Source: an uncultured Kiritimatiellota bacterium (lineage in GTDB: Bacteria > Verrucomicrobiota > Kiritimatiellia > RFP12 > UBA1067). From it: a DNA stretch of 64,000 nucleotides. The translations under genes were made by a program, and so were the position numbers. Positions 1-64,000 of the stretch are shown here, in pieces (within the stretch, counting starts at the first letter, position 1; each line of letters starts with the position of its first letter). A model generated the notes under the pieces. The model was not told the DNA's origin, made no database searches, and saw nothing but the letters and a program-made list of their open reading frames with translations. The stretch lies in contig CAKURH010000001.1 in assembly GCA_934675625.1 (NCBI GenBank), forward strand, positions 474 to 64,473, given 5' to 3'.

Positions 1-906
1 GATGCCTACTGGGCAGGCGAGCGGGCGCGGCTTCGGCGTGAGGTGCCGCTCGATCCGCAGGTTGTCCGCGTACCGGAACGCTGCACGGCAACGTTCGACT
101 TCTTCCGCGTGTCGTTCGCGACGTTCGGCCGTCGCGTCTACGGCTACCTGAGCGTGCCGACGGACACGGCGAAGGCTCCGTTCCCTGCGCACGTCGAGGT
201 CAATGCGGCGGGCTTCGGCGGTTGGACGAACGACCTGAACGGGCGTCCCGACGCGATTTGCCTGCGGATGAGCGTCTATCCGTTTGAGCCGGACTGGCGG
301 TGGCAGGCGAGCGGCCTCAAGCGGAAATATGACGCGCTGAACGAGGCGTGCAAGGCGAAATACGGGTGCGGCTATTCGTGCGCGGGCATCGCCGTCTCAC
401 GCGAGGACTACTTCTTCCATACGGTTCTGCTCGGCATCGACCGCGCCGTCGACTGGCTCGCGGCGCGTCCCGACGTCGACCGGTCGCGCTTCGCCTACGA
501 GGGCACGTCGCAGGGCGGCGGCTTCGGCTTCTACCTGACGGGCCTCAACCATACGTTCACGCGCGCGGCGTTCTACGTGCCGGCGATCACGGACACGATG
601 GGCTATCGGAAGGGACGTCAGAGCGGCTGGCCGCAGATCGTCGAGAACAATTCGCGGACGCCAGAGGCGCGGGCCGCCGCCGAGAAATGGGCGCCGTATT
701 TCGACGGCGCAAACTTCGCCGCGCGCATCGCGTGCCCCGTGCGCGTCGCCGTCGGCTTCTCGGACACGACGTGTCCGCCCGCAGCGGTTTACGCGGCCTA
801 CAACGCGATTCGCGCCCAAGACAAGGGCATCGTCCATGGCCTCGGCATGACCCATTCGTGCTTCGGCACGTTCTATTCCGAACTGGGCGCATGGGCGCGG
901 AAATGA
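1..906 (+). CDS. Acetyl-xylan esterase / cephalosporin-C deacetylase family (CE7) alpha/beta hydrolase; 5' end probably truncated by the window edge
   Basis: The frame is open from nt 1, and the ORF track's first M is at 43. The GTSQGGG nucleophile elbow matches the CE7 GxSQG motif. Length and order are AXE1-like. GC3-rich codons. Confidence 0.75.
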   Translation, partial: DAYWAGERARLRREVPLDPQVVRVPERCTATFDFFRVSFATFGRRVYGYLSVPTDTAKAPFPAHVEVNAAGFGGWTNDLNGRPDAICLRMSVYPFEPDWRWQASGLKRKYDALNEACKAKYGCGYSCAGIAVSREDYFFHTVLLGIDRAVDWLAARPDVDRSRFAYEGTSQGGGFGFYLTGLNHTFTRAAFYVPAITDTMGYRKGRQSGWPQIVENNSRTPEARAAAEKWAPYFDGANFAARIACPVRVAVGFSDTTCPPAAVYAAYNAIRAQDKGIVHGLGMTHSCFGTFYSELGAWARK

Positions 907-937
907 CCGCTGTGCCGGTTGCGGCCCGGAAGCCGCG

Positions 938-2116
938 CTAGTTCGTCGGCAGGCGGAAGACGCCCGGCGGGTAGCCGAAGGCGGCCTTGATGGCGCGCGA
1001 GAAGTGGCTTGCGTTGCAGAAGCCGCAGCGCGCGGCGACTTCCGCGATCGGCAGGCGCGTGTTCGTGAGGAGCGCGACGCCTTCGCTCAGCCGGAGGCGC
1101 AGGATCTCCTCGCGGATCGGATGCCCGAAGTGGCGCGCGGCCTTCGTCTCGATCGTGCGGACGGAGATGCCGAGCGCCTCGGCGACGTGCGCGAGCCGGA
1201 ACGGCTCCGCGAGATGCTTGCGGGCGTAGGCGATGACGCGCGCGAGGATGGGGTCTGCGATCGCGAACGTGTCGGTTGAGCGGCGCGTGACGATGCGCGG
1301 AAAGGCGATGTCCACGAGCGGATGGCGCGGTCGTCCGTGCAGCAGGTCGTCGAGCGCCTTGGCGCAGATGCGCCCGGTGTGTTCGCCGTCGAGCGAGATG
1401 GACGAGAGCGAGGGCGTCGCCGTCTCGCAGAGGATCTCGTCGTCGTCCGTCGAGAGGACGGCGAGGTCGTCCGGCACGGCGATGCCGGCGTCGAGGCAGG
1501 CGGCGAGGATCTGCTGGCCCCGGATGTCCTTGACCGTGTAGAGCGCGGTGCGTTTCGGCAGGGCCTTGAGCCAGGCGCTGAGGCGCGGCGCCTCGCGCGC
1601 GAAGTCGGCGCACTCGTCGGGCGAGGGCGGCGGGTAGACGGCGCAGGGGAAACCGGCGGCCCTGATCGTGCGCGCGAAGCCGTCGCGCCGTCCGTCCGAC
1701 CATTCCGCCGGACGCGGCGAGCCGACGAAGGCGAAGGAGCGGAAGCCGCCGCCGAGCAGGTGCTCGGCCGCCATGCGCCCGAGGTTCGGGTTGTCGCGGC
1801 GGACGACGATCATGTCGCGGCGGCGCGGGCGGACGGCGAGCGGCGCGTTGATGAGCACGGTCGGGCGGTTGAGGCGCGCGACGCGCGCCAGCAGCTCGGG
1901 GTTCGCCGAGAGGACGATGACGCCGTCGACGCCCCACGCGCTGACGCGCCGGAGGCCCTGCGCGGCGATGTCCCCGGTGTTCAGGTGGAAGAGCCACGGG
2001 CCCTTTTCGCGCGCGTAGTCGAGGACGCCCTCCAGGATCTTCCGCTGCGTGAAGTTCGCTGTCGGGATGGTGACGAGGATGTGCGGCGCCGCCGCGTGGC
2101 GTGTGGTTCTGCTCAT
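938..2116 (-). CDS. XylR-like hybrid transcriptional regulator: LacI-type periplasmic-binding-fold sensor domain plus C-terminal AraC-family HTH
   Basis: C-terminal AraC HTH (…IAEVAARCGFCNASHFSRAIKAAFGYPPGVF). N-terminal sugar-binding-like domain. The start at MSRTT (2116) is chosen because a TGGTATAAT box lies 6 nt upstream on this strand; the track's longer ORF reaches 2194. Confidence 0.75.
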   Translation of the reverse strand: MSRTTRHAAAPHILVTIPTANFTQRKILEGVLDYAREKGPWLFHLNTGDIAAQGLRRVSAWGVDGVIVLSANPELLARVARLNRPTVLINAPLAVRPRRRDMIVVRRDNPNLGRMAAEHLLGGGFRSFAFVGSPRPAEWSDGRRDGFARTIRAAGFPCAVYPPPSPDECADFAREAPRLSAWLKALPKRTALYTVKDIRGQQILAACLDAGIAVPDDLAVLSTDDDEILCETATPSLSSISLDGEHTGRICAKALDDLLHGRPRHPLVDIAFPRIVTRRSTDTFAIADPILARVIAYARKHLAEPFRLAHVAEALGISVRTIETKAARHFGHPIREEILRLRLSEGVALLTNTRLPIAEVAARCGFCNASHFSRAIKAAFGYPPGVFRLPTN

Positions 2117-2122
2117 GTGCGG

Positions 2123-2131
2123 ATTATACCA
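2123..2131 (-). promoter_or_regulatory. Extended -10 box TGGTATAAT, 6 nt before the start codon of the regulator (predicted leaderless transcript)
   Basis: The minus strand reads gtgTGGTATAATccgcacATG. The same architecture recurs at least five more times in the window. Confidence 0.4.
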
Positions 2132-2167
2132 CACTTCGCGTCCGTCCATCGGCATCTTGCGCATTCG

Positions 2168-2193
2168 TGCATTTAATAATGCGTGGAAATGCA
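2168..2193. promoter_or_regulatory. Inverted repeat TGCATTT-N12-AAATGCA in the divergent promoter region; candidate operator
   Basis: Seen directly: tgcatttaataatgcgtggaaatgca, between the divergently transcribed regulator (start 2116) and the 2233 operon. Confidence 0.25.
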
Positions 2194-2213
2194 ATGACGG
2201 CGCGGCGGCGTTT

Positions 2214-2222
2214 TGCTATAAT
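2214..2222 (+). promoter_or_regulatory. Extended -10-like box TGCTATAAT, 10 nt upstream of the 2233 start codon
   Basis: ttttGCTATAATttcccgtgtcATG. Confidence 0.35.
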
Positions 2223-2232
2223 TTCCCGTGTC

Positions 2233-3120
2233 ATGAGATTCTCCGTTGGATATCAGCCCGACCGGGCGTGGATCGACGCGATTGCCGCGCGCGCGGATCG
2301 CCTGGACGAAGTCTACTTCGCCTTCGGCGCACTGCCGTCCGGCCGCGCCGCCGTTGCGGACGTCGACCGTCAGCTGGAGGATCTCGGGCGGCTTGCCGAC
2401 GCGGGGCTCGGCCTCAACCTCCTCTTCAACGCGAACTGCTACGGCGCGCGGGCGCTTGCGAAGGGCTTCTTCGCGGACGTCGGCGAGACGGTCGAGCGGT
2501 TCGCGGCGGACGGCGCGCTCACGTCGGTGACGACGACCTCGCCGCTCGTCGCGAAGTTCGTGAAGGACAACTTCCCGGGCCTCAAGACGCGCGCCTCGGT
2601 CAACATGGAGATCGGGACGGTCGAAGGGATGGACTATCTCGCCGACGTCTTCGACGGCTACTACCTCAAGCGCGAGCTGAACCGCGACCGTGCGGCGGTG
2701 CGTGCGGCGAAGGCGTGGTGTGACGCGCACGGGAAGGGTCTTTATCTTCTCGCCAATTCGGGCTGTCTCAACTTCTGCTCGTCGCACGTCTTCCACGACA
2801 ACCTCGTCGCGCACGAGGCCGAGATCGCGCAGTCCGAGAACGGCTACGCCTGGCGCGGCACGTGCTGGCAGTGGCTTGCGAAGCCGGAGAACCGTGCGCA
2901 ATGGCACGCGCGCACGAACTGGATCGCGCCGGAGGACGTCGCGTCCTACGAGGGCCTCTGCACGGGCATGAAGCTTGCGACGCGCGCGAGTGCGCATCCG
3001 ATCCGCATCCTCGAATCCTACGTGACGGGCTCGCACGTCGGCGACATCCGGGGGCTTCTGGAGCCCGACCATTCGGCTCTTTTCAGGCAAAGGGACAACG
3101 AACAGAAAACGGACAACTGA
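2233..3120 (+). CDS. Peptidase-U32-like / TIM-barrel family protein of unknown specificity; first gene of the Fe-S paralog cluster
   Basis: Start MRFSVGYQPD. Order and spacing of conserved blocks resemble the U32 family (N-terminal beta-alpha start, then LLANSGCLNFCSS, a Cys-pair segment reminiscent of the U32 signature). The stop lies 2 nt before the next start. GC3-rich. Confidence 0.55.
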   Translation: MRFSVGYQPDRAWIDAIAARADRLDEVYFAFGALPSGRAAVADVDRQLEDLGRLADAGLGLNLLFNANCYGARALAKGFFADVGETVERFAADGALTSVTTTSPLVAKFVKDNFPGLKTRASVNMEIGTVEGMDYLADVFDGYYLKRELNRDRAAVRAAKAWCDAHGKGLYLLANSGCLNFCSSHVFHDNLVAHEAEIAQSENGYAWRGTCWQWLAKPENRAQWHARTNWIAPEDVASYEGLCTGMKLATRASAHPIRILESYVTGSHVGDIRGLLEPDHSALFRQRDNEQKTDN

Positions 3121-3122
3121 CC

Positions 3123-4208
3123 ATGCTCAACGCAAAGCTCATCAAGGAAATCGCGAAGAAGGCGGGGGCCGACAAGTGCGGCATCGCGCCGATTTCGCGC
3201 ATGAAGAACGCGCCGGACGAGATGAACCCGACGTTCCTCTTCCCCAACTGCAAGTCGATCGTCGGCTTCGTCTTCCGCATTCCGCGCGGCGTGCAGCGTG
3301 GCATCGAGGAGGGCACGCAGTTCTACCAGTACCCGTCGATGGCCTACGGCGGCATCAACGAGATTCTCGCGCCGGCGACGCTCTACCACGTCGGCCAGGC
3401 GATCGAGGACGCCGGCTACGAGGCGTTCGTCTACCGCAACACCGGCGCGCGCGGCTGCGTGTCGGACATGGACGGCTCGAAGGACGCGAAGCTCTCGCCG
3501 GAAGAGCAGATCGAAGTCAGCGAGAACGCGAAGGACTCGACGGCGCACCACCGCTCCGTCGACTTCACGCGCGCGACGCGCCCCGGCGAGAACGTGCCGC
3601 CCGACCTGCAGTTCCAGTTCCGCATCTGCGCGGTCGCGTGCGGCCTCGGCGAGATCGGCTGGTCGAAGATGCTGCTGACGCCGGAGTTCGGCCCGCTTCA
3701 GCGCGTCGCCTTCCTCTTCACCGACGGCGAATTCGACGCCTACGACGAGATCTACTCCGGCCCGCCCCTCTGCCGGCGGTGCGGCGCGTGCGCGCGCGAA
3801 TGTCCCGGCCACTGCATCCCGCCGATCCGGGGCGGCGCGAAATGCACGGCGTCGATCGGCGACTACACGATGGAGTGGGGCGACATCGACATGTGGAAGT
3901 GCTATGCGTTCTACACGCACGCGGGCCGCTACTACAACCCGTTCGTGCCGAAGGAGGTCTGGGACGAGAACCGCAACGGCGACCTCGACCTGCTGGAGGG
4001 GAAGACCGGCGCAAGCGAGCAGGAGATCATGAAGGTCTACAAGGCGCTCGCGAAATACTTCCCGACATGGGTCGGCTACAACATGGCGAAGTGCGGCGGC
4101 TGCATCCGCGCGTGCGTCGCGATGCTGGAGAAGCCGGGCGGGTGCCTGCACGGACGGTTCAGGAATCCGCTCCGGACACGGACGCAGCCCTGGAAGATGG
4201 AGAGGTAG
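3123..4208 (+). CDS. QueG/RdhA-superfamily-like iron-sulfur protein, paralog 1 (two Cys clusters including CxxCxxCxxxCP)
   Basis: The N-terminus MLNAKLIKEIAKKAGADKCGIAPI resembles QueG/RdhA N-termini. CRRCGACARECPGHC and a C-terminal CGGCIRAC are present. Homologous along its full length to the next two genes. Confidence 0.7.
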   Translation: MLNAKLIKEIAKKAGADKCGIAPISRMKNAPDEMNPTFLFPNCKSIVGFVFRIPRGVQRGIEEGTQFYQYPSMAYGGINEILAPATLYHVGQAIEDAGYEAFVYRNTGARGCVSDMDGSKDAKLSPEEQIEVSENAKDSTAHHRSVDFTRATRPGENVPPDLQFQFRICAVACGLGEIGWSKMLLTPEFGPLQRVAFLFTDGEFDAYDEIYSGPPLCRRCGACARECPGHCIPPIRGGAKCTASIGDYTMEWGDIDMWKCYAFYTHAGRYYNPFVPKEVWDENRNGDLDLLEGKTGASEQEIMKVYKALAKYFPTWVGYNMAKCGGCIRACVAMLEKPGGCLHGRFRNPLRTRTQPWKMER

Positions 4209-4257
4209 GAGAGAGTTGAGTGAGTTGAGAAGTTGAGATGTTGAGAGGGTGAGAAGA
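4209..4257. repeat. Purine-rich short tandem repeat (about 8-nt period, GTTGAGA core, 5 units) in the spacer between Fe-S paralogs 1 and 2
   Basis: Seen directly: gagagagttgagtgagttgagaagttgagatgttgagagggtgagaag. Confidence 0.6.
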
Positions 4258-4262
4258 AAAAC

Positions 4263-5054
4263 ATGATTGACCGAAAGACAATCGAGACGGCGGCGCGCGA
4301 ACTCGGCGCGGCAAAATTTGGCATCGGCGACCTGTCGCTCTTTGAAGGCGAAGACCCGCGACGGGATCCGAAGATGGTCTGTCCGCAGGCGAAGTGCCTC
4401 ATCGGCTTCGGCATCCCTGTGCCGAAGGGCCTCTACAAGACGATGAAGGAGGGCTCGCAGTTCTACACCTACACGACCGTGGGCGTGAAGGCCATCGACG
4501 AGGAATACTTCGAGATTTTCCTCTTCAAGATGGCGTCGCTGATCGAGGACGCGGGCTACGACGCCTGCCTCCAGCGCACGACGCCGAACCTCAAGGTGAA
4601 GGGCGACAAGACCTGCAATCCCGAGACGATCGGCATCTACGAGCTGAAGTACGCCTCGCCCGTCGAGGCCGGGAAGCCGCCGCCGGACGTCATTCTTGAC
4701 TTCGGCAAGGCCGCGCGCGCCTGCGGTCTCGGCTGGCCAGGGCGAAGCGGGCGGATCGTCAACCGTGCATTCGGCCCGTTCATGCGCTATGCGTTCATCA
4801 TCACGGACGCGGAGCTGGAGACGAATCCGCCGTTCACGGACGACCTCTGCGCCGGCTGCACGGCGTGTGCGGCGGCGTGTGACGCGGGGTGCATCGATCC
4901 CGAAAAGGGCCTCGACACGTGGAAATGCTGGGAACACTACAACAAGGCGCGCGATTTCTCGTTGCCGCGCACGCAGTGGGGCTATCAGGCCTGTCTCTGC
5001 GGCAAGAAATGCGACATCGCGTGCTATGAGCATCTAGTGGGCTGTGAGATTTGA
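4263..5054 (+). CDS. QueG/RdhA-like iron-sulfur protein, paralog 2
   Basis: MIDRKTIETAARELGAAKFGIGDL…; CAGCTACAAACDAGC and CLCGKKCDIAC; collinear with paralogs 1 and 3. Confidence 0.7.
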   Translation: MIDRKTIETAARELGAAKFGIGDLSLFEGEDPRRDPKMVCPQAKCLIGFGIPVPKGLYKTMKEGSQFYTYTTVGVKAIDEEYFEIFLFKMASLIEDAGYDACLQRTTPNLKVKGDKTCNPETIGIYELKYASPVEAGKPPPDVILDFGKAARACGLGWPGRSGRIVNRAFGPFMRYAFIITDAELETNPPFTDDLCAGCTACAAACDAGCIDPEKGLDTWKCWEHYNKARDFSLPRTQWGYQACLCGKKCDIACYEHLVGCEI

Positions 5055-5147
5055 ACGCGATGTTCATGAAAATTGAGACTTTAGATTTAAAATTTGAAAT
5101 CTAAGATTTAAGATTTAAAATTTAAGATTTGATTTGAGATTTGAGAT
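5055..5147. repeat. AT-rich 7-bp-period tandem repeat ((A/G)AGATTT, about 10 units) that runs into the start codon of paralog 3; the same family recurs at 59495-59604 in opposite orientation
   Basis: …gatttaaaatttgaaatctaagatttaagatttaaaatttaagatttgatttgagatttgagatATG… Two ttaaaattt A-tracts are spaced 21 bp apart. AT-rich against a GC-rich background. Confidence 0.6.
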
Positions 5148-6083
5148 ATGAAATCTGAAATTCTGAAATTGGCGAAGACGTGCGGCGCCGACCTCGTGGG
5201 CGTTGCGTCCGCCTCGCGCTTCCCTGCCGGCCACAAGATCTTCCGCATCTACCCGCAGGTGCAGTCGGTGCTCGGCTTCGCGTTCCGCTGTCTGCGCGGC
5301 AGCTATCGCGGCACGGAGGAGGGGACGACCTACTACCAGTACACGACAATGTCCGTCGAGAACCTGGAAGAGACGGTCATGCCCGTCGCCCTCGTGCGCC
5401 TCGCGAACCTCATTGAGTCGAAGGGCTTCACGGCCGTTCCCCAGCGTCGCCACCAGACGATCATGGAGGAGTCGGACGCGACGAACCCCGAAGTTGCCTA
5501 CGACGCGATTGCGCGCGGCCGCACGGAAGAGCCGCAGTTCGACTTCGTCGATGCGGCCGTCCGCTGCGGCCTCGGCGAAAAGGGCTTCCACGGCGCGCTC
5601 CTGACGGACGACTTCGGGCCGATGCAGCGCACCTGCTTCATCCTGACGGACGCCGCGATCGAGCCGGACGCCGTGGCCGCGCCGCATCTCTGCGACCGCT
5701 GCGGGAAATGCGCGGCGGCGTGTCCGGGCCGCAGCATCGGCGCGGACGGAGCGCTCGACCCATGGCGGTGCGCGGTCTACTACAACGGCGCGAACGGCAC
5801 GAAGAACCCGTTCATGCCGCCTGAGGCGTTCCCCGACTTCCCCGACCGCCTGGCGATCATCGCGGGCGAGGCGGAGATCGACCCCGCAAAGGCGAAGCGG
5901 ATTCTCGACGAGATCTACTTCTATCCCCCGGCCCAGCACGCCTATACCTGCTCGATCTGCGGGCGCGCGTGCGACGTCGCCTGCTACTGCCACCTGGAGG
6001 CGCGGGGCGCGCTGAAGCGGACGTTCAAGACGCCGTTCCGCACGCGCCCCGAATGGAAATTCAAGCTTGAGGACTTCGCATGA
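5148..6083 (+). CDS. QueG/RdhA-like iron-sulfur protein, paralog 3
   Basis: MKSEILKLAKTCGADLVGVASA…; CDRCGKCAAACPG and CSICGRACDVAC; overlaps the next gene by 4 nt. Confidence 0.7.
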   Translation: MKSEILKLAKTCGADLVGVASASRFPAGHKIFRIYPQVQSVLGFAFRCLRGSYRGTEEGTTYYQYTTMSVENLEETVMPVALVRLANLIESKGFTAVPQRRHQTIMEESDATNPEVAYDAIARGRTEEPQFDFVDAAVRCGLGEKGFHGALLTDDFGPMQRTCFILTDAAIEPDAVAAPHLCDRCGKCAAACPGRSIGADGALDPWRCAVYYNGANGTKNPFMPPEAFPDFPDRLAIIAGEAEIDPAKAKRILDEIYFYPPAQHAYTCSICGRACDVACYCHLEARGALKRTFKTPFRTRPEWKFKLEDFA

Positions 6084-7717
6084 GCTTCCACGGGATTGAC
6101 TACCTCGTCATCGTCGCCTTCTTCGCCATCCTGCTCGCGATTCCCGTCTGGGCCAGTCGGCGGAGCGCGCAGGGCGCCTCCGACTTCTTCCACTCCGGCC
6201 GCTCGATGCCGTGGTGGCTCATCGGCATCTCGATGGTTGCGGCGATGACGTCGACCAATTCGGCGAACCTCTTCACGCAGTTCATCCGCGAGGACGGGTT
6301 CGCCGGGAACTGGGCGTGGTGGTCGTTCCTCACGGGCGGCGTTCTCACGGTCTTCGTCTACGCGAAGCTCTGGCACCGTTCGGGGGCGACGACGGACATC
6401 GCGTTCTACGAGCTGCGCTATTCGGGAAGGCCCGCCGCGTTCCTGCGCGGCTTCCGCGCCGTCTACCTTGGCGTCGTCTACAATCTCGTCGTGATGGCGA
6501 CCGTCCTTCTGGGCGCAGTCAAGCTCGGCACCGTCCTCTTCGACGTGCCCGCGTGGGTCGTCCTTGCCGTCACGGCCGTGGCGAGCGTCCTCTATTCGAC
6601 GCTCGGCGGCATTCGCGGCACGATCTACGCCGACTTCTACCTTTTCGCCGTCATCATGGTCGGCGCGGTCGCGGTCATGGTCTTCGCGCTCGCGCAGCCG
6701 GCGGTCGGCGGCTTCGACGCGCTGATGCGCCATGCGGCGGTCGTGCCGAAGCTCGGCTTCTTCCCGGACTTCTCGGACACGGACACGCTCGTCGCCGTCT
6801 TCGTCATCCCCGTCGCGATCCAGTGGTGGAACGTCTGGTATTCCGGCTCCGAGCCGGGCGGCGGCGGGTACATCGTCCAGCGCATGCTGACGGCGAAGAG
6901 CGGCGGCCACGCGCTCGGCGGGACGCTCTTCGCGCAGATCGTGCAGTACGCGATCCGCCCCTGGCCGTGGTATGTCGTCGCGTTCGCCTCGCTCGTCGTC
7001 TTCCCCGACCTCGACTCGATCCGGGCGGCGTTTCCGCACGTTGATCCGAAGTATGTCGGCAACGACATGGCGTATCCGGCGATGATCAAGTTCGTGCCGG
7101 CCGGCTGGCTCGGCGTGGTCGCCGCGTCGCTCATGGGCGCGCTGTTCTCGACGATTGCCGCGCAGCTCGCGATGGGCGCGAACTACGTGGCGCACGACGT
7201 GTGGAAGCGCTTCGTCCACCCGGCGGCGGACGCGCACGAGCTCGTCGCCGTCGCGCGGGGAACGTCGGTCGCGCTCATGGTCGCGGGCGCGCTCCTCGCG
7301 CCGCTGCTTGCGGACGCGAAGGCGGGCTTCGACCTGATGATCATGGTCGGCGCGGGCACGGGCGCGGTCTTCCTGCTGCGGTGGTTCTGGATGCGCATCA
7401 ACGCCTGGACGGAGATCGTGGCGTTGAGCGTCTCGATCGCCTGTGCCGTCTTCTTCCAGATGGTGGGGCCACACGTCTTCGCGACGCCGCTGGCCTTTGG
7501 ACAGCGGCTGCTCCTGACGATCGGCGTCACGACGGCCGCGTGGCTCGCGGCGACGTTCCTCACGGTGCCCGAACCGCCGGCGGTCATCGCCGATTTCCGT
7601 GGGCGCGTCCGCGCCTCCGGACGTGACGTGGGGCTGGGGGTCCTCTGGACCTTCCTCGTCTCCGTCGCGATCTTCGCGTTCATGTGGGCCCTTGGGGCGT
7701 TGGTGGTGAACGGATGA
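6080..7717 (+). CDS. Sodium:solute symporter (SSS/SSF family) transporter
   Basis: 545 aa, multi-pass hydrophobic. The N-terminal region is typical of the SSF family (…GRSMPWWLIGISMVAAMTSTNSAN…). ATGA overlap with the upstream gene. Confidence 0.8.
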   Translation: MSFHGIDYLVIVAFFAILLAIPVWASRRSAQGASDFFHSGRSMPWWLIGISMVAAMTSTNSANLFTQFIREDGFAGNWAWWSFLTGGVLTVFVYAKLWHRSGATTDIAFYELRYSGRPAAFLRGFRAVYLGVVYNLVVMATVLLGAVKLGTVLFDVPAWVVLAVTAVASVLYSTLGGIRGTIYADFYLFAVIMVGAVAVMVFALAQPAVGGFDALMRHAAVVPKLGFFPDFSDTDTLVAVFVIPVAIQWWNVWYSGSEPGGGGYIVQRMLTAKSGGHALGGTLFAQIVQYAIRPWPWYVVAFASLVVFPDLDSIRAAFPHVDPKYVGNDMAYPAMIKFVPAGWLGVVAASLMGALFSTIAAQLAMGANYVAHDVWKRFVHPAADAHELVAVARGTSVALMVAGALLAPLLADAKAGFDLMIMVGAGTGAVFLLRWFWMRINAWTEIVALSVSIACAVFFQMVGPHVFATPLAFGQRLLLTIGVTTAAWLAATFLTVPEPPAVIADFRGRVRASGRDVGLGVLWTFLVSVAIFAFMWALGALVVNG

Positions 7718-7719
7718 AG

Positions 7720-8883
7720 TTAGGGTTTCGAGGCGCGGCGGCGGTAGGCTGACATGGTTTGGCCCGTTGCGCGCTTGAAGAGCGTCTTCAGGTGCGCTTC
7801 GCTGTTGAAGCCGCAGCGTTCGCCGAGACGCGCGAGCGGCAGGTCGCTCGTGCGGAGCAGCTCCTTGACGTGATCGAGCCGGGCGCGCTGGAGCGTCTTC
7901 GCCGCCGTCGTGCCGAGCACGTCGCGGAAGTGCAGTTCCAGCAGGCGTTCGGAGGTGCCGGCCGCGCGCGCGATGTCGGCGATGCGGATCGGTTCGGCGG
8001 CATGGCGGCGAATGAACTCCGTCGCCAGGGCCACGGTGCGTGCCGTGCCCGTGACGTCGGCCGTGGAGACGCGCGCCACGACATCGCGGACGCCGTAGCG
8101 GATCGGCTCCCGCGCGACGCGCGCCCCCCGCAGCAGACGCTCCAGCGTCTCGACCGCGAGATGTCCGCCGTCGTTGAAGTCGGGCCAGACGCTCGTGAGC
8201 GTCGGAATCGTGTTCTCGCAGATGTACTCCTCGTTGTCGACGCCCACGAGCAGCAGCTGTTCGGGAATCTTCAGCCCCGCCGTGCGGCAGGTGTCGATGA
8301 CGTCCTTCGCCCGCTGGTCGAATTCCGCGAAGACGCCGCAGGGCTTGGGCAGGTTCGTCAGCCAGCGCGCCAGGTCGGCCGTGCCGCGCGCGGGCGGATC
8401 GTAGATGTCGACGTCCAGCCCCTGTGCGGCCAGCGTCTCGCGAAACGCCGCGCAGCGGCGACGGAGGAACGGGTTGCAGACCGTCGCCGGAACGTAGGCG
8501 AAGTGGCGGAGTCTCTTGCCGAGGAGAAGTTCGGCGGCGGCCCGTCCGATGGCTGCGTTGTCACAGCAGACGTGGCGCACGGCAAGGCGCGGCTCGTCGG
8601 GGTCACCCGACGTGTCGTCGTAGGCGGCGATCAGCGCGCGTAGTCCGGCGTCCGCGAGACGGCGGGCCTGCGGCGGCGTGAGCGGGCGGTCGGTGATCAG
8701 TCCGTCCGGCCGCCAGCGGACGAGGTCGGCGAGGCGGTTCAGGGGATGCCCGTGCAGAAGCCGCACGTCCCAGCGGGGACGCTGCGCGGCGGCGTGGAGG
8801 ACGCCGCCGAGGAGGTCGCGCGCGGCCTTTTGGCGCAAGTCGACCTGAACGAGGATGTGAAGGGTGTCTGACGACGGCTTCAT
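7720..8883 (-). CDS. XylR-like hybrid regulator (LacI-type sensor domain plus AraC HTH), paralog of 938-2116
   Basis: C-terminal AraC HTH (…LGERCGFNSEAHLKTLFKRATGQTMSAYRR). The start at MKPSS (8883) is preferred because TGGTATACT sits 12 nt upstream on this strand; the track ORF extends to 8904. Confidence 0.75.
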   Translation of the reverse strand: MKPSSDTLHILVQVDLRQKAARDLLGGVLHAAAQRPRWDVRLLHGHPLNRLADLVRWRPDGLITDRPLTPPQARRLADAGLRALIAAYDDTSGDPDEPRLAVRHVCCDNAAIGRAAAELLLGKRLRHFAYVPATVCNPFLRRRCAAFRETLAAQGLDVDIYDPPARGTADLARWLTNLPKPCGVFAEFDQRAKDVIDTCRTAGLKIPEQLLLVGVDNEEYICENTIPTLTSVWPDFNDGGHLAVETLERLLRGARVAREPIRYGVRDVVARVSTADVTGTARTVALATEFIRRHAAEPIRIADIARAAGTSERLLELHFRDVLGTTAAKTLQRARLDHVKELLRTSDLPLARLGERCGFNSEAHLKTLFKRATGQTMSAYRRRASKP

Positions 8884-8894
8884 GTTCGCCGGAC

Positions 8895-8903
8895 AGTATA
8901 CCA
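8895..8903 (-). promoter_or_regulatory. Extended -10 box TGGTATACT for the regulator (leaderless-type spacing)
   Basis: The minus strand reads aTGGTATACTgtccggcgaacATG. Confidence 0.35.
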
Positions 8904-8995
8904 TATTTCCAACGCCAAGGTCGCAAAAAGCACATGCGGTTCGTAAAACAGGACAAGATTTTTCGGGAAAACAAATTGCCCGAACGGCCGCCGTA

Positions 8996-9004
8996 TGCTA
9001 TACT
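8996..9004 (+). promoter_or_regulatory. Extended -10-like box TGCTATACT, 7 nt before the ATG at 9012 (leaderless-type)
   Basis: ccgtaTGCTATACTtcacctcATGATG. Confidence 0.35.
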
Positions 9005-9011
9005 TCACCTC

Positions 9012-10772
9012 ATGATGCTGACAAGAGGATTTTTTGCCTTGATTCTGACGGCTGTCGTGTCCGGCCTGTCGTCGTCCGCCGCGCGTGCGGGCGAGACGCC
9101 GGACCCGCGCGTGCGCGCCTACGTCGACCCGGTGCGCGTCGTCTGGCAGACCGAGGCGCGGGCGCGCGACGACGGCTGGCCGGCGCGCGCGCGGGTCGAG
9201 GGCGCCGCGCGGCTGCTGGCGCCCAAGTTCGGGCAGGTCTGCGAGGGGCCGTTCGGGAAGGCTAGCGGTGCGCGGCTCGCGAACGGCGGGGAGGACGCGG
9301 GGCTCATGCTCGACTTCGGCCGCGAGCTGCACGGCGGGCTCCAGCTCGGCGTCAGCCCCGGCGGGACGGCGCGCGCGCGGCTGCGCGTGCGCTTCGGCGA
9401 GTCGGTCGCCGAGGCGATGAGCTCGGTCGGCGAGAGGGGCGCCTCGAACGACCACGCGCTGCGCGACTTCGTCGTGGAGGTGCCGTCGTTCGGCACGCTG
9501 GAGGTCGGCTGCACGGGCTTCCGCTTCGTGCGCCTCGACCTCGTCAGCGGCGGCGAGGTCGGCCTCGAGTTCGTGCGGGCGGTGTCCCTGATGCGCCCGA
9601 TGCGGCGGGTCGGCTCCTTCCGCTCGTCCGACGGGCGGCTGGACCGCGTCTTCGAGACGGCCGTGCGCACGGTGCACCTCTGCTGCCAGGACTACCTGTG
9701 GGACGGCATCAAGCGCGACCGGCTCGTCTGGGTCGGCGACATGCACCCGGAGATGGCGGTGGTCCTGAACGTGTTCGGCGCGGCGGAGATCGTCCCGCGG
9801 TCGCTGGAGTACGCGATCGCCGTGACGCCGCCGGACCGGTGGATGAACACGATGGCGCCCTACACGCTGTGGTTCGTGCGCAACCTCGCCGCGTGGTGCC
9901 GCTACACGGGGCGGGCGGACCTCCTGCGCCGCCACGCGGCCTACTTCCGCGCGACGCTTGCGCACGTCGCGACGGCGGTCTCGCCGGACGGCGAGTGGAC
10001 GGCCGGCAAGTTCCTCGACTGGCCGAACCAGCGCAACCCTGAGGCCGTGGCGGCCGGGATGCAGGGGCTCCTGGCCCTCGCGTGCGACGACGCGGCGGAC
10101 CTGCTCGGCCGCCTCGGCGACGGCGGGGAGGCGCGGGCGTGGCGCGGGCGCGCGGAGGCCGCGCGCCGCGTCCGGGCGGACGCGCACGGCTCGAAGGCGG
10201 CGGCGGCGATGCTCGCGCTCGGCGGCTGCCTCGACCCGCAGGCGGCCTTCCGCGACGTCCTCGGGCGGGACGGCCACCGGGGCGTCTCGACGTTCTACGG
10301 CTACTACATGCTGGAGGCGATGAGCCTGGCGGGCGAGGGGCGGCGCGCGCTCGACACGGTGCGCGACTACTGGGGCGGCATGCTCGACGTCGGCGCGACG
10401 AGCTTCTGGGAGAACTTCGACCTCGCGTGGACGAACGGCTGCTTCCGCATCGACGAGCTGCCCGTCGCGGGCAAGAGGGACGTCCACGGTGACTGTGGCG
10501 AGTTCTGCTACCCGGGCTTCCGGCACTCGCTCTGCCACGGCTGGGCGGGCGGCCCCGCCACGTGGTGCATCGGCCGCGTCCTCGGCATCCGGCCGGTCGC
10601 GGACGGCTGCCGCCGCGTGGAGGTGAGGCCCTGCCTCGGCGACCTCGCCTGGGCGGAGGGGGCGATGGCGCTGCCGGACGGCGGCGCGGTGCGGGTGCGG
10701 GCCGCGCGGCGCGCGGACGGGACGCTGGACGTGCAGGTCGAGGCGCCGGACGGCGTGGAGGTCGTCCGGTGA
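9012..10772 (+). CDS. Secreted six-hairpin glycoside hydrolase, alpha-L-rhamnosidase (GH78)-like
   Basis: Signal-peptide-like N-terminus (MMLTRGFFALILTAVVSGLSSSAARA). DYLWDGIKRDRLVWVGDMHPE matches the D..RDR..W.GD block of the GH78 catalytic (alpha/alpha)6 domain. The track ORF starts at 8934, but the internal MM at 9012 follows a -10 box. Confidence 0.6.
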   Translation: MMLTRGFFALILTAVVSGLSSSAARAGETPDPRVRAYVDPVRVVWQTEARARDDGWPARARVEGAARLLAPKFGQVCEGPFGKASGARLANGGEDAGLMLDFGRELHGGLQLGVSPGGTARARLRVRFGESVAEAMSSVGERGASNDHALRDFVVEVPSFGTLEVGCTGFRFVRLDLVSGGEVGLEFVRAVSLMRPMRRVGSFRSSDGRLDRVFETAVRTVHLCCQDYLWDGIKRDRLVWVGDMHPEMAVVLNVFGAAEIVPRSLEYAIAVTPPDRWMNTMAPYTLWFVRNLAAWCRYTGRADLLRRHAAYFRATLAHVATAVSPDGEWTAGKFLDWPNQRNPEAVAAGMQGLLALACDDAADLLGRLGDGGEARAWRGRAEAARRVRADAHGSKAAAAMLALGGCLDPQAAFRDVLGRDGHRGVSTFYGYYMLEAMSLAGEGRRALDTVRDYWGGMLDVGATSFWENFDLAWTNGCFRIDELPVAGKRDVHGDCGEFCYPGFRHSLCHGWAGGPATWCIGRVLGIRPVADGCRRVEVRPCLGDLAWAEGAMALPDGGAVRVRAARRADGTLDVQVEAPDGVEVVR

Positions 10773-13700
10773 CGAACCTCCGCATTTACCTCACTGCGGG
10801 GGTTGGCTTCCTCGCGCTGGCGCTCGCGGGAACGGGCCGCCTCTGCGCGCAGGGCGCGGACGAGGCCCCGGCAGAGGAAGTGGTCGAGCGCCGCACGTCG
10901 CTGAACGGCACATGGAAGTTTTCGGGGCTGGTCGCCGCGCCGCGCCCGTTCGGTTCGCTCACGGACAAGGAGCGTGAACGCCTGTCGCCGATGACGGACG
11001 ATGCGGACTGGCAGACGATTCCCGTGCCGCGCGACTGGTGGACGCTGCCGAAATATGAAACCTACCGAAGCGGGCCTTTCGACACGAACCGCGTCTACTT
11101 CTGCGGCTTCTATCGCAAGGCGTTTGCGGTCGCGACGCCGCGCGACGGACGGCGGCGGTTTCTGCGGTTCGAGGAAATTGGCGCGGAGGCGGAGCTGTTC
11201 GTCAACGGACGGTTTGTCGCGCACCACCTCGGCGATTTCGTGCCGTTCGAGGCCGAGGTGACGGATTTCCTCGTCGCCGGGACGAACCTCGTCGCCCTGC
11301 GCGTCCGTGCTGACTACGCGCCGCTCGTGCCGCCGCCGAACAAGCCGCCCTACACGCGCCCCTATGGTGCGCACTGGGATCGCTACGCGATCAAGGGCGG
11401 CCTTTGGCACAACGTCACGCTGATCGAGACGCCGTCCGTCCGTCTGACCGAAGTGCGCGTCGATCCGGCGGAAGACCTGTCGTCGGTGCGCATCCGCCTC
11501 GTCGTCGACAACGCGGGCGGGCGGCTGGACGGCACGCTCACCGCCACGTGGGCGGCGGACACGGCGGCGAACGCGGCACGCCCCGTCGCCACCAGTCGGG
11601 AGACGGTGTGCGCGTCGGGGCGGACGGATCTCACGCTGGACCTCGCGGCGGGCGGACGCAAGCCTTGGTCGCTTGAGGCGCCGAATCTCCATTCCCTCGT
11701 CCTCGTGCTGACGGATGCCGCCGGACGCGTCCGCGCCACGCAGCGGGTGCGCCTCGGCCTCCGCACGATGCGCGTCCGCAACGGACGCTTTGAACTCAAC
11801 GGCGCACCGGTTTACCTCGTCGGCGACTCGCTGCATTCCCACAAGTACGGTGGGCGCGGACGCGACAATCTGGCGGACATCCGCCGTGACCTCGCGGCGT
11901 GGAAGGCGAACGGCGTCAACCTGCTGCGGACGGCGCATGCGCCGGCGATTCCCGAAGTCTACGATATGGCCGACGAGCTGGGGCTGATGATCTACGACGA
12001 ATGGTGCATGAGCTTCTGCAACACGTTGGACGAAGCGGCGTTCGAGCGAAACAACCTCCCGGCACTGGCGGCCTTTGTCCGCCGTGACTACAACCACGCA
12101 AGCGTCGTGTGCTGGAGCCTTGGAAACGAGGTGAAACACCAATCGCCCGAAGTCGGGCGGCAGCTCGATCTCCAGTACGATCTCGTCAAGCGTCTGGACG
12201 GGCAGAACCGTCCGGCCTGCGCCTTTTCGGGCGTGGCCGACGTCTGGCTCTACGGCACGGCGCGACGCAAGACTGACTTTCTCGACACGCACCGCTACCA
12301 CGGCATCGATTCACGCAGCTGGACGGAGTGGTTTCCGGCGATGAACGCATTCTACGCGCAGATGGCGGCGACGTATGGACGGGACGGACGCCTGGATCTG
12401 CCGCTGTTTCTGGGTGAGTGCGTCGGCGCGGGCTGGGGCATCCGTTCCGATGACGGGATGCGTCCGGGTGCTGTCGCGCGTTACGTGGACTGGTCGCGTC
12501 GCCCCTGTTCATGGGGCAAGTCGGAAGGGATGCCGTTCGCCGGCGCGACAGGGCTTTTGCCGATTCTCGATTCGGCGCGGGGGCGGCATTACCTGCAAGG
12601 CTATCTCGCGACGCGCCTGGTTGACCTGTTCCGCCAGGATCGGCGGCTCGCGGGCTTCGCGCCTTGGTTCGCCGATCCGACGGTGCCGGGGTGGATGCGT
12701 TGGACGCAGCCGACGTATCCGCTGTTGCGGAATGACGCCACGGACAGCGGACGGCTGATGTTCCGCCAATTGTTTGCGGGCGAGACGCGGCGCATCGACT
12801 GTGTGCTTGTAAACGACACGGCGCAGACGTTGGTCGGATTACGTGCGCACGTGTCGTTTGCAGACGGTTCGCGGGAGGTTCCGCTGACGTCGGTGGATGT
12901 GGGTGTGGCCGGGCCGTTTGCGGAAGCTGTCCGTCCGTTGGATCTGACGTTGCCGCCGGACGTGGCGGGTGATGGCGAGATCCGTCTGCGCGTCGTCGAT
13001 GCCGCCGGACGCGACAGCCGCAACGCCTATTCCGTGCGTGTGCACCGTCGCGCCGAGGCGACTGCGCCCGTGGCGGACGCGGCGGCACACGAGATGGTGC
13101 TTTATGCGGCGGACGCCACGTTGGAGGCGGTCTGTCGCCGTCTAGGTCTCCGCGCACGAGTTTGGCCGGACGGTGCCGAACTGCCGGAATCGGGAACGCT
13201 CGTCGTGCCGCCGGGCGCGGCGGTGCGGTCGGATCGCGAACTGGCGGCCTTCGTCCGGCGCGGCGGCACGTTGCTGGCGTTGGAGCCGGACGGATTGACG
13301 CCGCCGGGGTTTCCGTTCCTGCGTCTGCGTGCCGCGCCGAACCACTTGGTCGAGCCAGTGTCCGTCGCGCATCCTGTCTTCGACGGTCTGACGGCGTCGG
13401 ACTTCGATACGTGGGCGGAGCGTCCGAATGGGCACGTCGTCGAACGTGTCCTCGCGCCGATCGACGCGGGTGTGCTGGCGGCGCGTCCGCGCTACATCAA
13501 GGACGCGGCGGGCATGGCGTTGGCCGAGTATCGCTTCGGCGCGGGACGGTATGTGGTCTCGACGGTCGCGGCACACGGCCTTTGGGGCGTCAATCCGGCG
13601 GCGACGCGGTATCTGCGCAACTTGCTCGCCTCTGTTGTGGGCGGACAGCACGACGGGGCGGCGGCGCCCATGCTCGATCCGCCGGATTTTCGCCCGACGC

Positions 13701-14137
13701 CGACGGCACTCAGCGACGATCCGCTGGTCGTGCAACGTGCAGATGCGCCGCCGCGCCGCATCGATTTCCCGGCGGCGGTGACGAACGCGCCGTTCAAGAT
13801 CCTGTTCTTCGGAAAGGACAAGGCGAAGCTTGCGACGAACCGCTACCGCTACCTGACGCTGACGTTCGCAAGCCGGTCGAAAGGATTGGTCGACATCACG
13901 ATTCCAGAAAGAGGCCATCGCAACCGCCTGACGACGACGCTGCCGCTCGCCTGTTCGGATGGTGCGCCGGTGACGGTGCGGCTGGATCTCGAAAAGGACT
14001 TCCGTTTTGCGCGGCCGGGGACGTTTTCGCTGTCCGAGGCGCGTGGCGAGATCATCCTCTACAATGGCTACGAAAAAGATCAGGGTTCTCCGCGTCCGCC
14101 GGCGTCATTCACGCTCCATGAGGTGAAGTTTGAATGA
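10769..14137 (+). CDS. Large secreted GH2-family glycoside hydrolase (about 1120 aa)
   Basis: A GTG start overlaps the upstream stop (GTGA) and gives the signal peptide VTNLRIYLTAGVGFLALALAG. GH2 sugar-binding-domain blocks are present (NGRFVAHHLGDFVPFEAEVTDFL; WHNVTLIETP), followed by long C-terminal extensions. Confidence 0.7.
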   Translation: MTNLRIYLTAGVGFLALALAGTGRLCAQGADEAPAEEVVERRTSLNGTWKFSGLVAAPRPFGSLTDKERERLSPMTDDADWQTIPVPRDWWTLPKYETYRSGPFDTNRVYFCGFYRKAFAVATPRDGRRRFLRFEEIGAEAELFVNGRFVAHHLGDFVPFEAEVTDFLVAGTNLVALRVRADYAPLVPPPNKPPYTRPYGAHWDRYAIKGGLWHNVTLIETPSVRLTEVRVDPAEDLSSVRIRLVVDNAGGRLDGTLTATWAADTAANAARPVATSRETVCASGRTDLTLDLAAGGRKPWSLEAPNLHSLVLVLTDAAGRVRATQRVRLGLRTMRVRNGRFELNGAPVYLVGDSLHSHKYGGRGRDNLADIRRDLAAWKANGVNLLRTAHAPAIPEVYDMADELGLMIYDEWCMSFCNTLDEAAFERNNLPALAAFVRRDYNHASVVCWSLGNEVKHQSPEVGRQLDLQYDLVKRLDGQNRPACAFSGVADVWLYGTARRKTDFLDTHRYHGIDSRSWTEWFPAMNAFYAQMAATYGRDGRLDLPLFLGECVGAGWGIRSDDGMRPGAVARYVDWSRRPCSWGKSEGMPFAGATGLLPILDSARGRHYLQGYLATRLVDLFRQDRRLAGFAPWFADPTVPGWMRWTQPTYPLLRNDATDSGRLMFRQLFAGETRRIDCVLVNDTAQTLVGLRAHVSFADGSREVPLTSVDVGVAGPFAEAVRPLDLTLPPDVAGDGEIRLRVVDAAGRDSRNAYSVRVHRRAEATAPVADAAAHEMVLYAADATLEAVCRRLGLRARVWPDGAELPESGTLVVPPGAAVRSDRELAAFVRRGGTLLALEPDGLTPPGFPFLRLRAAPNHLVEPVSVAHPVFDGLTASDFDTWAERPNGHVVERVLAPIDAGVLAARPRYIKDAAGMALAEYRFGAGRYVVSTVAAHGLWGVNPAATRYLRNLLASVVGGQHDGAAAPMLDPPDFRPTPTALSDDPLVVQRADAPPRRIDFPAAVTNAPFKILFFGKDKAKLATNRYRYLTLTFASRSKGLVDITIPERGHRNRLTTTLPLACSDGAPVTVRLDLEKDFRFARPGTFSLSEARGEIILYNGYEKDQGSPRPPASFTLHEVKFE

Positions 14138-14234
14138 CTGGGGAAGGCCGTGGAAGCGCACACGGAGGCACGGAGAGACGGAGAAAGACGACGTGCAGAT
14201 TTTCAGGATAAACGAAAGAAAGGAAACAAACGAA

Positions 14235-16991
14235 ATGAAGACAGAAGTTCTGGGATTGGTGGCGGCTGTGTTGTGCGGTCTGTCGGCCGTGGCGGCGCAT
14301 GACGCGACGAACGACTGGAACGTCGCGACGGGCGATGCGGCGGAGGCCGCGAACTTCAGTCCGGCGACGGCACCGGGCGCGACGGGCCTCGTCCGCGTCG
14401 GGAACGGCGGCACGCTGTCGGTGACGAGCGACCTCGCGTGGGGTGCGCTGTGGGTCGGCACGGCATCGGCGGACGGTGCGGTCGAGCAGACGGCGGGGAC
14501 GCTGACGTTGTCCGAACCCGGCACGGCGTCGGGCGACGGCACGTTGCGGCTGGGCGATACGAAAGGTTGCCTTGGCACGTATCGGCTGACGGACGGCACG
14601 CTGGACGTTCAGAAGGGCAACCCGCAGATTGGCGTGAATGGCGACGGCCTCTTGTCGGTTGCGGGCGGCACGTTCCGCGCCGTAGGGTATCCGTCCGTCG
14701 GACGGTATGCCGCGGCTTATGGCCAACTCCTTCAGACAGGAGGCTTCGTGGATCTTTCGTCGGCCTCGCAACTGACGGTAGGCGAGAGTGGCGTCGGCAC
14801 GTTGACGCTCGCAGGCGGTGCGGCGCAGGTGAAGAAGATGGTCGTCGGTGCGGGCGAGACGGGGCGTGGCCTCGTCAACCTGTGCGCGGGCGGTTCGCTG
14901 TCCGTGGGCGCAGTGTCGGGTGGCAAGGCCACGGACACGCGCTTCAACGCCGTGGGCGGGACACTGAAACCGCAGTCCTCTGCCGAGAGCGTACCGGACT
15001 GGTTTGCGGGCGTTCCCGTCACGGTCGGTGCGGGCGGCCTCGTTGTCGATACGGACGGCAAAACGGCAACGCTCGCCGCGCCGCTCTCCGCCTCGCGGCT
15101 TGTGGCGGAGAATCTTGCGCACCGGTGGAGCTTCAACGGCGACTGGACGGATTCCGTCGGCGCGCAGGATGCGATGGCGGCGGGGGCACAGGCGGATCAG
15201 ATTGCGTTCGCGGATGGCGAAGTGCGTTTGCCGGGGCTCGGCAAGGGACAGGCCACGCTTGCGCTCGGCGCGGGTGTCGTGCCGAGCGGATTGGACGGCG
15301 TGACGATCGAGCTGTGGGCGACGCCTGAAGAGACGCGCATCTGGTCGCGCGTCTTCACGGCGGCTTCGGCGGACGGGGCTCAGACGCTGTATCTTGCGTG
15401 GGCGAATGACCAGAACGTCGAGAAGGGTGCGTTTTGCCTGAAGGCGAACGGCGAGACGCTGTGGAACAACACGTCGGATTTTGCGCCGCTTGCGTTGGGG
15501 CGGAAGTGGCATTTCGCCTTCGTCTTCGCGAAGTCCGGCGCGGGCTGGACGGTGACGGCGCTGAAGCAGGATCCGCGCACGGGCTTCCGCGTCCAGAGCG
15601 AGACGAAGACGATCGCATCGGGCGACTGGGATCCGGCGAGCCTGTTCAGCGGCTTCTTCAACCTCGGCTATTCGGCCAATGACGCGGATGCCTGTGCGCG
15701 CTATGACGAGGTGCGCGTCTGGAAGGTCGCCCTCACCGAAAGCGAGCTGCTGGAGTCGGCGACGCGCGGGCCGGATGCGGACTTCGCGACGCCGCCGGTT
15801 CTCCGCAAGGCGGGCGACGGGACGCTTGCGCTGACGGCGGCGGCGTCCTATGCGGGCGCGACGGACGTCACGGCGGGCACATTGGCTTTGGCAACGCCGG
15901 AAATGCCAGTTCATCGGTGGCATGAGACCATTGAACTGCCGGGCGGCGCACACGGTACGGCGTACAGGGCGCTCGGCAAGGGGCTGTTGCCGACGACGGA
16001 GGCCGGCTTCACGCTGGAACTCTGGGCTACGTTGCACGAGGCACGCAATTGGTCGCGGCTCTTCACGTTCGCCGATGAGGGCAATGCGAACGGCTTCTTC
16101 ATGACGTGGGTGAGCGGCACGGACAACTCGAAGGACATGATCGGTCTGCGTCAGCAGAAGACAACGACCGTCAGCAACAAGATGGCACCCTACGAACTGG
16201 AGGTTCCCTATCATGTGACCGTTGTCTGCGTGAAGGTTGAAGACGCCTGGAAATTCCGCTTCTACAAGCGGAACGTCCGCACGGGTGACTTGGAGAAGAC
16301 CTACGAAATGAAGACGCCGGATGGTTGGACGCCGTCAGCGCTTGCGGCCTGCGCGTTCAACCTCGGCTGGTCGACGGACAGCGGGAACGACGATGCGGCG
16401 GCGCGTTACGACGAGATCCGCATTTGGAATCGTGCGTTCACCGAAGCCGACGTGGTGGCGTCGGGTTGTGCGGGTGCGGATCGTCTGCCGTTCTTCGTAT
16501 CGGAAGATGCGACGTGCAGCGCCTTGCCGGAAGCAACGGATCTCGTGGTGGCGGACGGGGCGACCGTTGCGCTTGGCGGCGCGTCGCAGACCGTGAAAAC
16601 CCTGTCGGGTGCGGGCACGGTGTCCGGATCGGGCACGCTGACGGCGACGGCGGGCATCTTTCCCGGCGGCTCGGGTGCGATTGGCGAGCTGACGCTGGCG
16701 GCGGACGTGAAGGTGGTCGGCGAGGTTGTCTTGGACGTGTCGGCGGACGGCATGAGCGACGCACTGGCGTTTGCGGTCGACGGAACCTACGACGTGTCGG
16801 GGTTGCGTTTGGCGGTCGCCGATCCGGCGAAGCTCGATCCGACGAAGCGGTATGCGGTCTTGCGGCCGAACGGTGCGACGTTGCTCGGCGAACCGGATGT
16901 ATCGGCCCTGCCGGACGGTTGGCGTCTGCGGTTGAGAAACGGCGTCGTCCAGTTAGCCTGCCGTCGCGGCCTGGCGATTCTGCTACGCTGA
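14235..16991 (+). CDS. Large secreted surface protein (918 aa) with Gly/Thr-rich beta-strand repeats and two LamG/concanavalin-like (Laminin_G_3-type) domains
   Basis: Signal peptide MKTEVLGLVAAVLCGLSAVAA. Internal duplication, each copy ending with the LamG hallmark (DEVRVWKVALTESEL / DEIRIWNRAFTEADV). N-terminal GTLT/GGTL repeats resemble autotransporter-associated beta-strand repeats. Confidence 0.7.
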   Translation: MKTEVLGLVAAVLCGLSAVAAHDATNDWNVATGDAAEAANFSPATAPGATGLVRVGNGGTLSVTSDLAWGALWVGTASADGAVEQTAGTLTLSEPGTASGDGTLRLGDTKGCLGTYRLTDGTLDVQKGNPQIGVNGDGLLSVAGGTFRAVGYPSVGRYAAAYGQLLQTGGFVDLSSASQLTVGESGVGTLTLAGGAAQVKKMVVGAGETGRGLVNLCAGGSLSVGAVSGGKATDTRFNAVGGTLKPQSSAESVPDWFAGVPVTVGAGGLVVDTDGKTATLAAPLSASRLVAENLAHRWSFNGDWTDSVGAQDAMAAGAQADQIAFADGEVRLPGLGKGQATLALGAGVVPSGLDGVTIELWATPEETRIWSRVFTAASADGAQTLYLAWANDQNVEKGAFCLKANGETLWNNTSDFAPLALGRKWHFAFVFAKSGAGWTVTALKQDPRTGFRVQSETKTIASGDWDPASLFSGFFNLGYSANDADACARYDEVRVWKVALTESELLESATRGPDADFATPPVLRKAGDGTLALTAAASYAGATDVTAGTLALATPEMPVHRWHETIELPGGAHGTAYRALGKGLLPTTEAGFTLELWATLHEARNWSRLFTFADEGNANGFFMTWVSGTDNSKDMIGLRQQKTTTVSNKMAPYELEVPYHVTVVCVKVEDAWKFRFYKRNVRTGDLEKTYEMKTPDGWTPSALAACAFNLGWSTDSGNDDAAARYDEIRIWNRAFTEADVVASGCAGADRLPFFVSEDATCSALPEATDLVVADGATVALGGASQTVKTLSGAGTVSGSGTLTATAGIFPGGSGAIGELTLAADVKVVGEVVLDVSADGMSDALAFAVDGTYDVSGLRLAVADPAKLDPTKRYAVLRPNGATLLGEPDVSALPDGWRLRLRNGVVQLACRRGLAILLR

Positions 16992-17056
16992 CATCAAGTT
17001 TTCTCGTTTTGGCGCTTCGTTTCGACGAAAAGCCTTTGCGGACTTTGCGTCAAAAG

Positions 17057-17376
17057 CCTTTGCGACCTTTGCGTTGAAAAGAAGTATGGGGTGCAAGAAC
17101 AGTTCGCAGTCTCTGCGAGAGGTCGTCGGCGCGTGGGGAGTCTGCGACGCTGAACACGGAGGTGTTGGAGGAAGGGAGGCACGGAGGTGGTGTGAGGCTT
17201 GGGACTCCGTGTCTCACGAACTCCGTCACCTCCGTGTTAAACGCCGTAGGCAACAGGGCTCTGCCAGACTTTTTGTATTCTAACGCAAAGAACGCAGAGG
17301 GGAGAAACGCGAAGAGCGCAAAGACCTTTGCGACCTTTGCGTTGAAAAGAAGTATGGGGTGCAAGAACAGTTCGCA
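17057..17376. repeat. About 268-bp tandem duplication: two 52-bp direct repeats (17057-17108 and 17325-17376) flanking MITE copy A1
   Basis: cctttgcgacctttgcgttgaaaagaagtatggggtgcaagaacagttcgca occurs twice. Confidence 0.6.
17140..17264. repeat. MITE-like palindromic repeat, copy A1 (core …GCTGAACACGGAGG…CCTCCGTGTTAAACGC…)
   Basis: Internal inverted repeats aacacggaggtg/cacctccgtgtt and ggcacggag/ctccgtgtc. Homologous to at least 9 other copies in this window. Confidence 0.7.
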
Positions 17377-17501
17377 TGTGGTGCGAAGCCAGCCTCTCGC
17401 TACGCTCTCCTTGCCCCGCGAAGCGGCACCTGTGTTAAAAAACGCCGACCGAGGTGACGCAAAAAAAGCGCAAATAAGGAGAATCGCAAAAAGTGCGTTT
17501 G

Positions 17502-17519
17502 CCCCTTTATATAAAGGGG
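17502..17519. promoter_or_regulatory. Perfect 18-bp palindrome CCCCTTTATATAAAGGGG in the long leader region of the beta-helix gene
   Basis: Seen directly. Followed by a duplicated ttgcgcgaaatagacgg motif (17543-17580). Confidence 0.3.
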
Positions 17520-17666
17520 TTGGTGCAAGTTTCGGGAAAAGAGTTTGCGCGAAATAGACGGCAATTTTTGCGCGAAATAGACGGAAGAATTTGACAAGAA
17601 ACCCCGGTTTATGATAGACTTCACATTTGTCACGTGGAGGAATCGGGTGTGTCTATACGGTGTAGT

Positions 17667-17679
17667 CCCCCCCCCCCCC
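17667..17679. repeat. Homopolymeric C13 tract 24 nt upstream of the start codon of the 1397-aa beta-helix surface protein; candidate slipped-strand phase-variation switch
   Basis: gtgtagt-CCCCCCCCCCCCC-attaaatgctaaaaaatactaaaaATG. Confidence 0.55.
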
Positions 17680-17703
17680 ATTAAATGCTAAAAAATACTA
17701 AAA

Positions 17704-20700
17704 ATGAATACAAAACTAATAGTTAAAGCGTTTCTCGGGGCGGTTTTCGCCTTGACCGGCGCGCGGCTCTCGGCGGAAACGCGGGTCGTCGACAAGCTCC
17801 ATGGGCCGTATTTTTCGGTTCAAGAAGCCGTGGATGCGGCATCTGAAGGCGATACGGTCTTCATCAAAAACGGCGTCCATGACGTGGGCGGCAGTCTCGA
17901 CGGCTTTAAGACGTCCATGTCGAACCGCGTCTACGTCACGAAGTCCCTCACGCTCGTCGGCGAGTCGAAGGAGGGCGCGATCATCAAGGGGGCCTACGCG
18001 ACGGAGGGCGTTGACGACAAGGGCCTCGGTTGCGGTGCGAACGCCGTGCGCTGTCTCGGCATCAATGCGGACAACGTCGTCGTCTCGAACCTGACGCTCA
18101 CGGGCGGCGCGACGCACAGCACGTCCGCCGGGAACGACAAGGAGGAGAACAACGGCGGCGGCGTCTACGTGGCGAACGGGAGGACGGGCGTCGTCCTTGT
18201 GGACTGCATCGTCTCCAACAACGTCGCGCGACGTGCGGGTGCGCTGCGCTACGCCAACGACGGTGCGGCCAATCACGGCAACTGCCTTCTCGTGCGCACG
18301 TGGGTTCACGCCAACAAGGCGCTAGACCGCGATCCCGCCGTGCGCGGATGTCTCGCGGCGTTCTGCCTCTTCACGGGGCATTACAGCAGCTCCAGCCTCT
18401 CCTATGCGGTGACGTTCGTGAACTGCACGTTCGCGGACGGCTTCGGGCGCAACCACAGCGGTAGCGCGGACGTGGCGGGCTACAACTGCCTCTTCGCCGA
18501 CACGTGGTTCAAGGACGAGAACGCGGTGGATCAGGCCCCGGCCGCCGCGCAGTGGCACAACTGCGCGTTCAACAAGCAGGACGCCACCACGACCTCGACG
18601 ACGAACGCGGCCTGCGTCTTCAATCCCGGCTATGACCTCTTCATGGCGCCGCCGCTCGCCGACTACCGCCTCCATGACGGCGCGATGACAGTCATCGGCA
18701 AGGGCGACGCTTCGTTCCTCGATCAGATTCCCGAAGCATATCGGAACATCGACTTCTATGGCCATGCGGTCGATGCCGCGTCCGTGAGTCTCGGCTGTGC
18801 GCAGGAAGTCGTCGCACCGACCGGCGGCACGATCACGTTTGCCGGGCAGAGCGGGATGTCGGACGCGAAACAGCCGCTCGGCAGCTATGGCGTGAAGACG
18901 GATTGCGGTCTCTATTCCTTCAACGGACGGCCCCTTGGAAACTCGAAAGACCTGGGCTACGTCCGCACGATGGAGGGCCGCACGGTCGTTACGGTCACGC
19001 ACGATCCGGCAGGCGCAACCTCAGAGGCGCGCCAAAATGGGCTTCACTCGTTTGCCGCGTCGGGATCGGACACGATGCGGCGCTTCGCGCAGATGGACGG
19101 CTCGTTTGCCCTGATGGCGCCGCCCGCCGGAAAGACGCTTACGCTTACGCCCACGTTCAACGATGCCGTCCTTACGGTCGATCGCGCCTCCACGTCCGAA
19201 AATCCGGATGGGACGGAAGACGCGCCCTATGCGAGCATTCAGGCGGCGATTGACAAAGTTGCTTCGGGAAAGTTCGCGACGATTCGCGTCAAGGCGGGCG
19301 TCTACGACAACGATGCGGGACGCTTGGCCAACAACCTCACGAACCGAATCTTCTCGAATGGCCGCAAGGTGAGGCTCGTCTCGGTGGACGGACGCGGCAA
19401 GGCCGTTCTGCTTGGTGCTCCCGATCCGAGCGTCGCACTCGATGCTTGGCCGTTTGGCTGCGGGGCGGGCGCGATGCGGTGCGCGGTCCTGCAGGACGGA
19501 TGCGCTATTCAGGGCTTTGCCTTGACGCGCGGCTACTCGAACACGAACGCCGACAACACGGGCCGTCGCGGCGGCGCACTCTGGCTGAACCAGGGCGCGG
19601 CGGCGCTCGACTGCGTCATCACGAACAACGTAGGCTGGCAGGGCGTCGCGATCAACGGAGCGGAATCCGGCCTGGTGCCGTCGGCGTTTGCCCTGCGGTG
19701 CTACATCGCCGACAATTATCCGATTACGGACGCCGCAAAGACAGGCGGCATTGGAGGCATCGTCCGCTCGACGACCGTTGGCTCGTCGATTCTCTACGAC
19801 AACCACGGCAGCAACTTCGGCAGCTATGAGCGGCAGTACACGTTCCAGACGACGCTTGCGGACGGTGCGGGCGCGGACAACGGCAACCTGCTCAATGGCG
19901 CCAATAACGTAAACGCCGTCATCCTCGCGAAGACTGGCAACCTCAGTAGTCCGACGCTCATCGGTGGCGTCTACCAGACGGCAAACGGCAAAATCAATGT
20001 GGAGGCCTCGTCCTCGTTCATGAACGCCGATCCCCTACTGGCCGATCCGGCGTACGGCGACTTTCGCTTGGGCGCGACCTCGCCCGCGCGAACGTGTGGC
20101 GTGACGACGCACGACGACTTTACGGATTCGACGAAGGCGGCCTACTACATGTTCGGCGCGACGGACTTCTTCGGCAACGTCTTCCGCCTGTTCGACGGCA
20201 AGCCCGTCTGCGGTGCGGTCGACCTCTATGCGCCGACGGTCATCTTCAACGGCGAGACGAAGGTGTTGGGCGTGTCGTCCGACCGCACGCTCACGTACAC
20301 GAGTACGGGCGACGATCCGCATCCGTGGCTTGGTCTGGAGGTGACAGAGAACGGCACCGTCACGACGAACGCGACGAAGAGCTTCACCTACACGGTGCCG
20401 GATTCGATAGACAACCCGTATGCTTTGACGATTCGCGACCTCTATGACTCGAACTGGTACGTGAGCGATGCGGACGGCGATGATGCGAATGCGGGTTCGT
20501 CCGCCGCGCCGAAGAAGACGCTCAAGGGTGCGCTTCAGTACGCCGTGTCGGGTGACACCGTGCACGTCGCGGCGGGCACGTATGCGACCGAGACGATGAC
20601 GCAGACGAAGGCGTTTGGAGCCATGAACAATGCAGCGTATGCGCTTCCGTCGCGCGCCGTCGTGCCGGCAGGTGTGTCCGTCATCGGTGCGGGCGCGGAC

Positions 20701-21897
20701 AAGACGTTTATCGTTGGTGCGGAAGATCCGTCGGCAGAGGCGGCAAACAAGGGTTGCGGGCCGAACGCTGTCCGTTGCGTCGCGCTTGCGAAGGGTGCGC
20801 GGCTTTCGGGCTTTACGCTGACAGGCGGACGCACAAACGCCGGAACCAAGAACGCCGAAGGAAGCTTCCCGAATGTCGATGATGACGAAGGCGGCGGCGT
20901 CTTGGCCGAATATGGCACGGAAGCCGATCTGGCGGTCGTCTCGGACTGCATCATCTCGAACTGCGTCGCACGGCGTGGCGGCGGTGGCTATAACGGGGTT
21001 TACAACCGTGTCCAGTTCTTGGAGAACAGCATTATCCAAAGTGGCAACGGTGCTGCTGCGCGCGGCAATGACGGCAAGTCCTGCATCCTTGCAAACTGCC
21101 TTATCGATCGCAACGAGGGCTGGGCGACGGTTTATTATCCGACGCTCGTCAACTGCACGTTTGGCGCGGACAACACGCACAGCGGCAACAGGGAGGGTCA
21201 GCAGGTTATTGCAGATGCGCCTGCCGTGACGAACTGCCTGATTTTGGGCACGAAGATTGCCACGGCGAGGACGGCGTTTTACGGTTGCGCATTCTCGTCC
21301 GCGACGGAAACGCTCCTGAAAAAGAACTCATCAGCGGGCGTGGATGCCAGCTGTCTTGTCTCGGACGACTTGTCGGTGGACGCGAATCTGGCGCCGGTCA
21401 TTGGCGCGAACGATGCGGTCGATGCGGCGGGGGCTGCTTTCTACGATGCGGCGAAGTGGGGCGATCTTGACGTCTACGGGAATCCGCGCGTGATGAACGG
21501 CAACCGGCTGGACGTCGGCGCGGTCGAGGCCGACTGGCGTCCGCTCTACACGAAGAAGATCGGCAAGCGGTTCGTCGTCACGGCGGTTGATCCGGCGGTG
21601 GAACTGGTCGACGACGGCGTGGCGATTCCGGCAGGGGCGTCGCTCGCGGCGACGGTTGGCCGTGCGGGCCGCGCGGATGGCGCCTACTTCCTGAAGGCGA
21701 CGGTTGCGGACGGCGCGACGTGTGCGGTCACGCGCGATGGCGTGGCGGCGGAGTCGCTGACGGCGGGCGAGAACGTGGTGCGCTATGTGACGGGCGAGAC
21801 GGGGCTTTCGGACTTCGTCTTCACGGCGGATGCGCTCGGCTCGACGGTGCTGTCGTCGCTCAAGGCCGACACCGGCATGCTGCTGATTCTGCGGTAA
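17704..21897 (+). CDS. Giant secreted right-handed parallel beta-helix (pectin-lyase-fold) protein made of three tandem homologous beta-helix modules
   Basis: Signal peptide MNTKLIVKAFLGAVFALTGARLSA. Three modules each begin with a …QAAID…G..V.VKAGVY-type cap and contain GCG.NAVRC…LTGG…GGGV blocks (about aa 60-200, 530-640, 905-1010). AT-rich 5' end. Confidence 0.7.
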   Translation: MNTKLIVKAFLGAVFALTGARLSAETRVVDKLHGPYFSVQEAVDAASEGDTVFIKNGVHDVGGSLDGFKTSMSNRVYVTKSLTLVGESKEGAIIKGAYATEGVDDKGLGCGANAVRCLGINADNVVVSNLTLTGGATHSTSAGNDKEENNGGGVYVANGRTGVVLVDCIVSNNVARRAGALRYANDGAANHGNCLLVRTWVHANKALDRDPAVRGCLAAFCLFTGHYSSSSLSYAVTFVNCTFADGFGRNHSGSADVAGYNCLFADTWFKDENAVDQAPAAAQWHNCAFNKQDATTTSTTNAACVFNPGYDLFMAPPLADYRLHDGAMTVIGKGDASFLDQIPEAYRNIDFYGHAVDAASVSLGCAQEVVAPTGGTITFAGQSGMSDAKQPLGSYGVKTDCGLYSFNGRPLGNSKDLGYVRTMEGRTVVTVTHDPAGATSEARQNGLHSFAASGSDTMRRFAQMDGSFALMAPPAGKTLTLTPTFNDAVLTVDRASTSENPDGTEDAPYASIQAAIDKVASGKFATIRVKAGVYDNDAGRLANNLTNRIFSNGRKVRLVSVDGRGKAVLLGAPDPSVALDAWPFGCGAGAMRCAVLQDGCAIQGFALTRGYSNTNADNTGRRGGALWLNQGAAALDCVITNNVGWQGVAINGAESGLVPSAFALRCYIADNYPITDAAKTGGIGGIVRSTTVGSSILYDNHGSNFGSYERQYTFQTTLADGAGADNGNLLNGANNVNAVILAKTGNLSSPTLIGGVYQTANGKINVEASSSFMNADPLLADPAYGDFRLGATSPARTCGVTTHDDFTDSTKAAYYMFGATDFFGNVFRLFDGKPVCGAVDLYAPTVIFNGETKVLGVSSDRTLTYTSTGDDPHPWLGLEVTENGTVTTNATKSFTYTVPDSIDNPYALTIRDLYDSNWYVSDADGDDANAGSSAAPKKTLKGALQYAVSGDTVHVAAGTYATETMTQTKAFGAMNNAAYALPSRAVVPAGVSVIGAGADKTFIVGAEDPSAEAANKGCGPNAVRCVALAKGARLSGFTLTGGRTNAGTKNAEGSFPNVDDDEGGGVLAEYGTEADLAVVSDCIISNCVARRGGGGYNGVYNRVQFLENSIIQSGNGAAARGNDGKSCILANCLIDRNEGWATVYYPTLVNCTFGADNTHSGNREGQQVIADAPAVTNCLILGTKIATARTAFYGCAFSSATETLLKKNSSAGVDASCLVSDDLSVDANLAPVIGANDAVDAAGAAFYDAAKWGDLDVYGNPRVMNGNRLDVGAVEADWRPLYTKKIGKRFVVTAVDPAVELVDDGVAIPAGASLAATVGRAGRADGAYFLKATVADGATCAVTRDGVAAESLTAGENVVRYVTGETGLSDFVFTADALGSTVLSSLKADTGMLLILR

Positions 21898-21932
21898 GTG
21901 GGAGGCCTACGGAGAGAGGTTTGAGGAGAGAG

Positions 21933-22500
21933 GCCTGCGGCGCATAACACGGAGGTGTTGGAGAATGGGAGGCACGGAGAATGAAAGGAAGTGCGCCGCA
22001 GGCTTTGGCTTTGGAGGCAGGGGTTCGCGCAGAGCCGCAGAGAGCGCAGAGGTTCGTAGGAGCACTCTGCGCGCTCCGCGTCTCTGCGTGAGGTCTATGA
22101 ATGAAGCGGAGTGTGGGCGGTTAAAGAAGGCCGAAGGTCTCGCTTCGCCAACCACTTCCGTGTCGCCGGACGGCGTTTCAGTGTCTTCCGTGGTCGAGAA
22201 TTGTGAAAGGTTTAACCACGGAAGGGGAGGAAGCGGGCTTCGCCCGGCACGGAACGAGGTTGGGGAAAGAAGACCTTCGGGGCTCTTCAACCACCGTTCG
22301 TCCGCCTTCGAGAGCGGTATTTCGCGCAGAGCCGCAGAGAGCGCAGAGATTCGTAGGAGCACTCTGCGAACTCAGCGTCTCTGCGTGAGGTTTATGAGTG
22401 AAGCGGAGTGTGGGCGGTTGAAGAAGGCCGAAGGTCTTGCTTCGCTAAACCTTTCTGTGTCGCCGGATGGCGTTTCGGTGTGTTCTGTGGTTCAAAGCAA
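21933..22500. repeat. Repeat block: partial MITE left arm (A2), then a tandem duplication of an about 300-bp unit (B element gcgcagagccgcagag…ctctgcgtgagg plus a 110-bp C element)
   Basis: The two units (about 22024-22200 and 22318-22500) are more than 85 % identical by eye. The track ORF 21965-22522 is just their translation. Confidence 0.6.
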
Positions 22501-22518
22501 AAGAAAGGAAATGAATCG

Positions 22519-23850
22519 ATGAAACGATGGGGTGCGTTCATGTTTACGGTTGCCGCCTTGTTGGCTGCGGTTGGCGCGGTGACGGGCGGGGAAACGTATG
22601 ACGTCATTGTCGCCGGCGGCGGGCCGGCGGGCATCGGCGCGGGCTACATGGCGGCGGCACGTGGCGCGAAGACGCTCGTCCTGGAGAAGTCTGGTCGTCT
22701 CGGCGGCATGGCCGTTCAGGCGATGGTCAGTCCGTTCTCGTTCTCCGTCGACAGCCCCGTCGTGCGACGGCTCGCCGCGCGACTTGCGATGGGCAAGACC
22801 GTCGACTTTGCGCGCGCGGACGTGCTGGCCTACGACGCGCTGACCGAAGCCGGTGCGGACGTTCTTCTGCACGCGGACGTGATCGGGCCGGTGATGGACG
22901 GCAATCGCGTGGTCGGACTGGAGGTGAATCTGGCCGAGGGGCGGCGCGTCTTCCGTGCGAAGGCTGTCATTGACGCGACGGGTGACGGCGTTGTCGCGGC
23001 GGCGGCGGGCGTCCCGTATGAGCAGGGGCGCACGGGCGACGGACTCGTCCAGCCGATGAGCGTCATGTTCACGGTCGGCGGCATCGCGCCCGGTCGGCGG
23101 CTGATCGCCGTCTCGGAGGAACAGGCGCGCGAGCAGAAGATCGGCGGCCGGACGTGGGAGGCGATTGTCGCCGAGGAGATCGCCGCCGGCAACCTGCCGC
23201 CGGAGGTCTCGGTCATCCGCCTCTACTGGGCGCCGGACGAGACGATGACGGTCGTCAACGCGACGCAGGTCTGCGGCCTTGACGGTGCAAAGTCGTCCGA
23301 CCGCACACGCGCGGAGATCGTCTGCCGCAAGCAGGCGTTTCAGGTGCTGGACGTCCTGCGCCGCCGAGTGCCGGGCTACGAGAAGGCGCAGATCGTCGAG
23401 ATGCCGGCGGTTGTCGGCGTGCGCGAGACGCGGCGGTTCGAGGGCGTTGATCGCCTGACGACGGAGGATGTGCTGACGGGGCGGAAGCGTACGGACGCGA
23501 TTGCGCGGAACTGCTCGTTCGTGATTGACATCCACAATCCGGCGGGCGGTGGACAGGCGCATGGGCGCGGCGAGAGCGCGACCGGGGGCGCGCGGCGCGT
23601 GAAGCCGTATGACATCCCGTATGGTGCACTTGTGCCAAAGAAGGTTGAGGGGCTGCTCTTCTGCGGACGCTGCCTTTCGGCGTCGCATGAGGCGCTGGCG
23701 TCGTGCCGCGTGATGGGCAATGCGATGGCGACGGGCATGGGTGCTGGCGCGGCGGCGGCCTATGCGGTGCGGCGAGGGATTGCGCTGCGCGATGTGCCGG
23801 CGGAGGAACTCGATCTCTTCGGCGCCGAACCTGAGCGAGGCGGGAAGTGA
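22519..23850 (+). CDS. FAD-dependent oxidoreductase (FAD_oxidored/GIDA-like family), secreted or membrane-anchored
   Basis: N-terminal hydrophobic segment, then the dinucleotide-binding motif YDVIVAGGGPAGIGAG. About 440 aa. Confidence 0.7.
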   Translation: MKRWGAFMFTVAALLAAVGAVTGGETYDVIVAGGGPAGIGAGYMAAARGAKTLVLEKSGRLGGMAVQAMVSPFSFSVDSPVVRRLAARLAMGKTVDFARADVLAYDALTEAGADVLLHADVIGPVMDGNRVVGLEVNLAEGRRVFRAKAVIDATGDGVVAAAAGVPYEQGRTGDGLVQPMSVMFTVGGIAPGRRLIAVSEEQAREQKIGGRTWEAIVAEEIAAGNLPPEVSVIRLYWAPDETMTVVNATQVCGLDGAKSSDRTRAEIVCRKQAFQVLDVLRRRVPGYEKAQIVEMPAVVGVRETRRFEGVDRLTTEDVLTGRKRTDAIARNCSFVIDIHNPAGGGQAHGRGESATGGARRVKPYDIPYGALVPKKVEGLLFCGRCLSASHEALASCRVMGNAMATGMGAGAAAAYAVRRGIALRDVPAEELDLFGAEPERGGK

Positions 23851-23863
23851 AGCGGAGAGGAAT

Positions 23864-24044
23864 GTCTGCGACGCTGAACACGGAGGAAACGGAGATTGGG
23901 AGACGCGGAGGCGTGGAGAAGGTTTTAGATAAGATTGACAGAATTGTTGAGGTTGGTTCGCCAAGCCTTTCTAATCTTGTGAATCCTGTCGGAAAAACTC
24001 CGTGTCTTCCGAACTCCGTCACCTCCGTGTTAAGCGCCGCAGGC
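23864..24044. repeat. MITE-like repeat, copy A4 (long variant with an about 75-bp internal insert)
   Basis: gtctgcgacgctgaacacggagg…ctccgtcacctccgtgttaagcgccgcaggc. Confidence 0.65.
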
Positions 24045-24068
24045 AAAAGGATGTTTGAGGTTTGAACC

Positions 24069-26675
24069 ATGAGAAAGAGAGAAATACGAATGAAACGACT
24101 TGTTGCTTTTCTGTCGGGCGTGTTGATGCTGACGATCACGACAAGAGGTGCCGTGACGGAACGCGCCGACGTTGTTTGTCCTGTGCCGTTTGAACGCGCG
24201 TTCACGGTCGCGGGCGTGACGAACGCGACCGTCGGCGCCTTCGCCGTGCCGTCCGAGACAGACCTCCGTCCGTGGCGCGTACGCTACTCGTTCCGCTACC
24301 GCACGGCGGGCTTTGCGGGCGAGGGGCTGCGGCTCGTCACACAGGCCGCGTTCGACGGTGGCACGCGGTTCGACAACCTCACGCCAACCGTCCGCAACCT
24401 GAACTGGGATGCGGGGACGACCTACCGCTGCGGGGCGTCCGAAGACTGGAAAAAGGTCGATCTCGACGTCGACTTCAAGAACGCGCTGCCGCCGGAGGTG
24501 CGCGTCGTGTGCGAGGGGCTGGTCGCGACGGGGCGCGTCGAGTTCACCGACTTCGCGGTCGCGCTCGTCCTGAAGCCACGCCATCGGCTCACGGGCGGCG
24601 AATTTCCGCTCGAAGGCGGAAACGTGCTGAAGCACGTCTTTTTCGCCGAGACGGGCACCGTCCACATCGCGCTCGCCGATCCGGCGCACGTCGTCCGTGC
24701 GGCGGTCCGCGTCCGAGACGCCGAGGGGCGTCCCGTCGGCGCGACGCGCGCGCTCGCCGCCGTCGATGCGGTGACGCTCACGGGGCGCGGATACTACACG
24801 CTGGAGGTCGCCGCGTCCTACGCCGACGGCACAAAGGTGACGACGACGGGGTCGGCCGCCGTCCTCGGCCCGGCGCCGTCCGCCGCGCAGACGGCGGATT
24901 CGCGGTTCGGCGTGATGGTCGTCAACGGCGGCGCGGGGGCGTTCACGCGCGCGTTGGGCAGTCGCTGGGACTGGCGCTTCTTCTTCCACGGCAAGGACAA
25001 CGCGGCGTTTGTCGGCCCGCAGTTCGGCGAGGGGGCGATCTACGCGGGACACCAGTCGCCGATCTACCCCGAGGCGATGGATCCGGCGCACGTCGGCAAG
25101 GGTGGTATGTGGCCGGCGAAGGACTGGGCGAAGCAGCGTGCGCGGACGCGGGCGTTCCTGGAGAAGAATCCGTGCTTCGCGGGACGCCGCCTCTGCCTCG
25201 TCAACGAGCCGGACTTCAAGTGGCGCGGCACGATTCCCGAAATGGTGCAGGCGCATCGGATCTTCGCCGAGGAGGCGCATCGCCTCTATCCTGACTGCGA
25301 GGTGCAGGGCCCGGCGTGCAGTCGCGTCAAGCCGGACTATCTGCGTGCGCTCGGCAAGGAGGGCTTCTTTGACTGCATCGATGCCGTCAACATCCACGCT
25401 TACGTAGACGGCACGAAGCCGGAGGGCGAGTTCCGCCTGAAGCTGCGCGAGGGAATGGACGTCATTCGCCGCGAGTTCGCGTGCGCGAAGCCGGTCTACA
25501 TCACCGAGTTTGGCTGGACGACGGAGAACGGCACGTGGCAGGAGCCGGTCGGCGAACTGACGCAGGCGCGCTACCTGACGCGTGCGTGCACGTTCGTCGC
25601 GTCCGAGGACATCCGCGCCGCCGTCTGGTTCTGCGATCTCTACGTCGCGCGCAACTACGGCGAGGGCGGGTTCTCGATGCTGCGACTCGGCAATGACTGC
25701 ATTTCGCCGAAGCCGGCGGTCGCCGCGTTCGCGACGCTCGCACGCAACCTGTCGGACGTGCAGGGACGGACGCGCGCGCAGATGATTGGCCCGGAGACGT
25801 GGCTCGCGACGGGGCGGCGTGCGGACGGCTCGGCCGTCACGCTCGTCTGGACGCGCACGGGCGAACGGGAGATTCCGCTGCCGGTGCGCACCGTGCGAGC
25901 GGAGAGTTTTCTGGGTGCGCCTGTCGCGCTCGACGGCGCGACGCTGCGCGTTTCGGAGTCGCCCGTCTATCTCTTCGGCGATGAGACGTATGAGGGGCCC
26001 GCGTGGGTCGCGCCGTCGGTGGACGCGGCAAAGCCGGTCGTCGTCGCGGCGGACGAGTATCCGCTCGGACGGACGGGCGTGGGCTGGAAGTGCCGCGACA
26101 ACTTGCAGACGCCGATTCTGCCCGACCGCTGCTGGACGGGCGCGACGAACCGCTGTCCGCGCGTGCGCGTCGCCTATTCGGACGAGGGGCTGATCTTCAA
26201 CGTCGAGGTGGACGATCCGAAGCACGAGCAGCCGTATGCGCAGGAACGCCTCATCGAGGGCGATGCCGTCACGGTCGCGGTCGATGTCGACCGGGGGCAG
26301 GAGTGGCAGCCGAACGCGCACATCACGAGCTTCAAGGGCCACCGTGCGTTCGAGTACACCGTCGCCTTGCGGGACGACGGCAAGCGAGAGGCCTGGCGGC
26401 GAAACGCCTGGGACTTCGACATCCGCCCGAACGCGCCAGTCGTCGTCTTCAACGGCATCTCGCGCATCCGGGAGGAGAAGACGCGCTACATGATTTGGCT
26501 CACGTGGCCGCGTCTTGGACTGGACGGCCCGCCGCCGCCCGGTACGAAGCTCGGCATCGCCGTTTCGGTCAGCGATCTGACGGACGGGGAGCGGAAGACG
26601 TACGACCTCTTCGGTGGCATCTCCGGCACGCCCGATCCGACGAAGTACGGCACGTTCGTCTGCGAAGGGAAGTGA
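24069..26675 (+). CDS. Secreted clan GH-A (TIM-barrel) glycoside hydrolase with N-terminal beta-sandwich and C-terminal CBM9-like domain; paralog of 30879-33494
   Basis: NEPD (acid/base) and ITEFGWTT (nucleophile) blocks. C-terminal RVAYSDEGLIFNVEVDDP… is CBM9/DOMON-like. Alternative start at 24090 (MKRLVAF). Confidence 0.7.
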   Translation: MRKREIRMKRLVAFLSGVLMLTITTRGAVTERADVVCPVPFERAFTVAGVTNATVGAFAVPSETDLRPWRVRYSFRYRTAGFAGEGLRLVTQAAFDGGTRFDNLTPTVRNLNWDAGTTYRCGASEDWKKVDLDVDFKNALPPEVRVVCEGLVATGRVEFTDFAVALVLKPRHRLTGGEFPLEGGNVLKHVFFAETGTVHIALADPAHVVRAAVRVRDAEGRPVGATRALAAVDAVTLTGRGYYTLEVAASYADGTKVTTTGSAAVLGPAPSAAQTADSRFGVMVVNGGAGAFTRALGSRWDWRFFFHGKDNAAFVGPQFGEGAIYAGHQSPIYPEAMDPAHVGKGGMWPAKDWAKQRARTRAFLEKNPCFAGRRLCLVNEPDFKWRGTIPEMVQAHRIFAEEAHRLYPDCEVQGPACSRVKPDYLRALGKEGFFDCIDAVNIHAYVDGTKPEGEFRLKLREGMDVIRREFACAKPVYITEFGWTTENGTWQEPVGELTQARYLTRACTFVASEDIRAAVWFCDLYVARNYGEGGFSMLRLGNDCISPKPAVAAFATLARNLSDVQGRTRAQMIGPETWLATGRRADGSAVTLVWTRTGEREIPLPVRTVRAESFLGAPVALDGATLRVSESPVYLFGDETYEGPAWVAPSVDAAKPVVVAADEYPLGRTGVGWKCRDNLQTPILPDRCWTGATNRCPRVRVAYSDEGLIFNVEVDDPKHEQPYAQERLIEGDAVTVAVDVDRGQEWQPNAHITSFKGHRAFEYTVALRDDGKREAWRRNAWDFDIRPNAPVVVFNGISRIREEKTRYMIWLTWPRLGLDGPPPPGTKLGIAVSVSDLTDGERKTYDLFGGISGTPDPTKYGTFVCEGK

Positions 26676-26702
26676 TGGGCGGAAGCGCTGAGAGATATTT
26701 TT

Positions 26703-27250
26703 CGCGCAGAGCCGCAGAGGGTCGTAGGGGCGCTCTGCGGACTCAGCGTCTCAGCGTGAGACTCGTGGAGGGGGTGTCTGCGACGCTGAACACGGAGGTG
26801 TTGGAGGATGGGAGGCACGGAGGTGGTGTGAAGCTTGAGACTCCGTGTCTCACAAACTCCGTCACCTCGCGCCCGCTTGCGCGCCCTTCGGGTTCGCCTG
26901 CGGCGAAGGTGCCCTCCGAAACGCCTTGCGTTTCTTCGGCGCATGTGTTAAACGCCGTAGGCAACAGGGCTCTGCGCACTCAGCGTCTCTGCGTGAGATC
27001 GTCGGTGCGAGGGGTGTCTGCGACGCTGAACACGGAGGAAACGGAGATTGGGAGACACGGAGGCGTGGAGAAGGTTTTAGACAGGATTGTTGGGGGTGGC
27101 TCACCAAGTCTTTTTGATCTTGTGAATCCTGTCAGAAGAACTCCGTGTCTCCTACACTCCGTCACCTCCGTGTTAAGCGCCGCAGGCTTTGACTTTTGGG
27201 GGAGAGATTCGCGCAGAGCCGTAGAGAACGCAGAGGTTCGTGTCGGTGCT
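26703..27250. repeat. Composite repeat block B-A5-B-A6-B (two MITE copies, one with a nested insert)
   Basis: A5 26774-26976 and A6 27014-27187 are separated by B fragments (…cagcgtctctgcgtgag…). Confidence 0.65.
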
Positions 27251-27253
27251 CTA

Positions 27254-28810
27254 ATGAAACGATTAATCTTGAGCTTATTCCTTGTGACGGTTGGGGCGGT
27301 GGGTGCAGTCGCGGCAGAGGCGAATTTTGCCCAGCGCGCGTTTCAGCCCTACCTCGACTCCGGCGAGCTTCCCGGCGTGATTACGGTCTTCCACAAGGAC
27401 GGACACGAAGAAATCTCCTGCCTCGGCTTCGCCGACGTCGCCGCGCAGCGTCCGATGTCGCTCGATGACGTCTTTCAGCAATGTTCGCAGACGAAGGGCT
27501 TCTGCGGCGTGACGGTCGCGCAGCTCATTGAAGCGGGCAAGGTCGCGCTGGACGATCCTGTCGCGAACTATCTGCCCGAATTCAAGACGCTCTGGGTCGA
27601 GACCGCGAACACGAATGGCGTCCGCCGCCTCGAACAGGCGCGGCAGCCGCTGACGCTGCGCCACTGCCTCACGCACACGGGCGGATTCCCGTTCGAGCTC
27701 GCGAACTTCACCGCGATGGGCGGATGGTCGCACCGCATGCCGCTGCGGAGCGTCGCGGCGACGGCGGCGGCGACGCCGCTCCTCTTCGAGCCGGGCACGG
27801 GCGTGCGCTACTCGAACGTCGGCATTGACGTCGCGGCGGCGGTCGTCGAGGTCGTGACGGGACAGCGGTGGGAAGATGTCGTGTCCGAACGCATCCTGAA
27901 GCCGCTCGGCATGAACGCGACGGGCTTTCAGCCGACGGACGAGCAGCTGAAGACGCGCATCGAGATCTACCGCGTGAAGAAGGGGAAGAAGGCCGAGCAT
28001 GTGCCGTTCTGCGCGTCGATGCCGCCGCCGTTTCGCGGCGACCGCGTCTTTTCGTCCGCCGGCGCGGGGCTGTGGACGACGGCGCGCGATCAGCTGAAGT
28101 TCTACAAGATGCTGATGAACCTTGGCGTGGGCGAGAACGGCGTGCGGATTCTGAAGGAGGAGACGGTCCGGCGGCTTCTGGCCGTCTCGCAGCGTCCCAA
28201 AAGTTTGTCGAAGGACGGCTATTCGCTTGGGTTCGTCGCGCCGTTTGCGGACGAGGCGGACGGCTGGTTTGGGCATGGTGGCGCGTGGGCGTCGCAGTGT
28301 CTCGTCAACGGACGGCGGAAGGAGCTGCGGATGCTGGTCGTGCAGGTTGTCGATGCCTACTGGCCGCGCACGGTCTGCGCCCAAGCCGCCGAGGCGTTCT
28401 TCCGGCAGGTGGAGGAAAAGGAATCGCGCAGAGCCGCAGAGCCCGCAGAGATTCGTAGGAGCACTCTGCGGACTCAGCGTCTCTGCGTGAGGTCGTCGGT
28501 GCGAGGGGTGTCTGCGACGCTGAACACGGAGGTGTTGGAGGAAGGAAGTCACGGAGGGGATGTGAAGCTTGAGACTCCGTGTCTCACAAACTCCGTCACC
28601 TCTGCGTTAAACGCCGTAGGCAACAGGGCTCTGCGGGCTCAGCGTCTCTGCGTGAGGTCGTCGGCGCGTGGGGTGTCTGCGACGCTGAACACGGAGGTAT
28701 TGGAGGAAGGGAGGCACGGAGGGGATGTGAGGCTTGAAACTCCGTGTCTCACAAACTCCGTCACCTTCGTGTTCAGCGCCGCAGGCAGCAAAGATACAAA
28801 TCACAAGTAA
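27254..28810 (+). CDS. Beta-lactamase-related serine hydrolase (class C / PBP4-like, SxxK = SQTK). Its last about 130 codons are encoded by MITE repeats; the native stop appears to have been replaced.
   Basis: Signal peptide MKRLILSLFLVTVGAVGAVAA, then …QQCSQTKGF… The hydrolase homology ends near codon 385 (about nt 28410); the frame stays open through B-A7-B-A8 to the TAA at 28808-28810. Confidence 0.65.
   Translation: MKRLILSLFLVTVGAVGAVAAEANFAQRAFQPYLDSGELPGVITVFHKDGHEEISCLGFADVAAQRPMSLDDVFQQCSQTKGFCGVTVAQLIEAGKVALDDPVANYLPEFKTLWVETANTNGVRRLEQARQPLTLRHCLTHTGGFPFELANFTAMGGWSHRMPLRSVAATAAATPLLFEPGTGVRYSNVGIDVAAAVVEVVTGQRWEDVVSERILKPLGMNATGFQPTDEQLKTRIEIYRVKKGKKAEHVPFCASMPPPFRGDRVFSSAGAGLWTTARDQLKFYKMLMNLGVGENGVRILKEETVRRLLAVSQRPKSLSKDGYSLGFVAPFADEADGWFGHGGAWASQCLVNGRRKELRMLVVQVVDAYWPRTVCAQAAEAFFRQVEEKESRRAAEPAEIRRSTLRTQRLCVRSSVRGVSATLNTEVLEEGSHGGDVKLETPCLTNSVTSALNAVGNRALRAQRLCVRSSARGVSATLNTEVLEEGRHGGDVRLETPCLTNSVTFVFSAAGSKDTNHK
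28424..28786. repeat. Composite repeat block B-A7-B-A8 overlapping the 3' end of the serine-hydrolase ORF
   Basis: Two consecutive MITE copies (about 28505-28640 and 28670-28786), each preceded by a B element. Confidence 0.65.
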
Positions 28811-28820
28811 GGAGAAATAA

Positions 28821-30674
28821 ATGAAAATGAGAATCATGTGCGGAACAGTCTGTGCGGCGTGTGTCGCGTCGGCGGGGGCGCTGACGACGCCGTGGGGCGA
28901 GAAGGTGACGAGCCAGAATGCGTGGCGCGAGTATCCGCGCCCCCAGCTCGTGCGCAGCGGCTGGACGAACCTGAACGGCGACTGGGACTACGCCGTGACG
29001 AGCGTCACGAACACGCCGGGGCGCCCGACGGCCTGGGACGGCAAGATCCGCGTGCCGTTCGCGATCGAGTCCGCGCTCTCCGGCGTCGGACGCCTCCTGC
29101 GTCCCGACGAGTTTCTCTGGTACACGCGGCAGATCGTCTGCACGAAGCGTCCCGGCGAACGCATCCTCCTGCACTTCGGCGCGGTCGACTTCCGCACGCA
29201 GGTCTTCGTCGGCCACCGCGAGGTCACGGACGTGCCGCATGAGGGTGGGCAGAACCCGTTCACGCTCGACATCACGGACTATGTGGCGGACGGCGCGAAT
29301 GCGCTCACGGTCTGCGTGTGGGACCCGACGGAGGACTTCGTCAATTCGCGCGGCAAGCAGAGCTTCGAGCCGAAGGGCTGCTTCTACACGCGCGTTTCCG
29401 GCATTTGGCAGACGGTGTGGCTGGAGAACGTGCCCGAGACCTACGTCGCGGGCTACACGGTCGCGACGGACATCGACAAGGGGACGGTGACGCTCGCGTT
29501 CGACGTCCGCAGTCCGGCGTTCGCGAAGCCGGAGGTGACGGTCGAGGTCTCGGGCGTGAAGGGGACGACCGTGAACGGCGCGGTGACGCTCGCGCTGCCC
29601 GCGCCCGTCCGTCTCTGGAGTCCGGACGCGCCGAACCTCTACGACTTCACGGCGGCGTGCGGCACGGACGCGGTGAAGGGCTACTTCGGGATGCGCAAGA
29701 TCACGACGCGCCGCGATGCGAAGGGCGTGCTGCGCTTCTTCCTTAACAACGAACCGGTCTTCCTGATGGGGACGCTTGATCAGGGCTGGTGGCCGGATGG
29801 CCTCCTCACGCCGCCGTCGGAGGAGGCGATGGCGTTCGACATCCGCACGCTGAAGGCGCTCGGCTTCAACATGATGCGCAAGCACATCAAGGTCGAGCCG
29901 GCGCGCTACTACTACCTCTGCGACAAGATGGGGCTGATGGTCGTGCAGGACTTGCCAAGCGCGAACGGCGACGAACGGTCGCCGTTCAAGGCGAAGACGG
30001 TGTCCGGCTACGGGCTTCAGCGGCGCGAGCTGAAGGGTATGATGGACGCCCTGCAGACGTTCCCCTCAATCGTGATGTGGGTGCCCTACAATGAGGGCTG
30101 GAGCCAGCCGGGGGCGTTCCTCACGCACGCGACGCTCGACTGGACGAAGCGGTACGACCCGACGCGGCTCGTGAACGGGCCGAGCGGCTGGGTGGACTTC
30201 GAGGGCGGCGACTGGGGGCATCAGCCGGAACGGCGCGCGTGGACGCGGCACCTGCCGCCGGGTGTCTGCGAGGCGGCGGACGCCATTGACCGCCACGACT
30301 ACAACCGGGTGCCCGGCATGGCGCCGCTGAACGCCCGCCGCGTCTCGTTCCTCGGCGAGTTCGGCGGCCTCGGCTGCCGCGTGGACGGTCACCTCTGGAC
30401 GGAGAAGTCGTGGGGCTACGGCGGCACGGGCGGCGCGAACGGGGCGGCGGATGCGCGCGCGGCGATGGAGGCGCGGTACGTCGCGCTGATGGCGCGCGTC
30501 GCCGAGCTTGCGGCGCAGGGGCTCGGCGGCGCGGTCTACACGCAGACGACGGACGTGGAGGCGGAGGTGAACGGTCTCGTCACCTACGACCGCAAGGTCG
30601 TGAAGTTCGATCCCGCCGCGCTGAAGGCCGCGCACGAGAAGATTTACAAGGCGTTTGCCGAGGCGGTGAAATGA
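28821..30674 (+). CDS. GH2-family glycoside hydrolase (617 aa), secreted
   Basis: Strong RBS aaggagaaataaATG. GH2 sugar-binding and Ig-like blocks (GAVDFRTQVFVGHREV…FTLDITDY; WQTVWLE). Confidence 0.7.
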   Translation: MKMRIMCGTVCAACVASAGALTTPWGEKVTSQNAWREYPRPQLVRSGWTNLNGDWDYAVTSVTNTPGRPTAWDGKIRVPFAIESALSGVGRLLRPDEFLWYTRQIVCTKRPGERILLHFGAVDFRTQVFVGHREVTDVPHEGGQNPFTLDITDYVADGANALTVCVWDPTEDFVNSRGKQSFEPKGCFYTRVSGIWQTVWLENVPETYVAGYTVATDIDKGTVTLAFDVRSPAFAKPEVTVEVSGVKGTTVNGAVTLALPAPVRLWSPDAPNLYDFTAACGTDAVKGYFGMRKITTRRDAKGVLRFFLNNEPVFLMGTLDQGWWPDGLLTPPSEEAMAFDIRTLKALGFNMMRKHIKVEPARYYYLCDKMGLMVVQDLPSANGDERSPFKAKTVSGYGLQRRELKGMMDALQTFPSIVMWVPYNEGWSQPGAFLTHATLDWTKRYDPTRLVNGPSGWVDFEGGDWGHQPERRAWTRHLPPGVCEAADAIDRHDYNRVPGMAPLNARRVSFLGEFGGLGCRVDGHLWTEKSWGYGGTGGANGAADARAAMEARYVALMARVAELAAQGLGGAVYTQTTDVEAEVNGLVTYDRKVVKFDPAALKAAHEKIYKAFAEAVK

Positions 30675-30700
30675 ATGAGAAACGGCAGCCTTGATCGAGG

Positions 30701-30826
30701 GCCTGCGGCGCTGAACACGGAGAAACATGAGAAGCGGAGGCACGGAGAGAGGGCATAGGAGAGACTGGGTTAACAAAACTCCGTGTCTCACAAACTCCGT
30801 CACCTTCGTGTTCAGCGCCGCAGGCA
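30701..30826. repeat. MITE-like repeat, copy A9, with a perfect 19-bp terminal inverted repeat GCCTGCGGCGCTGAACACG
   Basis: The left end gcctgcggcgctgaacacgg is the reverse complement of the right end cgtgttcagcgccgcaggc. Confidence 0.7.
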
Positions 30827-30878
30827 CATTGACACAAGGAACAGATTTTCGCTACAATCCAAATCAGGAGTCTAAAAG

Positions 30879-33494
30879 ATGAAAGCAACGAAAAGCCTAT
30901 TGAACCTCGGATGCGCGGTGGTGGCCGCCGCTCTGATCGGCGGATGCTGCGACCGGCACGCCCCGAAGAAGCCCGTCCCCGTCGAGCGTCCCGACCGAAC
31001 GGAAATCATCTTCGCGGCGCCGGACGTGCGGACGATTCCGCTCGACTCGGCGGCGGAGATCCGCGATACGCCGTTCGCGCTTGCGTGGGACGGCGGATGG
31101 GAGCGTCCGTGGACGTTCATCGTCTCGTTCGACTACCGCACGGCGGGCGTGACGGGCGATGCGGTCGCGCTGCGCCTTCAGCCGCTGAAGGACGACGGGA
31201 GCCGCGCGCCGACGTGGCTCTGGCCGAACACCTTCACCGGCAAGCGCGAGGACACCTACGTCCTCGGCGAGAGCGCGGACTTCCGTCGCGTCTCGGTCGG
31301 AGTCGACCTGCCGAACGTCATCCGCAAGTCCTATCGCTGCGAATGGCAGCGCCGCTTCGGGCACACGTCCGGCAAGGTCGAGGTGAAGAACTTCGAGATC
31401 CGCCTCGTGCGCCACGCCCTGCACGCGATCCGGGGCGGCGAATACGAAATCAGGCAGACGAAATACTTTCGCCTCAAAAACGTCTTCTTCGCCGATTCGG
31501 GTACGGTGACGGTCGATTTCGCCTATCCCAAACAGAAGCCCGACTGCCGCGTGGATGTGAAGGACGTCAAGGGGCGGATTGTCCGCACGGTCGAGGGACG
31601 CGACGGACGCGCGACGGTCGACTTCCCGACGCGCGGTTACTGGGCGCTGGAGGCGACGGCGGACTATCCCGACGGCACACGCATCACGACGCCGGGGCGT
31701 GTTGCCGTCTGCGGCACGCCGATTGCGAAGGAACTCGTGAAGAACTCGCGCTACGGCATCATGGTCGTTCTCGGCACGCCTGATCTCTGGGAGAAGCTTG
31801 GTTCGCGCTGGGATCAGCGGTTCTTCGCGCCCGACAATTTGAAGGTGAACTTCAGGATGCCGAACGAGACGGCTGACGCGATCTTCACGTTCCACAGCAG
31901 CCCTGTGCCGCGCGCCTTGCGCCGTCCCGCCGACCGCAACCGCCAGGGCGAGTTTCCGCCCGAGGACTGGGACGCCTACCGCGCCTATGTCGGAAAGTTC
32001 ATGGACGCGCAGCCCGACATGCTGAAGCGCAACCTCTGCCTGACGGGCGAGCTCGACTTCCAGTGGCGCGGCACGGACGAGGAATATGTGAAGATGTGCC
32101 GCATCTTCTGCGAGGAGGCCCGCAAGCGCAATCCGAACGTCTTCCTCACCGGGCCGGACGCGAGCCGCATCAAGCTGCCCTACTTCCGCCGTCTGCACAA
32201 GCTCGGCTACTTCGACCTCATCGACGGCATCAACGTCCATCACTACGTGGACGGCACGAAGCCGGAGGGCGAATACTGGGAGGATTTCGTCGCGCTGTTC
32301 GACTTTCTGAAGGAGGCGAAGATCGACAAGCCCGTCTATATGACCGAGACGGGCTGGACGACGGGCAAGGGCAACTACTTCGTGCCCGTCTCCTACGAGA
32401 ACCAGGCGCGCTACCTGACGCGCGGCATGGCGCTCATGTCCACCGAGGACATCCGCGCGATCATCTGGCACGTCGACTTCACGATGCTCGACGAGTTCGG
32501 CGCGATCGTCAAGGCGCACGAGGCCGCGTGGCCGAAGCCGATGCTGCAGGCGTTCGCGACGGTGACACACAACCTCTCGGACGTGCAGGGCAACATGAAG
32601 CTCCACCGCCTCGGCCCGAAGACGTATCTCGCGAGCGGCCGCCGCGCGAACGGGCGCTTCGTTCACGTCTTCTGGCGGTCGGCGGGCGAGGAGCGCGTCG
32701 CGCCGCCGGTCGCGGGCATCGTGTCGGCGGAGGACTACCTCGGCACGCCCGTCGCATTGGGCAAGACGCTGACGGTCTCGGAAGATCCCGTCTACATCCA
32801 CGCGACAGGCGACTACACGGGGCCGGAGTGGACGCCGCCGCCGGGCGGCTACCGCGAGAAGCCGCAGGTAGAGCTGAAGACCGACTGCACGGCCGTAGCG
32901 CTGGAGCCGGGCGTCAAGTCCGCCGCGACGGCCGCGCCCGTGCCGGCGGCGATGTGGAGCGACCCCGCGTCCGCGCCGACGCTGCGCATCGCCTATGCGC
33001 GCGATGCGGGCTTCATCCTCGAAGCCGAGGTGAAGGACGCGCGGCACGTGCAGCCCCATTCGCGCGAACGGCTCGTGGAGGGCGACGCGCTGACGTTCGC
33101 GTTCGACGTCGACAAGACGGACGAGTGGCGGGCGAACGACATCTGGATGAACTACAAGGGGCACAGCTGCGTCGAGTATTCCGTCGCGCTGCGGGCGGAC
33201 GGCAAGAGCGAGGTCTTCCGCCGCAACTGCTGGATTCCCGACATGAAGAAGTTCGAGTCCGTCGGCGCGAACGTGCGCGCGAACGTGCGGCACGCGAACG
33301 GCGTGACGAAATACTGGGTCTGGATCCCGTGGGCGAACCTCGGCTTGGACGAGCAGCTGAAGGCGGGCGCGAAGATCGGCTTCGCGGCGGTGCTCTATTC
33401 GTCCGACGGCGGCGCGGTGAAGACGAACCGCCTCTTCGACGGCATCGTCGATCCGCTCGACCCGATGCGCTACGGCGTCATCGAGCTGAAGTGA
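30879..33494 (+). CDS. Secreted clan GH-A glycoside hydrolase with CBM9-like C-terminal domain; paralog of 24069-26675
   Basis: Collinear blocks with the paralog (RYGIMVV…GSRWDQRFF; VHHYVDGTKPEGEY; VYMTETGWTT; ARYLTRGMALMSTEDIRAIIWH). Confidence 0.7.
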   Translation: MKATKSLLNLGCAVVAAALIGGCCDRHAPKKPVPVERPDRTEIIFAAPDVRTIPLDSAAEIRDTPFALAWDGGWERPWTFIVSFDYRTAGVTGDAVALRLQPLKDDGSRAPTWLWPNTFTGKREDTYVLGESADFRRVSVGVDLPNVIRKSYRCEWQRRFGHTSGKVEVKNFEIRLVRHALHAIRGGEYEIRQTKYFRLKNVFFADSGTVTVDFAYPKQKPDCRVDVKDVKGRIVRTVEGRDGRATVDFPTRGYWALEATADYPDGTRITTPGRVAVCGTPIAKELVKNSRYGIMVVLGTPDLWEKLGSRWDQRFFAPDNLKVNFRMPNETADAIFTFHSSPVPRALRRPADRNRQGEFPPEDWDAYRAYVGKFMDAQPDMLKRNLCLTGELDFQWRGTDEEYVKMCRIFCEEARKRNPNVFLTGPDASRIKLPYFRRLHKLGYFDLIDGINVHHYVDGTKPEGEYWEDFVALFDFLKEAKIDKPVYMTETGWTTGKGNYFVPVSYENQARYLTRGMALMSTEDIRAIIWHVDFTMLDEFGAIVKAHEAAWPKPMLQAFATVTHNLSDVQGNMKLHRLGPKTYLASGRRANGRFVHVFWRSAGEERVAPPVAGIVSAEDYLGTPVALGKTLTVSEDPVYIHATGDYTGPEWTPPPGGYREKPQVELKTDCTAVALEPGVKSAATAAPVPAAMWSDPASAPTLRIAYARDAGFILEAEVKDARHVQPHSRERLVEGDALTFAFDVDKTDEWRANDIWMNYKGHSCVEYSVALRADGKSEVFRRNCWIPDMKKFESVGANVRANVRHANGVTKYWVWIPWANLGLDEQLKAGAKIGFAAVLYSSDGGAVKTNRLFDGIVDPLDPMRYGVIELK

Positions 33495-33497
33495 GTA

Positions 33498-33506
33498 TGG
33501 TATAAT
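33498..33506 (+). promoter_or_regulatory. Extended -10 box TGGTATAAT, 6 nt before the ATG at 33513 (leaderless)
   Basis: gtgagtaTGGTATAATacgggcATG. Confidence 0.4.
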
Positions 33507-33512
33507 ACGGGC

Positions 33513-35327
33513 ATGAGTTTCAAAGGGAAGAAAGAGAAGAACGTCGTCTTGGTCGGGACGTACAGGACGGGACAGCTGGAGCGTTGGCCCGGTTACTACA
33601 ACTGGCCGCTTGCGGACGGGGATGTGGTCGATGCCGAGGCGGCGAAAACGGTCAACGAAATCTGGCTCTTCAGCGGCACGAAGGGAGGACGTTTCGCGGC
33701 GGAGTTCGTCGGCATGTTCACGCGCGGCGAGCTTGTGCGCGACTTCGGCTATCCGGCGAAGGGTGCGGCGCACGGTACGCGGTATCTGCTCTACAAGATC
33801 CAGACGACTGATGCGCCCGCGAATACGTCGGATGTATTGGCGGCGGAGATGGATCGCGTGATCGTGCGCGCGGCGGACTTCGCGAAGCGGTCGCCGAAGA
33901 TTGCGCGCGAAATCAAGGCGTATCTCGAATCGTCTGACCGCAACAACCCAGACCTCGCACACCGACTTCCGCCGCTTCTCCTGAAGGTGCCGCGCGAAAA
34001 CCTGCGCGTCTGCGAACCGGGCGTACAGATGGATTTTCTATCTTCCCTTTCAATCTCCTCCACGCATGAATGCGATAAAGTCGATTATTTTGTAGAATCA
34101 AAGAAGAACCCGATTGCCGAATTGCGTTCTATCCAACCGCTCACGGCAAATGGATTCACGCATGTTGATTGCTTTAGTGGCGTTGGAGGCTTCTGCACAG
34201 GGCTTCATGCCGCTGGATTCACGACAAAGGTCGCAATTGAGAAAATTCGCTCGTGCGTCGAGACGTATGAGGCAAACCACCCAGAAGTTCATGTGATCAA
34301 CGAAGACATCTGCAAAGTTAAGGCCGAAGACATTCTCCCCTATTGTCCCAAGGGTGGAATCGATCTCGTCACTTCTGGAATGCCTTGCGAGACGTTCTCG
34401 ACCGCCGGGAACACGTCGCGGAGTTTCTATGACGAACGGCAATTCCTGTTTCGGCAGGGCATTCGGGTTGCACAGATTACGAATGCCAAGTTTCTGCTAT
34501 TCGAGAACGTGCCAGCCATCACGACAAAGACGACGGAAAAGGGGTCGAAAGACCTTATTGTTGATGCATTGAAGGATGAGATGGCGAAAGCCGGTTACAG
34601 AAACTACATTGAGGTCGTTCTGGATGCGACGAAATTTGGCGTGCCGCAAAAACGCAAACGCTATTTTGTCCTTGGCACGAGGCTGAAGAACATGTCTTTG
34701 AGCAAGCCACGGCCATTTGTCGCAAAGGCCGTGACTGTCGGAGAGGCATTTGACGATTTGCCGTCGGTGACACCAAATACGGGCGTCGAAGAGACGCATT
34801 ACCTGTCGCGTTCAAACGCCTTCACGAAGCTGATGCGCGATGATTCGTTCTGGCGGCGAAAAGAGTCGTCCAATAAGGGACTCTCGTACCAAATGCCGAT
34901 GAAGCATCGTCCGGCTACGTTGGAGCGATTCGGATTGCTTCGCCCAGGAGAAGGGCTTCGCGAACTATTTGAGCGCTACACGGGACGTGCGCGCGAAGAA
35001 CTCCAGTCGCGTCGTGTACTGCCGAAGAAGATGTTCATCAAAAGGAATTATCGTCTGCCCGTCGGGATGCCATCGCCATGCGTCACGTCGCATTGCCTGG
35101 ACGAATTTGTGCATCCAACGGAAGACCGCGCATTGACCGTGCGCGAATGCGCACGGTTGCAGTCATTCCCTGATTCGTATGATTTCGTCGGGGGGCCTTA
35201 CATTGTGCCGCACATTGATCGTGAAGTTCAGGACAAGTATGAGCAGATTGGCGATGCCGTGCCACCGTTGTTGGCGTATGCCTGGGGGCGGGCGATTTCA
35301 AAAATGATGGAGGATGTCTCGAAATGA
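33513..35327 (+). CDS. DNA (cytosine-5)-methyltransferase with an about 170-aa N-terminal extension domain of unknown function; the ORF spans a sharp GC-content break near nt 34020
   Basis: C5-MTase motifs are present in order: I FSGVGG, IV GMPCETFS, VI ENV, VIII QKRKRYFVLG, then RECARLQSFPDSY. The N-terminal 170 aa are GC-rich and host-like; the MTase body is AT-richer. Confidence 0.8.
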   Translation: MSFKGKKEKNVVLVGTYRTGQLERWPGYYNWPLADGDVVDAEAAKTVNEIWLFSGTKGGRFAAEFVGMFTRGELVRDFGYPAKGAAHGTRYLLYKIQTTDAPANTSDVLAAEMDRVIVRAADFAKRSPKIAREIKAYLESSDRNNPDLAHRLPPLLLKVPRENLRVCEPGVQMDFLSSLSISSTHECDKVDYFVESKKNPIAELRSIQPLTANGFTHVDCFSGVGGFCTGLHAAGFTTKVAIEKIRSCVETYEANHPEVHVINEDICKVKAEDILPYCPKGGIDLVTSGMPCETFSTAGNTSRSFYDERQFLFRQGIRVAQITNAKFLLFENVPAITTKTTEKGSKDLIVDALKDEMAKAGYRNYIEVVLDATKFGVPQKRKRYFVLGTRLKNMSLSKPRPFVAKAVTVGEAFDDLPSVTPNTGVEETHYLSRSNAFTKLMRDDSFWRRKESSNKGLSYQMPMKHRPATLERFGLLRPGEGLRELFERYTGRAREELQSRRVLPKKMFIKRNYRLPVGMPSPCVTSHCLDEFVHPTEDRALTVRECARLQSFPDSYDFVGGPYIVPHIDREVQDKYEQIGDAVPPLLAYAWGRAISKMMEDVSK

Positions 35328-36175
35328 AATGCACTTATAAAGAATATGGCCGTTCTATCTATGACAAGACGTTCGATCATGAACTGCAAGGACTTGTGAC
35401 TCGGAAAAAGAAGGTCGGTGAGAAAGAGGCCGAACGAATGGCGCAAAAGGAAGCCATCAAGGTGGCTGTCCTTGAAACGATGCGGGCGTTTCCGCAAATC
35501 GAGCCTGCCTTGATTTGGAGGGGAATTTATGAGGTGCATATCCATCGCAAGAGTGGACTGGATGACAAGTCCGTGATTGATCGCGTCGTAAGCGCTGATC
35601 AGAGTTGGAAGAAGTCGAGTGGGCATGCGTTTGAGGAAATGATCAAACTCTTGGCAAACGATGCTCTTGTCGGCACGGGAATCGAGATTCTTCTTCAGAG
35701 AGACCTCAATACGATTATCAAGGCGGGTGAGCTTGCCAATGAACCGCGTGACATCAGTTGGCTGAAGGAACAAATCAAGGGAAGCGTCTTTGATCTGTTT
35801 GCAACATGCGTAAATAAGGATGGAAAGCGGTTTTGTTACGGATGCATTCAAAGCAAGACAAGCATACGAGACCGCGTGACACGGGATCGCGAGCCATCTT
35901 TGGCGGCTATGCATTCGTTCTTCTGGAGCACGGTCATTGTCTTGGATGGCGATTTTATGAAGAATCCAAAGTTCCTCGCAATGGTCGATGGAGGGACGCA
36001 CGAATATCCTGATAACGGATGGCATGGCATGTACGTGTTCTCGGATCTTTATAAGGGACAACGAGTCTATCCCATTCATGTTGATTTCAAGAGATTCGCC
36101 GAACATGCAAAGATTGCGGCTGAGTATTGGAAAACCCAGCGACAGTGGTTTGACGAGAAGTGGAAGGCCGAATAA
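35324..36175 (+). CDS. Hypothetical protein, translationally coupled (ATGA) to the C5-MTase; candidate cognate type II restriction endonuclease
   Basis: 283 aa with no recognisable family. Low GC like the MTase body. A possible degenerate PD…(D/Q)xK segment (VFDLF…YGCIQSK). Assigned by position only. Confidence 0.4.
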   Translation: MKCTYKEYGRSIYDKTFDHELQGLVTRKKKVGEKEAERMAQKEAIKVAVLETMRAFPQIEPALIWRGIYEVHIHRKSGLDDKSVIDRVVSADQSWKKSSGHAFEEMIKLLANDALVGTGIEILLQRDLNTIIKAGELANEPRDISWLKEQIKGSVFDLFATCVNKDGKRFCYGCIQSKTSIRDRVTRDREPSLAAMHSFFWSTVIVLDGDFMKNPKFLAMVDGGTHEYPDNGWHGMYVFSDLYKGQRVYPIHVDFKRFAEHAKIAAEYWKTQRQWFDEKWKAE

Positions 36176-36264
36176 GGCTTGTCGTGGTGTGTGTGCCGAG
36201 TGAGTTCAGAGGATGTGTTGAAGAAGAAGCGAAAGATTTTGGTTGTGCTCGGATTGAGAGGTGA

Positions 36265-37455
36265 ATGATGAAGTGCTTGCTCGGTCGGCTCAAGTTTTTG
36301 AACGCCATTCTCCTGATTGCAGCCCTCTGGGCGGCGCAAGGTTCGGGTGCTGCCGAGAAGACGAATGTCTTCTTCGTACATGGCGCAAACGTGAGTGAAC
36401 GTGAATCGCATATCTGGGCGTCGGTGATGTTCAAGCGGCTCTGGCAGTCGGGTGCGAATATGGAGTTCTGTCCCGTGGCGTGGGAGTCAGACATCGGCCC
36501 GGCCTACAACTATCATGTCAACGCCTCAAACGCCTTCGTCACCGCCCGTCGCCTCGCGTCGCTCATCAATGGTGCGTCAGGGCGCAAGGTGGTGATTGCG
36601 CACAGCCTTGGCACGATGGTTGTTGCGGCGGCCATTCAGGACTACGGTCTGCAGGTCGACAAGTTCATCATGCTCAATTCTGCGATTCCGTCAGAGGCGT
36701 TTGAACCGTCGTTGGCCGACTATTCGCCAGAGAACCATCTTGTTCATGCGGATTGGACAGATTATCCGTCTCGATGCTGGGTGGCGCGATGGCACGAATT
36801 CTTTGTCAAGGATCCGAATGATGCGCGCGCCAAGCTGACGTGGAAGGGGCGTTTTTCCAAGGTGAAGTCTGTTGCCGTCAACTTCTATTCATCGGGCGAT
36901 GAGGTTGAGGAAATCTACTTGGATAGCCAGAATCCGGCTTGGTATAATGGCGTCAGCCCGTCAGGCAATTGGGGTGATCGCTACTCGTGGCACAAGCAGG
37001 AGATTTGGAAGGGGCGCAAATCACTTCTCGGCTTCATGGGCACGACGGACTGGTCTGGTTGGGGGTTCCGAACAAAAGGCCTGTTGAATACGCGTGTGTG
37101 GTCTGTCGCTGATGCGAATGCCGTCACGGATTTTGCCGTTTTCAAAACAAACACCGTGTTTTCCCTTAGCCCAGGTTCCATCTCTGACGCAGAAAGCTCG
37201 CGTTTGATTATTGATGCACATTTGGCACAAGGAATTCCTGCACTGTCTCCACCGACGGGTCGAACGAACCTGACCGAATATGGGATTCCGTCTTTTGACT
37301 TGAACACGCCGGAGTTCATGTCGAGCAAGTGGCCTCGTTGCGAACCAGGAGACGAACTTTCCTTTCGGTGGCTTCATTCGGACGTCAAAAATGTTGCCTA
37401 TCATTACACGTACCCGCTTTTTCGGAAGATCGTTGAGATCGGAGGCTTGAAATGA
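36265..37455 (+). CDS. Exported alpha/beta-hydrolase, lipase/esterase-like (GxSxG = HSLGT)
   Basis: Signal peptide MMKCLLGRLKFLNAILLIAALWAAQG. VVIAHSLGTMVV nucleophile elbow. Intermediate GC. Confidence 0.6.
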   Translation: MMKCLLGRLKFLNAILLIAALWAAQGSGAAEKTNVFFVHGANVSERESHIWASVMFKRLWQSGANMEFCPVAWESDIGPAYNYHVNASNAFVTARRLASLINGASGRKVVIAHSLGTMVVAAAIQDYGLQVDKFIMLNSAIPSEAFEPSLADYSPENHLVHADWTDYPSRCWVARWHEFFVKDPNDARAKLTWKGRFSKVKSVAVNFYSSGDEVEEIYLDSQNPAWYNGVSPSGNWGDRYSWHKQEIWKGRKSLLGFMGTTDWSGWGFRTKGLLNTRVWSVADANAVTDFAVFKTNTVFSLSPGSISDAESSRLIIDAHLAQGIPALSPPTGRTNLTEYGIPSFDLNTPEFMSSKWPRCEPGDELSFRWLHSDVKNVAYHYTYPLFRKIVEIGGLK

Positions 37456-38378
37456 AATTGTTCGTTCAGATGTTATGCCTGACTGTGTGCGTGTGCCCAG
37501 TTCTTGCCTATGATCTGCTTCGCGAGGGCGCTGTTGCGGATGTTCGACTTCAGGTCTTAGACGATCAGGGGACTCCAGTCGAGGGGGCTTTGGCCACAAT
37601 TTGCTTTCAAAGGACATTCGAAAAGTCAGATGTCGTCACGTGTAAGACGGACAAAGACGGTACGTGTGCGGCAAAGCATAAGACAATCGGCGGCCTACGC
37701 GCTTATTTAGAAAAGGATGGCTATTATAAGACGTCCATTCAACCGTTATTTCGGCAATGGGAGTGGCGAAAAGCGCAAGAGACGCAGAAATGGTCGGCGT
37801 GTACGATGGAGTCGACGGTTTGTCTCAAAAAGAGGCGTATGCCTGTTCAGACGGCCTTCCACGCTGTCGATTTCAAGCCGTTCCCGGACACGAACGTTGT
37901 CGTGAAACTCGACTTGGAGACGTTGGCGTGGTGTCCGCCCTACGGAAACGGTCGCCACGACGATCTTCACCTTGTCTTTGACGGATGGCGCAATCCGAAC
38001 GACTGGGACGATTTCCACGAGCACCTGAAGGTCGAGATGCCGAATGGCGCGGATGGGTTCTATGTGGCGAAAACCGATCCGACGAGCGCGTTCAAGTACG
38101 CCTATGCGGCTGACACGAACGCAACGTACCGTAAGTCGTTCACGTTTCGCCATGTCCACAAGGCGGAGGGCATTACGGAGTCGAAGCGGCTTGCCGCCGA
38201 CGAGTATCTGATCTATCGCGTTCGGACGCAGACGAACGAGTTCGGTCAGGTGACACGGGCGCATTACGGGCGCATCGGAGAGAAATTCAGCCAGTACATC
38301 GGCCTCTCGATCAAGAGTTGGTTCAACTCGAACGAGAACGACACCAATCTGGAGGATGCGCGGCAGAGTGTGTGGTAG
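37452..38378 (+). CDS. Hypothetical exported protein, translationally coupled to the lipase-like gene; last gene of the low-GC island
   Basis: ATGA overlap. Signal peptide MKLFVQMLCLTVCVCPVLA. No recognisable domain. Confidence 0.5.
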   Translation: MKLFVQMLCLTVCVCPVLAYDLLREGAVADVRLQVLDDQGTPVEGALATICFQRTFEKSDVVTCKTDKDGTCAAKHKTIGGLRAYLEKDGYYKTSIQPLFRQWEWRKAQETQKWSACTMESTVCLKKRRMPVQTAFHAVDFKPFPDTNVVVKLDLETLAWCPPYGNGRHDDLHLVFDGWRNPNDWDDFHEHLKVEMPNGADGFYVAKTDPTSAFKYAYAADTNATYRKSFTFRHVHKAEGITESKRLAADEYLIYRVRTQTNEFGQVTRAHYGRIGEKFSQYIGLSIKSWFNSNENDTNLEDARQSVW

Positions 38379-38441
38379 CTGTTCGCACGTCATTGCCATG
38401 ACTATTAACCAACAACGAACGACACTAGGGAACAAACAACC

Positions 38442-40478
38442 ATGACAACATCCATGCTTCTCTGCGCGATTGCGCTTGTGTCCGATCCGCTGGCCGGACG
38501 GCTCTGCGGAACGGGGCCGACGCCGCCTGAAGGCTACTCGCCGCCGCTGATCTCGAACGGCGACCTCAACATGCTCGTCGAATGGACGGGCGGGCAAAGC
38601 GGCGCCGAATACAACAAGATGCTCACGACCGTCTACTGGCAGGGACGGCGCGGCCCCGCGCGTGATGCGGAGCTCTTCGCGTTCGGTCGCTTCAACCCGA
38701 CGCTGGCGATTGACGGCAACTTGGTCGGACTCCCGACGGCGTGGTCGCAGACGCTCGACATCCGCAAGGCGCTCGTCACGTGCGTGGGCGCGTTCGACGA
38801 GGGGCTGGAGGCGACGACCGAGATCTTCTGCGCGCTTGACCGCAACGTCGTCGCGATCCGCCGAACGGTCGCGAACACGGGCAGCAAGCCGATCAACCTG
38901 ACGCTCGACCTCGACTACACGATCGATCCGCACGGCCGCCTTGTCGGCGCGTGGACGAAGCAGGATCGCTACTTCGAGACCTCGCCCTACGTCCGCATGC
39001 GCGGCATCTGGGACGAGCCGAACACCGACGTCCGCCGCGTCTTCCACGGTCTCACCTACGGACAGAACGTGATTGGCTTCGACATCGCCGTGACGGCCTG
39101 TGACGGCGGGCTTATCCGCCGCGACGTCACGCTCGCGCCGGGCGCGAAGACGTCCCACGCCTGGTTCGTCACCTACTCCGACACGTTCGAGAAGACGCCG
39201 ACGGCGATTCCGCAGACCGACTGGGATGGCCTCTTTGCCATTCATGCGAAACTCTGGGCTGACTACTGGGCCGAGAGCTTCGTGCGCCTGCCGGACGCGA
39301 GACTCCAGCGCATGTACGACGTGCAGCAGTATCACCTCCGCTGCAACGCGACGCGCTGGGGTTTCCCGGTCGGCATCTTCCCGTTCCACTGGCAGGGCAA
39401 ATACTTTGGCTTCGACGAGATGTACATCCACGACGGCCTCGTCTCGTCCGGCCACTTTTCGGTCGCGCGGCGCTGCCCCGACTGGCGCTACGCCGTCATG
39501 CACCGCGCGCTCACGCGGCAGAGCCACTACACGCGGCGCGGCAAGTACGGCGCGCGGTGGCTCTGGATGTCGCTGGAGGAGGGCGACGTCGAGACGGCCG
39601 GCATCGGCTTCTGGATGGACCACATCTTCGCAATGGGCTCCATCGCCCGCAGCGCATGGACGCAGTACGCCTATTCGGGCGACCGGGACTACCTCGAAAA
39701 GGTCGGCTACCCGATCGTCCTCGAATGTGCGCGTTTCTACCGCAACAACTGGATTCTCGAAGGGCCGGACGGCGTTGCGTGGATCGGACGCTGCACCGAC
39801 CTCGAACGCCTCGGCCCGTCGAAGGACAAGGCGTTCCTCTCGACCTGCTCGGCGATCTACGCCCTGCGCGTCGCGGCGGACGCGGCGGACGTCCTCGGCG
39901 TCGACCGGGACGAGGCGGCGGACTTCCGCGCGACGGCGGATCGCCTCGTGAAGGGGTTGCCGACCGACCCGACGGGAACGCGCTACGTCGCCTACGAGAA
40001 CTGCACGGAGGAGTCGGTCGGCACGCTTGGCGGGCTCTATCCGTTCCCGATTTTCCCGCAGGGTGAGGTGCGCCAGACGAACGCGGCGTGGCATTTCATC
40101 AACGCGGGCAAGGCGGCGGGGAACATGTATCCGATGGGCAAGAGCGTCTGTCCGTGGTACGCGGCGAAGATGTCCGCCTCGATGACGGCGCTCGGCGACC
40201 GCACGGAGCCGGTGCGCTGGCTTCAGGAGGCGGCGGGGGCGATGGGCCCGTTCGGCGAGACGTGGGAGATCAACGAGCCGGGGCTGCGCATCCACCCGTG
40301 GTTCACGACGGCGAGCGGCAACTGCGTCTTTGCGGTGAACGAGATGCTCGTGCGCGGCACGGTGCCGAAGTCGTGGACGGACTACGCCTTCCGCCTACCC
40401 GACGGCCATGGCCGCTGGATCGACCGCGAAGTGAAGGGTGGGCGCATCGTCCGCAACGCGGTGACGGACGCATGGTGA
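38442..40478 (+). CDS. Putative (alpha/alpha)6-barrel glycoside hydrolase (678 aa)
   Basis: GC-rich again. Blocks typical of six-hairpin glycosidases (…FPFHWQGKYFGFDEMYIHDG…; …GFWMDHIFAMGSIARSAWTQYAYSGD…). The family cannot be assigned by eye. Confidence 0.55.
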   Translation: MTTSMLLCAIALVSDPLAGRLCGTGPTPPEGYSPPLISNGDLNMLVEWTGGQSGAEYNKMLTTVYWQGRRGPARDAELFAFGRFNPTLAIDGNLVGLPTAWSQTLDIRKALVTCVGAFDEGLEATTEIFCALDRNVVAIRRTVANTGSKPINLTLDLDYTIDPHGRLVGAWTKQDRYFETSPYVRMRGIWDEPNTDVRRVFHGLTYGQNVIGFDIAVTACDGGLIRRDVTLAPGAKTSHAWFVTYSDTFEKTPTAIPQTDWDGLFAIHAKLWADYWAESFVRLPDARLQRMYDVQQYHLRCNATRWGFPVGIFPFHWQGKYFGFDEMYIHDGLVSSGHFSVARRCPDWRYAVMHRALTRQSHYTRRGKYGARWLWMSLEEGDVETAGIGFWMDHIFAMGSIARSAWTQYAYSGDRDYLEKVGYPIVLECARFYRNNWILEGPDGVAWIGRCTDLERLGPSKDKAFLSTCSAIYALRVAADAADVLGVDRDEAADFRATADRLVKGLPTDPTGTRYVAYENCTEESVGTLGGLYPFPIFPQGEVRQTNAAWHFINAGKAAGNMYPMGKSVCPWYAAKMSASMTALGDRTEPVRWLQEAAGAMGPFGETWEINEPGLRIHPWFTTASGNCVFAVNEMLVRGTVPKSWTDYAFRLPDGHGRWIDREVKGGRIVRNAVTDAW

Positions 40479-40534
40479 CGGTCTGCGGCGGACGCACGGC
40501 GGCGGTGCGGCGTTTGCGGCGGACGGGCCACGTG

Positions 40535-40543
40535 TGGTATAAT
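40535..40543 (+). promoter_or_regulatory. Extended -10 box TGGTATAAT, 7 nt before the folC ATG (leaderless)
   Basis: cacgtgTGGTATAATccgcctgATG. Confidence 0.4.
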
Positions 40544-40550
40544 CCGCCTG

Positions 40551-41858
40551 ATGACAAAGTTGACAAACGATTCGTTTCTGTCCGAACTCGCGGCGCGTCG
40601 GCGCTTCGGCATGAAGCCGGGGCTCGGGACGATTGCCGCGCTCTGCCGGGCGCTGGACGACCCGCAGCGGCGGTTCAAGGCGATCCATGTCGCCGGCACG
40701 AACGGCAAGGGCGCCGTCTGCGCGATGCTCGACGCGGCATTGTGCGCATCTGCCGCCGTCGGCGCGGCCGGTGCCGTCGGCCGCTACACGTCGCCGCACC
40801 TCGTGCGCCTCAACGAGCGATTCTGCCTCGGCGGCGCACCGGTGGCGGACGCGACGCTCGAACGCCTCGCCCGCACGGTGAACGCGGCGGCCTCCCGTCT
40901 GCCGTCCGCTGACGAGCTGACGTTCTTCGAGGCCCTGACGGCGGTCGCATTCCTGCTCTTCGCCGAGGCGCGGGTGTCCTGTGCCGTCCTTGAATGTGGT
41001 CTCGGCGGGCGTCTGGACGCGACGAACGTCTGCGATCCCGCGCTCTGCGTCATCACGCGGATCGGGCTTGACCACTGCGACTGGCTGGGCGACACGGTCG
41101 AGCGGATTGCGGCGGAAAAGGCGGGGATCGTCAAGCCCGGTGTGCCGGTCGTCCTCGCGGCGAATGCGCCGTCGGTCGTCGAAGTCGTTCGCGAGGCCGC
41201 TCGCGCGAAAGGGGCTCCGTTCTTCTACGCGCCGGATCTCGCTTCGGACGCAGAGATTCCGGCGGACTTTTCGCTGCTGGGCGCGTTTAACCGGGAGAAC
41301 GCGGTCACGGCCCTCGCCGCGCTGAAGGTTCTGCATCGCGTCGCGAACGGGGGGGCGGCGACCGAAGCCTTCCGTCTGCCGCCCCACGCGTTCGCGCACG
41401 TCGTCTGGCCCGGACGCTTTCAGCGCGTCGGCTCGTTTCTCGTCGACGGCGCGCACAATCCGCCGGCGGCGCGCGCACTCGCGGCGTCCCTCGCGCCGCT
41501 GTTGCCGGACGCGTCGCGGCGTCTCAATCTTGTGTTCGGGGCCTGCGGCGACAAGGATGTCGCGGACGTCCTGCGTATCCTCTCGCCGTTCGTGCGGCGC
41601 GCCTTTGCCGTGCGCACGAACAATCCGCGTTCGCTCGCGGCGGAGGATCTCGCGGCGCGCATGCGCACGCTCGGTCTTGCGGCGACGCCGTGCGCCACGC
41701 TGCGGGAGACGCTGTCGCGCTGTGCGCCGCGCACGGCGCCGAACGTCTCGACGCTCGTCTGCGGCTCGCTTTTCCTCGCGGGGGAGGCCCTTGTCGAACT
41801 GGGGGCCTATCCGTGGTCGACGACGCGTTTCGATCCGTCCGAGCGACTGCGCGCGTAA
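40551..41858 (+). CDS. folC: Folylpolyglutamate synthase / dihydrofolate synthase (Mur-ligase family)
   Basis: HVAGTNGKGAV P-loop. MurC/FolC order of domains. 435 aa. Confidence 0.8.
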   Translation: MTKLTNDSFLSELAARRRFGMKPGLGTIAALCRALDDPQRRFKAIHVAGTNGKGAVCAMLDAALCASAAVGAAGAVGRYTSPHLVRLNERFCLGGAPVADATLERLARTVNAAASRLPSADELTFFEALTAVAFLLFAEARVSCAVLECGLGGRLDATNVCDPALCVITRIGLDHCDWLGDTVERIAAEKAGIVKPGVPVVLAANAPSVVEVVREAARAKGAPFFYAPDLASDAEIPADFSLLGAFNRENAVTALAALKVLHRVANGGAATEAFRLPPHAFAHVVWPGRFQRVGSFLVDGAHNPPAARALAASLAPLLPDASRRLNLVFGACGDKDVADVLRILSPFVRRAFAVRTNNPRSLAAEDLAARMRTLGLAATPCATLRETLSRCAPRTAPNVSTLVCGSLFLAGEALVELGAYPWSTTRFDPSERLRA

Positions 41859-42068
41859 TGCGTTGAGGCTTCGCGGCGGGGCTCTTTGGGCTTCCGCGCG
41901 CGGACGACGGCCGCCGCGCGCCGCGCCGCGACAGGTGTTAGCTTCTCTGATGCAAAAGTGGCCTGACGCAAAAAAGTGGCTGGCCAGTTTGGATTTTCGG
42001 ACGGATTTTTGCTATGCTACGAACCGTAGACGCGAACGTCTCGCGTAAACCCAACCGAGGAACAGGCC

Positions 42069-42548
42069 ATGACAAAGAGAAAAGCACGTAATGAAAAGCC
42101 GCAGGGGCGGCTAGTCGAGACAGGCGTCCGCCCGGCTGGCGTGGCTCTGCTGTCGTTGGCGTGCGCAGGTCTGCTCTCCGGCTTCGCGACAGGGGCTGAC
42201 CTCTCCCCTAGGGGGGGGGCGGCAGCGACGGCGGGCTCACGGCGGGGCGCGACGCGCGCACGTGGGGCAAGCCCGATCCGCGCCTCTTCGACGTCGTCCT
42301 GCCCGACTTCTTCGAGGTGGACTTCGTCCGCGTCTACGACGAGGGGCCGGACGGAACGGAAAATGAGAATTCTGTGCGGAACTAATCAAAAGGAGATCCA
42401 GACATGCAACTCACCACAATCTTGGCGGCTTCGGCCTTGCAGTTCGCGACCGGCATCACGACTGACCGTCCGGCGGGCGTCTTCATCGAGGGCGTCGGCG
42501 CGGCGTTCAGGACCGAGGGCGCGGCGGCGTTCACGCGCTGGACGGTGA
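42069..42548 (+). pseudogene. Small signal-peptide-bearing ORF interrupted by a G9 tract; in the sequenced state it runs into an Arg/Ser-rich out-of-frame tail. With G10 it would encode a 105-aa protein ending at 42385.
   Basis: MTKRKARNEK…VALLSLACAGLLSGFATGADLSPRGG-(G9). One extra G gives …KPDPRLFDVVLPDFFEVDFVRVYDEGPDGTENENSVRN*, which has strong GC3 bias and a stop just before the RBS of the next gene. Confidence 0.35.
42211..42219. repeat. Homopolymeric G9 tract inside the small ORF; candidate phase-variation or frameshift site
   Basis: ctctccccta-GGGGGGGGG-cggcagc. Confidence 0.55.
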
Positions 42549-44827
42549 CGGACTTCTTCGAGACGGAAGTCGCGTCCGGCGCGTGGCCGACGAACGGCGT
42601 TTCGCTCGTCCTGCCCGCGCTGGGGCCCGGCTACTACGAGCTGGACGCCGAAGGGGCGGACGGTGTGCGCGGTCACTTCGCGTTCACGGTGGTGCGCGAT
42701 CCGGCGACGCGACGACCGCCGGCCCCGGACTCGCCCTACGCGATGATGGCGGGCGGGAGCGCCTGGCCGAAGGGCGACCCGGAGAAGACGAACGCCGACC
42801 TCATGCGTCTCGCGGGGCAGGCCTCCGTGCGCAAGATCTACCGCTGGGAGCACATTGAGAAGGAGCCGGGCAAGTTCGAGCTTGTGCCGCACCGCGACTT
42901 CACGCAGACCTATGCCGCCGCCGGCGTCAAGGTCTGCGGCATGATCCACCGTCCGCCGAAATGGGCGGACACGGCCGTGGTCGTGCCGCGCAACCTGCGG
43001 CAGATGTACGCGTTCTGCCGCCGCCTTGAGCGCGAGTTGGGCGGCGCGATGTGCGCGTGGGAGATCTACAACGAGCAGGACCTTCCGCAGTCCGTGGGCG
43101 ACGGCTGCTGGAACTACACGGCGGCGCAAAAGGCGTCCTATCTCGGCTTCAAGTCGAAGAACGCCGAGCGGATCGTCTTCGGCGGGGCTCTCTGCCTCGA
43201 CGTGGGGCTCGGCTATGACAGCCTCTGGCTCGACAACGACGGCGCGTACTATTCGGACGGCCTCAACTACCACACCTACTTTCCGCTCGGCGCGAACGAC
43301 AAGTGGTTTGGCGAATGGCGTGACCTGCTTGCGAAGTACGGCATCATGAACTGGGCGACGTGGGTGACGGAAGACTGCACGAACCAGGAGGGGGACGCGC
43401 TCGTGGAGCGTCCCGGCACGCCGAACCGCGCGCACACGAAGGACCAGGAGCGTCTGCTGGCCGAGTTCTACGCGAAGGACCAGGTCTTCAAGCAGATGAA
43501 CGGCGTCAGCCGCTCGTACTTCTTCATCCTCGCGGCCTACAACGAGCGCGAGGGCCGCAAGGACTGGGGCATCTACCGCCGCGACGGGACGCTGAAGCCG
43601 TGTTATGCGGCGGCCGCGACGCTGACGGGCGAACTGGAGGGCGCGACGCTGCTGGGCGAGGTCGCGTTGCCGGACGCGCGGCTCAAGGGCTTTCTCTATG
43701 CCCAGCCGGACGGCCGGCGCACGCTCGTCTACTGGACGGTGACGGACTTTGAGCGCCAGGTCGAACGCGACAGGGCCTTTCAGGACGCGCCGCTGCAGGA
43801 TGTCGCGTTTGCGCTGCCTTTGCCGAAAGGCGACTACCGCGCGGTGCGGCTGACGGGCGACCGTCGCACCGTCTCCGTCACGGGAACGTCCGCCGCGCTT
43901 GTCGCGACGCGCTATCCGGCGTATCTGACGGGCCGCTTCGACCTGCCGGTCGTGCGCCGCGCCGTGCCGATGGGCAGGCTCGTCGCGCCGCGTCCGCCGG
44001 CGGGGACGGACCTCACGCTGATCGTGCGGGCGGACGGCGAGAGGGACGCGACGCGCATCGGTTCGAGCGGTCGGCGGCTGGACTTGCTGACGGAGACGCC
44101 GAACCTGACGATACAGGTCTGGAACCTCTCCCGTGACCGCAAGCGCGGGCGGCTCGTCTGGGACGGCGCGAAGCTGGAGGGCGTGCCGGAGGCGTTCGAC
44201 CTGCCGCCGGCGGGCTGTGCCGAGTTCACCGTGCGGCTCTCGCTTCTCGACCTGAAGTCAGGACAAGGGCGGCTCAACCTGCGGTGCGTGGCAGACAGCG
44301 GAAAATCGACGGCGTGCGTGATTCCGCTCTTCTCGGAATGGGCCTTTGCCCATGCCCGTACGCTGGAACCGTTCCTGCGGGCGAACGATCCGAAGGAATG
44401 GTACATGAACGGCAACGCCTCGAAGATGTCGGTGACGTGGGACGAGCGGGAGCAGGCGATCTGCCTCGCGGCGGACTGGACGGGCGACAAGGTGGACGGC
44501 AAGTGGTTCTTTCCCGGCATCAAGATGAACGGGCCGGAAGGGCCCGTGTCGTCCGTCTGCGGCCTCGTGTTCGAGACGAAGAGCGAGCAGGACAAGGTGG
44601 AGAACGACTGGAAGACGTCGCTCGTGCAGGTGATGGGCGGCAAGATCGGCGGCTACGCGAACTGGCTGCAGGTGCCGCCTCCGTCCAGCGTGTGGGAGTC
44701 GCGGCAGGTCAACCTCGTTCATGATCCGGACATCCGCGAAGGGGCGACGAGCCTCCAGTACGGCGGCATGCCGGGCGCGGGCAACAAGGTGCGGATCTGG
44801 ATCCGCAACATCCGTCTTGTGCGTTGA
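42404..44827 (+). CDS. Clan GH-A (GH5-like) glycoside hydrolase with extra C-terminal beta-sandwich domains (807 aa)
   Basis: RBS aaaaggagatccagacATG. …VRKIYRWEHIEKEPGKFEL… and CAWEIYNEQD (the NEP acid/base motif). Confidence 0.65.
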   Translation: MQLTTILAASALQFATGITTDRPAGVFIEGVGAAFRTEGAAAFTRWTVTDFFETEVASGAWPTNGVSLVLPALGPGYYELDAEGADGVRGHFAFTVVRDPATRRPPAPDSPYAMMAGGSAWPKGDPEKTNADLMRLAGQASVRKIYRWEHIEKEPGKFELVPHRDFTQTYAAAGVKVCGMIHRPPKWADTAVVVPRNLRQMYAFCRRLERELGGAMCAWEIYNEQDLPQSVGDGCWNYTAAQKASYLGFKSKNAERIVFGGALCLDVGLGYDSLWLDNDGAYYSDGLNYHTYFPLGANDKWFGEWRDLLAKYGIMNWATWVTEDCTNQEGDALVERPGTPNRAHTKDQERLLAEFYAKDQVFKQMNGVSRSYFFILAAYNEREGRKDWGIYRRDGTLKPCYAAAATLTGELEGATLLGEVALPDARLKGFLYAQPDGRRTLVYWTVTDFERQVERDRAFQDAPLQDVAFALPLPKGDYRAVRLTGDRRTVSVTGTSAALVATRYPAYLTGRFDLPVVRRAVPMGRLVAPRPPAGTDLTLIVRADGERDATRIGSSGRRLDLLTETPNLTIQVWNLSRDRKRGRLVWDGAKLEGVPEAFDLPPAGCAEFTVRLSLLDLKSGQGRLNLRCVADSGKSTACVIPLFSEWAFAHARTLEPFLRANDPKEWYMNGNASKMSVTWDEREQAICLAADWTGDKVDGKWFFPGIKMNGPEGPVSSVCGLVFETKSEQDKVENDWKTSLVQVMGGKIGGYANWLQVPPPSSVWESRQVNLVHDPDIREGATSLQYGGMPGAGNKVRIWIRNIRLVR

Positions 44828-44860
44828 CATTGAACATAATAAAGAGAAAGGAAGACAACA

Positions 44861-45121
44861 ATGAAACAGAAACAGGTTCTGAAATCAGAGAAATCCTGCG
44901 CAGGGCGGTTGTCTTGCGCCGTAGCCGCCGGCCTTGGCTGGGTCGGGCTTGCGGGTGCCGCCACGCTGTCGTGGGTTGACGTCTCGTTGGACATGACGCC
45001 TTCTTGTGCCGCGACGAGTGACGGCTCGCTTTCACTGGATGCCCGTTGGCAGTCGATTGCCGAGGGCGGCCCGATTGACATGGCGACGACACCGCGCGGA
45101 GCCGTGTTCATTATTCGCTGA
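44861..45121 (+). CDS. Small hypothetical protein (86 aa)
   Basis: RBS-like aaaggaag upstream and a hydrophobic N-terminal half; weak. Confidence 0.25.
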   Translation: MKQKQVLKSEKSCAGRLSCAVAAGLGWVGLAGAATLSWVDVSLDMTPSCAATSDGSLSLDARWQSIAEGGPIDMATTPRGAVFIIR

Positions 45122-45138
45122 CAGGAAAATAGAGAGGA

Positions 45139-46413
45139 ATGAAGATGAAGACCTTGGGAATCGTTTGTGCGGGGCTGCTCGCGGCGTGTGAGGTAGGAGC
45201 GGCCGATTCGACCGTTGAACTCCTTTCGGTCGCGCAGGATGCGGCGACCAAGAACGTCACCGTCACGTATCGCCTGACGGGTGCGGATGCGATCGTCACG
45301 CTGGACGTCTTGACGAACGGCGTGTCGGTGGGCGGCGTGGCGTTCGTTGCCGGAGACGCCAACCGTCTCGTGTCCGCTGACGAGTCCGCCGTGCGGACGA
45401 TTGCGTGGGCGGCGGCGAAAGACCGTCCGGACGAAATCGGGCCTCTTGGCGACGCGGCACGAGTCGTCGTTCAGGCGTGGAAACCGTCCGAACCGCCGCC
45501 GTACCTGTGCCTCGACCTGATGCACGCCAACGTCGGCGCGACGTACTACGCCGGCCCGGCGGCCGTTCCCGGCGGCGTGACGAGCGACCTCTACAAGACC
45601 GAGCGTCTGCTGATGCGGCGCATCCCGGCCAAGGGGACGCGCTGGCGCATCGGCAGTGGCCTCGACACGGGCGATTTCCCGTCCTGGTACGTGACGCTGA
45701 CGAAGGACTACTATCTGGGCGTCTATCCCGTGACGGAGGCGCAGCGGAGGCTGATTCGCTCCAGCACGCGGGACTTCGCGAAGACGCCGGCGGATTACGC
45801 GGCGGCCGGGCTTCTGACGCCGGCGGTCAAAGTCGCCTGGACGTCGGTGCGCGGCAGCACCATCGGGTCGGCCTATCCGTCCGCCGCCGAGGGCCACGCG
45901 CGCACGGACGTCGACGCGGGCTCCGACCTGGCGTATTGGCGGTCGTTCACGGGACAGAACCTTGACCTGCCGACGGACGCCCAGTGGGAATTCGCCGCCC
46001 GTGCTGGGACGTCGGGCGCGTTCTACAATGGCGCGGCGAATGCCGAGGCGCTGGACGAGATCGCCTGGACGAAGGAGAACGCGCAGGGCGTCGTCCAGCC
46101 GGTCGGGCTGAAGGCGCCGAACGCCCTGGGCCTTTACGACATGATCGGCAATGTCTACGAGCATTGCCTGGACTGGCTGACGCTCGGCGCCTATGAGGAT
46201 GTCAACGGAACGGCGGTTGCGGTTGGCGGCGACGTCACGGATCCGGTGGGGCCGTCGGGCAATGAGAATAATTGGCGTGTGCGGCGCGGCGGGTCATGCG
46301 GTGAGCCCTGGAACTCGATTTACCAGATGGCCTATTGCCGCGTTCGACACCTATCCTTCGACAACCCATGGGATGTGGTCACCGGCTATCGCCTCTGCGT
46401 GGAACTGCCGTGA
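45139..46413 (+). CDS. Exported FGE-sulfatase/SUMF1-domain (DUF323) protein, paralog 1
   Basis: Signal peptide. C-terminal LPTDAQWEFAARAG…GLYDMIGNVYEHC…RVRRGGSCG, the SUMF1 hallmark. Confidence 0.7.
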   Translation: MKMKTLGIVCAGLLAACEVGAADSTVELLSVAQDAATKNVTVTYRLTGADAIVTLDVLTNGVSVGGVAFVAGDANRLVSADESAVRTIAWAAAKDRPDEIGPLGDAARVVVQAWKPSEPPPYLCLDLMHANVGATYYAGPAAVPGGVTSDLYKTERLLMRRIPAKGTRWRIGSGLDTGDFPSWYVTLTKDYYLGVYPVTEAQRRLIRSSTRDFAKTPADYAAAGLLTPAVKVAWTSVRGSTIGSAYPSAAEGHARTDVDAGSDLAYWRSFTGQNLDLPTDAQWEFAARAGTSGAFYNGAANAEALDEIAWTKENAQGVVQPVGLKAPNALGLYDMIGNVYEHCLDWLTLGAYEDVNGTAVAVGGDVTDPVGPSGNENNWRVRRGGSCGEPWNSIYQMAYCRVRHLSFDNPWDVVTGYRLCVELP

Positions 46414-46457
46414 CAGGAACGATTGTGACAAGAAAGACGAAGAGAAAGGTTCATTCA

Positions 46458-47684
46458 ATGAAAACGCTTTTCAGCACTTTGGCAGTTGCCCTGACGGCTG
46501 GCGCCCTGACGGCGCGGCCCGTGATCACGGACGTCGCGCTTGTGAACGAGAACGACCGAAACAAGAATGTCGTCGTCACCTACACGCTTGCGGACGAGGA
46601 CGCCATCGTCACGGCCGCATTCACGGCGGACGACATGTCGATTCCCCCCGCGGCGACGACAAACCTCACGGGGGACGTGAATGCCCGCGTGGGCGTTGGC
46701 GTCCGTCGGTTCGTCTGGCCGGTCCGTGCGGCGTTTCCGCAGACCGTCCTGAAGAACCTGAAGGTTCACCTGACGGCCAGGAGCGTCGGCCAGCCGCCTG
46801 CGTATGTGGCGTTTGACCTGACGGGGCGGGATCGCCCGCGCTACTACGTGTCGGACGATGCCGTGCCGGGAGGCGTCTTGTCGCGGACGTACAAGACCGA
46901 CAAGCTGCTGATGCGGCGCATTCCGGCGGCGGGCGTCGAGGCGAAGCTGGGCGATGTCACGGGGGCGAGGGCTTCGGAGTGTCCGATGCGCCTTGTCTCC
47001 TTCACGGAAGACTATTATATCGGCGTCTTCGAGCTGACGGCCGGACAGTGCGCCTGGATGAAGGGCAAGCCGATGTCCGAAGCGGACGAAGAGTCGGCGG
47101 TGAAGCCGACGATCAACGACCCTTCATCGACGTGGGAAGCCCTGCGCGGCAAGGGATTCTCCTGGCCGGCGGTGGCGGACGGACAGACCTCGGCGCATGC
47201 GGTGGACGCCACGTCTCTGCTGGGAAAGTTGCGCACGAGCCAGGGCTATGCGTTTGACTTGCCGACGGACGCCCAGTGGGAGTTTGCCGCGCGTGCGGGG
47301 CAGCGCACGGACTATCCGGGGGCGGATGCGTCGTCTCTGCTGGAGTGCGGCTGGTACAAAGACGAAACGAATGACGTGGTGGAAGTCGGGCTGAAGCGTC
47401 CGAACGGGTTCGGCCTGTATGACATGGGCGGCAACGCGCTCGAGCATGTCCTGGATCTCTACGGCACGTCGGCTGAGACGCCCGCCTACGGCAGCCGCCA
47501 GACGGATCCGGTCGGCCCGACGACGCCGGACGAGAAGTGCTACCGCACGCGGCGCGGCGGGTCATGCGGCCAGACGTGCGTTGAAGGATTCGCGAAAGTC
47601 TACGCGCGGATACCCTATGGATTCGACAACTGGGCGGCTTTGACAGCCCCACGTCTCGTCTGTCCGGTCTGCCCCATCGAGTGA
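46458..47684 (+). CDS. Exported FGE-sulfatase/SUMF1-domain protein, paralog 2
   Basis: MKTLFSTLAVALTAGALTA signal peptide. LPTDAQWEFAARAG…GLYDMGGNALEHV…RTRRGGSCG. Confidence 0.7.
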   Translation: MKTLFSTLAVALTAGALTARPVITDVALVNENDRNKNVVVTYTLADEDAIVTAAFTADDMSIPPAATTNLTGDVNARVGVGVRRFVWPVRAAFPQTVLKNLKVHLTARSVGQPPAYVAFDLTGRDRPRYYVSDDAVPGGVLSRTYKTDKLLMRRIPAAGVEAKLGDVTGARASECPMRLVSFTEDYYIGVFELTAGQCAWMKGKPMSEADEESAVKPTINDPSSTWEALRGKGFSWPAVADGQTSAHAVDATSLLGKLRTSQGYAFDLPTDAQWEFAARAGQRTDYPGADASSLLECGWYKDETNDVVEVGLKRPNGFGLYDMGGNALEHVLDLYGTSAETPAYGSRQTDPVGPTTPDEKCYRTRRGGSCGQTCVEGFAKVYARIPYGFDNWAALTAPRLVCPVCPIE

Positions 47685-50131
47685 GTTGTCTCTGTTTGAA
47701 AAAGATTCGAACGAGTGTCGCCGTTGCTTTGTTCGTAGCAAGCGTGTGCGGGGCGGCGTCTGCGCCTGATCCGGCGGAGGCCTTTCGCCGCCCGCCGCAG
47801 ACGGCGAAGGTCGGCGTCTGGTGGCATTGGATGGGGACGGGCGTCTCGCGCGAAGGCCTTGTGCGCGATCTCGACTGGATGGCGGAAAGCGGCGTCGGGA
47901 CAGTCGTGGCCTTTGCCGGGCCGGACGTCTCCGCGCCCGGCAAGGTCGAACTCGCGGGCGGGCCGTCCGAGGACCTTGTCGCGGCCACGCCCGCGTGGTG
48001 GGCGCTCATGCGCTTCGCCGTCGCGGAGGCCGTGCGGCGCGGACTGGAAGTCGGCCTTCACAACTGCCCCGGCTATTCGCATTCCGGCGGGCCGTGGACA
48101 AGGCCCGAACACGCGATGCGCGAACTCGTCTTCGAGCAGGACGGCCGTCGGCTCGGCGTCGGCGGCCAGCCGTTCGCGGGGACGCTCGTTGATGCGCGTG
48201 AGATTGCCCGTTATTCGCTCCCGTCCGGCGAGCTGGTCGTTTCGCATGTCGCGAAGCCGTCCTTCAACAGTCCGGCTCAGAAGGACGCGACGGGCTACGA
48301 ATGCGACAAGATGTCGGCGGCGGCGGTCAACGCCCATTGGGATCATGTGCTGGACGACGTGAAGAAAGCCCTCGGCGACTTCATCGGAAAGGGCTTCAAT
48401 TTCCTCCATGTTGACAGCTATGAGGCGGGAACGCCCAGCTGGACGCCGCAGATGCGCGAGGCGTTCCGGAGACGACGCGGTTACGATCCGATCCCGTATC
48501 TGCCGAGTCTCGCCGGATTCGCCGTTTCGGGTGCGCGTGCGGCGACATTCCGGCGCGACTTCGACCGCACGGTGGCGGACCTCTACCGAGACGTGTTCTT
48601 CAGGCTTTCGCGCGACCGTCTGCACGCGGCGGGGCTGGCGTTCTCGTGCGAACCCTACACGGGTCCGTTCGAGACGGAGGCCTGTGCGGCGTTCGTCGAT
48701 CGCGTCGGGACTGAGTTCTGGAGCGGGGGCTGCCCGTGGGATGGCTACGAACTGCCGTCGCCCGGGCAATGGGGGCGCGTGCGCGACAGCCATTTTCCGC
48801 AGGGCGTTCCGAACCGGCTGTTCGAGGCGGAGGCCTTGACGGGCTGGCCGGAAAGCTCGCGATGGGACGAGACGCCCGCCAAGCTGAAGCCATTCGTCGA
48901 TTTCGCGTTCGCGCGCGGCATCAACCGCCTGATGCTGCATTCGGTCGCGCTCCAGCCGTGGGGCGACGGGATTCGCCCCGGCATGACGTTCGGCTGCTGG
49001 GGCACGCATTTCGGGCGCACCCAGACGTGGGCGCAGGACGCCGCCGTGTTCTTCGCGTTCATCAGCCGTTGCCAGGCGCTCTTGCAGTGGGGCGCGCGGG
49101 CGGACGACGCGCGGTGGCCGGGCGGCGACTGGGGACAGTTCGTGCGGCGGTCGGACGACGTGACCGTGCGCTTTCTCGTCAATCCGTCTGCGACGAACTT
49201 CACGCTGACGGCGCGTGGCGAATGGTTCGACCCGGCGACGGGCGAGATCGGCGCGCCGCCGTCCGTTGTCGCGCCGGGGCAAAGCGGCTTTCTCGTGACG
49301 GGGCGCACGGAAGGGCTGTCGCCTGAACCGCCGCCGCTGCCAGCGGCTGAACTGACGGGGACGTGGACAATCGACTGGCGGAGCGCGGCGCCGGGGCCGT
49401 CGCCGGAGACGGTGCGGACGACGCATCCGTTCTTCGACTGGACGACATGTGCGGACGACGAGATTCGCCACTTTTCCGGCACGGCGACGTATCGGCTTTC
49501 ATTCGACTGTCCGGACGCGGCGACGGTCACGGCAATCGACCTTGGCGACTTGCGCGGCAACAGTGCGTGCGTGCGACTCAACGGCGTCTCGCTGGGCACG
49601 GTCTGGGCACCGCCGCATCGTGTGCGCGTGAGGCCGGGACTCTTAAAGCCGACGGGCAACCGAATTGAGATCGACTACACGAACGTCTGGGCGAATCGGC
49701 TCATTGGCGACGAGCGTTTCCCTGAAGTCTGCGAACGGCGGACGGCGCAATGCCTTGGACGTGAGATCGGCAGCCGCCCGACGCGCTATCCGGCGTTTCT
49801 GAAGACGGGGCGGCTGCCGCCGGACACGCGGCGGCGCACGTTCTCGATGTGGAACTACTTCACGGCGGAGTCGCCGCTTGTGCCGTCTGGCCTCGTCGGC
49901 CCCGTGCGGCTTTTGGACAAAACTTCGATTGGCGAGAGGCCGCCTGCGGCGCTGAACACGGAGGGTTTTGAGAAACGGAGTCACGGAGATTTGAGGATGG
50001 GTGTAGACAGGATGGGCAGAATCCTAAAGGTCAACGCTCCCAATCCTGTGAATCCTGTAAATCCTGTCAAAACCTCCGTGCCTTCCCACCTCCAGAATTC
50101 TCCGTGTTCAGCGAAAGCAACTGAACTTTAG
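47681..50131 (+). CDS. Secreted TIM-barrel glycoside-hydrolase-like protein (816 aa). Its C-terminal about 60 aa are encoded by MITE copy A10.
   Basis: GTG start overlapping the upstream stop. …VGVWWHWMGTGVSREGLVRDLDWMAESGVG… The frame stays open through gccgcctgcggcgctgaacacgg (…PPAALNTEGFEKRSHG…) to 50131. Confidence 0.6.
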   Translation: MSCLCLKKIRTSVAVALFVASVCGAASAPDPAEAFRRPPQTAKVGVWWHWMGTGVSREGLVRDLDWMAESGVGTVVAFAGPDVSAPGKVELAGGPSEDLVAATPAWWALMRFAVAEAVRRGLEVGLHNCPGYSHSGGPWTRPEHAMRELVFEQDGRRLGVGGQPFAGTLVDAREIARYSLPSGELVVSHVAKPSFNSPAQKDATGYECDKMSAAAVNAHWDHVLDDVKKALGDFIGKGFNFLHVDSYEAGTPSWTPQMREAFRRRRGYDPIPYLPSLAGFAVSGARAATFRRDFDRTVADLYRDVFFRLSRDRLHAAGLAFSCEPYTGPFETEACAAFVDRVGTEFWSGGCPWDGYELPSPGQWGRVRDSHFPQGVPNRLFEAEALTGWPESSRWDETPAKLKPFVDFAFARGINRLMLHSVALQPWGDGIRPGMTFGCWGTHFGRTQTWAQDAAVFFAFISRCQALLQWGARADDARWPGGDWGQFVRRSDDVTVRFLVNPSATNFTLTARGEWFDPATGEIGAPPSVVAPGQSGFLVTGRTEGLSPEPPPLPAAELTGTWTIDWRSAAPGPSPETVRTTHPFFDWTTCADDEIRHFSGTATYRLSFDCPDAATVTAIDLGDLRGNSACVRLNGVSLGTVWAPPHRVRVRPGLLKPTGNRIEIDYTNVWANRLIGDERFPEVCERRTAQCLGREIGSRPTRYPAFLKTGRLPPDTRRRTFSMWNYFTAESPLVPSGLVGPVRLLDKTSIGERPPAALNTEGFEKRSHGDLRMGVDRMGRILKVNAPNPVNPVNPVKTSVPSHLQNSPCSAKATEL
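49943..50113. repeat. MITE-like repeat, copy A10 (long variant with internal aatcctgt triplet repeats)
   Basis: gcctgcggcgctgaacacggagg…cctccgtg…ctccgtgttcagcg. Confidence 0.65.
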
Positions 50132-50162
50132 TCAAGACCAAACAAAGAGAGGCATCTAAATC

Positions 50163-53100
50163 ATGAGAAAATTGGTTTTTGTGGTGGTGGCGGCGGTCGT
50201 CTTGGGCGTGGTGGCGGCGCCCGTCAAGGTCATCTTCGACACGGACATGATCTGCGATTTTGACGACGTCGGGGCGCTCGCGTGTCTGCACGCGCTCGCG
50301 GACGCGGGCGAGTGCGAGATCCTCGCGACGGTGAGCAGCACGCGCGGAAACGCCTCGGTTGGCGCGATTCAGGTCATCAACGCCTACTACGGGCGCGCAG
50401 GCCTTCCCGTCGGCGCGCCGAAGGGGACGTGCGTCCTCGGCGCCTGGCCCGGCGCGAAGGAGAAGGTCGATCCGATGGCGCCGCTCGGCGAGCGTCCGTC
50501 TTCTGGCGGTGACGGCGGGCACTACAAGTACCGCAAGCTCATCCGCGACTATCCGGCGGCGGTGACGTATCCGGACGCCGACGACGCGCCGGACGCGACC
50601 GGCGTCTATCGGCGGGCGTTGGCATCCGCGCCGGACAAGTCGGTCGTCATCTGCTCCGTCGGCTTTCTCACGAACCTCCGTCGGCTTCTGGAGACGCCTT
50701 CGGACGACATCTCGCCGCTGGACGGGCGGACTCTCGTCGCGCGGAAGGTCATCCGCTGGGTGGCGATGGCCTGCAGCTATCCGGACGGGCTGGAATACAA
50801 TGCGGAACAGGACGCGGAGTCCTCGCGCATGGCCCTCGCGAACTGGCCGACGCCAATCGTCTTCTCGGACTTCCAGTACGGATACGACGTCTATGCCGGG
50901 CGGGCCGTGGCGGACCTGCCGGGGCCGCGCAACCCGGTCAAGGACGTGTTCGTCGGTCAGCTTCCGTCGCTCGCGGATGTCGCCGCCGACCCGGCGAAGT
51001 GGCGGCGGGCGTGCTACGGCGCGGGCGGACGCTCGGCGTGGGACGAGACGGCCGTCCTCGCGGCGGTGCGCGGCGTCGAGCCGTATTTCAATGTCCGTCG
51101 CGGCTTCTATCGCATCGTCGGGCCGAAGGGCGAGGACGAGTGGGTGCCGGACGAGGAAAACGGCTCGCACCTGCGCCTTACGGAAAAGGTCTCCAAGGCC
51201 GAGATAGGCCGGATCCTTGACGATCTCATGTGCCGACCGCCTCAATCGGCCACGCGCAACGCGGCGACTGTCGGGAGGTTCTCGAAGGCGGGTTACTGGG
51301 AGGTGCCCGGCTCGCCGCGTCGGATCACGTCGCTGAACCCCGGCTGGGCGTTCTCGCTCGACGACTTCCGGACGGCGAAGACGGTGAACCTGCCGCATTC
51401 GATCGACGAGGGCGAGATCGGCTTCGCGGCGTCCGGTGGCGTCAACCGCCAACAGCCGGCGTGGTATCGCAAGAACTTCGCGTGGAACGGCACGAGCGCA
51501 CGGCAGTTTCTTCATTTCGAGGCCATCATGGGCAAGAGCCGCATCACGCTGAACGGGCGGGAGGTCGCTGCGCATTTCGGCGGATTCCTGCCGATTCACG
51601 TCGAGGTGACGGATGTCCTGAAGCGCGGCGAGAATCTGCTGGAGGTCTGGTGCGACAACTCGGACGATCCGACGTTTCCGCCGGGAAAGCCGCAAGACCA
51701 GCTGGACTTCGCCTACTTCGGCGGCATCTACCGCGACGCCTATCTCGTCGAGACGGGCGACGCCTACGTGACGGACTCGGGCCAAGGCGGCGTTTCCGTC
51801 ACCTCGCGCCTGGAGTCCGATGGCGGCTGGACGGTCTTCGCGGACGTGACGCTCGGCGGCGTGACGAACGGGGCGTCCGTGCGCTTTCTCCATGACGGTG
51901 CGCCCGTGACGCCGCCGTTTCGCCCGGAGAGCCCCAAACTCTGGTCTCCGGAGGAGCCGAACCTGCACTTGCTGACGGTTGAGGTCATCCGCGACGGGCA
52001 GGTCGTCGATGCCGTCGGCGTGCGCTTCGGCATCCGCGACTTCGCGCTCGACGCGAACGGTCTCACGCTCAACGGCCGCCGCTATCCGAAGAAGCTCATC
52101 GGCGTCAACCGCCATCAGGACTACCTGTTCATCGGCATGGCGCTGCCGAATTCCCTGCACTGGCGGGACGCGAAGAAATACCGGGACTGCGGCATGACCG
52201 TCATCCGCAACGCGCACTATCCGCAGGACCCTGCGTTCATGGACGCCTGCGACGAGCTCGGCCTGTTTGTGGTCGTCAACACGCCCGGATGGCAGTTCTG
52301 GAATCAGGACGATCCCGCCTTCGAGCGGCGCGTCTACGATGACATCGTGAAAATGGTGCGGCGCGACCGGGCACGGCCCTCGCTCTTGATGTGGGAGCCG
52401 GTCCTGAACGAGACGCGGTATCCGGCGGCCTTCGTGACGAACGCCGTCCGCCTCGTGAAGCGCGAGACGCGCATGCCGAACTACTGCGCGTGCGACGGCC
52501 ATGCGGCTGGAGCGGACGTCTGCGACGTGCGCTACTGGATCTCGGCGAAGGGGACGGTTGACGCGCGCAGGCCGTCGTTTTGCCGCGAATGGGGCGACTT
52601 CCCGGACGACTGGAACGCGCAGAACTCGTCTTCGCGCGTGGCGCTGGAGTGGGGCGAAGGGCCGATGGTCGCACAGGCGGACCACTACATGAACGAGACG
52701 GCATGGCCGAGCCTGAAGACCCTGTGCGCGGCGCCGCCTTCGCTTTTCGGCGCGACGCTCTGGCACGGCGCCGACCATGCGCGCGGCTACCATCCCGACA
52801 ACTTCTTCGGCGGCATTCTCTCCTACGGGCGACAGAAGAAATACGCCTGGCATGCCTTCAAGGCGGCGCTCACGGACGAGCCTTATGTCTTCGTCGCGCA
52901 TGAGTTCGCGCCGTATTCGCCGGTGGACATCACGGTCTACTCAAACTGCGCCTACACGGCCACGTGGCTCGGGAAGCCGTTTGATCCCGCGCAAACGAAG
53001 TTCCGCTACTGGGAAGCGCAACGCCTGACCTACGACGGTGCGCATCCCGAACGTCAGCGACAGGCCGTCCTGAAGGTCCGACTGCCGGACGGCTCGGAAA

Positions 53101-53537
53101 TCGTGAAGGAGCGCGCCAAGCGTTTCGCGCGGATTGACCTTGCGCTCGACACCGAGGGGCTGTCGCCGGTGGCGGACGGTTCGGATCTCGTCGCCCTGAC
53201 GGCCACGCTGGCGGACTCGGCGGGGACGCCGAGGCGCTACGCCCGCGAGAAGATCCGCTTTTCGGCGGAGGGCCCTGCGGAGATTGTCGGCGAGAATCCC
53301 CAGGAGACGCGCTGGGGCGAAGCGGTCGTGCTGATTCGTCCGCAAGCGACGGCGACGCCGCGTCCGATTACCGTGCGCGCCGAGCTGGTCCGGCGCGGCG
53401 AATACGCGCGGCAGAACGGATTTCTGACGTTCACGCCTGGCTTGGCGTCTGTCACGACAGGCCACGCGGCGGCGGGTGACGCGCGGCGTCTGCGCGCGGT
53501 CGAACAGCAGCAGAAGGACTTCAATGTGGCGGACTGA
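50163..53537 (+). CDS. Fusion protein: N-terminal inosine-uridine nucleoside-hydrolase-like domain (about 330 aa) plus GH2 beta-galactosidase/glucuronidase-like module (1124 aa)
   Basis: Signal peptide. IFDTDMICDFDDVGAL (the IUNH DxDxxxDD motif). Later GH2 blocks (…RQFLHFEAIMGKSRITLNGREV…; GVNRHQDY). Confidence 0.7.
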   Translation: MRKLVFVVVAAVVLGVVAAPVKVIFDTDMICDFDDVGALACLHALADAGECEILATVSSTRGNASVGAIQVINAYYGRAGLPVGAPKGTCVLGAWPGAKEKVDPMAPLGERPSSGGDGGHYKYRKLIRDYPAAVTYPDADDAPDATGVYRRALASAPDKSVVICSVGFLTNLRRLLETPSDDISPLDGRTLVARKVIRWVAMACSYPDGLEYNAEQDAESSRMALANWPTPIVFSDFQYGYDVYAGRAVADLPGPRNPVKDVFVGQLPSLADVAADPAKWRRACYGAGGRSAWDETAVLAAVRGVEPYFNVRRGFYRIVGPKGEDEWVPDEENGSHLRLTEKVSKAEIGRILDDLMCRPPQSATRNAATVGRFSKAGYWEVPGSPRRITSLNPGWAFSLDDFRTAKTVNLPHSIDEGEIGFAASGGVNRQQPAWYRKNFAWNGTSARQFLHFEAIMGKSRITLNGREVAAHFGGFLPIHVEVTDVLKRGENLLEVWCDNSDDPTFPPGKPQDQLDFAYFGGIYRDAYLVETGDAYVTDSGQGGVSVTSRLESDGGWTVFADVTLGGVTNGASVRFLHDGAPVTPPFRPESPKLWSPEEPNLHLLTVEVIRDGQVVDAVGVRFGIRDFALDANGLTLNGRRYPKKLIGVNRHQDYLFIGMALPNSLHWRDAKKYRDCGMTVIRNAHYPQDPAFMDACDELGLFVVVNTPGWQFWNQDDPAFERRVYDDIVKMVRRDRARPSLLMWEPVLNETRYPAAFVTNAVRLVKRETRMPNYCACDGHAAGADVCDVRYWISAKGTVDARRPSFCREWGDFPDDWNAQNSSSRVALEWGEGPMVAQADHYMNETAWPSLKTLCAAPPSLFGATLWHGADHARGYHPDNFFGGILSYGRQKKYAWHAFKAALTDEPYVFVAHEFAPYSPVDITVYSNCAYTATWLGKPFDPAQTKFRYWEAQRLTYDGAHPERQRQAVLKVRLPDGSEIVKERAKRFARIDLALDTEGLSPVADGSDLVALTATLADSAGTPRRYAREKIRFSAEGPAEIVGENPQETRWGEAVVLIRPQATATPRPITVRAELVRRGEYARQNGFLTFTPGLASVTTGHAAAGDARRLRAVEQQQKDFNVAD

Positions 53538-55170
53538 CGTGAAATCGGGACTGCTTTGCGCCGCGTGTGCGCTGTGCGTCGCCGTCGCCCCAGCGGATGG
53601 CGATGGCGCCAAAGCGGCGTCCGCCACGCCGCTCGCGCCCGTGCTGGACGCCGACGTGCTGATTCCGAACGGCGGCATCTTTCGCTTCTTTGACTTCGGC
53701 GGCTTCAAGAAGGAGAACATGCCGAAGCTCGTCCGCGTCTTCGGCGAGTCGCCTTACCAGGAGACGACGCCGCTGCGCTACGACCGCCTGAACTGGTTCG
53801 AGTACGAGCGCGGTCCGGGAGAATACCTGTTCGACGCGGTCGTTGAGCCGAAGCTGAAGACGTGTCTCGCCGAACGCGCACGGCTCTTCCTCGGCGTGGC
53901 CTGCAACAGCGGGTCGATGTCGGTCACGCAGCTGCACGAGGGGCGCGCGCTGGCGGTGCCGGTCTATGTCTTCGTGCGCTGCGCCGCCGAAGGGCATCCT
54001 TTCCGGCCCTGCGACCAGTACGGGCCTTCATGGGTGCCGGACTACGATTCGCCGTATCTGCTGGAACGGCACCGTGCGCTCCTCAACGCGTTCGCCGCAT
54101 GGCTGGAGGGGACGGTCGCGGGAACGGACGTGAAGCGCAAGGACGTCATCTATGGCATCGAGGCGCGTTACGCGGGCTATTGGGGCGAGGGCGCGATGCG
54201 TCCCGAGCACTACCCGAAGACGGATCTTCTCGACGCCTACGCGGAAGCCTACGTGCAGGCGTTCCCCGACACGCTGATCTGCATGGGCGGACACGAGACG
54301 CTGCATCTGCCGACGCGGGCGGCGTACCTGCGGAACCCGGCGGACGCGGCGGCGGTGCGCGCGATGACGCACGTCGGCAAGGTCTTTCGGCTGCGCAACC
54401 GGCGCGGGCCCGTGGGCTTCTTCATCGACAGCTGGCAGTCGCCGAGCGACCAGTATGACGCGGACGCGCCGCGCGTCCTGTTCGGGGCGCGCGGCGAGGT
54501 GGTGTCTCTCGCCGAGGCGTTCTTCGGGACGGTCTACTGCCAGCGGTACGTGACGGGCGAGTTCGGCTACCTGACGTTCCTCGGCGATCCGAAACTTGAG
54601 CCGTATGAAAAGCTGCCGGAGCAGGTCGCGGTGCGTGGCGTGAGCGGGTTGACGCTCCACAACTTCACGGCGAAGGACCGCGCGTCGCTCGTCGGCGTGC
54701 AGCGCGTGCGCGGGGCGCACTACCTGCCGGGCGGGATTCCGCTGTCGGACGAGACGTATGCGCGCGTGCGGCGGGCGATTGCGGCGGTCGGCTATCGGCT
54801 CGTCCTCGGCTCGCCGAAGGTCGAACGGCTCGCGTCGGGGGATGTCCGCGCGTCATTCACGCTCACGAACGTCGGCGTCTCGCGGATGTTCCATGACTAC
54901 AACCGCATTCACCTGATCGCGACGGATGCGGACGGGCAGGTCGTCGAGGATCGTCCGCTCGGCTTCCGGCTCGGCTCGCTGGAGCCGGCGGCGCGTCCGC
55001 TCGTCTGGAATGAGACGAAGGGGGCGCGCTTTTCGGAGACGTTCCCGTCGGCTGTCGCGGAGGTCCTCGTTCGCATCCCGGACGAAAAGGGCATTGAGCA
55101 TCCGCTCTGTCTCTCGAATCGCGGCAGAGACGTCACCGGCGCCTATTCGCTGGGGCGGGCGGACTTGTAG
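53524..55170 (+). CDS. Hypothetical secreted protein (548 aa), possibly carbohydrate-active
   Basis: The start overlaps the upstream stop. Signal peptide …LLCAACALCVAVAPA. No family recognised. Confidence 0.5.
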   Translation: MWRTDVKSGLLCAACALCVAVAPADGDGAKAASATPLAPVLDADVLIPNGGIFRFFDFGGFKKENMPKLVRVFGESPYQETTPLRYDRLNWFEYERGPGEYLFDAVVEPKLKTCLAERARLFLGVACNSGSMSVTQLHEGRALAVPVYVFVRCAAEGHPFRPCDQYGPSWVPDYDSPYLLERHRALLNAFAAWLEGTVAGTDVKRKDVIYGIEARYAGYWGEGAMRPEHYPKTDLLDAYAEAYVQAFPDTLICMGGHETLHLPTRAAYLRNPADAAAVRAMTHVGKVFRLRNRRGPVGFFIDSWQSPSDQYDADAPRVLFGARGEVVSLAEAFFGTVYCQRYVTGEFGYLTFLGDPKLEPYEKLPEQVAVRGVSGLTLHNFTAKDRASLVGVQRVRGAHYLPGGIPLSDETYARVRRAIAAVGYRLVLGSPKVERLASGDVRASFTLTNVGVSRMFHDYNRIHLIATDADGQVVEDRPLGFRLGSLEPAARPLVWNETKGARFSETFPSAVAEVLVRIPDEKGIEHPLCLSNRGRDVTGAYSLGRADL

Positions 55171-55218
55171 GGGCGCGCGAACGCGCGGCGGCTCTTTTGC
55201 CACACGCGGCACGGGTTA

Positions 55219-55227
55219 TGGTATAAT
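55219..55227 (+). promoter_or_regulatory. Extended -10 box TGGTATAAT upstream of fucO (about 75-nt leader with an aaggag RBS)
   Basis: gggttaTGGTATAATtcaag … aaataaggagcaacATG. Confidence 0.4.
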
Positions 55228-55301
55228 TCAAGAAATTCGGGTGCCCTGCGGAGAGGAAAAGACTTAAGGCGGACAGCCGGAAAAACTAAATAAGGAGCAA
55301 C

Positions 55302-56450
55302 ATGGTCAATCGCATCATCCTGAACGAAACCTCGTACCACGGCGCGGGCGCCGTGCAGTCCATCGTCCCCGAACTCGCCCAGCGCGGGCTCAAGAAGCCG
55401 ATCGTCTTCTCCGACCCCGACCTCATCAAGTTCGGCGTCACGAAGAAGGTGACCGACCTTCTCGACGCGGCGAAGGTCGCCTACGAGGTCTATTCGGAGA
55501 TCAAGCCGAACCCGACGATCCAGAACGTGAAGGACGGCGTCAAGGCCGCGAAGAAGGCGAAGGCCGACTGCATCATCGCGATCGGCGGCGGCTCGTCGAT
55601 GGACACGGCGAAGGCCGTCGGCATCATCCGCACGAACCCGGCGTTCGCGGACGTCCGCAGCCTTGAGGGCGTCGCCCCGACGAAGAAGCCCTCGCTCCCG
55701 ATCCTCGCCGTCCCGACGACGGCCGGCACGGCGGCGGAAGTGACGATCAACTACGTCATCACCGACGTCGAGAAGAAGCGCAAGTTCGTCTGCGTCGATC
55801 CGCATGACATCCCCGTCGTCGCGTTCGTCGACCCCGACATGATGAGCTCGATGCCGAAGGGCCTCACCGCGTTCACGGGCATGGACGCCCTCACGCACGC
55901 GATCGAGGGCCTGATCACGAAGGCGGCGTGCCCGATGACGGACATGATGCACCTGGAGGCGATCCGCCTCATCTCGGCCTCGCTGCGCGACGCGGTCGCG
56001 AACAAGCCGGCCGGCCGCGCGGGCATGGCGCTCGGCCAGTACATCGCGGGCATGGGCTTCTCGAACGTCGGCCTCGGCATCGACCACTCGATGGCGCACG
56101 GGCTCTCCGCGCTCTACGACATGCCGCACGGCAAGGCGTGCGCGATCCTGCTGCCGACGGCGATGAAGTTCAACGCGCCGAAGACCGGCGACAAGTACCG
56201 CAAGATTGCGGTGGCGATGGGCGTCAAGGGCGCGGACAAGATGCCGCTCGCGAAGGCGCGTCAGGCGGCGATCGCCGCCGTCGAGAAGCTCTCGAAGGAC
56301 GTCGGCATCCCGGCGAACCTGAAGGGCGTCCTCAAGAAGGAAGACGTCAAGTTCCTCGCCGAGTCGGCCTACGCCGACGCCTGCCGTCCGGGCAACCCCC
56401 GCGACCTCACGGTCAAGGACATCGAGAAGCTCTACATGGGGCTGATCTAA
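55302..56450 (+). CDS. fucO: Iron-containing alcohol dehydrogenase, lactaldehyde reductase / 1,2-propanediol oxidoreductase
   Basis: Near-collinear identity blocks with E. coli FucO (MVNRIILNETSYHGAGAV…IAIGGGS…VPTTAGTAAEVTINYVITD…). Confidence 0.85.
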   Translation: MVNRIILNETSYHGAGAVQSIVPELAQRGLKKPIVFSDPDLIKFGVTKKVTDLLDAAKVAYEVYSEIKPNPTIQNVKDGVKAAKKAKADCIIAIGGGSSMDTAKAVGIIRTNPAFADVRSLEGVAPTKKPSLPILAVPTTAGTAAEVTINYVITDVEKKRKFVCVDPHDIPVVAFVDPDMMSSMPKGLTAFTGMDALTHAIEGLITKAACPMTDMMHLEAIRLISASLRDAVANKPAGRAGMALGQYIAGMGFSNVGLGIDHSMAHGLSALYDMPHGKACAILLPTAMKFNAPKTGDKYRKIAVAMGVKGADKMPLAKARQAAIAAVEKLSKDVGIPANLKGVLKKEDVKFLAESAYADACRPGNPRDLTVKDIEKLYMGLI

Positions 56451-56451
56451 G

Positions 56452-57366
56452 ATGACCGTTGCCGAACTGAACCAGCGTTTCGGCGCGCCCGGGCGGATCG
56501 TCTTCCGCACGGGCTTCGCCGGCTACCCGAACGTCGTCCTCGCGAACAAGTACGGCACGGCCGAAGTCGCGCTCCTCGGCGCGAACACGCTGTCGTACCG
56601 CCCGACGGGGCATGGCCCCGTCCTGTTCCGTCCGGCGAAGACGGATGCGGACTACAATCGCGGCGACAAGTTCCACGGCGGCGTGCCCGTCTGCTGGCCG
56701 CAGTTCGGCAACCGCTTCTCGAAAGACCTGCCGGGCCACGGCTTCGCGTCGGTCATGGTCTTCGAGGTGCGCGGCACGGAGTATTCCGAGGACATTACGG
56801 AAGTCACGCTTGGGCTGAAGTCCGACCTCGTGACGAAAAAGCTCTGGCCGCACGACTTTGATTTGGAAGTCAAGGTCTCCGTCTCGATGAAACTCAACCT
56901 CACGCTGACGACGACGAACACGGGTACGGAGCCGTTCGCCTTCAGCTGCGGCTTCCATCCGTACTTCGTCGTGCGCAACCGCGATGACGCGGCCGTGAAG
57001 GGGCTGGGCGGCTGTTCTTTCACGGACGGCACGACGCCGGAGCTGAAGACGGGCGTGTGGACGGGCGACCTGAAGCTCGACTTCGCGCCCGACCACATCT
57101 TCGAGATGCCGCCGACGCCCAAGCACGCCTACGCGATTCTCGACGCGGGGCTGAAGCGCGCAATCGCCCTTGCGGCCTCCGGCAACGACCGCGCGGTCGT
57201 CTGGAATCCGGGGCCGGGGGCGACGCTCGCCGATCTCGCGGCGGACGACTGGAAGCGGTTCGTCTGCGTCGAGCCCGTCTCGGACTGGCCGGGCGGGCGG
57301 ACGCTCGCGCCCGGCGCGAAGCACGTCCTCTCCGCCGCGATTCAGGCGCATCTGGACGAATCGTGA
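56452..57366 (+). CDS. Aldose-1-epimerase-superfamily protein, D-hexose-6-phosphate mutarotase (YeaD)-like
   Basis: HGGVPVCWPQFG block. 304 aa. The start is 2 nt after the fucO stop. Confidence 0.65.
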   Translation: MTVAELNQRFGAPGRIVFRTGFAGYPNVVLANKYGTAEVALLGANTLSYRPTGHGPVLFRPAKTDADYNRGDKFHGGVPVCWPQFGNRFSKDLPGHGFASVMVFEVRGTEYSEDITEVTLGLKSDLVTKKLWPHDFDLEVKVSVSMKLNLTLTTTNTGTEPFAFSCGFHPYFVVRNRDDAAVKGLGGCSFTDGTTPELKTGVWTGDLKLDFAPDHIFEMPPTPKHAYAILDAGLKRAIALAASGNDRAVVWNPGPGATLADLAADDWKRFVCVEPVSDWPGGRTLAPGAKHVLSAAIQAHLDES

Positions 57367-57395
57367 AGCGGCTGTCAGCCGGGCGCGGGCGGGTT

Positions 57396-57404
57396 TGGTA
57401 TAAT
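57396..57404 (+). promoter_or_regulatory. Extended -10 box TGGTATAAT, 9 nt before the rimO ATG
   Basis: cgggtTTGGTATAATacgcgcaccATG. Confidence 0.4.
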
Positions 57405-57413
57405 ACGCGCACC

Positions 57414-58670
57414 ATGAAGAAAAAAGGTACGCTGGCTCTCGTTTCGCTCGGATGCGCAAAGAACGCGGTCGACCTTCAGGTTCGCGCGGGCGCGCTCCTG
57501 AAGGCCGGGTGGACGCTGTCCCCCGACCCGAACCGCGCCGACACGGTCATCGTGAACACGTGCTCGTTCATCGCCTCTGCTCGCGAAGAGGCCGAGGCGG
57601 AGATTCGCCGCGCGCTGGAGCTGAAGCGGCGCGGCCAGTACGGGCGCGTCGTCGTCACGGGCTGCTATCCCCAGCGCTATCCGCAGCTGAAGGAGGCCTT
57701 TCCCGGCGTGGACGACTGGGTGGGCGTGCCGCAGGCGTGGGAGGAGCCGAAGGTGCCGGCCCTGCGCCTCACGGGCAAGGCATTCGCCTACCTGAAGATC
57801 GCCGAGGGCTGCGCGCACCGCTGCGCCTACTGTGCGATTCCGCAGATTCGCGGCAAGTACCGCTCGCGTCCGCTGAAGTCGATCCTGCGCGAGGCGAAGG
57901 CCCTTGTGGCGACAGGCTGCCGCGAACTCAACATCGTCGCGCAGGACCCGATGCTCTGGCGCGAGGGCGAGAAGCGGCTCGCAGACCTCCTCTGGGCGCT
58001 CGACCGGATTCCCGGCGACTTCTGGGTGCGCGTCCTTTACAGCTATCCGAGCGAGATCACCGAAGACTTCGTCATCTGGCTCGCGACGGCGAAGCATGCG
58101 GTCAAGTACGTGGACATTCCGATTCAGCATACCGTGCCGGCCGTTCTGGAGAAGATGAACCGGAAGCGGGCGATCGAGCCGTCGCGCAGCGCGGCGGAGG
58201 TCTTGCGCGAGGTCGTGCCGGGCGTCACGCTCCGCACGACGGTCATGACGGGCTTCCCGGGCGAGACGGCGGCGCGCTTCGAGGAGATGCTCGCCGACCT
58301 GAAGCGCATGCAGTTCGACCACTTGGGCGCGTTCGCCTATTCGCCGGAGAAGGGGACGAAGGGCGCGACGCTGAAGGGGCGTCCGAGCCGTGCGGTCGCC
58401 GAAGCGCGCGAGAAGCGCGTCATGGAGCAGCAGGCGAAGATCTGGAAGCTGAAGGCGAAGCGGCTGCTGGGCCAGACGTTCCGTGCGCTCGTGATTGCGC
58501 CCGGCGTCGCACGGCTGGAATCTCAGGCGCCGGACGTGGACGGCGTGACTTACTTCGAAGGAAGCCGTGCGGAGGTCGGCGAATTCGTGGACATCCGGCT
58601 GACGAAGGTCAGGGGCTTCGACTTCGAGGGCGTGTGCGCAGAGGAAAATTCGGGAGAGAAAAGAAGGTGA
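57414..58670 (+). CDS. rimO: Ribosomal protein S12 methylthiotransferase (radical-SAM MTTase)
   Basis: LALVSLGCAKN, VIVNTCSF, radical-SAM CAHRCAYC, C-terminal TRAM-like domain. The track ORF's long N-terminal extension is rejected. Confidence 0.8.
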   Translation: MKKKGTLALVSLGCAKNAVDLQVRAGALLKAGWTLSPDPNRADTVIVNTCSFIASAREEAEAEIRRALELKRRGQYGRVVVTGCYPQRYPQLKEAFPGVDDWVGVPQAWEEPKVPALRLTGKAFAYLKIAEGCAHRCAYCAIPQIRGKYRSRPLKSILREAKALVATGCRELNIVAQDPMLWREGEKRLADLLWALDRIPGDFWVRVLYSYPSEITEDFVIWLATAKHAVKYVDIPIQHTVPAVLEKMNRKRAIEPSRSAAEVLREVVPGVTLRTTVMTGFPGETAARFEEMLADLKRMQFDHLGAFAYSPEKGTKGATLKGRPSRAVAEAREKRVMEQQAKIWKLKAKRLLGQTFRALVIAPGVARLESQAPDVDGVTYFEGSRAEVGEFVDIRLTKVRGFDFEGVCAEENSGEKRR

Positions 58671-59491
58671 TCATCGACGTGCATTCGCATGACTTCGCGC
58701 CGTCCGTCGCGACACGTGCCATGGACGGCATGTGTCGCGGGCTGGACGGCCGCCTCACGCCGTCTGGCGACGGCACGCTCGCGAACCACCTCGACCACCT
58801 CGACCTCGCGGGCGTGGACAAGGCGGTGATGTGCCCCATCGCGACGAAGCCCGGCCAGTTCGATGTCATCCTGCGGCGGTCGGTCGCGATCATCTCCGGC
58901 GCGGCGGGCGAACGCGCGCAGCGGAAGATCGTTCCCTTCGCGTCCGTCCATCCGCGCGACCCCGACTGGTCGCGGCACCTGGACGAAGTGGCCGCCGCCG
59001 GGATCCGGGGGCTCAAGTTCCATCCGTACTACCAGGACTTCTCTCTCGCCGATCCGTCCGTCTGGCCGATCTTCCGCAAGGTCGCGGAACTGGGGCTCGT
59101 CGTTCAGTGCCACGCGGGGCGCGACCTCGGCTACCCGGACCGCGCGGACGCCTGCGGGCCGTCGGAGATCGCGACGCTGCTGAAGAACGTGAAGGGCCTC
59201 GCCTTCATCGCGGCGCACCTCGGCGGCTGCTCGGGGTATCCGCCGCACGCGACGGACGAGCTGCTCGACCTCGGTGCCTACATCGACACGTCCGCGCTCG
59301 TGCAGAACCACCACAAGGACGAGGAGATGCGCCTGTTGCGGTCGTGGCCGCGCGAGCGGATCCTCTTCGCGACGGACTGGCCGTGGACGCACTACCCGGA
59401 GGAGCTCGCGTGGGTGAAGGCCGTCCGCGCGCCCGAAGACTGGCCCGCCGTCCTCGGCGGCAACGCGGCAAGAATATTGAAAATAAGCTGA
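58667..59491 (+). CDS. Metal-dependent amidohydrolase-family (TIM-barrel) hydrolase
   Basis: A GTG start overlaps the rimO stop. N-terminus VIIDVHSHDF. 274 aa. Confidence 0.6.
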   Translation: MIIDVHSHDFAPSVATRAMDGMCRGLDGRLTPSGDGTLANHLDHLDLAGVDKAVMCPIATKPGQFDVILRRSVAIISGAAGERAQRKIVPFASVHPRDPDWSRHLDEVAAAGIRGLKFHPYYQDFSLADPSVWPIFRKVAELGLVVQCHAGRDLGYPDRADACGPSEIATLLKNVKGLAFIAAHLGGCSGYPPHATDELLDLGAYIDTSALVQNHHKDEEMRLLRSWPRERILFATDWPWTHYPEELAWVKAVRAPEDWPAVLGGNAARILKIS

Positions 59492-59494
59492 TCT

Positions 59495-59604
59495 CAAATT
59501 TTAAATCTCAAATTTCAGATTTCAAATCTTAAATCTTAAATTTCTACTTTCAAATTTTAAGCCTCAAATCTATTTTAAGCTTCAAACCTAACCCAGAATA
59601 ACCC
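59495..59604. repeat. AT-rich 7-bp-period tandem repeat (ATCTCAA/ATTTCAA, about 12 units); reverse-orientation relative of the 5055-5147 repeat
   Basis: tgatctcaaattttaaatctcaaatttcagatttcaaatcttaaatcttaaatttcta… Its reverse complement shares taagatttaagattt, gaaatctgaaat and aaatttgagatttaaaatttgagat with the first locus. Confidence 0.6.
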
Positions 59605-61344
59605 ATGAACACAACCTTCAAGCTCACAGATCCGTTCGGCACCGCGCCGAAGACCGTGCCGTTCACCCAGTCCGTCTCGACGGGGGTGCCGTGGCACAAC
59701 CTGCCGATCACCCGCGAATACACGCTCGGGCAGCTGCTCGACCAGACCATCGCGCGCTGCGGCGAGAACGACGCCGTCGTCTACGCCGACCGCAACTACC
59801 GGCTCACCTGGTACCAGTTCGGCGAGGAGGTCGATCTCGTCGCGAAGGGCCTGATGGCGCTCGGCGTGAAGCGAGGCGAGAAGGTCGCGCTCTGGGCGAC
59901 GAACGTGCCGCACTGGGTCGTCCTCATGTTCGCGACGGCGAAGATCGGCGCGATCCTGCTGCCGCTCAACACGAACTACAAGTCGCACGAGATGGACTTC
60001 GCGCTGAAGCAGTCCGACGCGGAGAACCTCTTCGTCATCAACGGCTTCCGCGACTGCGACTACGTGCAGGTCATCAACGATCTCGTCCCGGAGCTGAAGG
60101 AGTGCCCGCGCGGCGCGCTGAAGAGCGCGAAGTACCCGCACCTGAAGCGCGTGTTCTTCCTCGGCGGCGAGAAGCACCGGGGCATGTACTCGCTCAACGA
60201 GGTGAAGTCCCTCGCGTGCGAGGTGACGCAGGAGGCGTACCTCGCGCGGCAGGCGACGGTGGAGGTGAACGACGTCGTCAACATGCAGTACACGTCGGGC
60301 ACGACGGGCTTCCCGAAGGGCGTGCAGCTCACGCACCGCAACATCGCGAACGACGGCTTCTGGATCGGCGCGTGCCAGAACCTCACGTGCCGCGACCGCG
60401 TCTGCATCCCCGTGCCGCTCTTCCACTGCTTCGGGTGCGTCCTCGGCGTGATGAGCTGCGTCAACCACGGCGCGACGATGGTCTTCCTGGAGAAGTTCGA
60501 CCCCGTGCAGGTGATGGACTCGATCGAGCGCGAGAAGTGCACGGCGACGTACGGCGTGCCGACGATGTACATCGCGATGCTCGACCATCCGCTGTTCAGC
60601 CGCTTCGACTTCCGCTCGCTCCGGACGGGCATCATGTCCGGCTCGGCGTGCCCGACGCACCGCATGCAGCAGGCGAACGACAAGATGTTCATGCGCGAGA
60701 TCACGAACCCGTACGGGCTCACCGAGTCCGGCCCGGTGATGACGATGACGCGCTACTTCGAGACGTCCATCGCGCGCAAGTGCCAGACGATCGGCCAGGC
60801 GCTGCCGGGCGTCGAGGTCGCGATCATCGACCCCGAATCGGGCGAGATCGCGCCAATCGGGCAGGATGGCGAGATCTGCTGCCGCGGCTTCAACACGATG
60901 AAGGGCTACTACAAGATGCCGGAGCAGACGGCGAAGTGCATTGACGCGAACGGGTGGCTGCACTCCGGCGACATCGGCAAGATGGACGCGGACGGCTACT
61001 ACTACATCACGGGACGCCTGAAGGACCTCATCATCCGCGGCGGCGAGAACATCTCGCCGAAGGAGGTCGAGGACTTCCTCGGCACGATGCCGGGCGTGAA
61101 GGACGTCGCGGTCGTCGGCTGCCCCTCGAAGAAGTACGGCGAGCAGCCGGCGGCATTCATCATCCGCGCGGACGGCTCCGAGATCTCGGAACATGACGTC
61201 GCCGTCTTCTGCAAGGACAAGATCAGCTGGTTCAAGATCCCGAAGTACGTCCACTTCCTCGACGTCTTCCCGATGACGGCGAGCCAGAAGATCCAGAAGT
61301 ACAAGCTGCGTGAGATGGCACACGAGCTGTGGCCGGAGGCGTAA
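59605..61344 (+). CDS. AMP-dependent synthetase/ligase (acyl-CoA synthetase)
   Basis: YTSGTTGFPKGV AMP-binding motif. 579 aa. Confidence 0.8.
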   Translation: MNTTFKLTDPFGTAPKTVPFTQSVSTGVPWHNLPITREYTLGQLLDQTIARCGENDAVVYADRNYRLTWYQFGEEVDLVAKGLMALGVKRGEKVALWATNVPHWVVLMFATAKIGAILLPLNTNYKSHEMDFALKQSDAENLFVINGFRDCDYVQVINDLVPELKECPRGALKSAKYPHLKRVFFLGGEKHRGMYSLNEVKSLACEVTQEAYLARQATVEVNDVVNMQYTSGTTGFPKGVQLTHRNIANDGFWIGACQNLTCRDRVCIPVPLFHCFGCVLGVMSCVNHGATMVFLEKFDPVQVMDSIEREKCTATYGVPTMYIAMLDHPLFSRFDFRSLRTGIMSGSACPTHRMQQANDKMFMREITNPYGLTESGPVMTMTRYFETSIARKCQTIGQALPGVEVAIIDPESGEIAPIGQDGEICCRGFNTMKGYYKMPEQTAKCIDANGWLHSGDIGKMDADGYYYITGRLKDLIIRGGENISPKEVEDFLGTMPGVKDVAVVGCPSKKYGEQPAAFIIRADGSEISEHDVAVFCKDKISWFKIPKYVHFLDVFPMTASQKIQKYKLREMAHELWPEA

Positions 61345-61367
61345 TCGCAAAGAAAGGAAAATCGACA

Positions 61368-61937
61368 ATGAGCAACAACGCAAGCAACACGGTCGGGGCG
61401 CGGATTCGCGCCACTCGCGAAAAGCTGAACATGGGCGTCTGTGACCTCGCGCAGAAGAGCGGCGTCGACGAGGCGACCGTCAATGCGATCGAGAAGGGCG
61501 AGGTGCTGCCCGCGCTCGGAATCCTGACGAAGATCTCCCGTGCGCTCGGCCAGCGGCTCGGCACGTTCATGGACGACCAGTTCAAGCCCGACCCGATCAT
61601 CACGCGCGCGGCGGACATCGCGGCGGAGAAGGTCGCGCAGGAGGGCGTGAACGCGCTCGGCTACTCGTCGCATTCGCTCGCGCGCGGCAAGACCGACCGC
61701 CACATGGACCCGTTCCGCATCGAGTTCGCCGCGAACGGCGCGAACGGCTTCTCGTCGCACGAGGGCGAGGAGCTCATCATCTGCCTCGCGGGCGAGGTGG
61801 AGCTCACCTACGGGCCGGACAAGACCGTCCTGAAGCCCGGCGACACGGCGTACTACAACGCCGTCGTCAAGCACGGCCTGCGCGCGCTGAACGGCCAGCC
61901 GGCCTCGATCTACGGCATCGTCTTCATGCCGTTCTAA
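61368..61937 (+). CDS. XRE-family HTH plus cupin-domain transcriptional regulator
   Basis: RBS aaaggaaaatcgacaATG. HTH (…IRATREKLNMGVCDLAQKSGVDEATVNAIEKGE…). C-terminal cupin-like beta region. Confidence 0.65.
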   Translation: MSNNASNTVGARIRATREKLNMGVCDLAQKSGVDEATVNAIEKGEVLPALGILTKISRALGQRLGTFMDDQFKPDPIITRAADIAAEKVAQEGVNALGYSSHSLARGKTDRHMDPFRIEFAANGANGFSSHEGEELIICLAGEVELTYGPDKTVLKPGDTAYYNAVVKHGLRALNGQPASIYGIVFMPF

Positions 61938-61944
61938 GCCTTTT

Positions 61945-61953
61945 TGGTATAAT
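61945..61953 (+). promoter_or_regulatory. Extended -10 box TGGTATAAT upstream of purL (32-nt leader with an aaggagag RBS)
   Basis: cctttTTGGTATAATatcgcctaacttttcgaaggagagaaacccccATG. Confidence 0.4.
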
Positions 61954-61985
61954 ATCGCCTAACTTTTCGAAGGAGAGAAACCCCC

Positions 61986-64000
61986 ATGGTCCTGTTGCTT
62001 GGTTCCGATGCCTATTCACCGTTCCGACTCGACGCCCTTAAGGCGGCGATCGCCAAAGCCGACCCGACGCTTGGGCCGCTCGCGATTGACGCGAAGTGGG
62101 TCTATGCGCTGGAGCTCGCCGACGCGCCGGTCGACGCGCGCGAGCTCGCCCGCGCGGCGGAGCTTCTCAACGCCGAGGGCGGCTGCGACGGGGCCGACTT
62201 CTACGTGACGCCGCGCAAGGGCACGATCTCGCCCTGGAGCTCGAAGGCGACGGACATCTTCCGCAACTGCGGGCTGAAGTCGATCTTGCGCGTCGAGCGG
62301 GGCGTCCGCTTCCGCGTGACGAAATGCGGCGTGCACACGCCAGGGACGAGCGGCCGAGACTTCCCGGAGCGCGCTGCGCTTTCGCCGACGGCCCTTGCCG
62401 CGCTCTACGACAAGATGACCGAGGGCGTCTACGACGACCTTTCCGACCTCTTTGACGTCGCCGAGCCGAAGCCGGGCCGCACGTATGACGTCCTGAAGAA
62501 GGGTGTCGAGGCGATCCGCGAGGCGAACGCGGAAATCGGCCTCGCGATTTCCGAGCCGGAGATGAAGTACCTCGCGGCGAGCTTCAAGAAGGCGAAGCGC
62601 AACCCGACGGACGCCGAGCTCGTCATGTTCGGGCAGGTGAACTCCGAGCACTGCCGCCACAAGATCTTCGGCGCCGAGTTCGTCATCGACGGCAAGAAAC
62701 AGGCGAAGAGCCTCTTCGAGATGATCAAGAACACGCACCAGAAGCGTCCGCAGGACACGCTCTCGGCCTACAAGGACAACTCGGCCGTCGTCGCGGGCTT
62801 CAAGACGGACGTCTTCGCGATCGACCCCGAGACGAACGCCTACGCCTTCAGGCGGGACCATCTCGACCAGCTCATGAAGGTCGAGACGCACAACCACCCG
62901 ACGGCGATCTCGCCGTTCCCGGGCGCGGCGACGGGCGTCGGCGGCGAGATCCGCGACGAGGCGGCGACGGGCACGGGCTCGCGGACGGTCGCGGGCATCT
63001 GCGGCTTCATGGTGTCGAACCTGCGCATTCCAGGCTTCCCCCAGCCGTGGGAGCGCGTCTACGCCGACTTCCCGACGCGCCTCGCGACGCCGCTGCAGAT
63101 CATGACGGAAGGCCCGCTGGGCGGCGCGGCGTTCGGCAACGAGTTTGGCCGTCCCCAGCTCTGCGGGTTCTTCCGCACGTACGAGGGCGAGGTCGCGGGC
63201 GAGCTGCGGGGCTACCACAAGCCGATCATGCTCGCGGGCGGCATGGGCGTCATCCGCCGCAGCCAGGTGCAGAAGAAGGACGTCACGGTCGGCGCGCTGA
63301 TCGTGCAGATCGGCGGGCCGGCGATGCGCATCGGCCTCGGCGGCGGCGCGGCGAGCTCGATGATGACGGGCACGAACTCCGAGGCCCTCGACTTCAACTC
63401 CGTCCAGCGCGGCAACGCCGAGATGCAGCGCCGCTGCCAGGGCGTCATCGACGCCTGCTCGTCGCTCGGCAAGGCGAACCCGATCCTCTCCGTCCACGAC
63501 ATCGGCGCGGGCGGCCTCTCCAACGGCTGCCCCGAGCTCGTCGAGGCGACGGGCGGCACGTTCGAGCTGCGCGCGGTGCACAACGAGGAGCGCTCGATGA
63601 GCCCGATGGAGATCTGGTGCTGCGAGGCGCAGGAGCGCTACGTGCTCGCGCTCCGTCCGGAGGCGAAGGGCTTCTTCGAGTCGCTGTGCGCGCGCGAGCG
63701 GTGCCCGGTCGCGTTCATCGGCGTCGCGACGGGCGACGGCCAGCTCGTCCTCCACGACAGCCACTTCGGCGACAACCCGATCGACATGGACATCAAGGTC
63801 CTGCTCGGCAAGCCGCCGCGCATGGTGCGCAAGGTGAAGCGCACGAAGCAGAAGCGCCTCGCGACGAGCTTCGAGGGCGTGAAGCCGATCGACGCCCTGA
63901 CGCGCGTCCTGCATCTGCCGGCCGTCGCGGACAAGACGTTCCTCGTCACGATCACCGACCGCACCGTCACGGGCCGCGTCGCGCGCGACCAGATGGTCGG
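61986..64000 (+). CDS. purL: Phosphoribosylformylglycinamidine synthase, large single-chain type (3' end beyond the window)
   Basis: …NSEHCRHKIF…, …VETHNHPTAISPFPGAATGVGGEIRDE…; collinear with E. coli PurL. The frame is open to nt 64000. Confidence 0.8.
   Translation, partial: MVLLLGSDAYSPFRLDALKAAIAKADPTLGPLAIDAKWVYALELADAPVDARELARAAELLNAEGGCDGADFYVTPRKGTISPWSSKATDIFRNCGLKSILRVERGVRFRVTKCGVHTPGTSGRDFPERAALSPTALAALYDKMTEGVYDDLSDLFDVAEPKPGRTYDVLKKGVEAIREANAEIGLAISEPEMKYLAASFKKAKRNPTDAELVMFGQVNSEHCRHKIFGAEFVIDGKKQAKSLFEMIKNTHQKRPQDTLSAYKDNSAVVAGFKTDVFAIDPETNAYAFRRDHLDQLMKVETHNHPTAISPFPGAATGVGGEIRDEAATGTGSRTVAGICGFMVSNLRIPGFPQPWERVYADFPTRLATPLQIMTEGPLGGAAFGNEFGRPQLCGFFRTYEGEVAGELRGYHKPIMLAGGMGVIRRSQVQKKDVTVGALIVQIGGPAMRIGLGGGAASSMMTGTNSEALDFNSVQRGNAEMQRRCQGVIDACSSLGKANPILSVHDIGAGGLSNGCPELVEATGGTFELRAVHNEERSMSPMEIWCCEAQERYVLALRPEAKGFFESLCARERCPVAFIGVATGDGQLVLHDSHFGDNPIDMDIKVLLGKPPRMVRKVKRTKQKRLATSFEGVKPIDALTRVLHLPAVADKTFLVTITDRTVTGRVARDQMV

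Follow-up and report, generated by a model that had tools for sequence, protein, structure and literature searches.

What reaction could be carried out by a U32-like protein encoded directly ahead of three consecutive Fe-S paralogs and a sugar-type transporter in an uncultured Kiritimatiellota bacterium? In the window (the whole 64,000-nt stretch of contig CAKURH010000001.1 analysed here), five tightly spaced or overlapping same-strand genes occupy 2233-7717 on the + strand, as a sequence-only reading had described, and are flanked on each side by a XylR-type regulator gene. The features of the locus are as follows.

938..2194, - strand: R1, XylR-type regulator with a LacI-type sugar-binding domain and an AraC HTH, divergent from the operon
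2157..2222, + strand: control region, a conserved block (2157-2198) plus a promoter-like site
2233..3120, + strand: G1, 295 aa, U32-like (β/α)8 TIM-barrel protein
3123..4208, + strand: G2, 361 aa, RDH/QueG-superfamily paralog with two [4Fe-4S] motifs
4209..4262, + strand: G2-G3 spacer, purine-rich 8-nt tandem repeats, GAGAAGTT x5.8 (TRF)
4263..5054, + strand: G3, 263 aa, RDH/QueG-superfamily paralog, shortest of the trio, with the eight Fe-S cysteines kept
5055..5147, + strand: G3-G4 spacer, within an AT-rich heptamer tandem-repeat array at 5067-5170 (TRF)
5148..6083, + strand: G4, 311 aa, RDH/QueG-superfamily paralog with two [4Fe-4S] motifs
6080..7717, + strand: G5, 545 aa, sugar-branch (SGLT) Na+/solute symporter, overlapping the G4 stop by 4 nt at its start
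7720..8904, - strand: R2, second XylR-type regulator (Peripla_BP_3 4e-25, HTH_18 5e-19)

Intergenic gaps measure 2 nt (G1/G2), 54 nt (G2/G3) and 93 nt (G3/G4), and G4 and G5 overlap by 4 nt. The heptamer array extends into the start of G4, and the spacer it fills carries two promoter-like matches (promoter scan); the repeat motif is found again at 59490-59575, where none is expected by chance. Both regulators combine Peripla_BP_3 and HTH_18 domains, in agreement with their earlier assignment to the XylR type (R1: 4.7e-35 and 2.7e-18, respectively). The R1 reading frame extends to a TTG at 2194, with the ATG at 2116 (MSRTTRH...) as its likely start, and in 10 PVC-group loci an R1 orthologue precedes G1 in divergent orientation; across related loci, the regulator family occupies this upstream divergent position at a median offset of -1291. 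R2 converges on G5 and diverges from a GH78-like gene at 8934-10772, promoter-like sites on both strands (8976-9024) lying between R2 and the latter, and probably belongs with this neighbour rather than with the cassette. The two bracketing regulators are thus both present, but only the divergent upstream one travels with the cassette. GH2, GH78-like and GH106 genes abound in the window, and together with these an AXE1 esterase gene adjoins the cluster.

Upstream of G1, a nested 5-bp dyad with GCATT/AATGC half-sites (GCATT..GCATT-TAAT-AATGC..AATGC, 2161-2192) overlaps the -35 element of a promoter-like site at 2194-2222 (ATGACG-17-TGcTATAAT; 10/12 in the promoter scan, with a TG extension), which ends 10 nt ahead of the G1 start. 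The block 2157-2198 is kept in two close relatives (loci L008 and L009), and in L009 the inner dyad carries a symmetric double change (GCAAT-TAAT-ATTGC). The inverted-repeat operator proposed earlier therefore survives as a conserved dyad, but is weaker than claimed: a repeat finder with 6-nt seeds reported no inverted repeat at 2161-2192.

G2, G3 and G4 are members of the corrinoid/Fe-S class III (RDH/QueG) superfamily. G2 matches TIGR02486 (1.1e-9, far under the cut-off), G3 TIGR00276 (6.4e-13) and G4 TIGR02486 (1.2e-10), the latter two also under their cut-offs, and G4 additionally matches Fer4_16 (8e-6, Pfam). Profile searches recovered PceA (1.2e-17), QueG (1.2e-15) and NpRdhA (1e-8), and phmmer against the PDB paired G4 with PceA 8q4h (9.6e-10) and QueG 5d6s (6e-7). 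Alignment with E. coli QueG by hhalign covered the GLG motif and the two Fe-S motifs at 97% probability, the N-terminal domains remaining unaligned by sequence. For the AF2 model of G2 (pLDDT 74, pTM 0.80), all 46 of 46 Foldseek matches at E<1e-3 were PceA, QueG or NpRdhA, followed by CblC. The QueG/RdhA likeness first noticed from sequence alone in these three Fe-S paralogs thus stands at the superfamily level, far below the family cut-offs.

Mutual identity among the paralogs is 33-35%. Across all three families (62 sequences), eight cysteines and Y70, E95, R194, T200 and D201 are invariant, as is an additional cysteine in the CGLG motif. The N-terminal corrinoid-type domains of all three show strong purifying selection and possess invariant residues of their own; class III enzymes lack a cobalamin motif (PMC4646009). 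Since a twin-arginine signal and an RdhB-like gene are both absent, the G1-G4 products are predicted to be cytoplasmic.

G1 has no Pfam or NCBIfam match and does not pass PF01136 (Peptidase_U32), on which one member of its family scores 21.1 bits against a cut-off of 22.4. Its profile, built from 68 homologues, matches PDB 5D88 (E 3.3e-4), which is Mk0906, the sole solved U32 structure. The AF2 model (pLDDT 93.6) also finds 5D88 as its best Foldseek match (E 9.6e-12, TM 0.63/0.73), with other TIM barrels at 3e-5 or weaker. Judged by this model, G1 is U32-like in fold only, and the U32 assignment made from its sequence holds to that extent. Four cysteines are conserved (C69, C178, C182 and C211) and presumably form a [4Fe-4S] site.

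The G1-G2-G3-G4 core, its order fixed and its orthology 1:1:1, is present in at least 572 species genomes; these belong to Kiritimatiellia, Victivallales, Planctomycetia and many Clostridia of gut and rumen, and the distribution is patchy and gut-restricted. Synteny is thus conserved elsewhere: of 79 related loci, spread over several phyla, 69 retain the core order, an arrangement far beyond chance, and a divergent XylR or AraC regulator lies beside the cassette in 73 loci. From Kiritimatiellia to Clostridia, a separate orthologue exists for G2, for G3 and for G4 (median best/second score ratio 2.9). Identity to the Clostridia orthologues is highest for G2 (73-78%), followed by G4 (58-66%), G1 (47-55%) and G3 (44-53%), making G2 the most conserved subunit and G3 the least conserved paralog. 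A search for gene fusions found none, and no electron-donor, methyl-acceptor or folate-linked gene is conserved near the cassette. The public copies all go under the names 'hypothetical', 'collagenase-like PrtC', 'QueG' or 'ferredoxin', and our literature search found no paper on the four-gene cassette, consistent with the initial impression of an undescribed pathway. Fixed order and 1:1:1 orthology across phyla argue against recent substrate-range diversification, as had been suggested for the tandem paralogs, and favour an obligate multi-subunit enzyme; an ancient, fixed trio would suit either a hetero-oligomer that needs all its members or a set series of consecutive steps.

The fifth gene varies, being a symporter, a GFO-type sugar dehydrogenase, a GH129-like glycosidase or an (α/α)6 protein, and positions beyond it show no conservation among loci. 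G5 is an SSS transporter, as first read (PF00474 SSF, 3.6e-26), with vSGLT 2xq2 (1.6e-31) and SGLT1 (3.4e-21) as its nearest solved relatives. It is part of the operon here but lies outside the conserved core, a symporter following G4 only in nine PVC-group loci (Kiritimatiellia and relatives). A GFO-type gene encoding 420 aa directly follows G4 in 17 Clostridia loci, its product being related to DgpA (1.9e-17, closest), IolG, levoglucosan dehydrogenase and disaccharide/glycoside 3-dehydrogenases, while 15 loci have a DUF5696 gene at this position, related to GH129 NagBb (5e-16). Because G5 is nearest to vSGLT/SGLT1 and the alternative fifth genes encode a GFO-type dehydrogenase or a GH129-like glycosidase, a sugar-type substrate, imported in the present case as previously supposed, is plausible; the divergent XylR or AraC regulators and the glycosidase-type genes of the window point the same way.

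Taken together, G1-G4 probably constitute a metalloenzyme of a new kind, with a sugar-like compound as its substrate. We posit, with a probability of roughly 45%, that they form one multi-subunit Fe-S enzyme catalysing QueG-like reductive C-O cleavage in a small molecule that resembles a sugar or cyclitol. In this single cytoplasmic enzyme, G1 would contribute a U32-like barrel with one Cys4 site, and G2, G3 and G4 an obligate class III trio in which every member has two [4Fe-4S] clusters and keeps its N-terminal corrinoid-type domain intact; G2 is the candidate catalytic subunit. The sugar-type regulator would induce the enzyme. In Kiritimatiellia and relatives the SGLT-type symporter G5 may import its substrate, and in Clostridia the GH129-like glycosidase or the GFO-type sugar 3-dehydrogenase would supply it intracellularly. 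On our best reading the enzyme would be ferredoxin-driven and probably corrinoid-dependent, and its most likely chemistry, modelled on QueG, a low-potential two-electron reductive C-O cleavage (dehydroxylation, or epoxide or ether reduction). That known U32 enzymes require a second Fe-S partner (PMC11574389) provides a precedent for the multi-subunit reading. Against the reductive direction, known U32 enzymes are hydroxylases, which would imply oxidation; the window contains no cobalamin riboswitch, no electron-donor gene is conserved, no gene fusion speaks for a complex, the N-terminal domains of G2-G4 do not align with QueG by sequence, and G1 lacks CX6CX15CX3C.

These U32 precedents underlie another, rather unlikely reading, an O2-independent hydroxylase in which G1 is the catalytic U32-type oxidase of a sugar-derived compound and G2-G4 serve mainly as an electron-acceptor chain, their multiple clusters replacing the second U32 subunit of UbiU/UbiV. 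The nearest structure to G1 is indeed a U32 protein, characterised U32 enzymes are heterodimeric Fe-S hydroxylases needing more than one cluster (PMC11574389, PMC10990095), and G2-G4 jointly offer a predicted six. However, purifying selection on the corrinoid-type N-terminal domains would be needless for mere ferredoxins, the most conserved subunit is G2 and not G1, and G1 lacks the canonical U32 cysteine motif and fails PF01136.

Less probable still is the earlier view of three independent reductases diverged to different substrates beside a separate U32-type enzyme. Had the paralogs diversified in this way, copy number should vary and single lineages should show expansions, whereas the number and order of the trio are fixed, with 1:1:1 orthology across phyla; the paralog identity of just 33-35% and two additional G2-like copies in one locus (L011) do speak for it. 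We also regard as improbable a reading in which Co(I) serves to cleave methyl ethers of sugars or cyclitols, such as 4-O-methyl-glucuronate or pinitol, with G1 as a TIM-barrel partner handling the methyl group. Co(I) is a known demethylating nucleophile, the gut and rumen habitat is rich in plant fibre, AXE1, GH2, GH78-like and GH106 genes adjoin the cluster, and UxuA, KDG-kinase and aldolase genes appear in two contexts; yet of about 85 loci only 2-3 show the UxuA/SGL/SDR link, the surroundings of the cassette hold no conserved methyl-acceptor or folate-linked gene, and no class III enzyme is known as a methyltransferase.

Reductive dehalogenation of halogenated natural products, catabolic or respiratory, would account for PceA-type dehalogenases being the best sequence matches of the paralogs, but is very improbable given 35-42 bits on TIGR02486 against a cut-off of 160, the absence of a PF13486 match, twin-arginine signal and RdhB anchor, and a context of sugar-type regulators, sugar transporter and glycosidase. 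Housekeeping RNA modification by a QueG-like reductase and a TrhP/RlhA-like hydroxylase is hardly credible: RNA-modifying enzymes do occur in each of the two parent families (PMC5175355, PMC6599085), but the cassette has an inducible AraC/XylR regulator, shares its operon with a gene for a symporter, a glycosidase or a sugar dehydrogenase, is patchy and gut-restricted, and lacks the DYH motif, a detectable PF08331 (DUF1730) domain and a TIGR00276 score anywhere near the cut-off.

Among known systems, those for oxidative glycoside cleavage and for C-glycosides use GFO/IDH/MocA 3-dehydrogenases (DgpA; BT_2158/BT_2159 families). The 420-aa protein after G4 in Clostridia is most similar to DgpA, but its Rossmann domain alone matches, with scores far under the family cut-offs; the lyase and isomerase partner genes of these systems did not appear among the neighbours in the loci annotated here, and the GFO-type gene is absent from the window. 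With U32 enzymes (UbiU/UbiV, TrhP, RlhA, Mk0906 5D88), G1 shares a TIM barrel nearest 5D88, four conserved cysteines and Fe-S partners encoded alongside, on which it may depend by parallel (PMC11574389). It differs in reaching only 11% hhalign probability with UbiU and no match with UbiV, in its cysteine pattern (C69...C178-x3-C182-x28-C211 versus the canonical CX6CX15CX3C), and in having RDH/QueG-like partners instead of a second U32 subunit.

RdhA enzymes (PceA 4UQU/8Q4H; catabolic NpRdhA 4RAS) provide the best profile match and share the fold of G2-G4, with a two-cluster ferredoxin module beside a nitroreductase-like corrinoid domain. In contrast to RdhA, G2-G4 fall short of TIGR02486 and PF13486 as above, lack the twin-arginine signal, RdhB and a reductase fusion, are shorter (263-361 versus 450-700 aa) and carry the extra invariant CGLG cysteine. 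Compared with QueG, they score 16-48 bits on TIGR00276 against a cut-off of 200 and are without a detected DUF1730 domain or the DYH motif; the hhalign match stops soon after the Fe-S motifs, so that no counterpart of the C-terminal tRNA-binding helical domain is seen, and the cassette has three paralogs versus one enzyme, a U32-like partner and a sugar-related context. What G2-G4 share with QueG is the N-terminal GAD-x-x-G-I-A start, the GLG...FGP..R...TD segment, both [4Fe-4S] motifs, the overall fold and a predicted cytoplasmic location. The QueG reaction is the reduction of a C-O bond in a carbocyclic polyol, which makes such chemistry plausible for sugar-like substrates.

Behind a gene for a U32-like TIM-barrel protein (G1) lie three genes for paralogous Fe-S proteins resembling RDH and QueG (G2, G3 and G4), which with G1 form the core cassette, followed by a Na+/solute symporter gene (G5); a regulator gene stands upstream (R1) and another downstream (R2):

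R1, 938-2194 (likely start 2116), divergent from G1: upstream regulator, Peripla_BP_3 + HTH_18
G1, 2233-3120, co-directional with G2-G5: U32-like TIM-barrel protein, 295 aa
G2, 3123-4208, same direction: RDH/QueG-like Fe-S paralog, 361 aa
G3, 4263-5054, same direction: RDH/QueG-like Fe-S paralog, 263 aa
G4, 5148-6083, same direction: RDH/QueG-like Fe-S paralog, 311 aa
G5, 6080-7717, same direction: sodium:solute symporter, 545 aa
R2, 7720-8904, downstream of G5 and convergent: regulator, Peripla_BP_3 + HTH_18

G1 and G2 are separated by 2 nt, and 4 nt are shared by G4 and G5; homologue alignments set the start of G1 at the ATG at 2233 and exclude an upstream GTG. The G2-G3 spacer is filled with purine-rich 8-nt tandem repeats (4209-4256), GAGAAGTT x5.8, and the G3-G4 spacer is filled by about 15 copies of an AT-rich heptamer tandem repeat (roughly TGAAATT/TAAGATT, 5067-5170) that reaches into the G4 start codon; together they account for a local dip in GC content in this 65% GC genome. 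The AT-rich array contains promoter-like matches, and its motif family recurs in an intergenic region 54 kb away (59490-59575), with none expected by chance. A 94% relative (locus L008) carries a remnant of the repeat in the same G3-G4 spacer; a further Kiritimatiellia locus (L001) is without such spacers, having a G2-G3 gap of 19 nt and overlapping G3 and G4.

R1 and R2 both exceed the Pfam cut-offs for Peripla_BP_3 and HTH_18 by a wide margin and are thus XylR-type, an architecture in which a LacI-type periplasmic-binding-protein-like sensor is joined to an AraC-type HTH. R1 and G1 are 116 nt apart, and this gap contains a promoter-like ATGACG-17-TGcTATAAT at 2194-2222 (promoter scan); a block overlapping its -35 is conserved in the closest relatives, with nested GCATT/AATGC half-sites at 2161-2192, and in the related locus L009 the inner dyad is altered symmetrically to GCAAT-TAAT-ATTGC. 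The sequence-only reading had placed an inverted-repeat operator here, and the conserved dyad with its symmetric change is a reasonable operator candidate, albeit a short one that the repeat tool did not pick up in this control region. The same reading had the cluster bracketed by two regulators, which we could not uphold: R2 is not conserved with the cassette and is divergent from a GH78-like (Bac_rhamnosid6H) gene (8934-10772), with promoter-like sites on both strands in between, and it probably controls this gene rather than the cassette. An Rfam search of the whole window returned no cobalamin riboswitch and no other RNA family. The surroundings are CAZyme-rich, with an AXE1 esterase, the GH78-like gene, several GH2 and one GH106. 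Three large ORFs without a Pfam match sit among the GH2 and GH106 genes (17704-21897, 1397 aa; 42404-44827, 807 aa; 53476-55170, 564 aa), the first two beginning with signal-peptide-like N-termini, and may encode uncharacterised carbohydrate-active proteins.

Pairwise identity among G2, G3 and G4 is 33-35%. The profile of their joint alignment (62 sequences) matched PceA (8q4h, 1.2e-17), QueG (5d08, 1.2e-15) and NpRdhA (1e-8), and hhalign of the paralog family against E. coli QueG gave a probability of 97% (E 1.2e-10) over GLG...FGP..R...TD and both cluster motifs, the alignment beginning only at the GLG motif and leaving out the N-terminal domains and the catalytic Tyr and Asp. The AF2 model of G2, the sole paralog modelled (pLDDT 74, pTM 0.80), presents a predicted nitroreductase-like corrinoid-type domain followed by a ferredoxin module; all 46 of its Foldseek matches at E<1e-3 were PceA, QueG or NpRdhA, after which came the B12 chaperone CblC. 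Eight Fe-S Cys, as expected for two [4Fe-4S] clusters, are common to the three families, seven of them invariant across the 62 sequences (C217, C220, C223, C227, C260, C327 and C331, G2 numbering) and the eighth, C324, at least 90% conserved; Y70, E95, G174, G176, G190, R194, T200 and D201 are also invariant. Class III enzymes bind base-off cobalamin and have a conserved Tyr above the corrin (QueG Y101, PceA Y246). Y70, present in 62/62 sequences, lies in a conserved loop of the N-terminal part that the QueG alignment leaves out, and would be no more than a candidate counterpart. A ninth Cys, C173, stands in a CGLG motif (G2, about 3639-3641) in 61/62 sequences, at a position that reads AGLG or AGIG in the aligned PceA and QueG chains, and is a family-specific residue beside the presumed cofactor site.

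Neither of the two named families accommodates these proteins. As QueG they were rejected with TIGR00276 scores of 15.6, 48.4 and 35.9 bits for G2-G4, far below the cut-off of 200, and with neither a PF08331 match nor a DYH motif found in any of the three. Respiratory RdhA proteins carry a twin-arginine signal and have an RdhB partner; G2-G4 score 38.7, 35.0 and 41.8 bits against the TIGR02486 cut-off of 160, they have no PF13486 match, their N-termini show no twin-arginine signal, and the operon has no small membrane-protein (RdhB-like) gene, so RdhA was likewise rejected. Class III enzymes lack a cobalamin motif (PMC4646009). Judged by their sequences, G2-G4 are genuine but divergent members of the class III family, outside the QueG and RdhA families, and the original description of them as QueG/RdhA-like Fe-S paralogs is borne out by superfamily homology, fold and the eight Fe-S Cys.

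When one genome per species was scanned by pattern, at least 572 genomes turned out to encode a G1 relative, the nearest public relatives being gut Kiritimatiellia MAGs with G1 up to 94% identical. The best 80 of these at least 572 are, with few exceptions, MAGs of gut, rumen or faecal origin, from Kiritimatiellia, Lentisphaerae/Victivallales, one Planctomycetia and many Clostridia (Oscillospiraceae, Christensenellaceae, Acutalibacteraceae, Lachnospiraceae and Ruminococcus). ORF clustering covered 87 loci, 79 of them with paralogs: exactly three are present in 70 of the 79, and in 69 they follow directly behind G1 in the order G2-type, G3-type, G4-type, confirming that the gene neighbourhood is conserved elsewhere. 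Each paralog has its own orthologue (median best/second score ratio, 2.9). Identity between the window and Clostridia is 73-78% for G2, 58-66% for G4, 47-55% for G1 and 44-53% for G3; given these unequal rates, the high identity of G2 reflects constraint and cannot be put down to recent transfer alone. In nearly all loci the cassette has a divergent regulator beside it (AraC-type in 63 loci, XylR-type in 10). One Kiritimatiellia MAG from horse faeces (L011, 9577-11724) has two extra G2-like genes downstream of the trio, about 32% identical to G2, and its symporter lies upstream of G1, not behind G4.

G5 matches PF00474 at 92.4 bits (cut-off 22.8; 3.6e-26), and among solved structures it comes closest to the sugar transporters vSGLT (1.6e-31) and SGLT1 (3.4e-21), which assigns it to the sugar branch of the sodium:solute symporter family and agrees with its initial annotation as an SSS transporter. 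The gene directly behind G4 varies between loci; its distance from G4 ranges from -58 to +76 nt and is mostly under 40 nt. It is a symporter in 9 PVC-group loci (Kiritimatiellia and relatives); in 17 loci it is of the GFO/IDH/MocA type, with best matches to DgpA (1.9e-17), IolG, levoglucosan dehydrogenase and glycoside 3-dehydrogenases; in 15 it is DUF5696, homologous to the GH129 α-N-acetylgalactosaminidase NagBb (5e-16); and in 4-5 it encodes a 664-aa (α/α)6-like protein whose family had no PDB or NCBIfam match. Among further neighbours (124 downstream and 115 upstream proteins), no Pfam family occurred in more than 5 proteins, and a link to SGL/SDR/UxuA/KDG, considered as core evidence, was seen in two contexts, did not recur and was dropped. 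Just past the AraC regulator, three to four loci carry a gene for a glycyl-radical enzyme (PFL-like + Gly_radical, about 740 aa; Clostridia MAG loci L034, 4909-8975, L035 and L082), and behind it come two more conserved genes, about 260 and 365 aa long; the enzyme may stand for an anaerobic pathway linked to the cassette in some carriers.

G1 was harder to place. No Pfam or NCBIfam model matched it, PDB searches with the single sequence or a 17-sequence profile were empty, and Peptidase_U32 (PF01136) appeared in only 2 of 17 homologues, at E 0.14, so that G1 was rejected as a Pfam U32 member. Only a 68-sequence profile and the fold search tied it to U32, these direct family searches having returned nothing: the profile reached 5D88 (Mk0906, the single solved U32 protein) at E 3.3e-4, and the confident AlphaFold model (pLDDT 93.6, pTM 0.91), a predicted U32-type (β/α)8 barrel, had 5D88 as its best PDB match in Foldseek (E 9.6e-12, TM 0.63/0.73), about six orders of magnitude ahead of the next TIM barrel, the remainder being at 3e-5 or weaker. 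Of its four conserved Cys, two are invariant (C178 and C211) and two are at least 90% conserved (C69 and C182); they are spaced C69 ... C178-x3-C182-x28-C211 and do not form the CX6CX15CX3C motif with which four Cys of U32 oxidases bind [4Fe-4S] (PMC11574389). In hhalign against E. coli U32 proteins, the family gave nothing with UbiV and an 11% probability with UbiU. The U32-like assignment made at the outset therefore survives as a fold resembling 5D88, but not as Pfam membership or as the Cys motif; a U32-like fold with a putative Cys4 site is supported. An exhaustive profile search yielded 1180 representative clusters, the source of the 68-sequence profile, and sequence comparison makes G1 one clade of a broader U32-like superfamily, because distant members come near the PF01136 threshold (one at 21.1 bits against 22.4, another with a weak precomputed match) and one occurs in a context without an RDH-like gene. 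That distant relative (L090, 6973-9044; 28% identity, weak Peptidase_U32 match) has an unannotated 343-aa gene overlapping it from the front, next to lipid A genes, with no RDH-like genes there; the two may form a U32-type pair that serves another role. Longer family members (453-727 aa) carried unrelated or no Pfam domains and none had a G2-G4-like region, giving no evidence of fusion. Most G1 orthologues in the 68-sequence alignment, including those of Clostridia (about 340 aa), have a C-terminal tail with CxxxCxxCxYC, possibly a second metal site, which is absent from the 295-aa G1 of the window and its Kiritimatiellia relatives.

Taken together, these results are best fitted by G1-G4 forming a multi-subunit enzyme: the trio is fixed, the genes are tightly spaced, conservation is strong though unequal, and a Cys4 TIM barrel is paired with the trio. 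By homology its cofactors would be up to seven [4Fe-4S] clusters and, probably, a corrinoid. To judge by the context, the substrate would be sugar- or cyclitol-like: the sensors are sugar-type, the symporter is SGLT-type and the fifth genes are glycosidase-like or sugar-dehydrogenase-like. The known chemistries of class III comprise only the two-electron reductive cleavage of a C-halogen or epoxide C-O bond (PMC4646009, PMC5175355). From this class chemistry and the sugar-type context we therefore favour a ferredoxin-driven reductive transformation of a sugar- or cyclitol-like compound by the cassette enzyme, at a probability of roughly 45%; the substrate, the direction of reaction, complex formation and the corrinoid content are what we infer.

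The main rival, an oxidative U32-type hydroxylation in which G2-G4 would serve as an electron chain, could draw on the U32-like barrel of G1, whose four Cys are spaced differently from those of the oxidases, and we regard it as unlikely. The proposal that three reductases diversified for substrate range fits less well than a joint enzyme with a fixed, tightly spaced and strongly conserved trio. We rank dehalogenation, RNA modification and methyl-ether cleavage lower still. The reductive reading has a bolder form, more doubtful still than hydroxylation: G1-G4 would be the first corrinoid enzyme of class III with a role other than dehalogenation or queuosine synthesis, a hetero-oligomeric three-active-site reductase taking oxygen functions off a dietary sugar or cyclitol in the anoxic gut, through successive dehydroxylations or through ether or epoxide cleavage. 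If true, it could explain gut conversions that have long been observed but have no assigned enzyme, for example those of cyclitols, quinate/shikimate-type acids or methylated sugars.

All public copies examined are named "hypothetical protein", "collagenase-like PrtC family protease", "epoxyqueuosine reductase QueG" or "ferredoxin", and full-text literature searching turned up no account of the cluster or of DUF5696. Each part falls into a known superfamily, but neither the families as such nor the way they are combined has been described, in line with the first impression that this was not a described pathway. Being conserved, widespread and carbohydrate-linked, the cassette is a concrete, clonable target, in at least 572 gut and rumen anaerobe species, for a new anaerobic redox reaction in diet or host-glycan metabolism, and its spread and chemical suggestiveness are enough to merit experiments. 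U32 Fe-S proteins, too, are poorly understood, and the cassette provides a means to test U32-like Fe-S barrels paired with corrinoid-type partners. The authors of the QueG structure predicted further class III families, hard to find because they lack a cobalamin motif (PMC4646009); here class III and U32-like families are united in one conserved, regulated and unannotated unit, tied to carbohydrate-type genes.

Follow-up and report, generated by a model that had tools for sequence, protein, structure and literature searches.

The palindromic A repeats in the 64-kb stretch of DNA analysed here (the window) are probably gene-less, non-autonomous relatives of elements that encode a GxxExxY nuclease between the same kind of arms, and we infer that this nuclease mobilises them. 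The original prediction of a dispersed, multi-copy, nested-palindromic family was borne out beyond the window: at least 12 Kiritimatiellia-like MAGs from gut or rumen have these ends, in 67 stretches altogether. Its figure of at least ten copies was a slight overcount, as the window contains nine copies and one left-arm fragment (ACACGGAGGCACGGAGAGACGGAG, 14159..14185, + strand). With up to 2 mismatches allowed, the core GCTGAACACGGAGG has 15 matches in the window where 0.77 are expected; with up to 3 allowed, the 19-mer GCCTGCGGCGCTGAACACG has 14 where 0.10 are expected. Neither count was reached in any of 100 shuffles.

The window repeats are 112–188 nt long, span 14.2–50.1 kb, and were all annotated on the + strand. 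Short forms start at 17140 (17140..17251, 112 nt, four GGAG blocks per arm, predicted fold −64.4 kcal/mol), 26776 (26776..26963), 28510 (28510..28622) and 28675 (28675..28786, −69.9 kcal/mol). The copy at 26776 has a foreign palindromic insertion of ~77 nt in its right arm (about 26869–26945). Variants with an insert had been predicted, and three long copies of 172–181 nt do have a AATCCTGT/ACAGGATT centre: 23864..24044 (181 nt, palindromic centre), 27016..27187 (172 nt, 87–94% identical to the 23864 copy) and 49942..50121 (180 nt, three AATCCTGT units and a right terminus of the GCGAAAGCAAC type). The predicted perfect 19-bp terminal inverted repeat was found in the 125-nt copy at 30701..30825. 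A promoter-like site lies right after this copy, at 30829–30858. The right arm matches the left arm in every copy except 21933..22003, where a left arm and short loop are followed by the terminal GCGCCGCAGGC alone.

Each arm consists of a terminus of 12 nt, either GCCTGCGGCGCT or a variant of it, followed by four conserved blocks, AACACGGAG, CGGAG, GGAG and CRCGGAG, spaced by 9, 8 and 8 nt. Every window copy fits a 50-position arm profile made of the terminus and four in-register GGAG blocks, and among 44 elements the arms are ~47 nt long within units of 103–190 nt. Since the two arms are mutually inverted, a long interrupted hairpin is possible, and long hairpins were predicted for all eight complete window copies (−52 to −96 kcal/mol). 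The stem-loop potential attributed to the inverted arms is upheld. More than plain inverted repeats, the arms are arrays of four conserved, in-register GGAG blocks, and their variable positions show no covariation, matching at a frequency of 0.30 within elements and 0.40 between elements.

All window copies sit between + strand genes or at their 3′ ends, and those between co-directional genes lie 13–30 nt 3′ of stop codons (14 nt past the FAD oxidoreductase stop codon for 23864..24044). The expectation that copies lie between convergent or co-directional CAZyme genes held for co-directional + strand genes; no copy is between convergent genes, and the flanking products are mixed, including GH2 and GH106 enzymes as well as a beta-lactamase-fold protein and an FAD oxidoreductase. 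Some genes run into the repeats. Two upstream ORFs, starting at 27254 and 47681, read into the repeat without a stop codon before it. Among the copies entered in this way, 28510..28622 lies where the beta-lactamase-fold ORF reads through, and 49942..50121 is entered by the GH106 ORF.

A copies are combined with other palindromic modules, in support of a composite or mosaic element. The second palindromic module proposed to precede A copies is real, although often its right half alone precedes A, as at about 17094–17130, just upstream of 17140..17251. This module B (GCGCAGAGCCGCAGAG...CTCTGCGTGAGG) has four window copies, all on the + strand. The hairpins at 22025..22094 (three CGCAGAG units, a loop and three CTCTGCG units) and 22322..22391 belong to the two halves of a 297-nt tandem duplication (22024–22194 and 22321–22491); the hairpin at 26693..26762 is directly 3′ of the stop codon of gene 24069–26675, and that at 28424..28493 lies where the beta-lactamase-fold gene ends. 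A half-B plus A unit of 162–165 nt occurs five times in the window, and the copies at 28510 and 28675 are units 1 and 2 of a 165-nt tandem duplication of it. Module C is an array of CTTTGCG units at 17020..17080 (+ strand), with a second copy at about 17278–17345 that also has GCAAAG units. The architecture proposed for A may extend to modules B and C.

Comparison with related genomes indicates turnover of these modules. A contig of the CAKUGW MAG, a close relative, is orthologous to the window (L011, L061) and shares the copies 23864..24044 (L011) and 30701..30825 (L061). The A+B site at 21.9–22.5 kb is occupied by module C in this MAG, and divergence between the window and a related genome begins precisely at the module B hairpin 28424..28493. 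In genomes whose genes are 94–98% identical, occupancy of intergenic regions by repeats is completely different. Within the window, near-identical gene-less copies occupy different intergenic regions. This dispersal, along with the differing occupancy between close genomes, supports the conclusion that the A family behaves like non-autonomous selfish DNA.

The original prediction regarded repeats inside a genuine conserved gene as evidence against the family. Such copies do exist outside the window, as an in-frame insert in the TPK-HPPK gene. The insert is present in an ORF of locus L059 (343–1842) and homologues P0121–P0130, and is missing from homologues P0141, P0154 and P0159. Because it is variably present, the insertion supports mobility rather than refuting the element family.

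The search for a cognate transposase found none in the window or between the arms elsewhere. The sole gene seen between A-type arms encodes a 125-aa PD-(D/E)XK GxxExxY protein (PF13366, E = 3e-36; TIGR04256, E = 2e-37), which appears to be the counterpart of the sought transposase. A-type arms enclose this ORF in L037, from the close relative CAKUGW, and in L053 and L030, and the same arms surround it at further independent sites (L068, L069–71, L078). Among close homologues from metagenomes (59–82% identity), flanking inverted arms were found in 35 of 35 testable cases (z = 6–54). The 44 ORF-bearing loci form at most 33 flank groups, since short flanks prevented some loci from being linked. 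The type of arm follows the clade of the protein, with ACGGAG arms and a GCCTRCGG terminus in one and TGGGAG arms and a TTGCTTYCGC terminus in the other. At fabD-fabG, comparison of filled and empty sites shows that the inserted unit is the arms plus the ORF. The catalytic D, E and K are invariant across 50 GxxExxY homologues, and the best, though weak, matches to the predicted fold are PD-(D/E)XK nucleases. In a classification of PD-(D/E)XK enzymes, the function of the GxxExxY family is given as "unknown" (PMC3424549).

Several distant GxxExxY homologues in other phyla are also flanked by related heptamer arrays. Arms are of the CACAGAG type in Bacteroides and Bernardetia (the Bacteroides arm also has CGCAGAG and CACGGAG units) and of the CGCGAAG type in Sphingomonas, and the Gemmatirosa gene has a complete gene-less CGCAGAG hairpin element to either side. 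The association has exceptions: distant homologues L128–L130 have direct repeats or no repeats and lack inverted arms, and L072 has hairpins downstream of the gene only. The 64-kb window itself has no GxxExxY gene, and no ORF remnant was detected in the loops of gene-less copies. The 67 loci found by DNA pattern include only one orthologous ORF-bearing locus, so gene-less copies vastly outnumber full-length ones.

We propose that the nuclease, encoded by about 125 codons between the two arms of full-length members, recognises the repeated arm blocks. Acting in cis and in trans, it would promote copying or movement of full-length and gene-less elements, either by cleavage and repair-mediated copying, as in homing, or by excision and insertion. 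Gene-less copies would survive in the spacers of co-transcribed genes, where an insert that folds and has few stop codons presumably does little harm. A broader proposal is more tentative. GxxExxY/PDDEXK_3 proteins, of which there are thousands across bacterial phyla, could be the enzymes of an unrecognised class of mobile palindromic elements. They would recognise CRCRGAK-type heptamer or octamer arm arrays and spread copies with and without the gene to operon spacers, to the 3′ ends of genes and even to coding regions. ORF-bearing 23S rRNA intervening sequences (IVS) with four-helix-bundle ORFs would then be a sister class.

The GxxExxY gene could instead be a passenger, with the hairpins spreading by other means and a homing-type gene invading their loops, using the arms as repair homology. 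The hairpin apex is indeed an indel hot spot (L012 and L044 share identical flanks and arms and differ by 105 nt exactly there), loops contain nested modules (L002:1907–2228; long forms), and ORF-bearing copies are far rarer than gene-less ones. However, the empty fabD-fabG site lacks both the arms and the ORF, and arm type co-diverges with the protein, though homing predicts the same. We consider a passenger gene unlikely, if the best of the alternatives. Like homing endonuclease genes, including the PD-(D/E)XK type I-Ssp6803I, full-length members have a small nuclease gene in a structured, non-coding selfish element, inserted co-directionally in host transcription units. Unlike them, there is no evident intron or intein, insertion is not tied to a single cognate site but occurs at many unrelated ones, and gene-less copies are abundant.

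A REP/BIME-like nature, with mobilisation by a REP-associated tyrosine transposase (RAYT) from another part of the genome, is improbable. As in REP/BIME systems with a RAYT (REPtrons), the repeats are intergenic palindromes in mosaic clusters with other modules, there are tandem arrays with fixed spacers (L059, L015), target-site duplications are lacking, and a small enzyme gene lies between inverted copies of the genome's own repeat. REP units are 20–40 nt long, whereas A elements, at 103–190 nt with 47-nt arms, are 3–5 times longer and have motif arrays as arms in place of a single short stem. The bracketed gene encodes a PD-(D/E)XK nuclease rather than a Y1 transposase, and no RAYT (Y1 transposase) gene was found in the window or between the arms of the loci retrieved. 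Nor is location strictly extragenic, given the in-frame copies in TPK-HPPK and the ORFs that run on into a copy. A description of BIME architecture is given in PMC2817692.

We give similarly little credence to selection by the host for RNA hairpins in 3′ UTRs or between cistrons, whether as RNase III or stability elements, as terminators, or as protein sponges acting via ANGGA-like CACGGAG motifs. The position past stop codons of co-directional genes and the very stable predicted folds would suit such a role, as would the strand bias in the window, where the + strand RNA has the more stable fold for 8 of 8 copies. This bias is gone outside the window (11 of 20 elements) and is absent from ORF-bearing elements (G:U-type mismatches, 103 vs 135). 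Furthermore, the arms lack covariation, none of the terminator-like sites detected is at an A copy, and an Rfam search matched no family (and revealed no rRNA gene in the window). Sites are not conserved between near-identical genomes, and some copies are in frame within genes.

Membership of the MITE/Correia/ERIC class, as originally suggested, is very improbable: classical MITEs arise by internal deletion from a DDE insertion sequence and move in trans by cut-and-paste, and while the small size, the high copy number, the terminal inverted repeats (up to 19 bp) and an intergenic position by genes resemble Correia/NEMIS and ERIC/IRU, none of 81 combinations of end offsets showed an enrichment of direct repeats of at least 3 bp across 44 elements, filled and empty sites gave no clean target-site duplication, no IS or transposase with these ends was found among 67 + 41 loci, the arms are 47-nt subterminal arrays of periodic repeats instead of short inverted repeats, and the family is common to many species.

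Two other systems offer parallels to particular features. Rickettsia palindromic elements (RPE) are palindromic repeats of 100–150 bp inserted in frame in conserved genes, and we know of no protein gene associated with them. The A family likewise comprises stop-poor palindromes of this size, both intergenic and in frame in conserved genes, where they add a peptide segment, but it does have an associated protein gene. This likeness is functional only, the host phylum being unrelated. Full-length relatives also resemble 23S rRNA IVS that carry an S23p/four-helix-bundle ORF (PF05635) in combining an inverted-repeat stem, a small loop ORF and tandem heptamers. In IVS, heptamers adjoin the ORF (GACAGAT x3–4 in Coxiella), the ORF is small and decays readily, and the element is suspected to be selfish (PMC4990558). 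In L131, one operon contains both an arm-flanked GxxExxY gene and a PF05635 gene that has heptamer-array hairpins on its own flanks. Unlike IVS, which lie in a 23S rRNA helix and are cut out by RNase III, the window copies are outside rRNA and have no ORF, and their full-length relatives encode a PD-(D/E)XK nuclease where IVS encode a four-helix bundle.

Palindromic intergenic repeats are common, but most families have no known agent of spread; for REP it proved to be a RAYT. Here, a consistent genomic association links one small nuclease family to a repeat family that many uncultured Kiritimatiellia of the gut share. GxxExxY proteins thereby gain a testable, hypothetical role in binding and cutting heptamer-array arms, and there is a possible reason for the co-directional GxxExxY genes found inside housekeeping operons such as fabD-fabG. 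The association also provides an architectural link to the long-unexplained ORF-bearing 23S rRNA IVS. In practical terms, the elements may contribute to breaks in metagenome assemblies (most homologues are on contigs of about 1 kb) and may give predicted proteins spurious C-terminal tails. Between near-identical strains, they may rewrite intergenic regions and gene ends.

Nine copies of the A element, a palindromic repeat with two inverted arms, were found in the window by sequence reading and profile searches, every one of them on the + strand. The original prediction had counted at least ten; the repeat family is real, and the count comes to nine copies plus a left-arm fragment at 14159. The 14-nt core occurs 15 times in the window and the 19-nt terminus 14 times, with fewer than one expected for each and neither count matched by any shuffle. 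Short forms (112–125 nt) lie at 17140, 28510, 28675 and 30701, and a further short form at 26776 is split by a foreign palindrome of ~77 nt. Long forms (172–181 nt), centred on a ACAGGATT/AATCCTGT palindrome, lie at 23864, 27016 and 49942, and the copy at 21933 retains little of its right arm. The insert in the 26776 copy (26869–26945) interrupts the right arm, has small palindromes of its own (GAAACGCCTTGCGTTTC and others) and is another nested element. Folding energies of the eight complete hairpins range from -52 to -96 kcal/mol.

The second palindromic module that had been described alongside the A copies was confirmed as module B (three CGCAGAG units, a loop, three CTCTGCG units), and a module C, built of CTTTGCG and GCAAAG units, also accompanies them. 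There are five instances of a unit of half a module B plus A (162–165 nt), one tandem pair among them. Separately, the segment 22024–22491, upstream of an FAD oxidoreductase gene, is a tandem duplication (period 297 nt); the two copies align over 171 nt at 90% identity and hold module B and a conserved segment that reads ...MNEAECGRLKKAEGLAS... in one frame. This duplication is absent from the orthologous spacer of the CAKUGW metagenome-assembled genome (MAG), which comes from Nepal. The window has a G+C content of 64–72% and almost every gene is on the + strand. Genes flanking A copies encode GH2, GH106, beta-lactamase-fold, FAD oxidoreductase and Laminin_G_3/PATR proteins, and two ORFs have no stop codon ahead of the repeat and read into it. 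No Rfam family matched anywhere in the window at gathering thresholds.

The A arms align without gaps throughout. Each begins with a 12-nt terminus (GCCTGCGGCGCT, GTCTGCGACGCT, GTTGCTGTCGCT or ATTGCTTTCGCT), followed by four conserved blocks (AACACGGAG, CGGAG, GGAG and CRCGGAG) that place GGAG at positions 19, 28, 36 and 44. Sixteen positions vary; there, arms of the same element agree at a frequency of 0.30, compared to 0.40 for arms of different elements. Since an arm matches its own partner no better than a foreign arm, there is no compensatory change between arms. The conserved feature of A is an inverted array of motif blocks, and 4x4 internal loops interrupt the hairpin. The layout recurs in other modules of these genomes, as three tandem 8–9-nt units and three inverted ones on either side of a loop, with differing unit sequences (ACAGGATT, CACGGATT, CACGAAT, CGCAGAG, CGCAAAG). 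Element centres are variable (empty, a nested module, or a GC-rich 145-nt class), and different module combinations are joined at a common 13-nt terminus. In an AT-rich genome (loci L072–L077), a GxxExxY gene adjoins Cpn60 and is followed by two A-like gene-less hairpins, which retain AACACGGAG...GGCACGGAG blocks in a low-GC background; conservation of the arm blocks therefore appears to be independent of genome composition. AT-rich arrays of 7-nt units (AGATTTN, AAATCTN) are also seen in the window at 5067–5162 and 59501–59590, directly upstream of start codons at 5148 and 59605. They resemble the heptamer arrays of the GC-rich modules and those of the hairpins around a PF05635 gene in locus L131.

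A degenerate 20-nt terminus matched 67 stretches in 596 Gb, where by our estimate about four chance matches are expected. Almost all belong to Kiritimatiellia-like MAGs of the gut or rumen, sampled from goat, cattle and people (Hadza and Nepali), and they represent at least 12 species-level genomes. The family thus extends beyond the window, and this multi-genome distribution rules out a local duplication or assembly artefact. Profile searches of these loci and the window recovered 45 paired elements and 50 solo arms. A scan of viral contigs with the same terminus gave no matches.

One contig of the CAKUGW MAG (loci L011 and L061) is orthologous to window 17.7–40.4 kb. Aligned blocks are mostly 94–98% identical, and the first two, within the gene at 17704–21897, are only 79–81% identical. 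A copies at 23864 and 30701 are common to both genomes. The spacers at 21898–22559 and 28421–28821 are entirely different and hold other modules in the MAG, with the divergence point at 28421 falling inside the 3' end of the beta-lactamase-fold ORF. Elsewhere, two loci of one MAG have identical flanks and arms and a 105-nt difference exactly at the apex, and another pair of genomes differs by one tandem copy. Neither a transposase (in the window or between arms elsewhere) nor a target-site duplication (81 offset combinations searched) was found for the A family, and on both counts it departs from the MITEs to which the original prediction had likened it. Gene-to-element distances and context counts outside the window were unreliable, because GC3-based gene calling read through the repeats, and were not used.

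Residence inside a genuine gene, which had been taken to speak against a repeat family, does occur, in variable form. In locus L059, an A element and a solo left arm lie in frame within a thiamine pyrophosphokinase-HPPK fusion gene, whose homologues are insert-free, carry a solo arm, or carry a right arm plus a left arm, in frame every time. In locus L012 (3600–4400), solo ACAGGATT arrays and the right half of module B lie within an apparent long coding region on the opposite strand. The sequences suggest that half-modules, too, may survive in frame inside genes, where they would encode NPV-type repeats similar to those at the end of the window GH106 ORF.

Other features of the window were noted. 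In the CAKUGW MAG, which is otherwise collinear, only ~50 nt correspond to window 33.5–38.4 kb, so that a type II restriction-modification island has recently been inserted or deleted here; genes for a C-5 cytosine DNA methylase and for a BsaWI-like restriction endonuclease lie in its low-GC part (33513–36175; 0.51–0.53 versus ~0.65). Two homopolymer tracts are candidates for slipped-strand phase variation or for assembly errors: ~12–13 C at 17667–17680, 25 nt ahead of the 1397-aa gene that starts at 17704, and ~10 G at 42213–42222, in the 41.9–42.4 kb spacer.

Three orthologous long elements have an ORF between the A arms: L037 (596 nt), L053 (578 nt) and L030 (387 nt, internally deleted). 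The ORF, of ~125 codons, matches PF13366 PDDEXK_3 (E = 3e-36) and TIGR04256 GxxExxY (E = 2e-37), a family whose function is given as unknown in one classification of PD-(D/E)XK enzymes (PMC3424549). There are 3754 homologues at E ≤ 1e-10; the best 120 of these are mostly on ~1 kb contigs and exceed the domain in length. At least 62 of 99 homologues end in a C-terminal tail that translates the right arm, such as SPCLPSS..SVLSAAG or SESN. At independent sites (Dus|FAD oxidoreductase, unknown|DUF2201 and HsdM|Fic) a GxxExxY gene again lies tightly between the same arms, and gene-less A copies often adjoin it in tandem. A metagenome scan yielded 41 loci, with inverted arms around the gene in all 35 that had enough flank (z = 6–54 versus shuffles). 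The 44 ORF-bearing loci form at most 33 groups by flank, since not every flank was long enough to be linked to others. Two arm subfamilies, one with ACGGAG arms and a GCCTRCGG terminus and the other with TGGGAG/TTGGAG arms and a TTGCTTYCGC terminus, sort with protein clades. The catalytic D, E and K are invariant among 50 homologues, and PDB matches to an AlphaFold model (pLDDT 85.6) are weak, the best being PD-(D/E)XK nucleases. No ORF remnants were found in the loops of gene-less copies, and the literature searched held no description of the association between arms and GxxExxY.

Distant GxxExxY homologues (37–45% identity) on replicons of cultured bacteria lie co-directionally between housekeeping genes, and heptamer arms or hairpins flank five of eight. 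The flanking units are CACAGAG, CGCAGAG and CACGGAG in Bacteroides, CACAGAG in Bernardetia and CGCGAAG-type in Sphingomonas; Gemmatirosa has complete CGCAGAG hairpins, with a unit identical to that of window module B, and the Treponema repeat is only 11 nt. Two of the remaining three have direct repeats and one has none. Comparison of a filled with an empty fabD-fabG spacer in Sphingomonas shows the inserted unit to be TCACGCGAAG..ORF..CTTCGCGTGA. In L131, a PF05635 IVS-type gene with heptamer-array hairpins of another type on both sides lies two genes away from an arm-flanked GxxExxY gene. Both belong to a type I restriction-modification operon (HsdR, HsdM, HsdS; L131:328–10486) interleaved with these genes and with Fic and TIR-domain genes, each small gene occupying its own spacer. 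This arrangement suggests that defence operons may be favoured landing sites.

Judged from sequence, the window copies are very probably related to a hairpin element that in its full-length form encodes the GxxExxY nuclease, a gene that they lack. Within this framework, the chief competing view has the gene homing into hairpin loops that already existed. Several observations speak against a role in RNA structure, although a secondary effect on mRNA processing may occur. The fold-energy strand bias holds for 8 of 8 copies in the window but only 11 of 20 elsewhere; covariation between arms is absent, no terminator-like sites were found at A copies, ORF-bearing elements show no G:U-type mismatch bias toward the gene-sense strand, and occupancy varies between close relatives. 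A CsrA sponge (CACGGAG resembles ANGGA) was set aside because the motifs are in the stem and the sister modules (CGCAGAG, CGCAAAG) have no GGA.

Among known systems, the closest architectural analogue of the gene-encoding hairpin element is the ORF-bearing 23S rRNA intervening sequence, a suspected selfish element with a stem, tandem heptamers (GACAGAT) and a small ORF (PMC4990558); the likeness extends to the IVS-type gene of L131, itself between heptamer-array hairpins. REP/RAYT is the closest logical analogue, because there an enzyme gene lies between copies of a repeat native to the genome, and Rickettsia palindromic elements (RPEs) are the closest for in-frame insertion. The GxxExxY nuclease would recognise the arm motif blocks and would drive spread of the element; association, co-divergence, conserved catalytic residues and motif-array arms point this way, and we hold this step tentatively, at slightly under even chances. 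The combined account, in which the window repeats are gene-less relatives of an element whose nuclease would recognise the arms and drive its spread, is on balance the one we favour.

Follow-up and report, generated by a model that had tools for sequence, protein, structure and literature searches.

Just ahead of the gene for a large secreted beta-helix protein, an uncultured human-gut bacterium of the Kiritimatiellota carries a run of 13 cytosines whose length differs between closely related strains. Our preferred reading, to which we give roughly even odds (about 0.5), is that this run is a slipped-strand contingency tract situated in the 5' leader of a transcript from an activator-dependent sigma-70-type promoter, and that it acts, if at all, after transcription has been initiated. 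Slipped-strand mispairing has changed the length of the tract from strain to strain, and a transcript from the promoter predicted at 17591-17620 would carry it at about +41 to +53. As the tract would then lie downstream of the promoter, any effect on expression would be expected to follow initiation. The candidate routes are pairing of the leader RNA (with GGAGG or with CGGGGCGG), mRNA stability, and the accessibility of a start codon lacking a Shine-Dalgarno sequence; the outcome would be heritable, stochastic differences in the amount of protein. In its length, its excess over chance, its polymorphism among strains and the kind of gene that follows it, the tract fits the class of homopolymeric contingency tracts. 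The features concerned are listed in Table 1 by their positions in the window, that is, the whole 64-kb stretch of DNA that was analysed.

Table 1. Features at the poly-C locus, with positions in the window
Feature	Position	Strand	Remarks
Repeat-rich part of the intergenic region	17028-17376	.	58-nt direct repeats at 17051-17108 and 17319-17376 around a long hairpin (17142-17186 / 17205-17249)
Two tandem 23-nt direct repeats	17544-17589	+	abut the -35; core GCGCGAAATAGACGG at 17547-17561 and 17570-17584
Predicted sigma-70-type promoter	17591-17620	+	-35 TTGACA at 17591-17596; 18-nt spacer; extended -10 TGaTAGACT at 17612-17620
Predicted 5' leader, about 77 nt	17627-17703	+	purine-rich GGAGG at 17636-17640, then the C tract, then 24 A-rich nt
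Possible 14-codon uORF (speculative), MCLYGVVPPPPIKC and stop	17647-17691	+	GTG at 17647; TAA at 17689-17691
C13 homopolymer	17667-17679	+	hypermutable; conspecific alleles C7, C13, C14 and at least 15
Gene for the 1397-aa secreted protein	17704-21897	+	three right-handed beta-helix modules; C-terminal tail ending in GMLLILR
CGGGGCGG, codons 11-14	17736-17743	+	predicted in silico to pair with the poly-C at minimum energy, enclosing the start codon

A cytosine tract of exceptional length

The window has a G+C content of 65%, yet long runs of G or C are avoided in it. According to a run-length table, the longest run of C apart from C13 is six, and the only other long G/C run is a G9 at 42211-42219. 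None of 100 shuffles that preserved dinucleotide composition contained a C13. The length of the repeat is far above the expectation from genome composition, as is found at simple-sequence-repeat contingency loci. Around the tract, G+C content falls to 0.53 (17001-18000), against about 0.65 elsewhere.

The first-pass annotation had placed the tract 24 nt ahead of the ATG of a 1397-aa open reading frame, behind a long non-coding stretch of about 700 bp with direct repeats and palindromes, and this description of the locus proved correct in all details. The gap between the tract and the ATG at 17704 is exactly 24 nt, A/T-rich and with only three G or C. The non-coding stretch (16992-17703) measures 712 nt and contains, besides the 58-nt direct repeats, an inverted repeat with 45-nt arms and a 23-nt tandem repeat. 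The two 58-nt repeats are 97% identical and have no further copies in the window; the element that they form with the hairpin is conserved in conspecific assemblies.

On reading the sequence, the N-terminus of the encoded protein resembles a Sec signal peptide (MNTKLIVKAFLGAVFALTGARLSA/ETR). Pfam returned weak matches to DUF1565 and Beta_helix, and each of the three modules opens with a cap motif of the DUF1565/Pel9A type. An AlphaFold model of residues 25-500 (27 homologs) had a pLDDT of 82.5, and its best matches in the PDB were all right-handed beta-helix proteins active on carbohydrates: pectin methylesterases, PL6 and PL9 lyases, and Rhombotarget A. The signal-peptide-like N-terminus and the model bear out the earlier designation of a secreted beta-helix protein and put the gene among the surface, secreted or host-interaction genes at which contingency loci occur; a location on the surface is plausible.

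The neighbours of the gene encode a GH2 glycosidase, a PATR/LamG protein and an FAD oxidoreductase. The PATR/LamG gene (14235-16991) adjoins the beta-helix gene, and the two proteins have similar C-termini, GLAILLR (16965-16991) and GMLLILR (21871-21897). Both consist of G, five hydrophobic residues, R and the stop, an ending absent from every other long open reading frame in the window. It may be a short C-terminal sorting tag, for which NCBIfam gave no match.

In species-representative genomes, orthologous loci occur in Kiritimatiellota MAGs from Hadza and Nepali human guts, horse faeces and rumen, and the identical protein is present in Hadza and other gut metagenome assemblies. One contig of the species-representative collection with such a locus (L005, CAVJWR010000093.1) is titled Limosilactobacillus gorillae; with 60% G+C and synteny to the Kiritimatiellota loci, it is very probably a mis-binned contaminant.

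Tract length differs between conspecific strains

The exact protein, its cluster mates and the 185-aa gene downstream served to retrieve conspecific assemblies. Seven independent assemblies read through the tract, with identical sequence to either side of it. Over 6.1 kb, these seven sequences differ in 17 substitution columns, and the tract is their sole internal indel. They form three haplotypes separated by 6-12 SNPs in 6.1 kb (0.1-0.2%), each with a tract length of its own. The length is C13 in haplotype A, to which the window and L039 belong, and C14 in haplotype B, as seen in four independent assemblies (L023/L045, L024, L025 and L049); haplotype C (L002/L047) has C7 together with one neighbouring A-to-T change. 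Another four of the 11 assemblies end or have a gap precisely at the tract. L001/L051 ends there with 10 C, L026 starts there with 13 C, L048 starts there with 15 C and hence carries an allele of at least 15, and L022/L044 has C7 followed by a gap of 41 N. These breaks count in favour of our reading, though as a hint of mixed lengths within a population they are no more than suggestive.

Differences of one nucleotide at long homopolymers can be errors in Illumina assemblies. The same lengths recur within a haplotype, however (C14 four times, C13 twice), which argues that they are not assembly noise. That the consensus length of haplotype B is steady across hosts, all four samples having C14, counts against our reading. 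A length polymorphism between close strains, with conserved flanks, is the pattern that contingency loci display. The length heterogeneity anticipated for a hypermutable tract is thus seen between strains (C7, C13, C14 and at least 15) in consensus contigs; JGI metagenome contigs, scanned for the tract together with its flanks, yielded none that matched. As far as consensus sequences can tell, replication slippage is shown to have produced alleles of different lengths among near-identical strains.

Two further observations concern the coding region of the same species. Eight of the 17 conspecific substitutions lie within about 105 nt (~18020-18125, codons ~105-140 of the beta-helix gene), a cluster that may mark either a recombination tract or a segment that diversifies locally. 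In scaffold L046 (560-1070), residues 111-1397 are identical to those of the window protein, and the first ~110 residues, the leader and the promoter are paralog-like and lack the C tract. This scaffold is either the product of recombination with a paralog or chimeric.

The tract lies downstream of a predicted, conserved promoter

A consensus scan of 16900-17800 returned a single sigma-70-type site, which matches the consensus in 10 of 12 positions and includes the TG of an extended -10. Its -10 ends 47 nt upstream of the tract, and its position would put the start of transcription near 17627. Immediately ahead of this promoter stand two copies of TTTGCGCGAAATAGACGG with a period of 23 bp, and the tandem repeats to which they belong are probable binding sites for a transcription activator.

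The same layout, namely two GCGMRAAAYAGACGR repeats, 5-6 nt, TTGACr, 17 or 18 nt and TAnAnT, recurs upstream of an ortholog with 83% identity (L040, motif at 1047-1061), its relative L009 (2867-2881), L008 (2910-2924) and the paralog-like 5' end of L046 (649-663), with divergent spacers and leaders. In the window the operator-like motif occurs twice in exact form (17547-17584). Such conservation in company with three types of leader makes the promoter assignment fairly secure. That GCGMRAAAYAGACGR is common to genes of the beta-helix family in several Kiritimatiellota MAGs suggests a dedicated activator with a small regulon.

A gapless alignment sets C13 opposite an interrupted C-rich sequence, CCGCCACCGTCCC, in the leader of L040. 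It would follow that a C-rich segment of the leader has turned into a pure homopolymer in the window species. The conserved promoter upstream and this alignment to the L040 leader together place the tract within the predicted transcript.

Long tracts at the orthologous gene of a sister species

Orthologs from a sister species, with 85-87% protein identity, differ from the window in the upstream region and have no leader tract like that of the window. Two other tracts precede the ATG in this species, one of C at a distance of about 335 nt and one of G at about 133 nt. Ten contigs encoding an identical 1403-aa protein show C9, C10 or C11 and G8, G9 or G10 in five combinations, and the two tracts are the sole internal indels in 6.6 kb. 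Two of these contigs (L028 and L036) have no SNPs between them over the 6.6 kb, yet one has G9 and the other G10. The tract states do not follow the SNP distances, an indication of recurrent mutation. Other sets with identical proteins show G14 against G8, or G11, G8 and G9, and L004 has G15. Relative to the predicted start sites, the tracts of the sister species are about 70 nt upstream, on the far side of the putative operator.

Of the seven G/C runs of at least eight in about 140 kb of unique sequence from the clade, six belong to the regulatory region of this one gene. Such tracts are missing upstream of the more distant orthologs and paralogs (L006-L009 and L040), and are therefore recent and lineage-specific.

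The upstream region of the sister species (L003 2160-2445, L004, L027-L036) contains two divergent promoters, each with a G tract upstream on its own strand, in the order G tract, 5-6 nt, TTTATTGCAAxT with the palindrome ATTGCAAT inside it, about 20 nt, and -35. In L037, L038 and L041-L043, zeta-toxin, RelE and MqsA-type genes stand upstream instead, and the G tract alone is kept. We also considered an invertible segment in the sister species, flanked by the inverted sequences TTGCAATAAA...C9 and G10...TTTATTGCAA, and rejected it: the flanked segment includes neither promoter, and where the upstream gene is a different one, strains retain one arm only.

Other features of orthologous loci were seen close to the start codon. 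In L003-L005, the leader over about 60 nt before the ATG (L003 2455-2500) is fully conserved and consists of AAAGGAG followed by a 7-bp hairpin, CCGTCCC/GGGATGG. The hairpin holds a mini-ORF, ATG GGA TGG TAG, which ends 5 nt from the main ATG and with it may form an arrangement for translational coupling or standby. The 69% ortholog in L006 (2978-2992) begins ATG AAA AAA AAA; this A9 run in codons 2-4 is potentially a further slippery tract, located inside the coding start.

Does tract length matter?

A serious rival to our reading, although one we place below even odds, is that the tract is unstable and neutral, a C-rich leader segment having become pure by chance and slipping ever since with no consequence for expression. 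The interrupted C-rich 13-mer that L040 has in the same place would need only four substitutions. Strains that are otherwise similar maintain alleles as unlike as C7 and C14. The position of the tract is not conserved across species, which also counts directly against our explanation.

The predicted folding of the leader points the same way. The folds pair the C tract either with the G-rich arm containing GGAGG or with CGGGGCGG, and the minimum free energy falls from -20.5 kcal/mol at C7 to -22.8 kcal/mol, the value shared by C11 to C15. This change with length is gradual and saturates beyond ~6-11 C, folding being insensitive to length beyond ~6 C. As a structured element the leader hairpin was rejected, for it is no more stable than shuffled sequences (z = -0.09); the hairpin between the G-rich 5' arm and the C tract looks alike in the window and L040. 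Rfam gave no match in the whole window at gathering thresholds, and in the intergenic region at E up to 1 only generic hairpin matches to miRNA families. The gradual response of the folds, the z value and the lack of an Rfam family all weigh against an effect through the leader.

The main argument against neutrality is the clustering of three separate long tracts, in two species, at the regulatory region of one orthologous gene. Furthermore, long G/C runs are strongly avoided elsewhere, no other run of C in the 64 kb exceeding six, and all alleles of the tract are uninterrupted, whereas neutral tracts would be expected to decay by interruption.

A more specific route to length-dependent expression would be a short uORF driven by GGAGG-N6-GTG (17636-17649). 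The length of the tract would set its frame, its stop and hence re-initiation at the main ATG, and stalling at polyproline could add to the effect. We consider this mechanism unlikely. The spacing of 6 nt between GGAGG and GTG is ideal, and the tract would supply the four proline codons of the uORF. The ATG of the beta-helix gene lacks a Shine-Dalgarno sequence, unlike most other genes for secreted proteins in the window, which have AGGAG or AAGGA 6-12 nt upstream. By reading the sequence, we found that the three possible frames of the uORF stop 12, 2 or 19 nt ahead of the main ATG, so that every frame ends before it; C7 and C13 share a frame. In orthologous leaders, too, a purine-rich motif lies far from the ATG and a tiny uORF comes after it.

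The peptide itself, however, is not conserved, its counterparts being five codons in L040, which end before the C-rich segment, and MGW with a stop in L003. The C14 allele alters the frame with no sign of counter-selection. Tiny uORFs easily arise by chance, and GGAGG may instead be the 5' arm of the leader hairpin. On the opposite strand, an open reading frame at 17681-17400 has its ATG fused to G13 and could be imagined as a frameshift switch. We rejected it: its GC3 of 0.55 falls short of the 0.78-0.97 seen in real genes, its sequence overlaps the promoter, and the common C14 haplotype shifts its frame.

The first-pass annotation had favoured a switch in the promoter spacer. In such a model the length of the tract would set the distance between -35 and -10, or between activator site and -10, as in Bordetella fim and Neisseria opc/porA. 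In Bordetella pertussis and B. bronchiseptica, the promoters of fim2, fim3 and fimX contain a C-stretch of up to C19 that is polymorphic between strains and alters transcription (PMC1891110). The tract in the window resembles this stretch in its length of 13-14, the type of gene, its strain-polymorphic length, and the predicted activator site, an activator-site-like repeat just upstream of the promoter. In Bordetella fim, however, the stretch lies between the activator site and the -10, whereas the tract of the window follows the -10 at a distance of 47 nt and belongs to the predicted leader. The only sigma-70-like site ends upstream of the tract at a position confirmed by comparison, and the homologous position in L040 is ordinary leader sequence. 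By reading the sequence, we found no pair of -35 and -10 bracketing the tract; the flanking hexamers match poorly, and only 24 A-rich nt separate the tract from the ATG. A non-canonical promoter is formally possible, since the start near 17627 is deduced from the promoter, but the claim of a promoter-spacer switch did not hold up and we regard it as very unlikely.

That the tract or its length variation is an artefact of sequencing or assembly, such as poly-G/C read tails or homopolymer miscalls, is scarcely credible, for although several contigs end in the tract and Illumina accuracy drops in long homopolymers, seven independent assemblies read through it into identical flanks, the lengths are reproducible in haplotypes, and differences of 6-7 nt cannot be miscalls.

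Relation to known systems and significance

Repeat-driven phase variation is known mainly from pathogens, among them Neisseria, Haemophilus, Campylobacter, Helicobacter and Bordetella, and in gut commensals invertible promoters are the mostly known case. Our preferred reading of a contingency tract in the leader describes a kind of system that is already known, in an unusual phylum and a less common position. By analogy, the tract most resembles leader-located repeats such as those of espR, tlpB/RepG and hmw, rather than the promoter-spacer class.

In Mycobacterium tuberculosis, indels in a G7 of the espR 5'UTR recur across lineages and are reported to alter leader folding and translation while leaving the mRNA level unchanged (PMC11898584). 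Like the espR tract, that of the window is a G/C homopolymer in what we predict to be a 5' leader. The espR 5'UTR is long; the window tract, by contrast, is 24 nt from the ATG, and a post-transcriptional effect of it is a prediction.

The G-repeat in the leader of Helicobacter pylori tlpB, an envelope-related gene, is the target of the small RNA RepG and gives graded, length-dependent control of translation (PMC8295292). The likeness is a variable homopolymer in an mRNA leader, again predicted in our case. The tlpB system requires a G repeat and a trans-acting small RNA with a complementary loop, whereas the base in the window is C.

In Haemophilus influenzae, a heptanucleotide repeat in the 5'UTR of the large adhesin gene hmw1A pairs with a G-rich segment, and the number of repeats tunes expression, in dependence on RNase III processing of a long stable hairpin (PMC12721329). 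The window, unlike hmw1A with its 7-nt unit, has a homopolymer and a predicted hairpin that is weak.

Long poly-G/C tracts are further found at contingency loci of Campylobacter, Neisseria and Helicobacter, and long mononucleotide repeats in Akkermansia muciniphila (PMC8355987, PMC5084427, PMC3048395). Common to these loci and the window are a host-associated bacterium and an over-long G/C tract at a surface or glycan-related gene. Most of the tracts in these four genera are intragenic and act by frameshifting, whereas that of the window lies upstream of its gene. Among the bacteria with a proposal of such tracts, Akkermansia stands phylogenetically closest (PVC group), the proposal coming from genome inspection only (PMC3048395). 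Our literature search turned up no relevant report of phase variation or of homopolymer tracts for the Kiritimatiellota.

Taking both species together, we tentatively propose that hypermutable G/C tracts arose independently within the clade at three sites upstream of one orthologous gene: the leader in the window species and, in the sister species, the distal part of each of the two divergent promoter regions. This possible scenario would be the first repeat-based phase or "volume-control" variation in the phylum, operating in the window species through the mRNA leader, perhaps with a proline-coding uORF, and not through promoter geometry.

A poly-C that varies between strains points to stochastic variation of exposed proteins in this uncultured gut Kiritimatiellota lineage, which has been recovered from Hadza and other non-industrial cohorts and whose gene product is large, secreted and of glycan-active type. 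Metagenome assemblies break at the locus of the tract. The tract also offers a ready marker for following strains and for measuring switching within hosts from existing deep read sets.

Other observations in the window

The G9 at 42211-42219 lies within a small open reading frame (42070-42387) that starts with the ATG at 42070 and has a signal-peptide-like N-terminus. A conserved-looking C-terminal part, ending in FFEVDFVRVYDE (stop at 42385-42387), is in the -1 frame relative to the small open reading frame, and a G8 or G11 at 42211 would join the two parts. The locus may therefore be a frameshift-type switch or a decayed gene. The G9 is also present in one other assembly, L054, as an identical copy; a lookup of the 807-aa neighbour of the tract gave one non-redundant place only. 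On its mRNA, the G9 would be complementary to the C13 of the leader, perhaps a mere curiosity.

Finally, 33513-38378 forms an island of about 51% G+C in a genome of 65% G+C. With genes for a C5 cytosine DNA methylase and for a restriction endonuclease like BsaWI, it is probably a horizontally acquired restriction-modification system.
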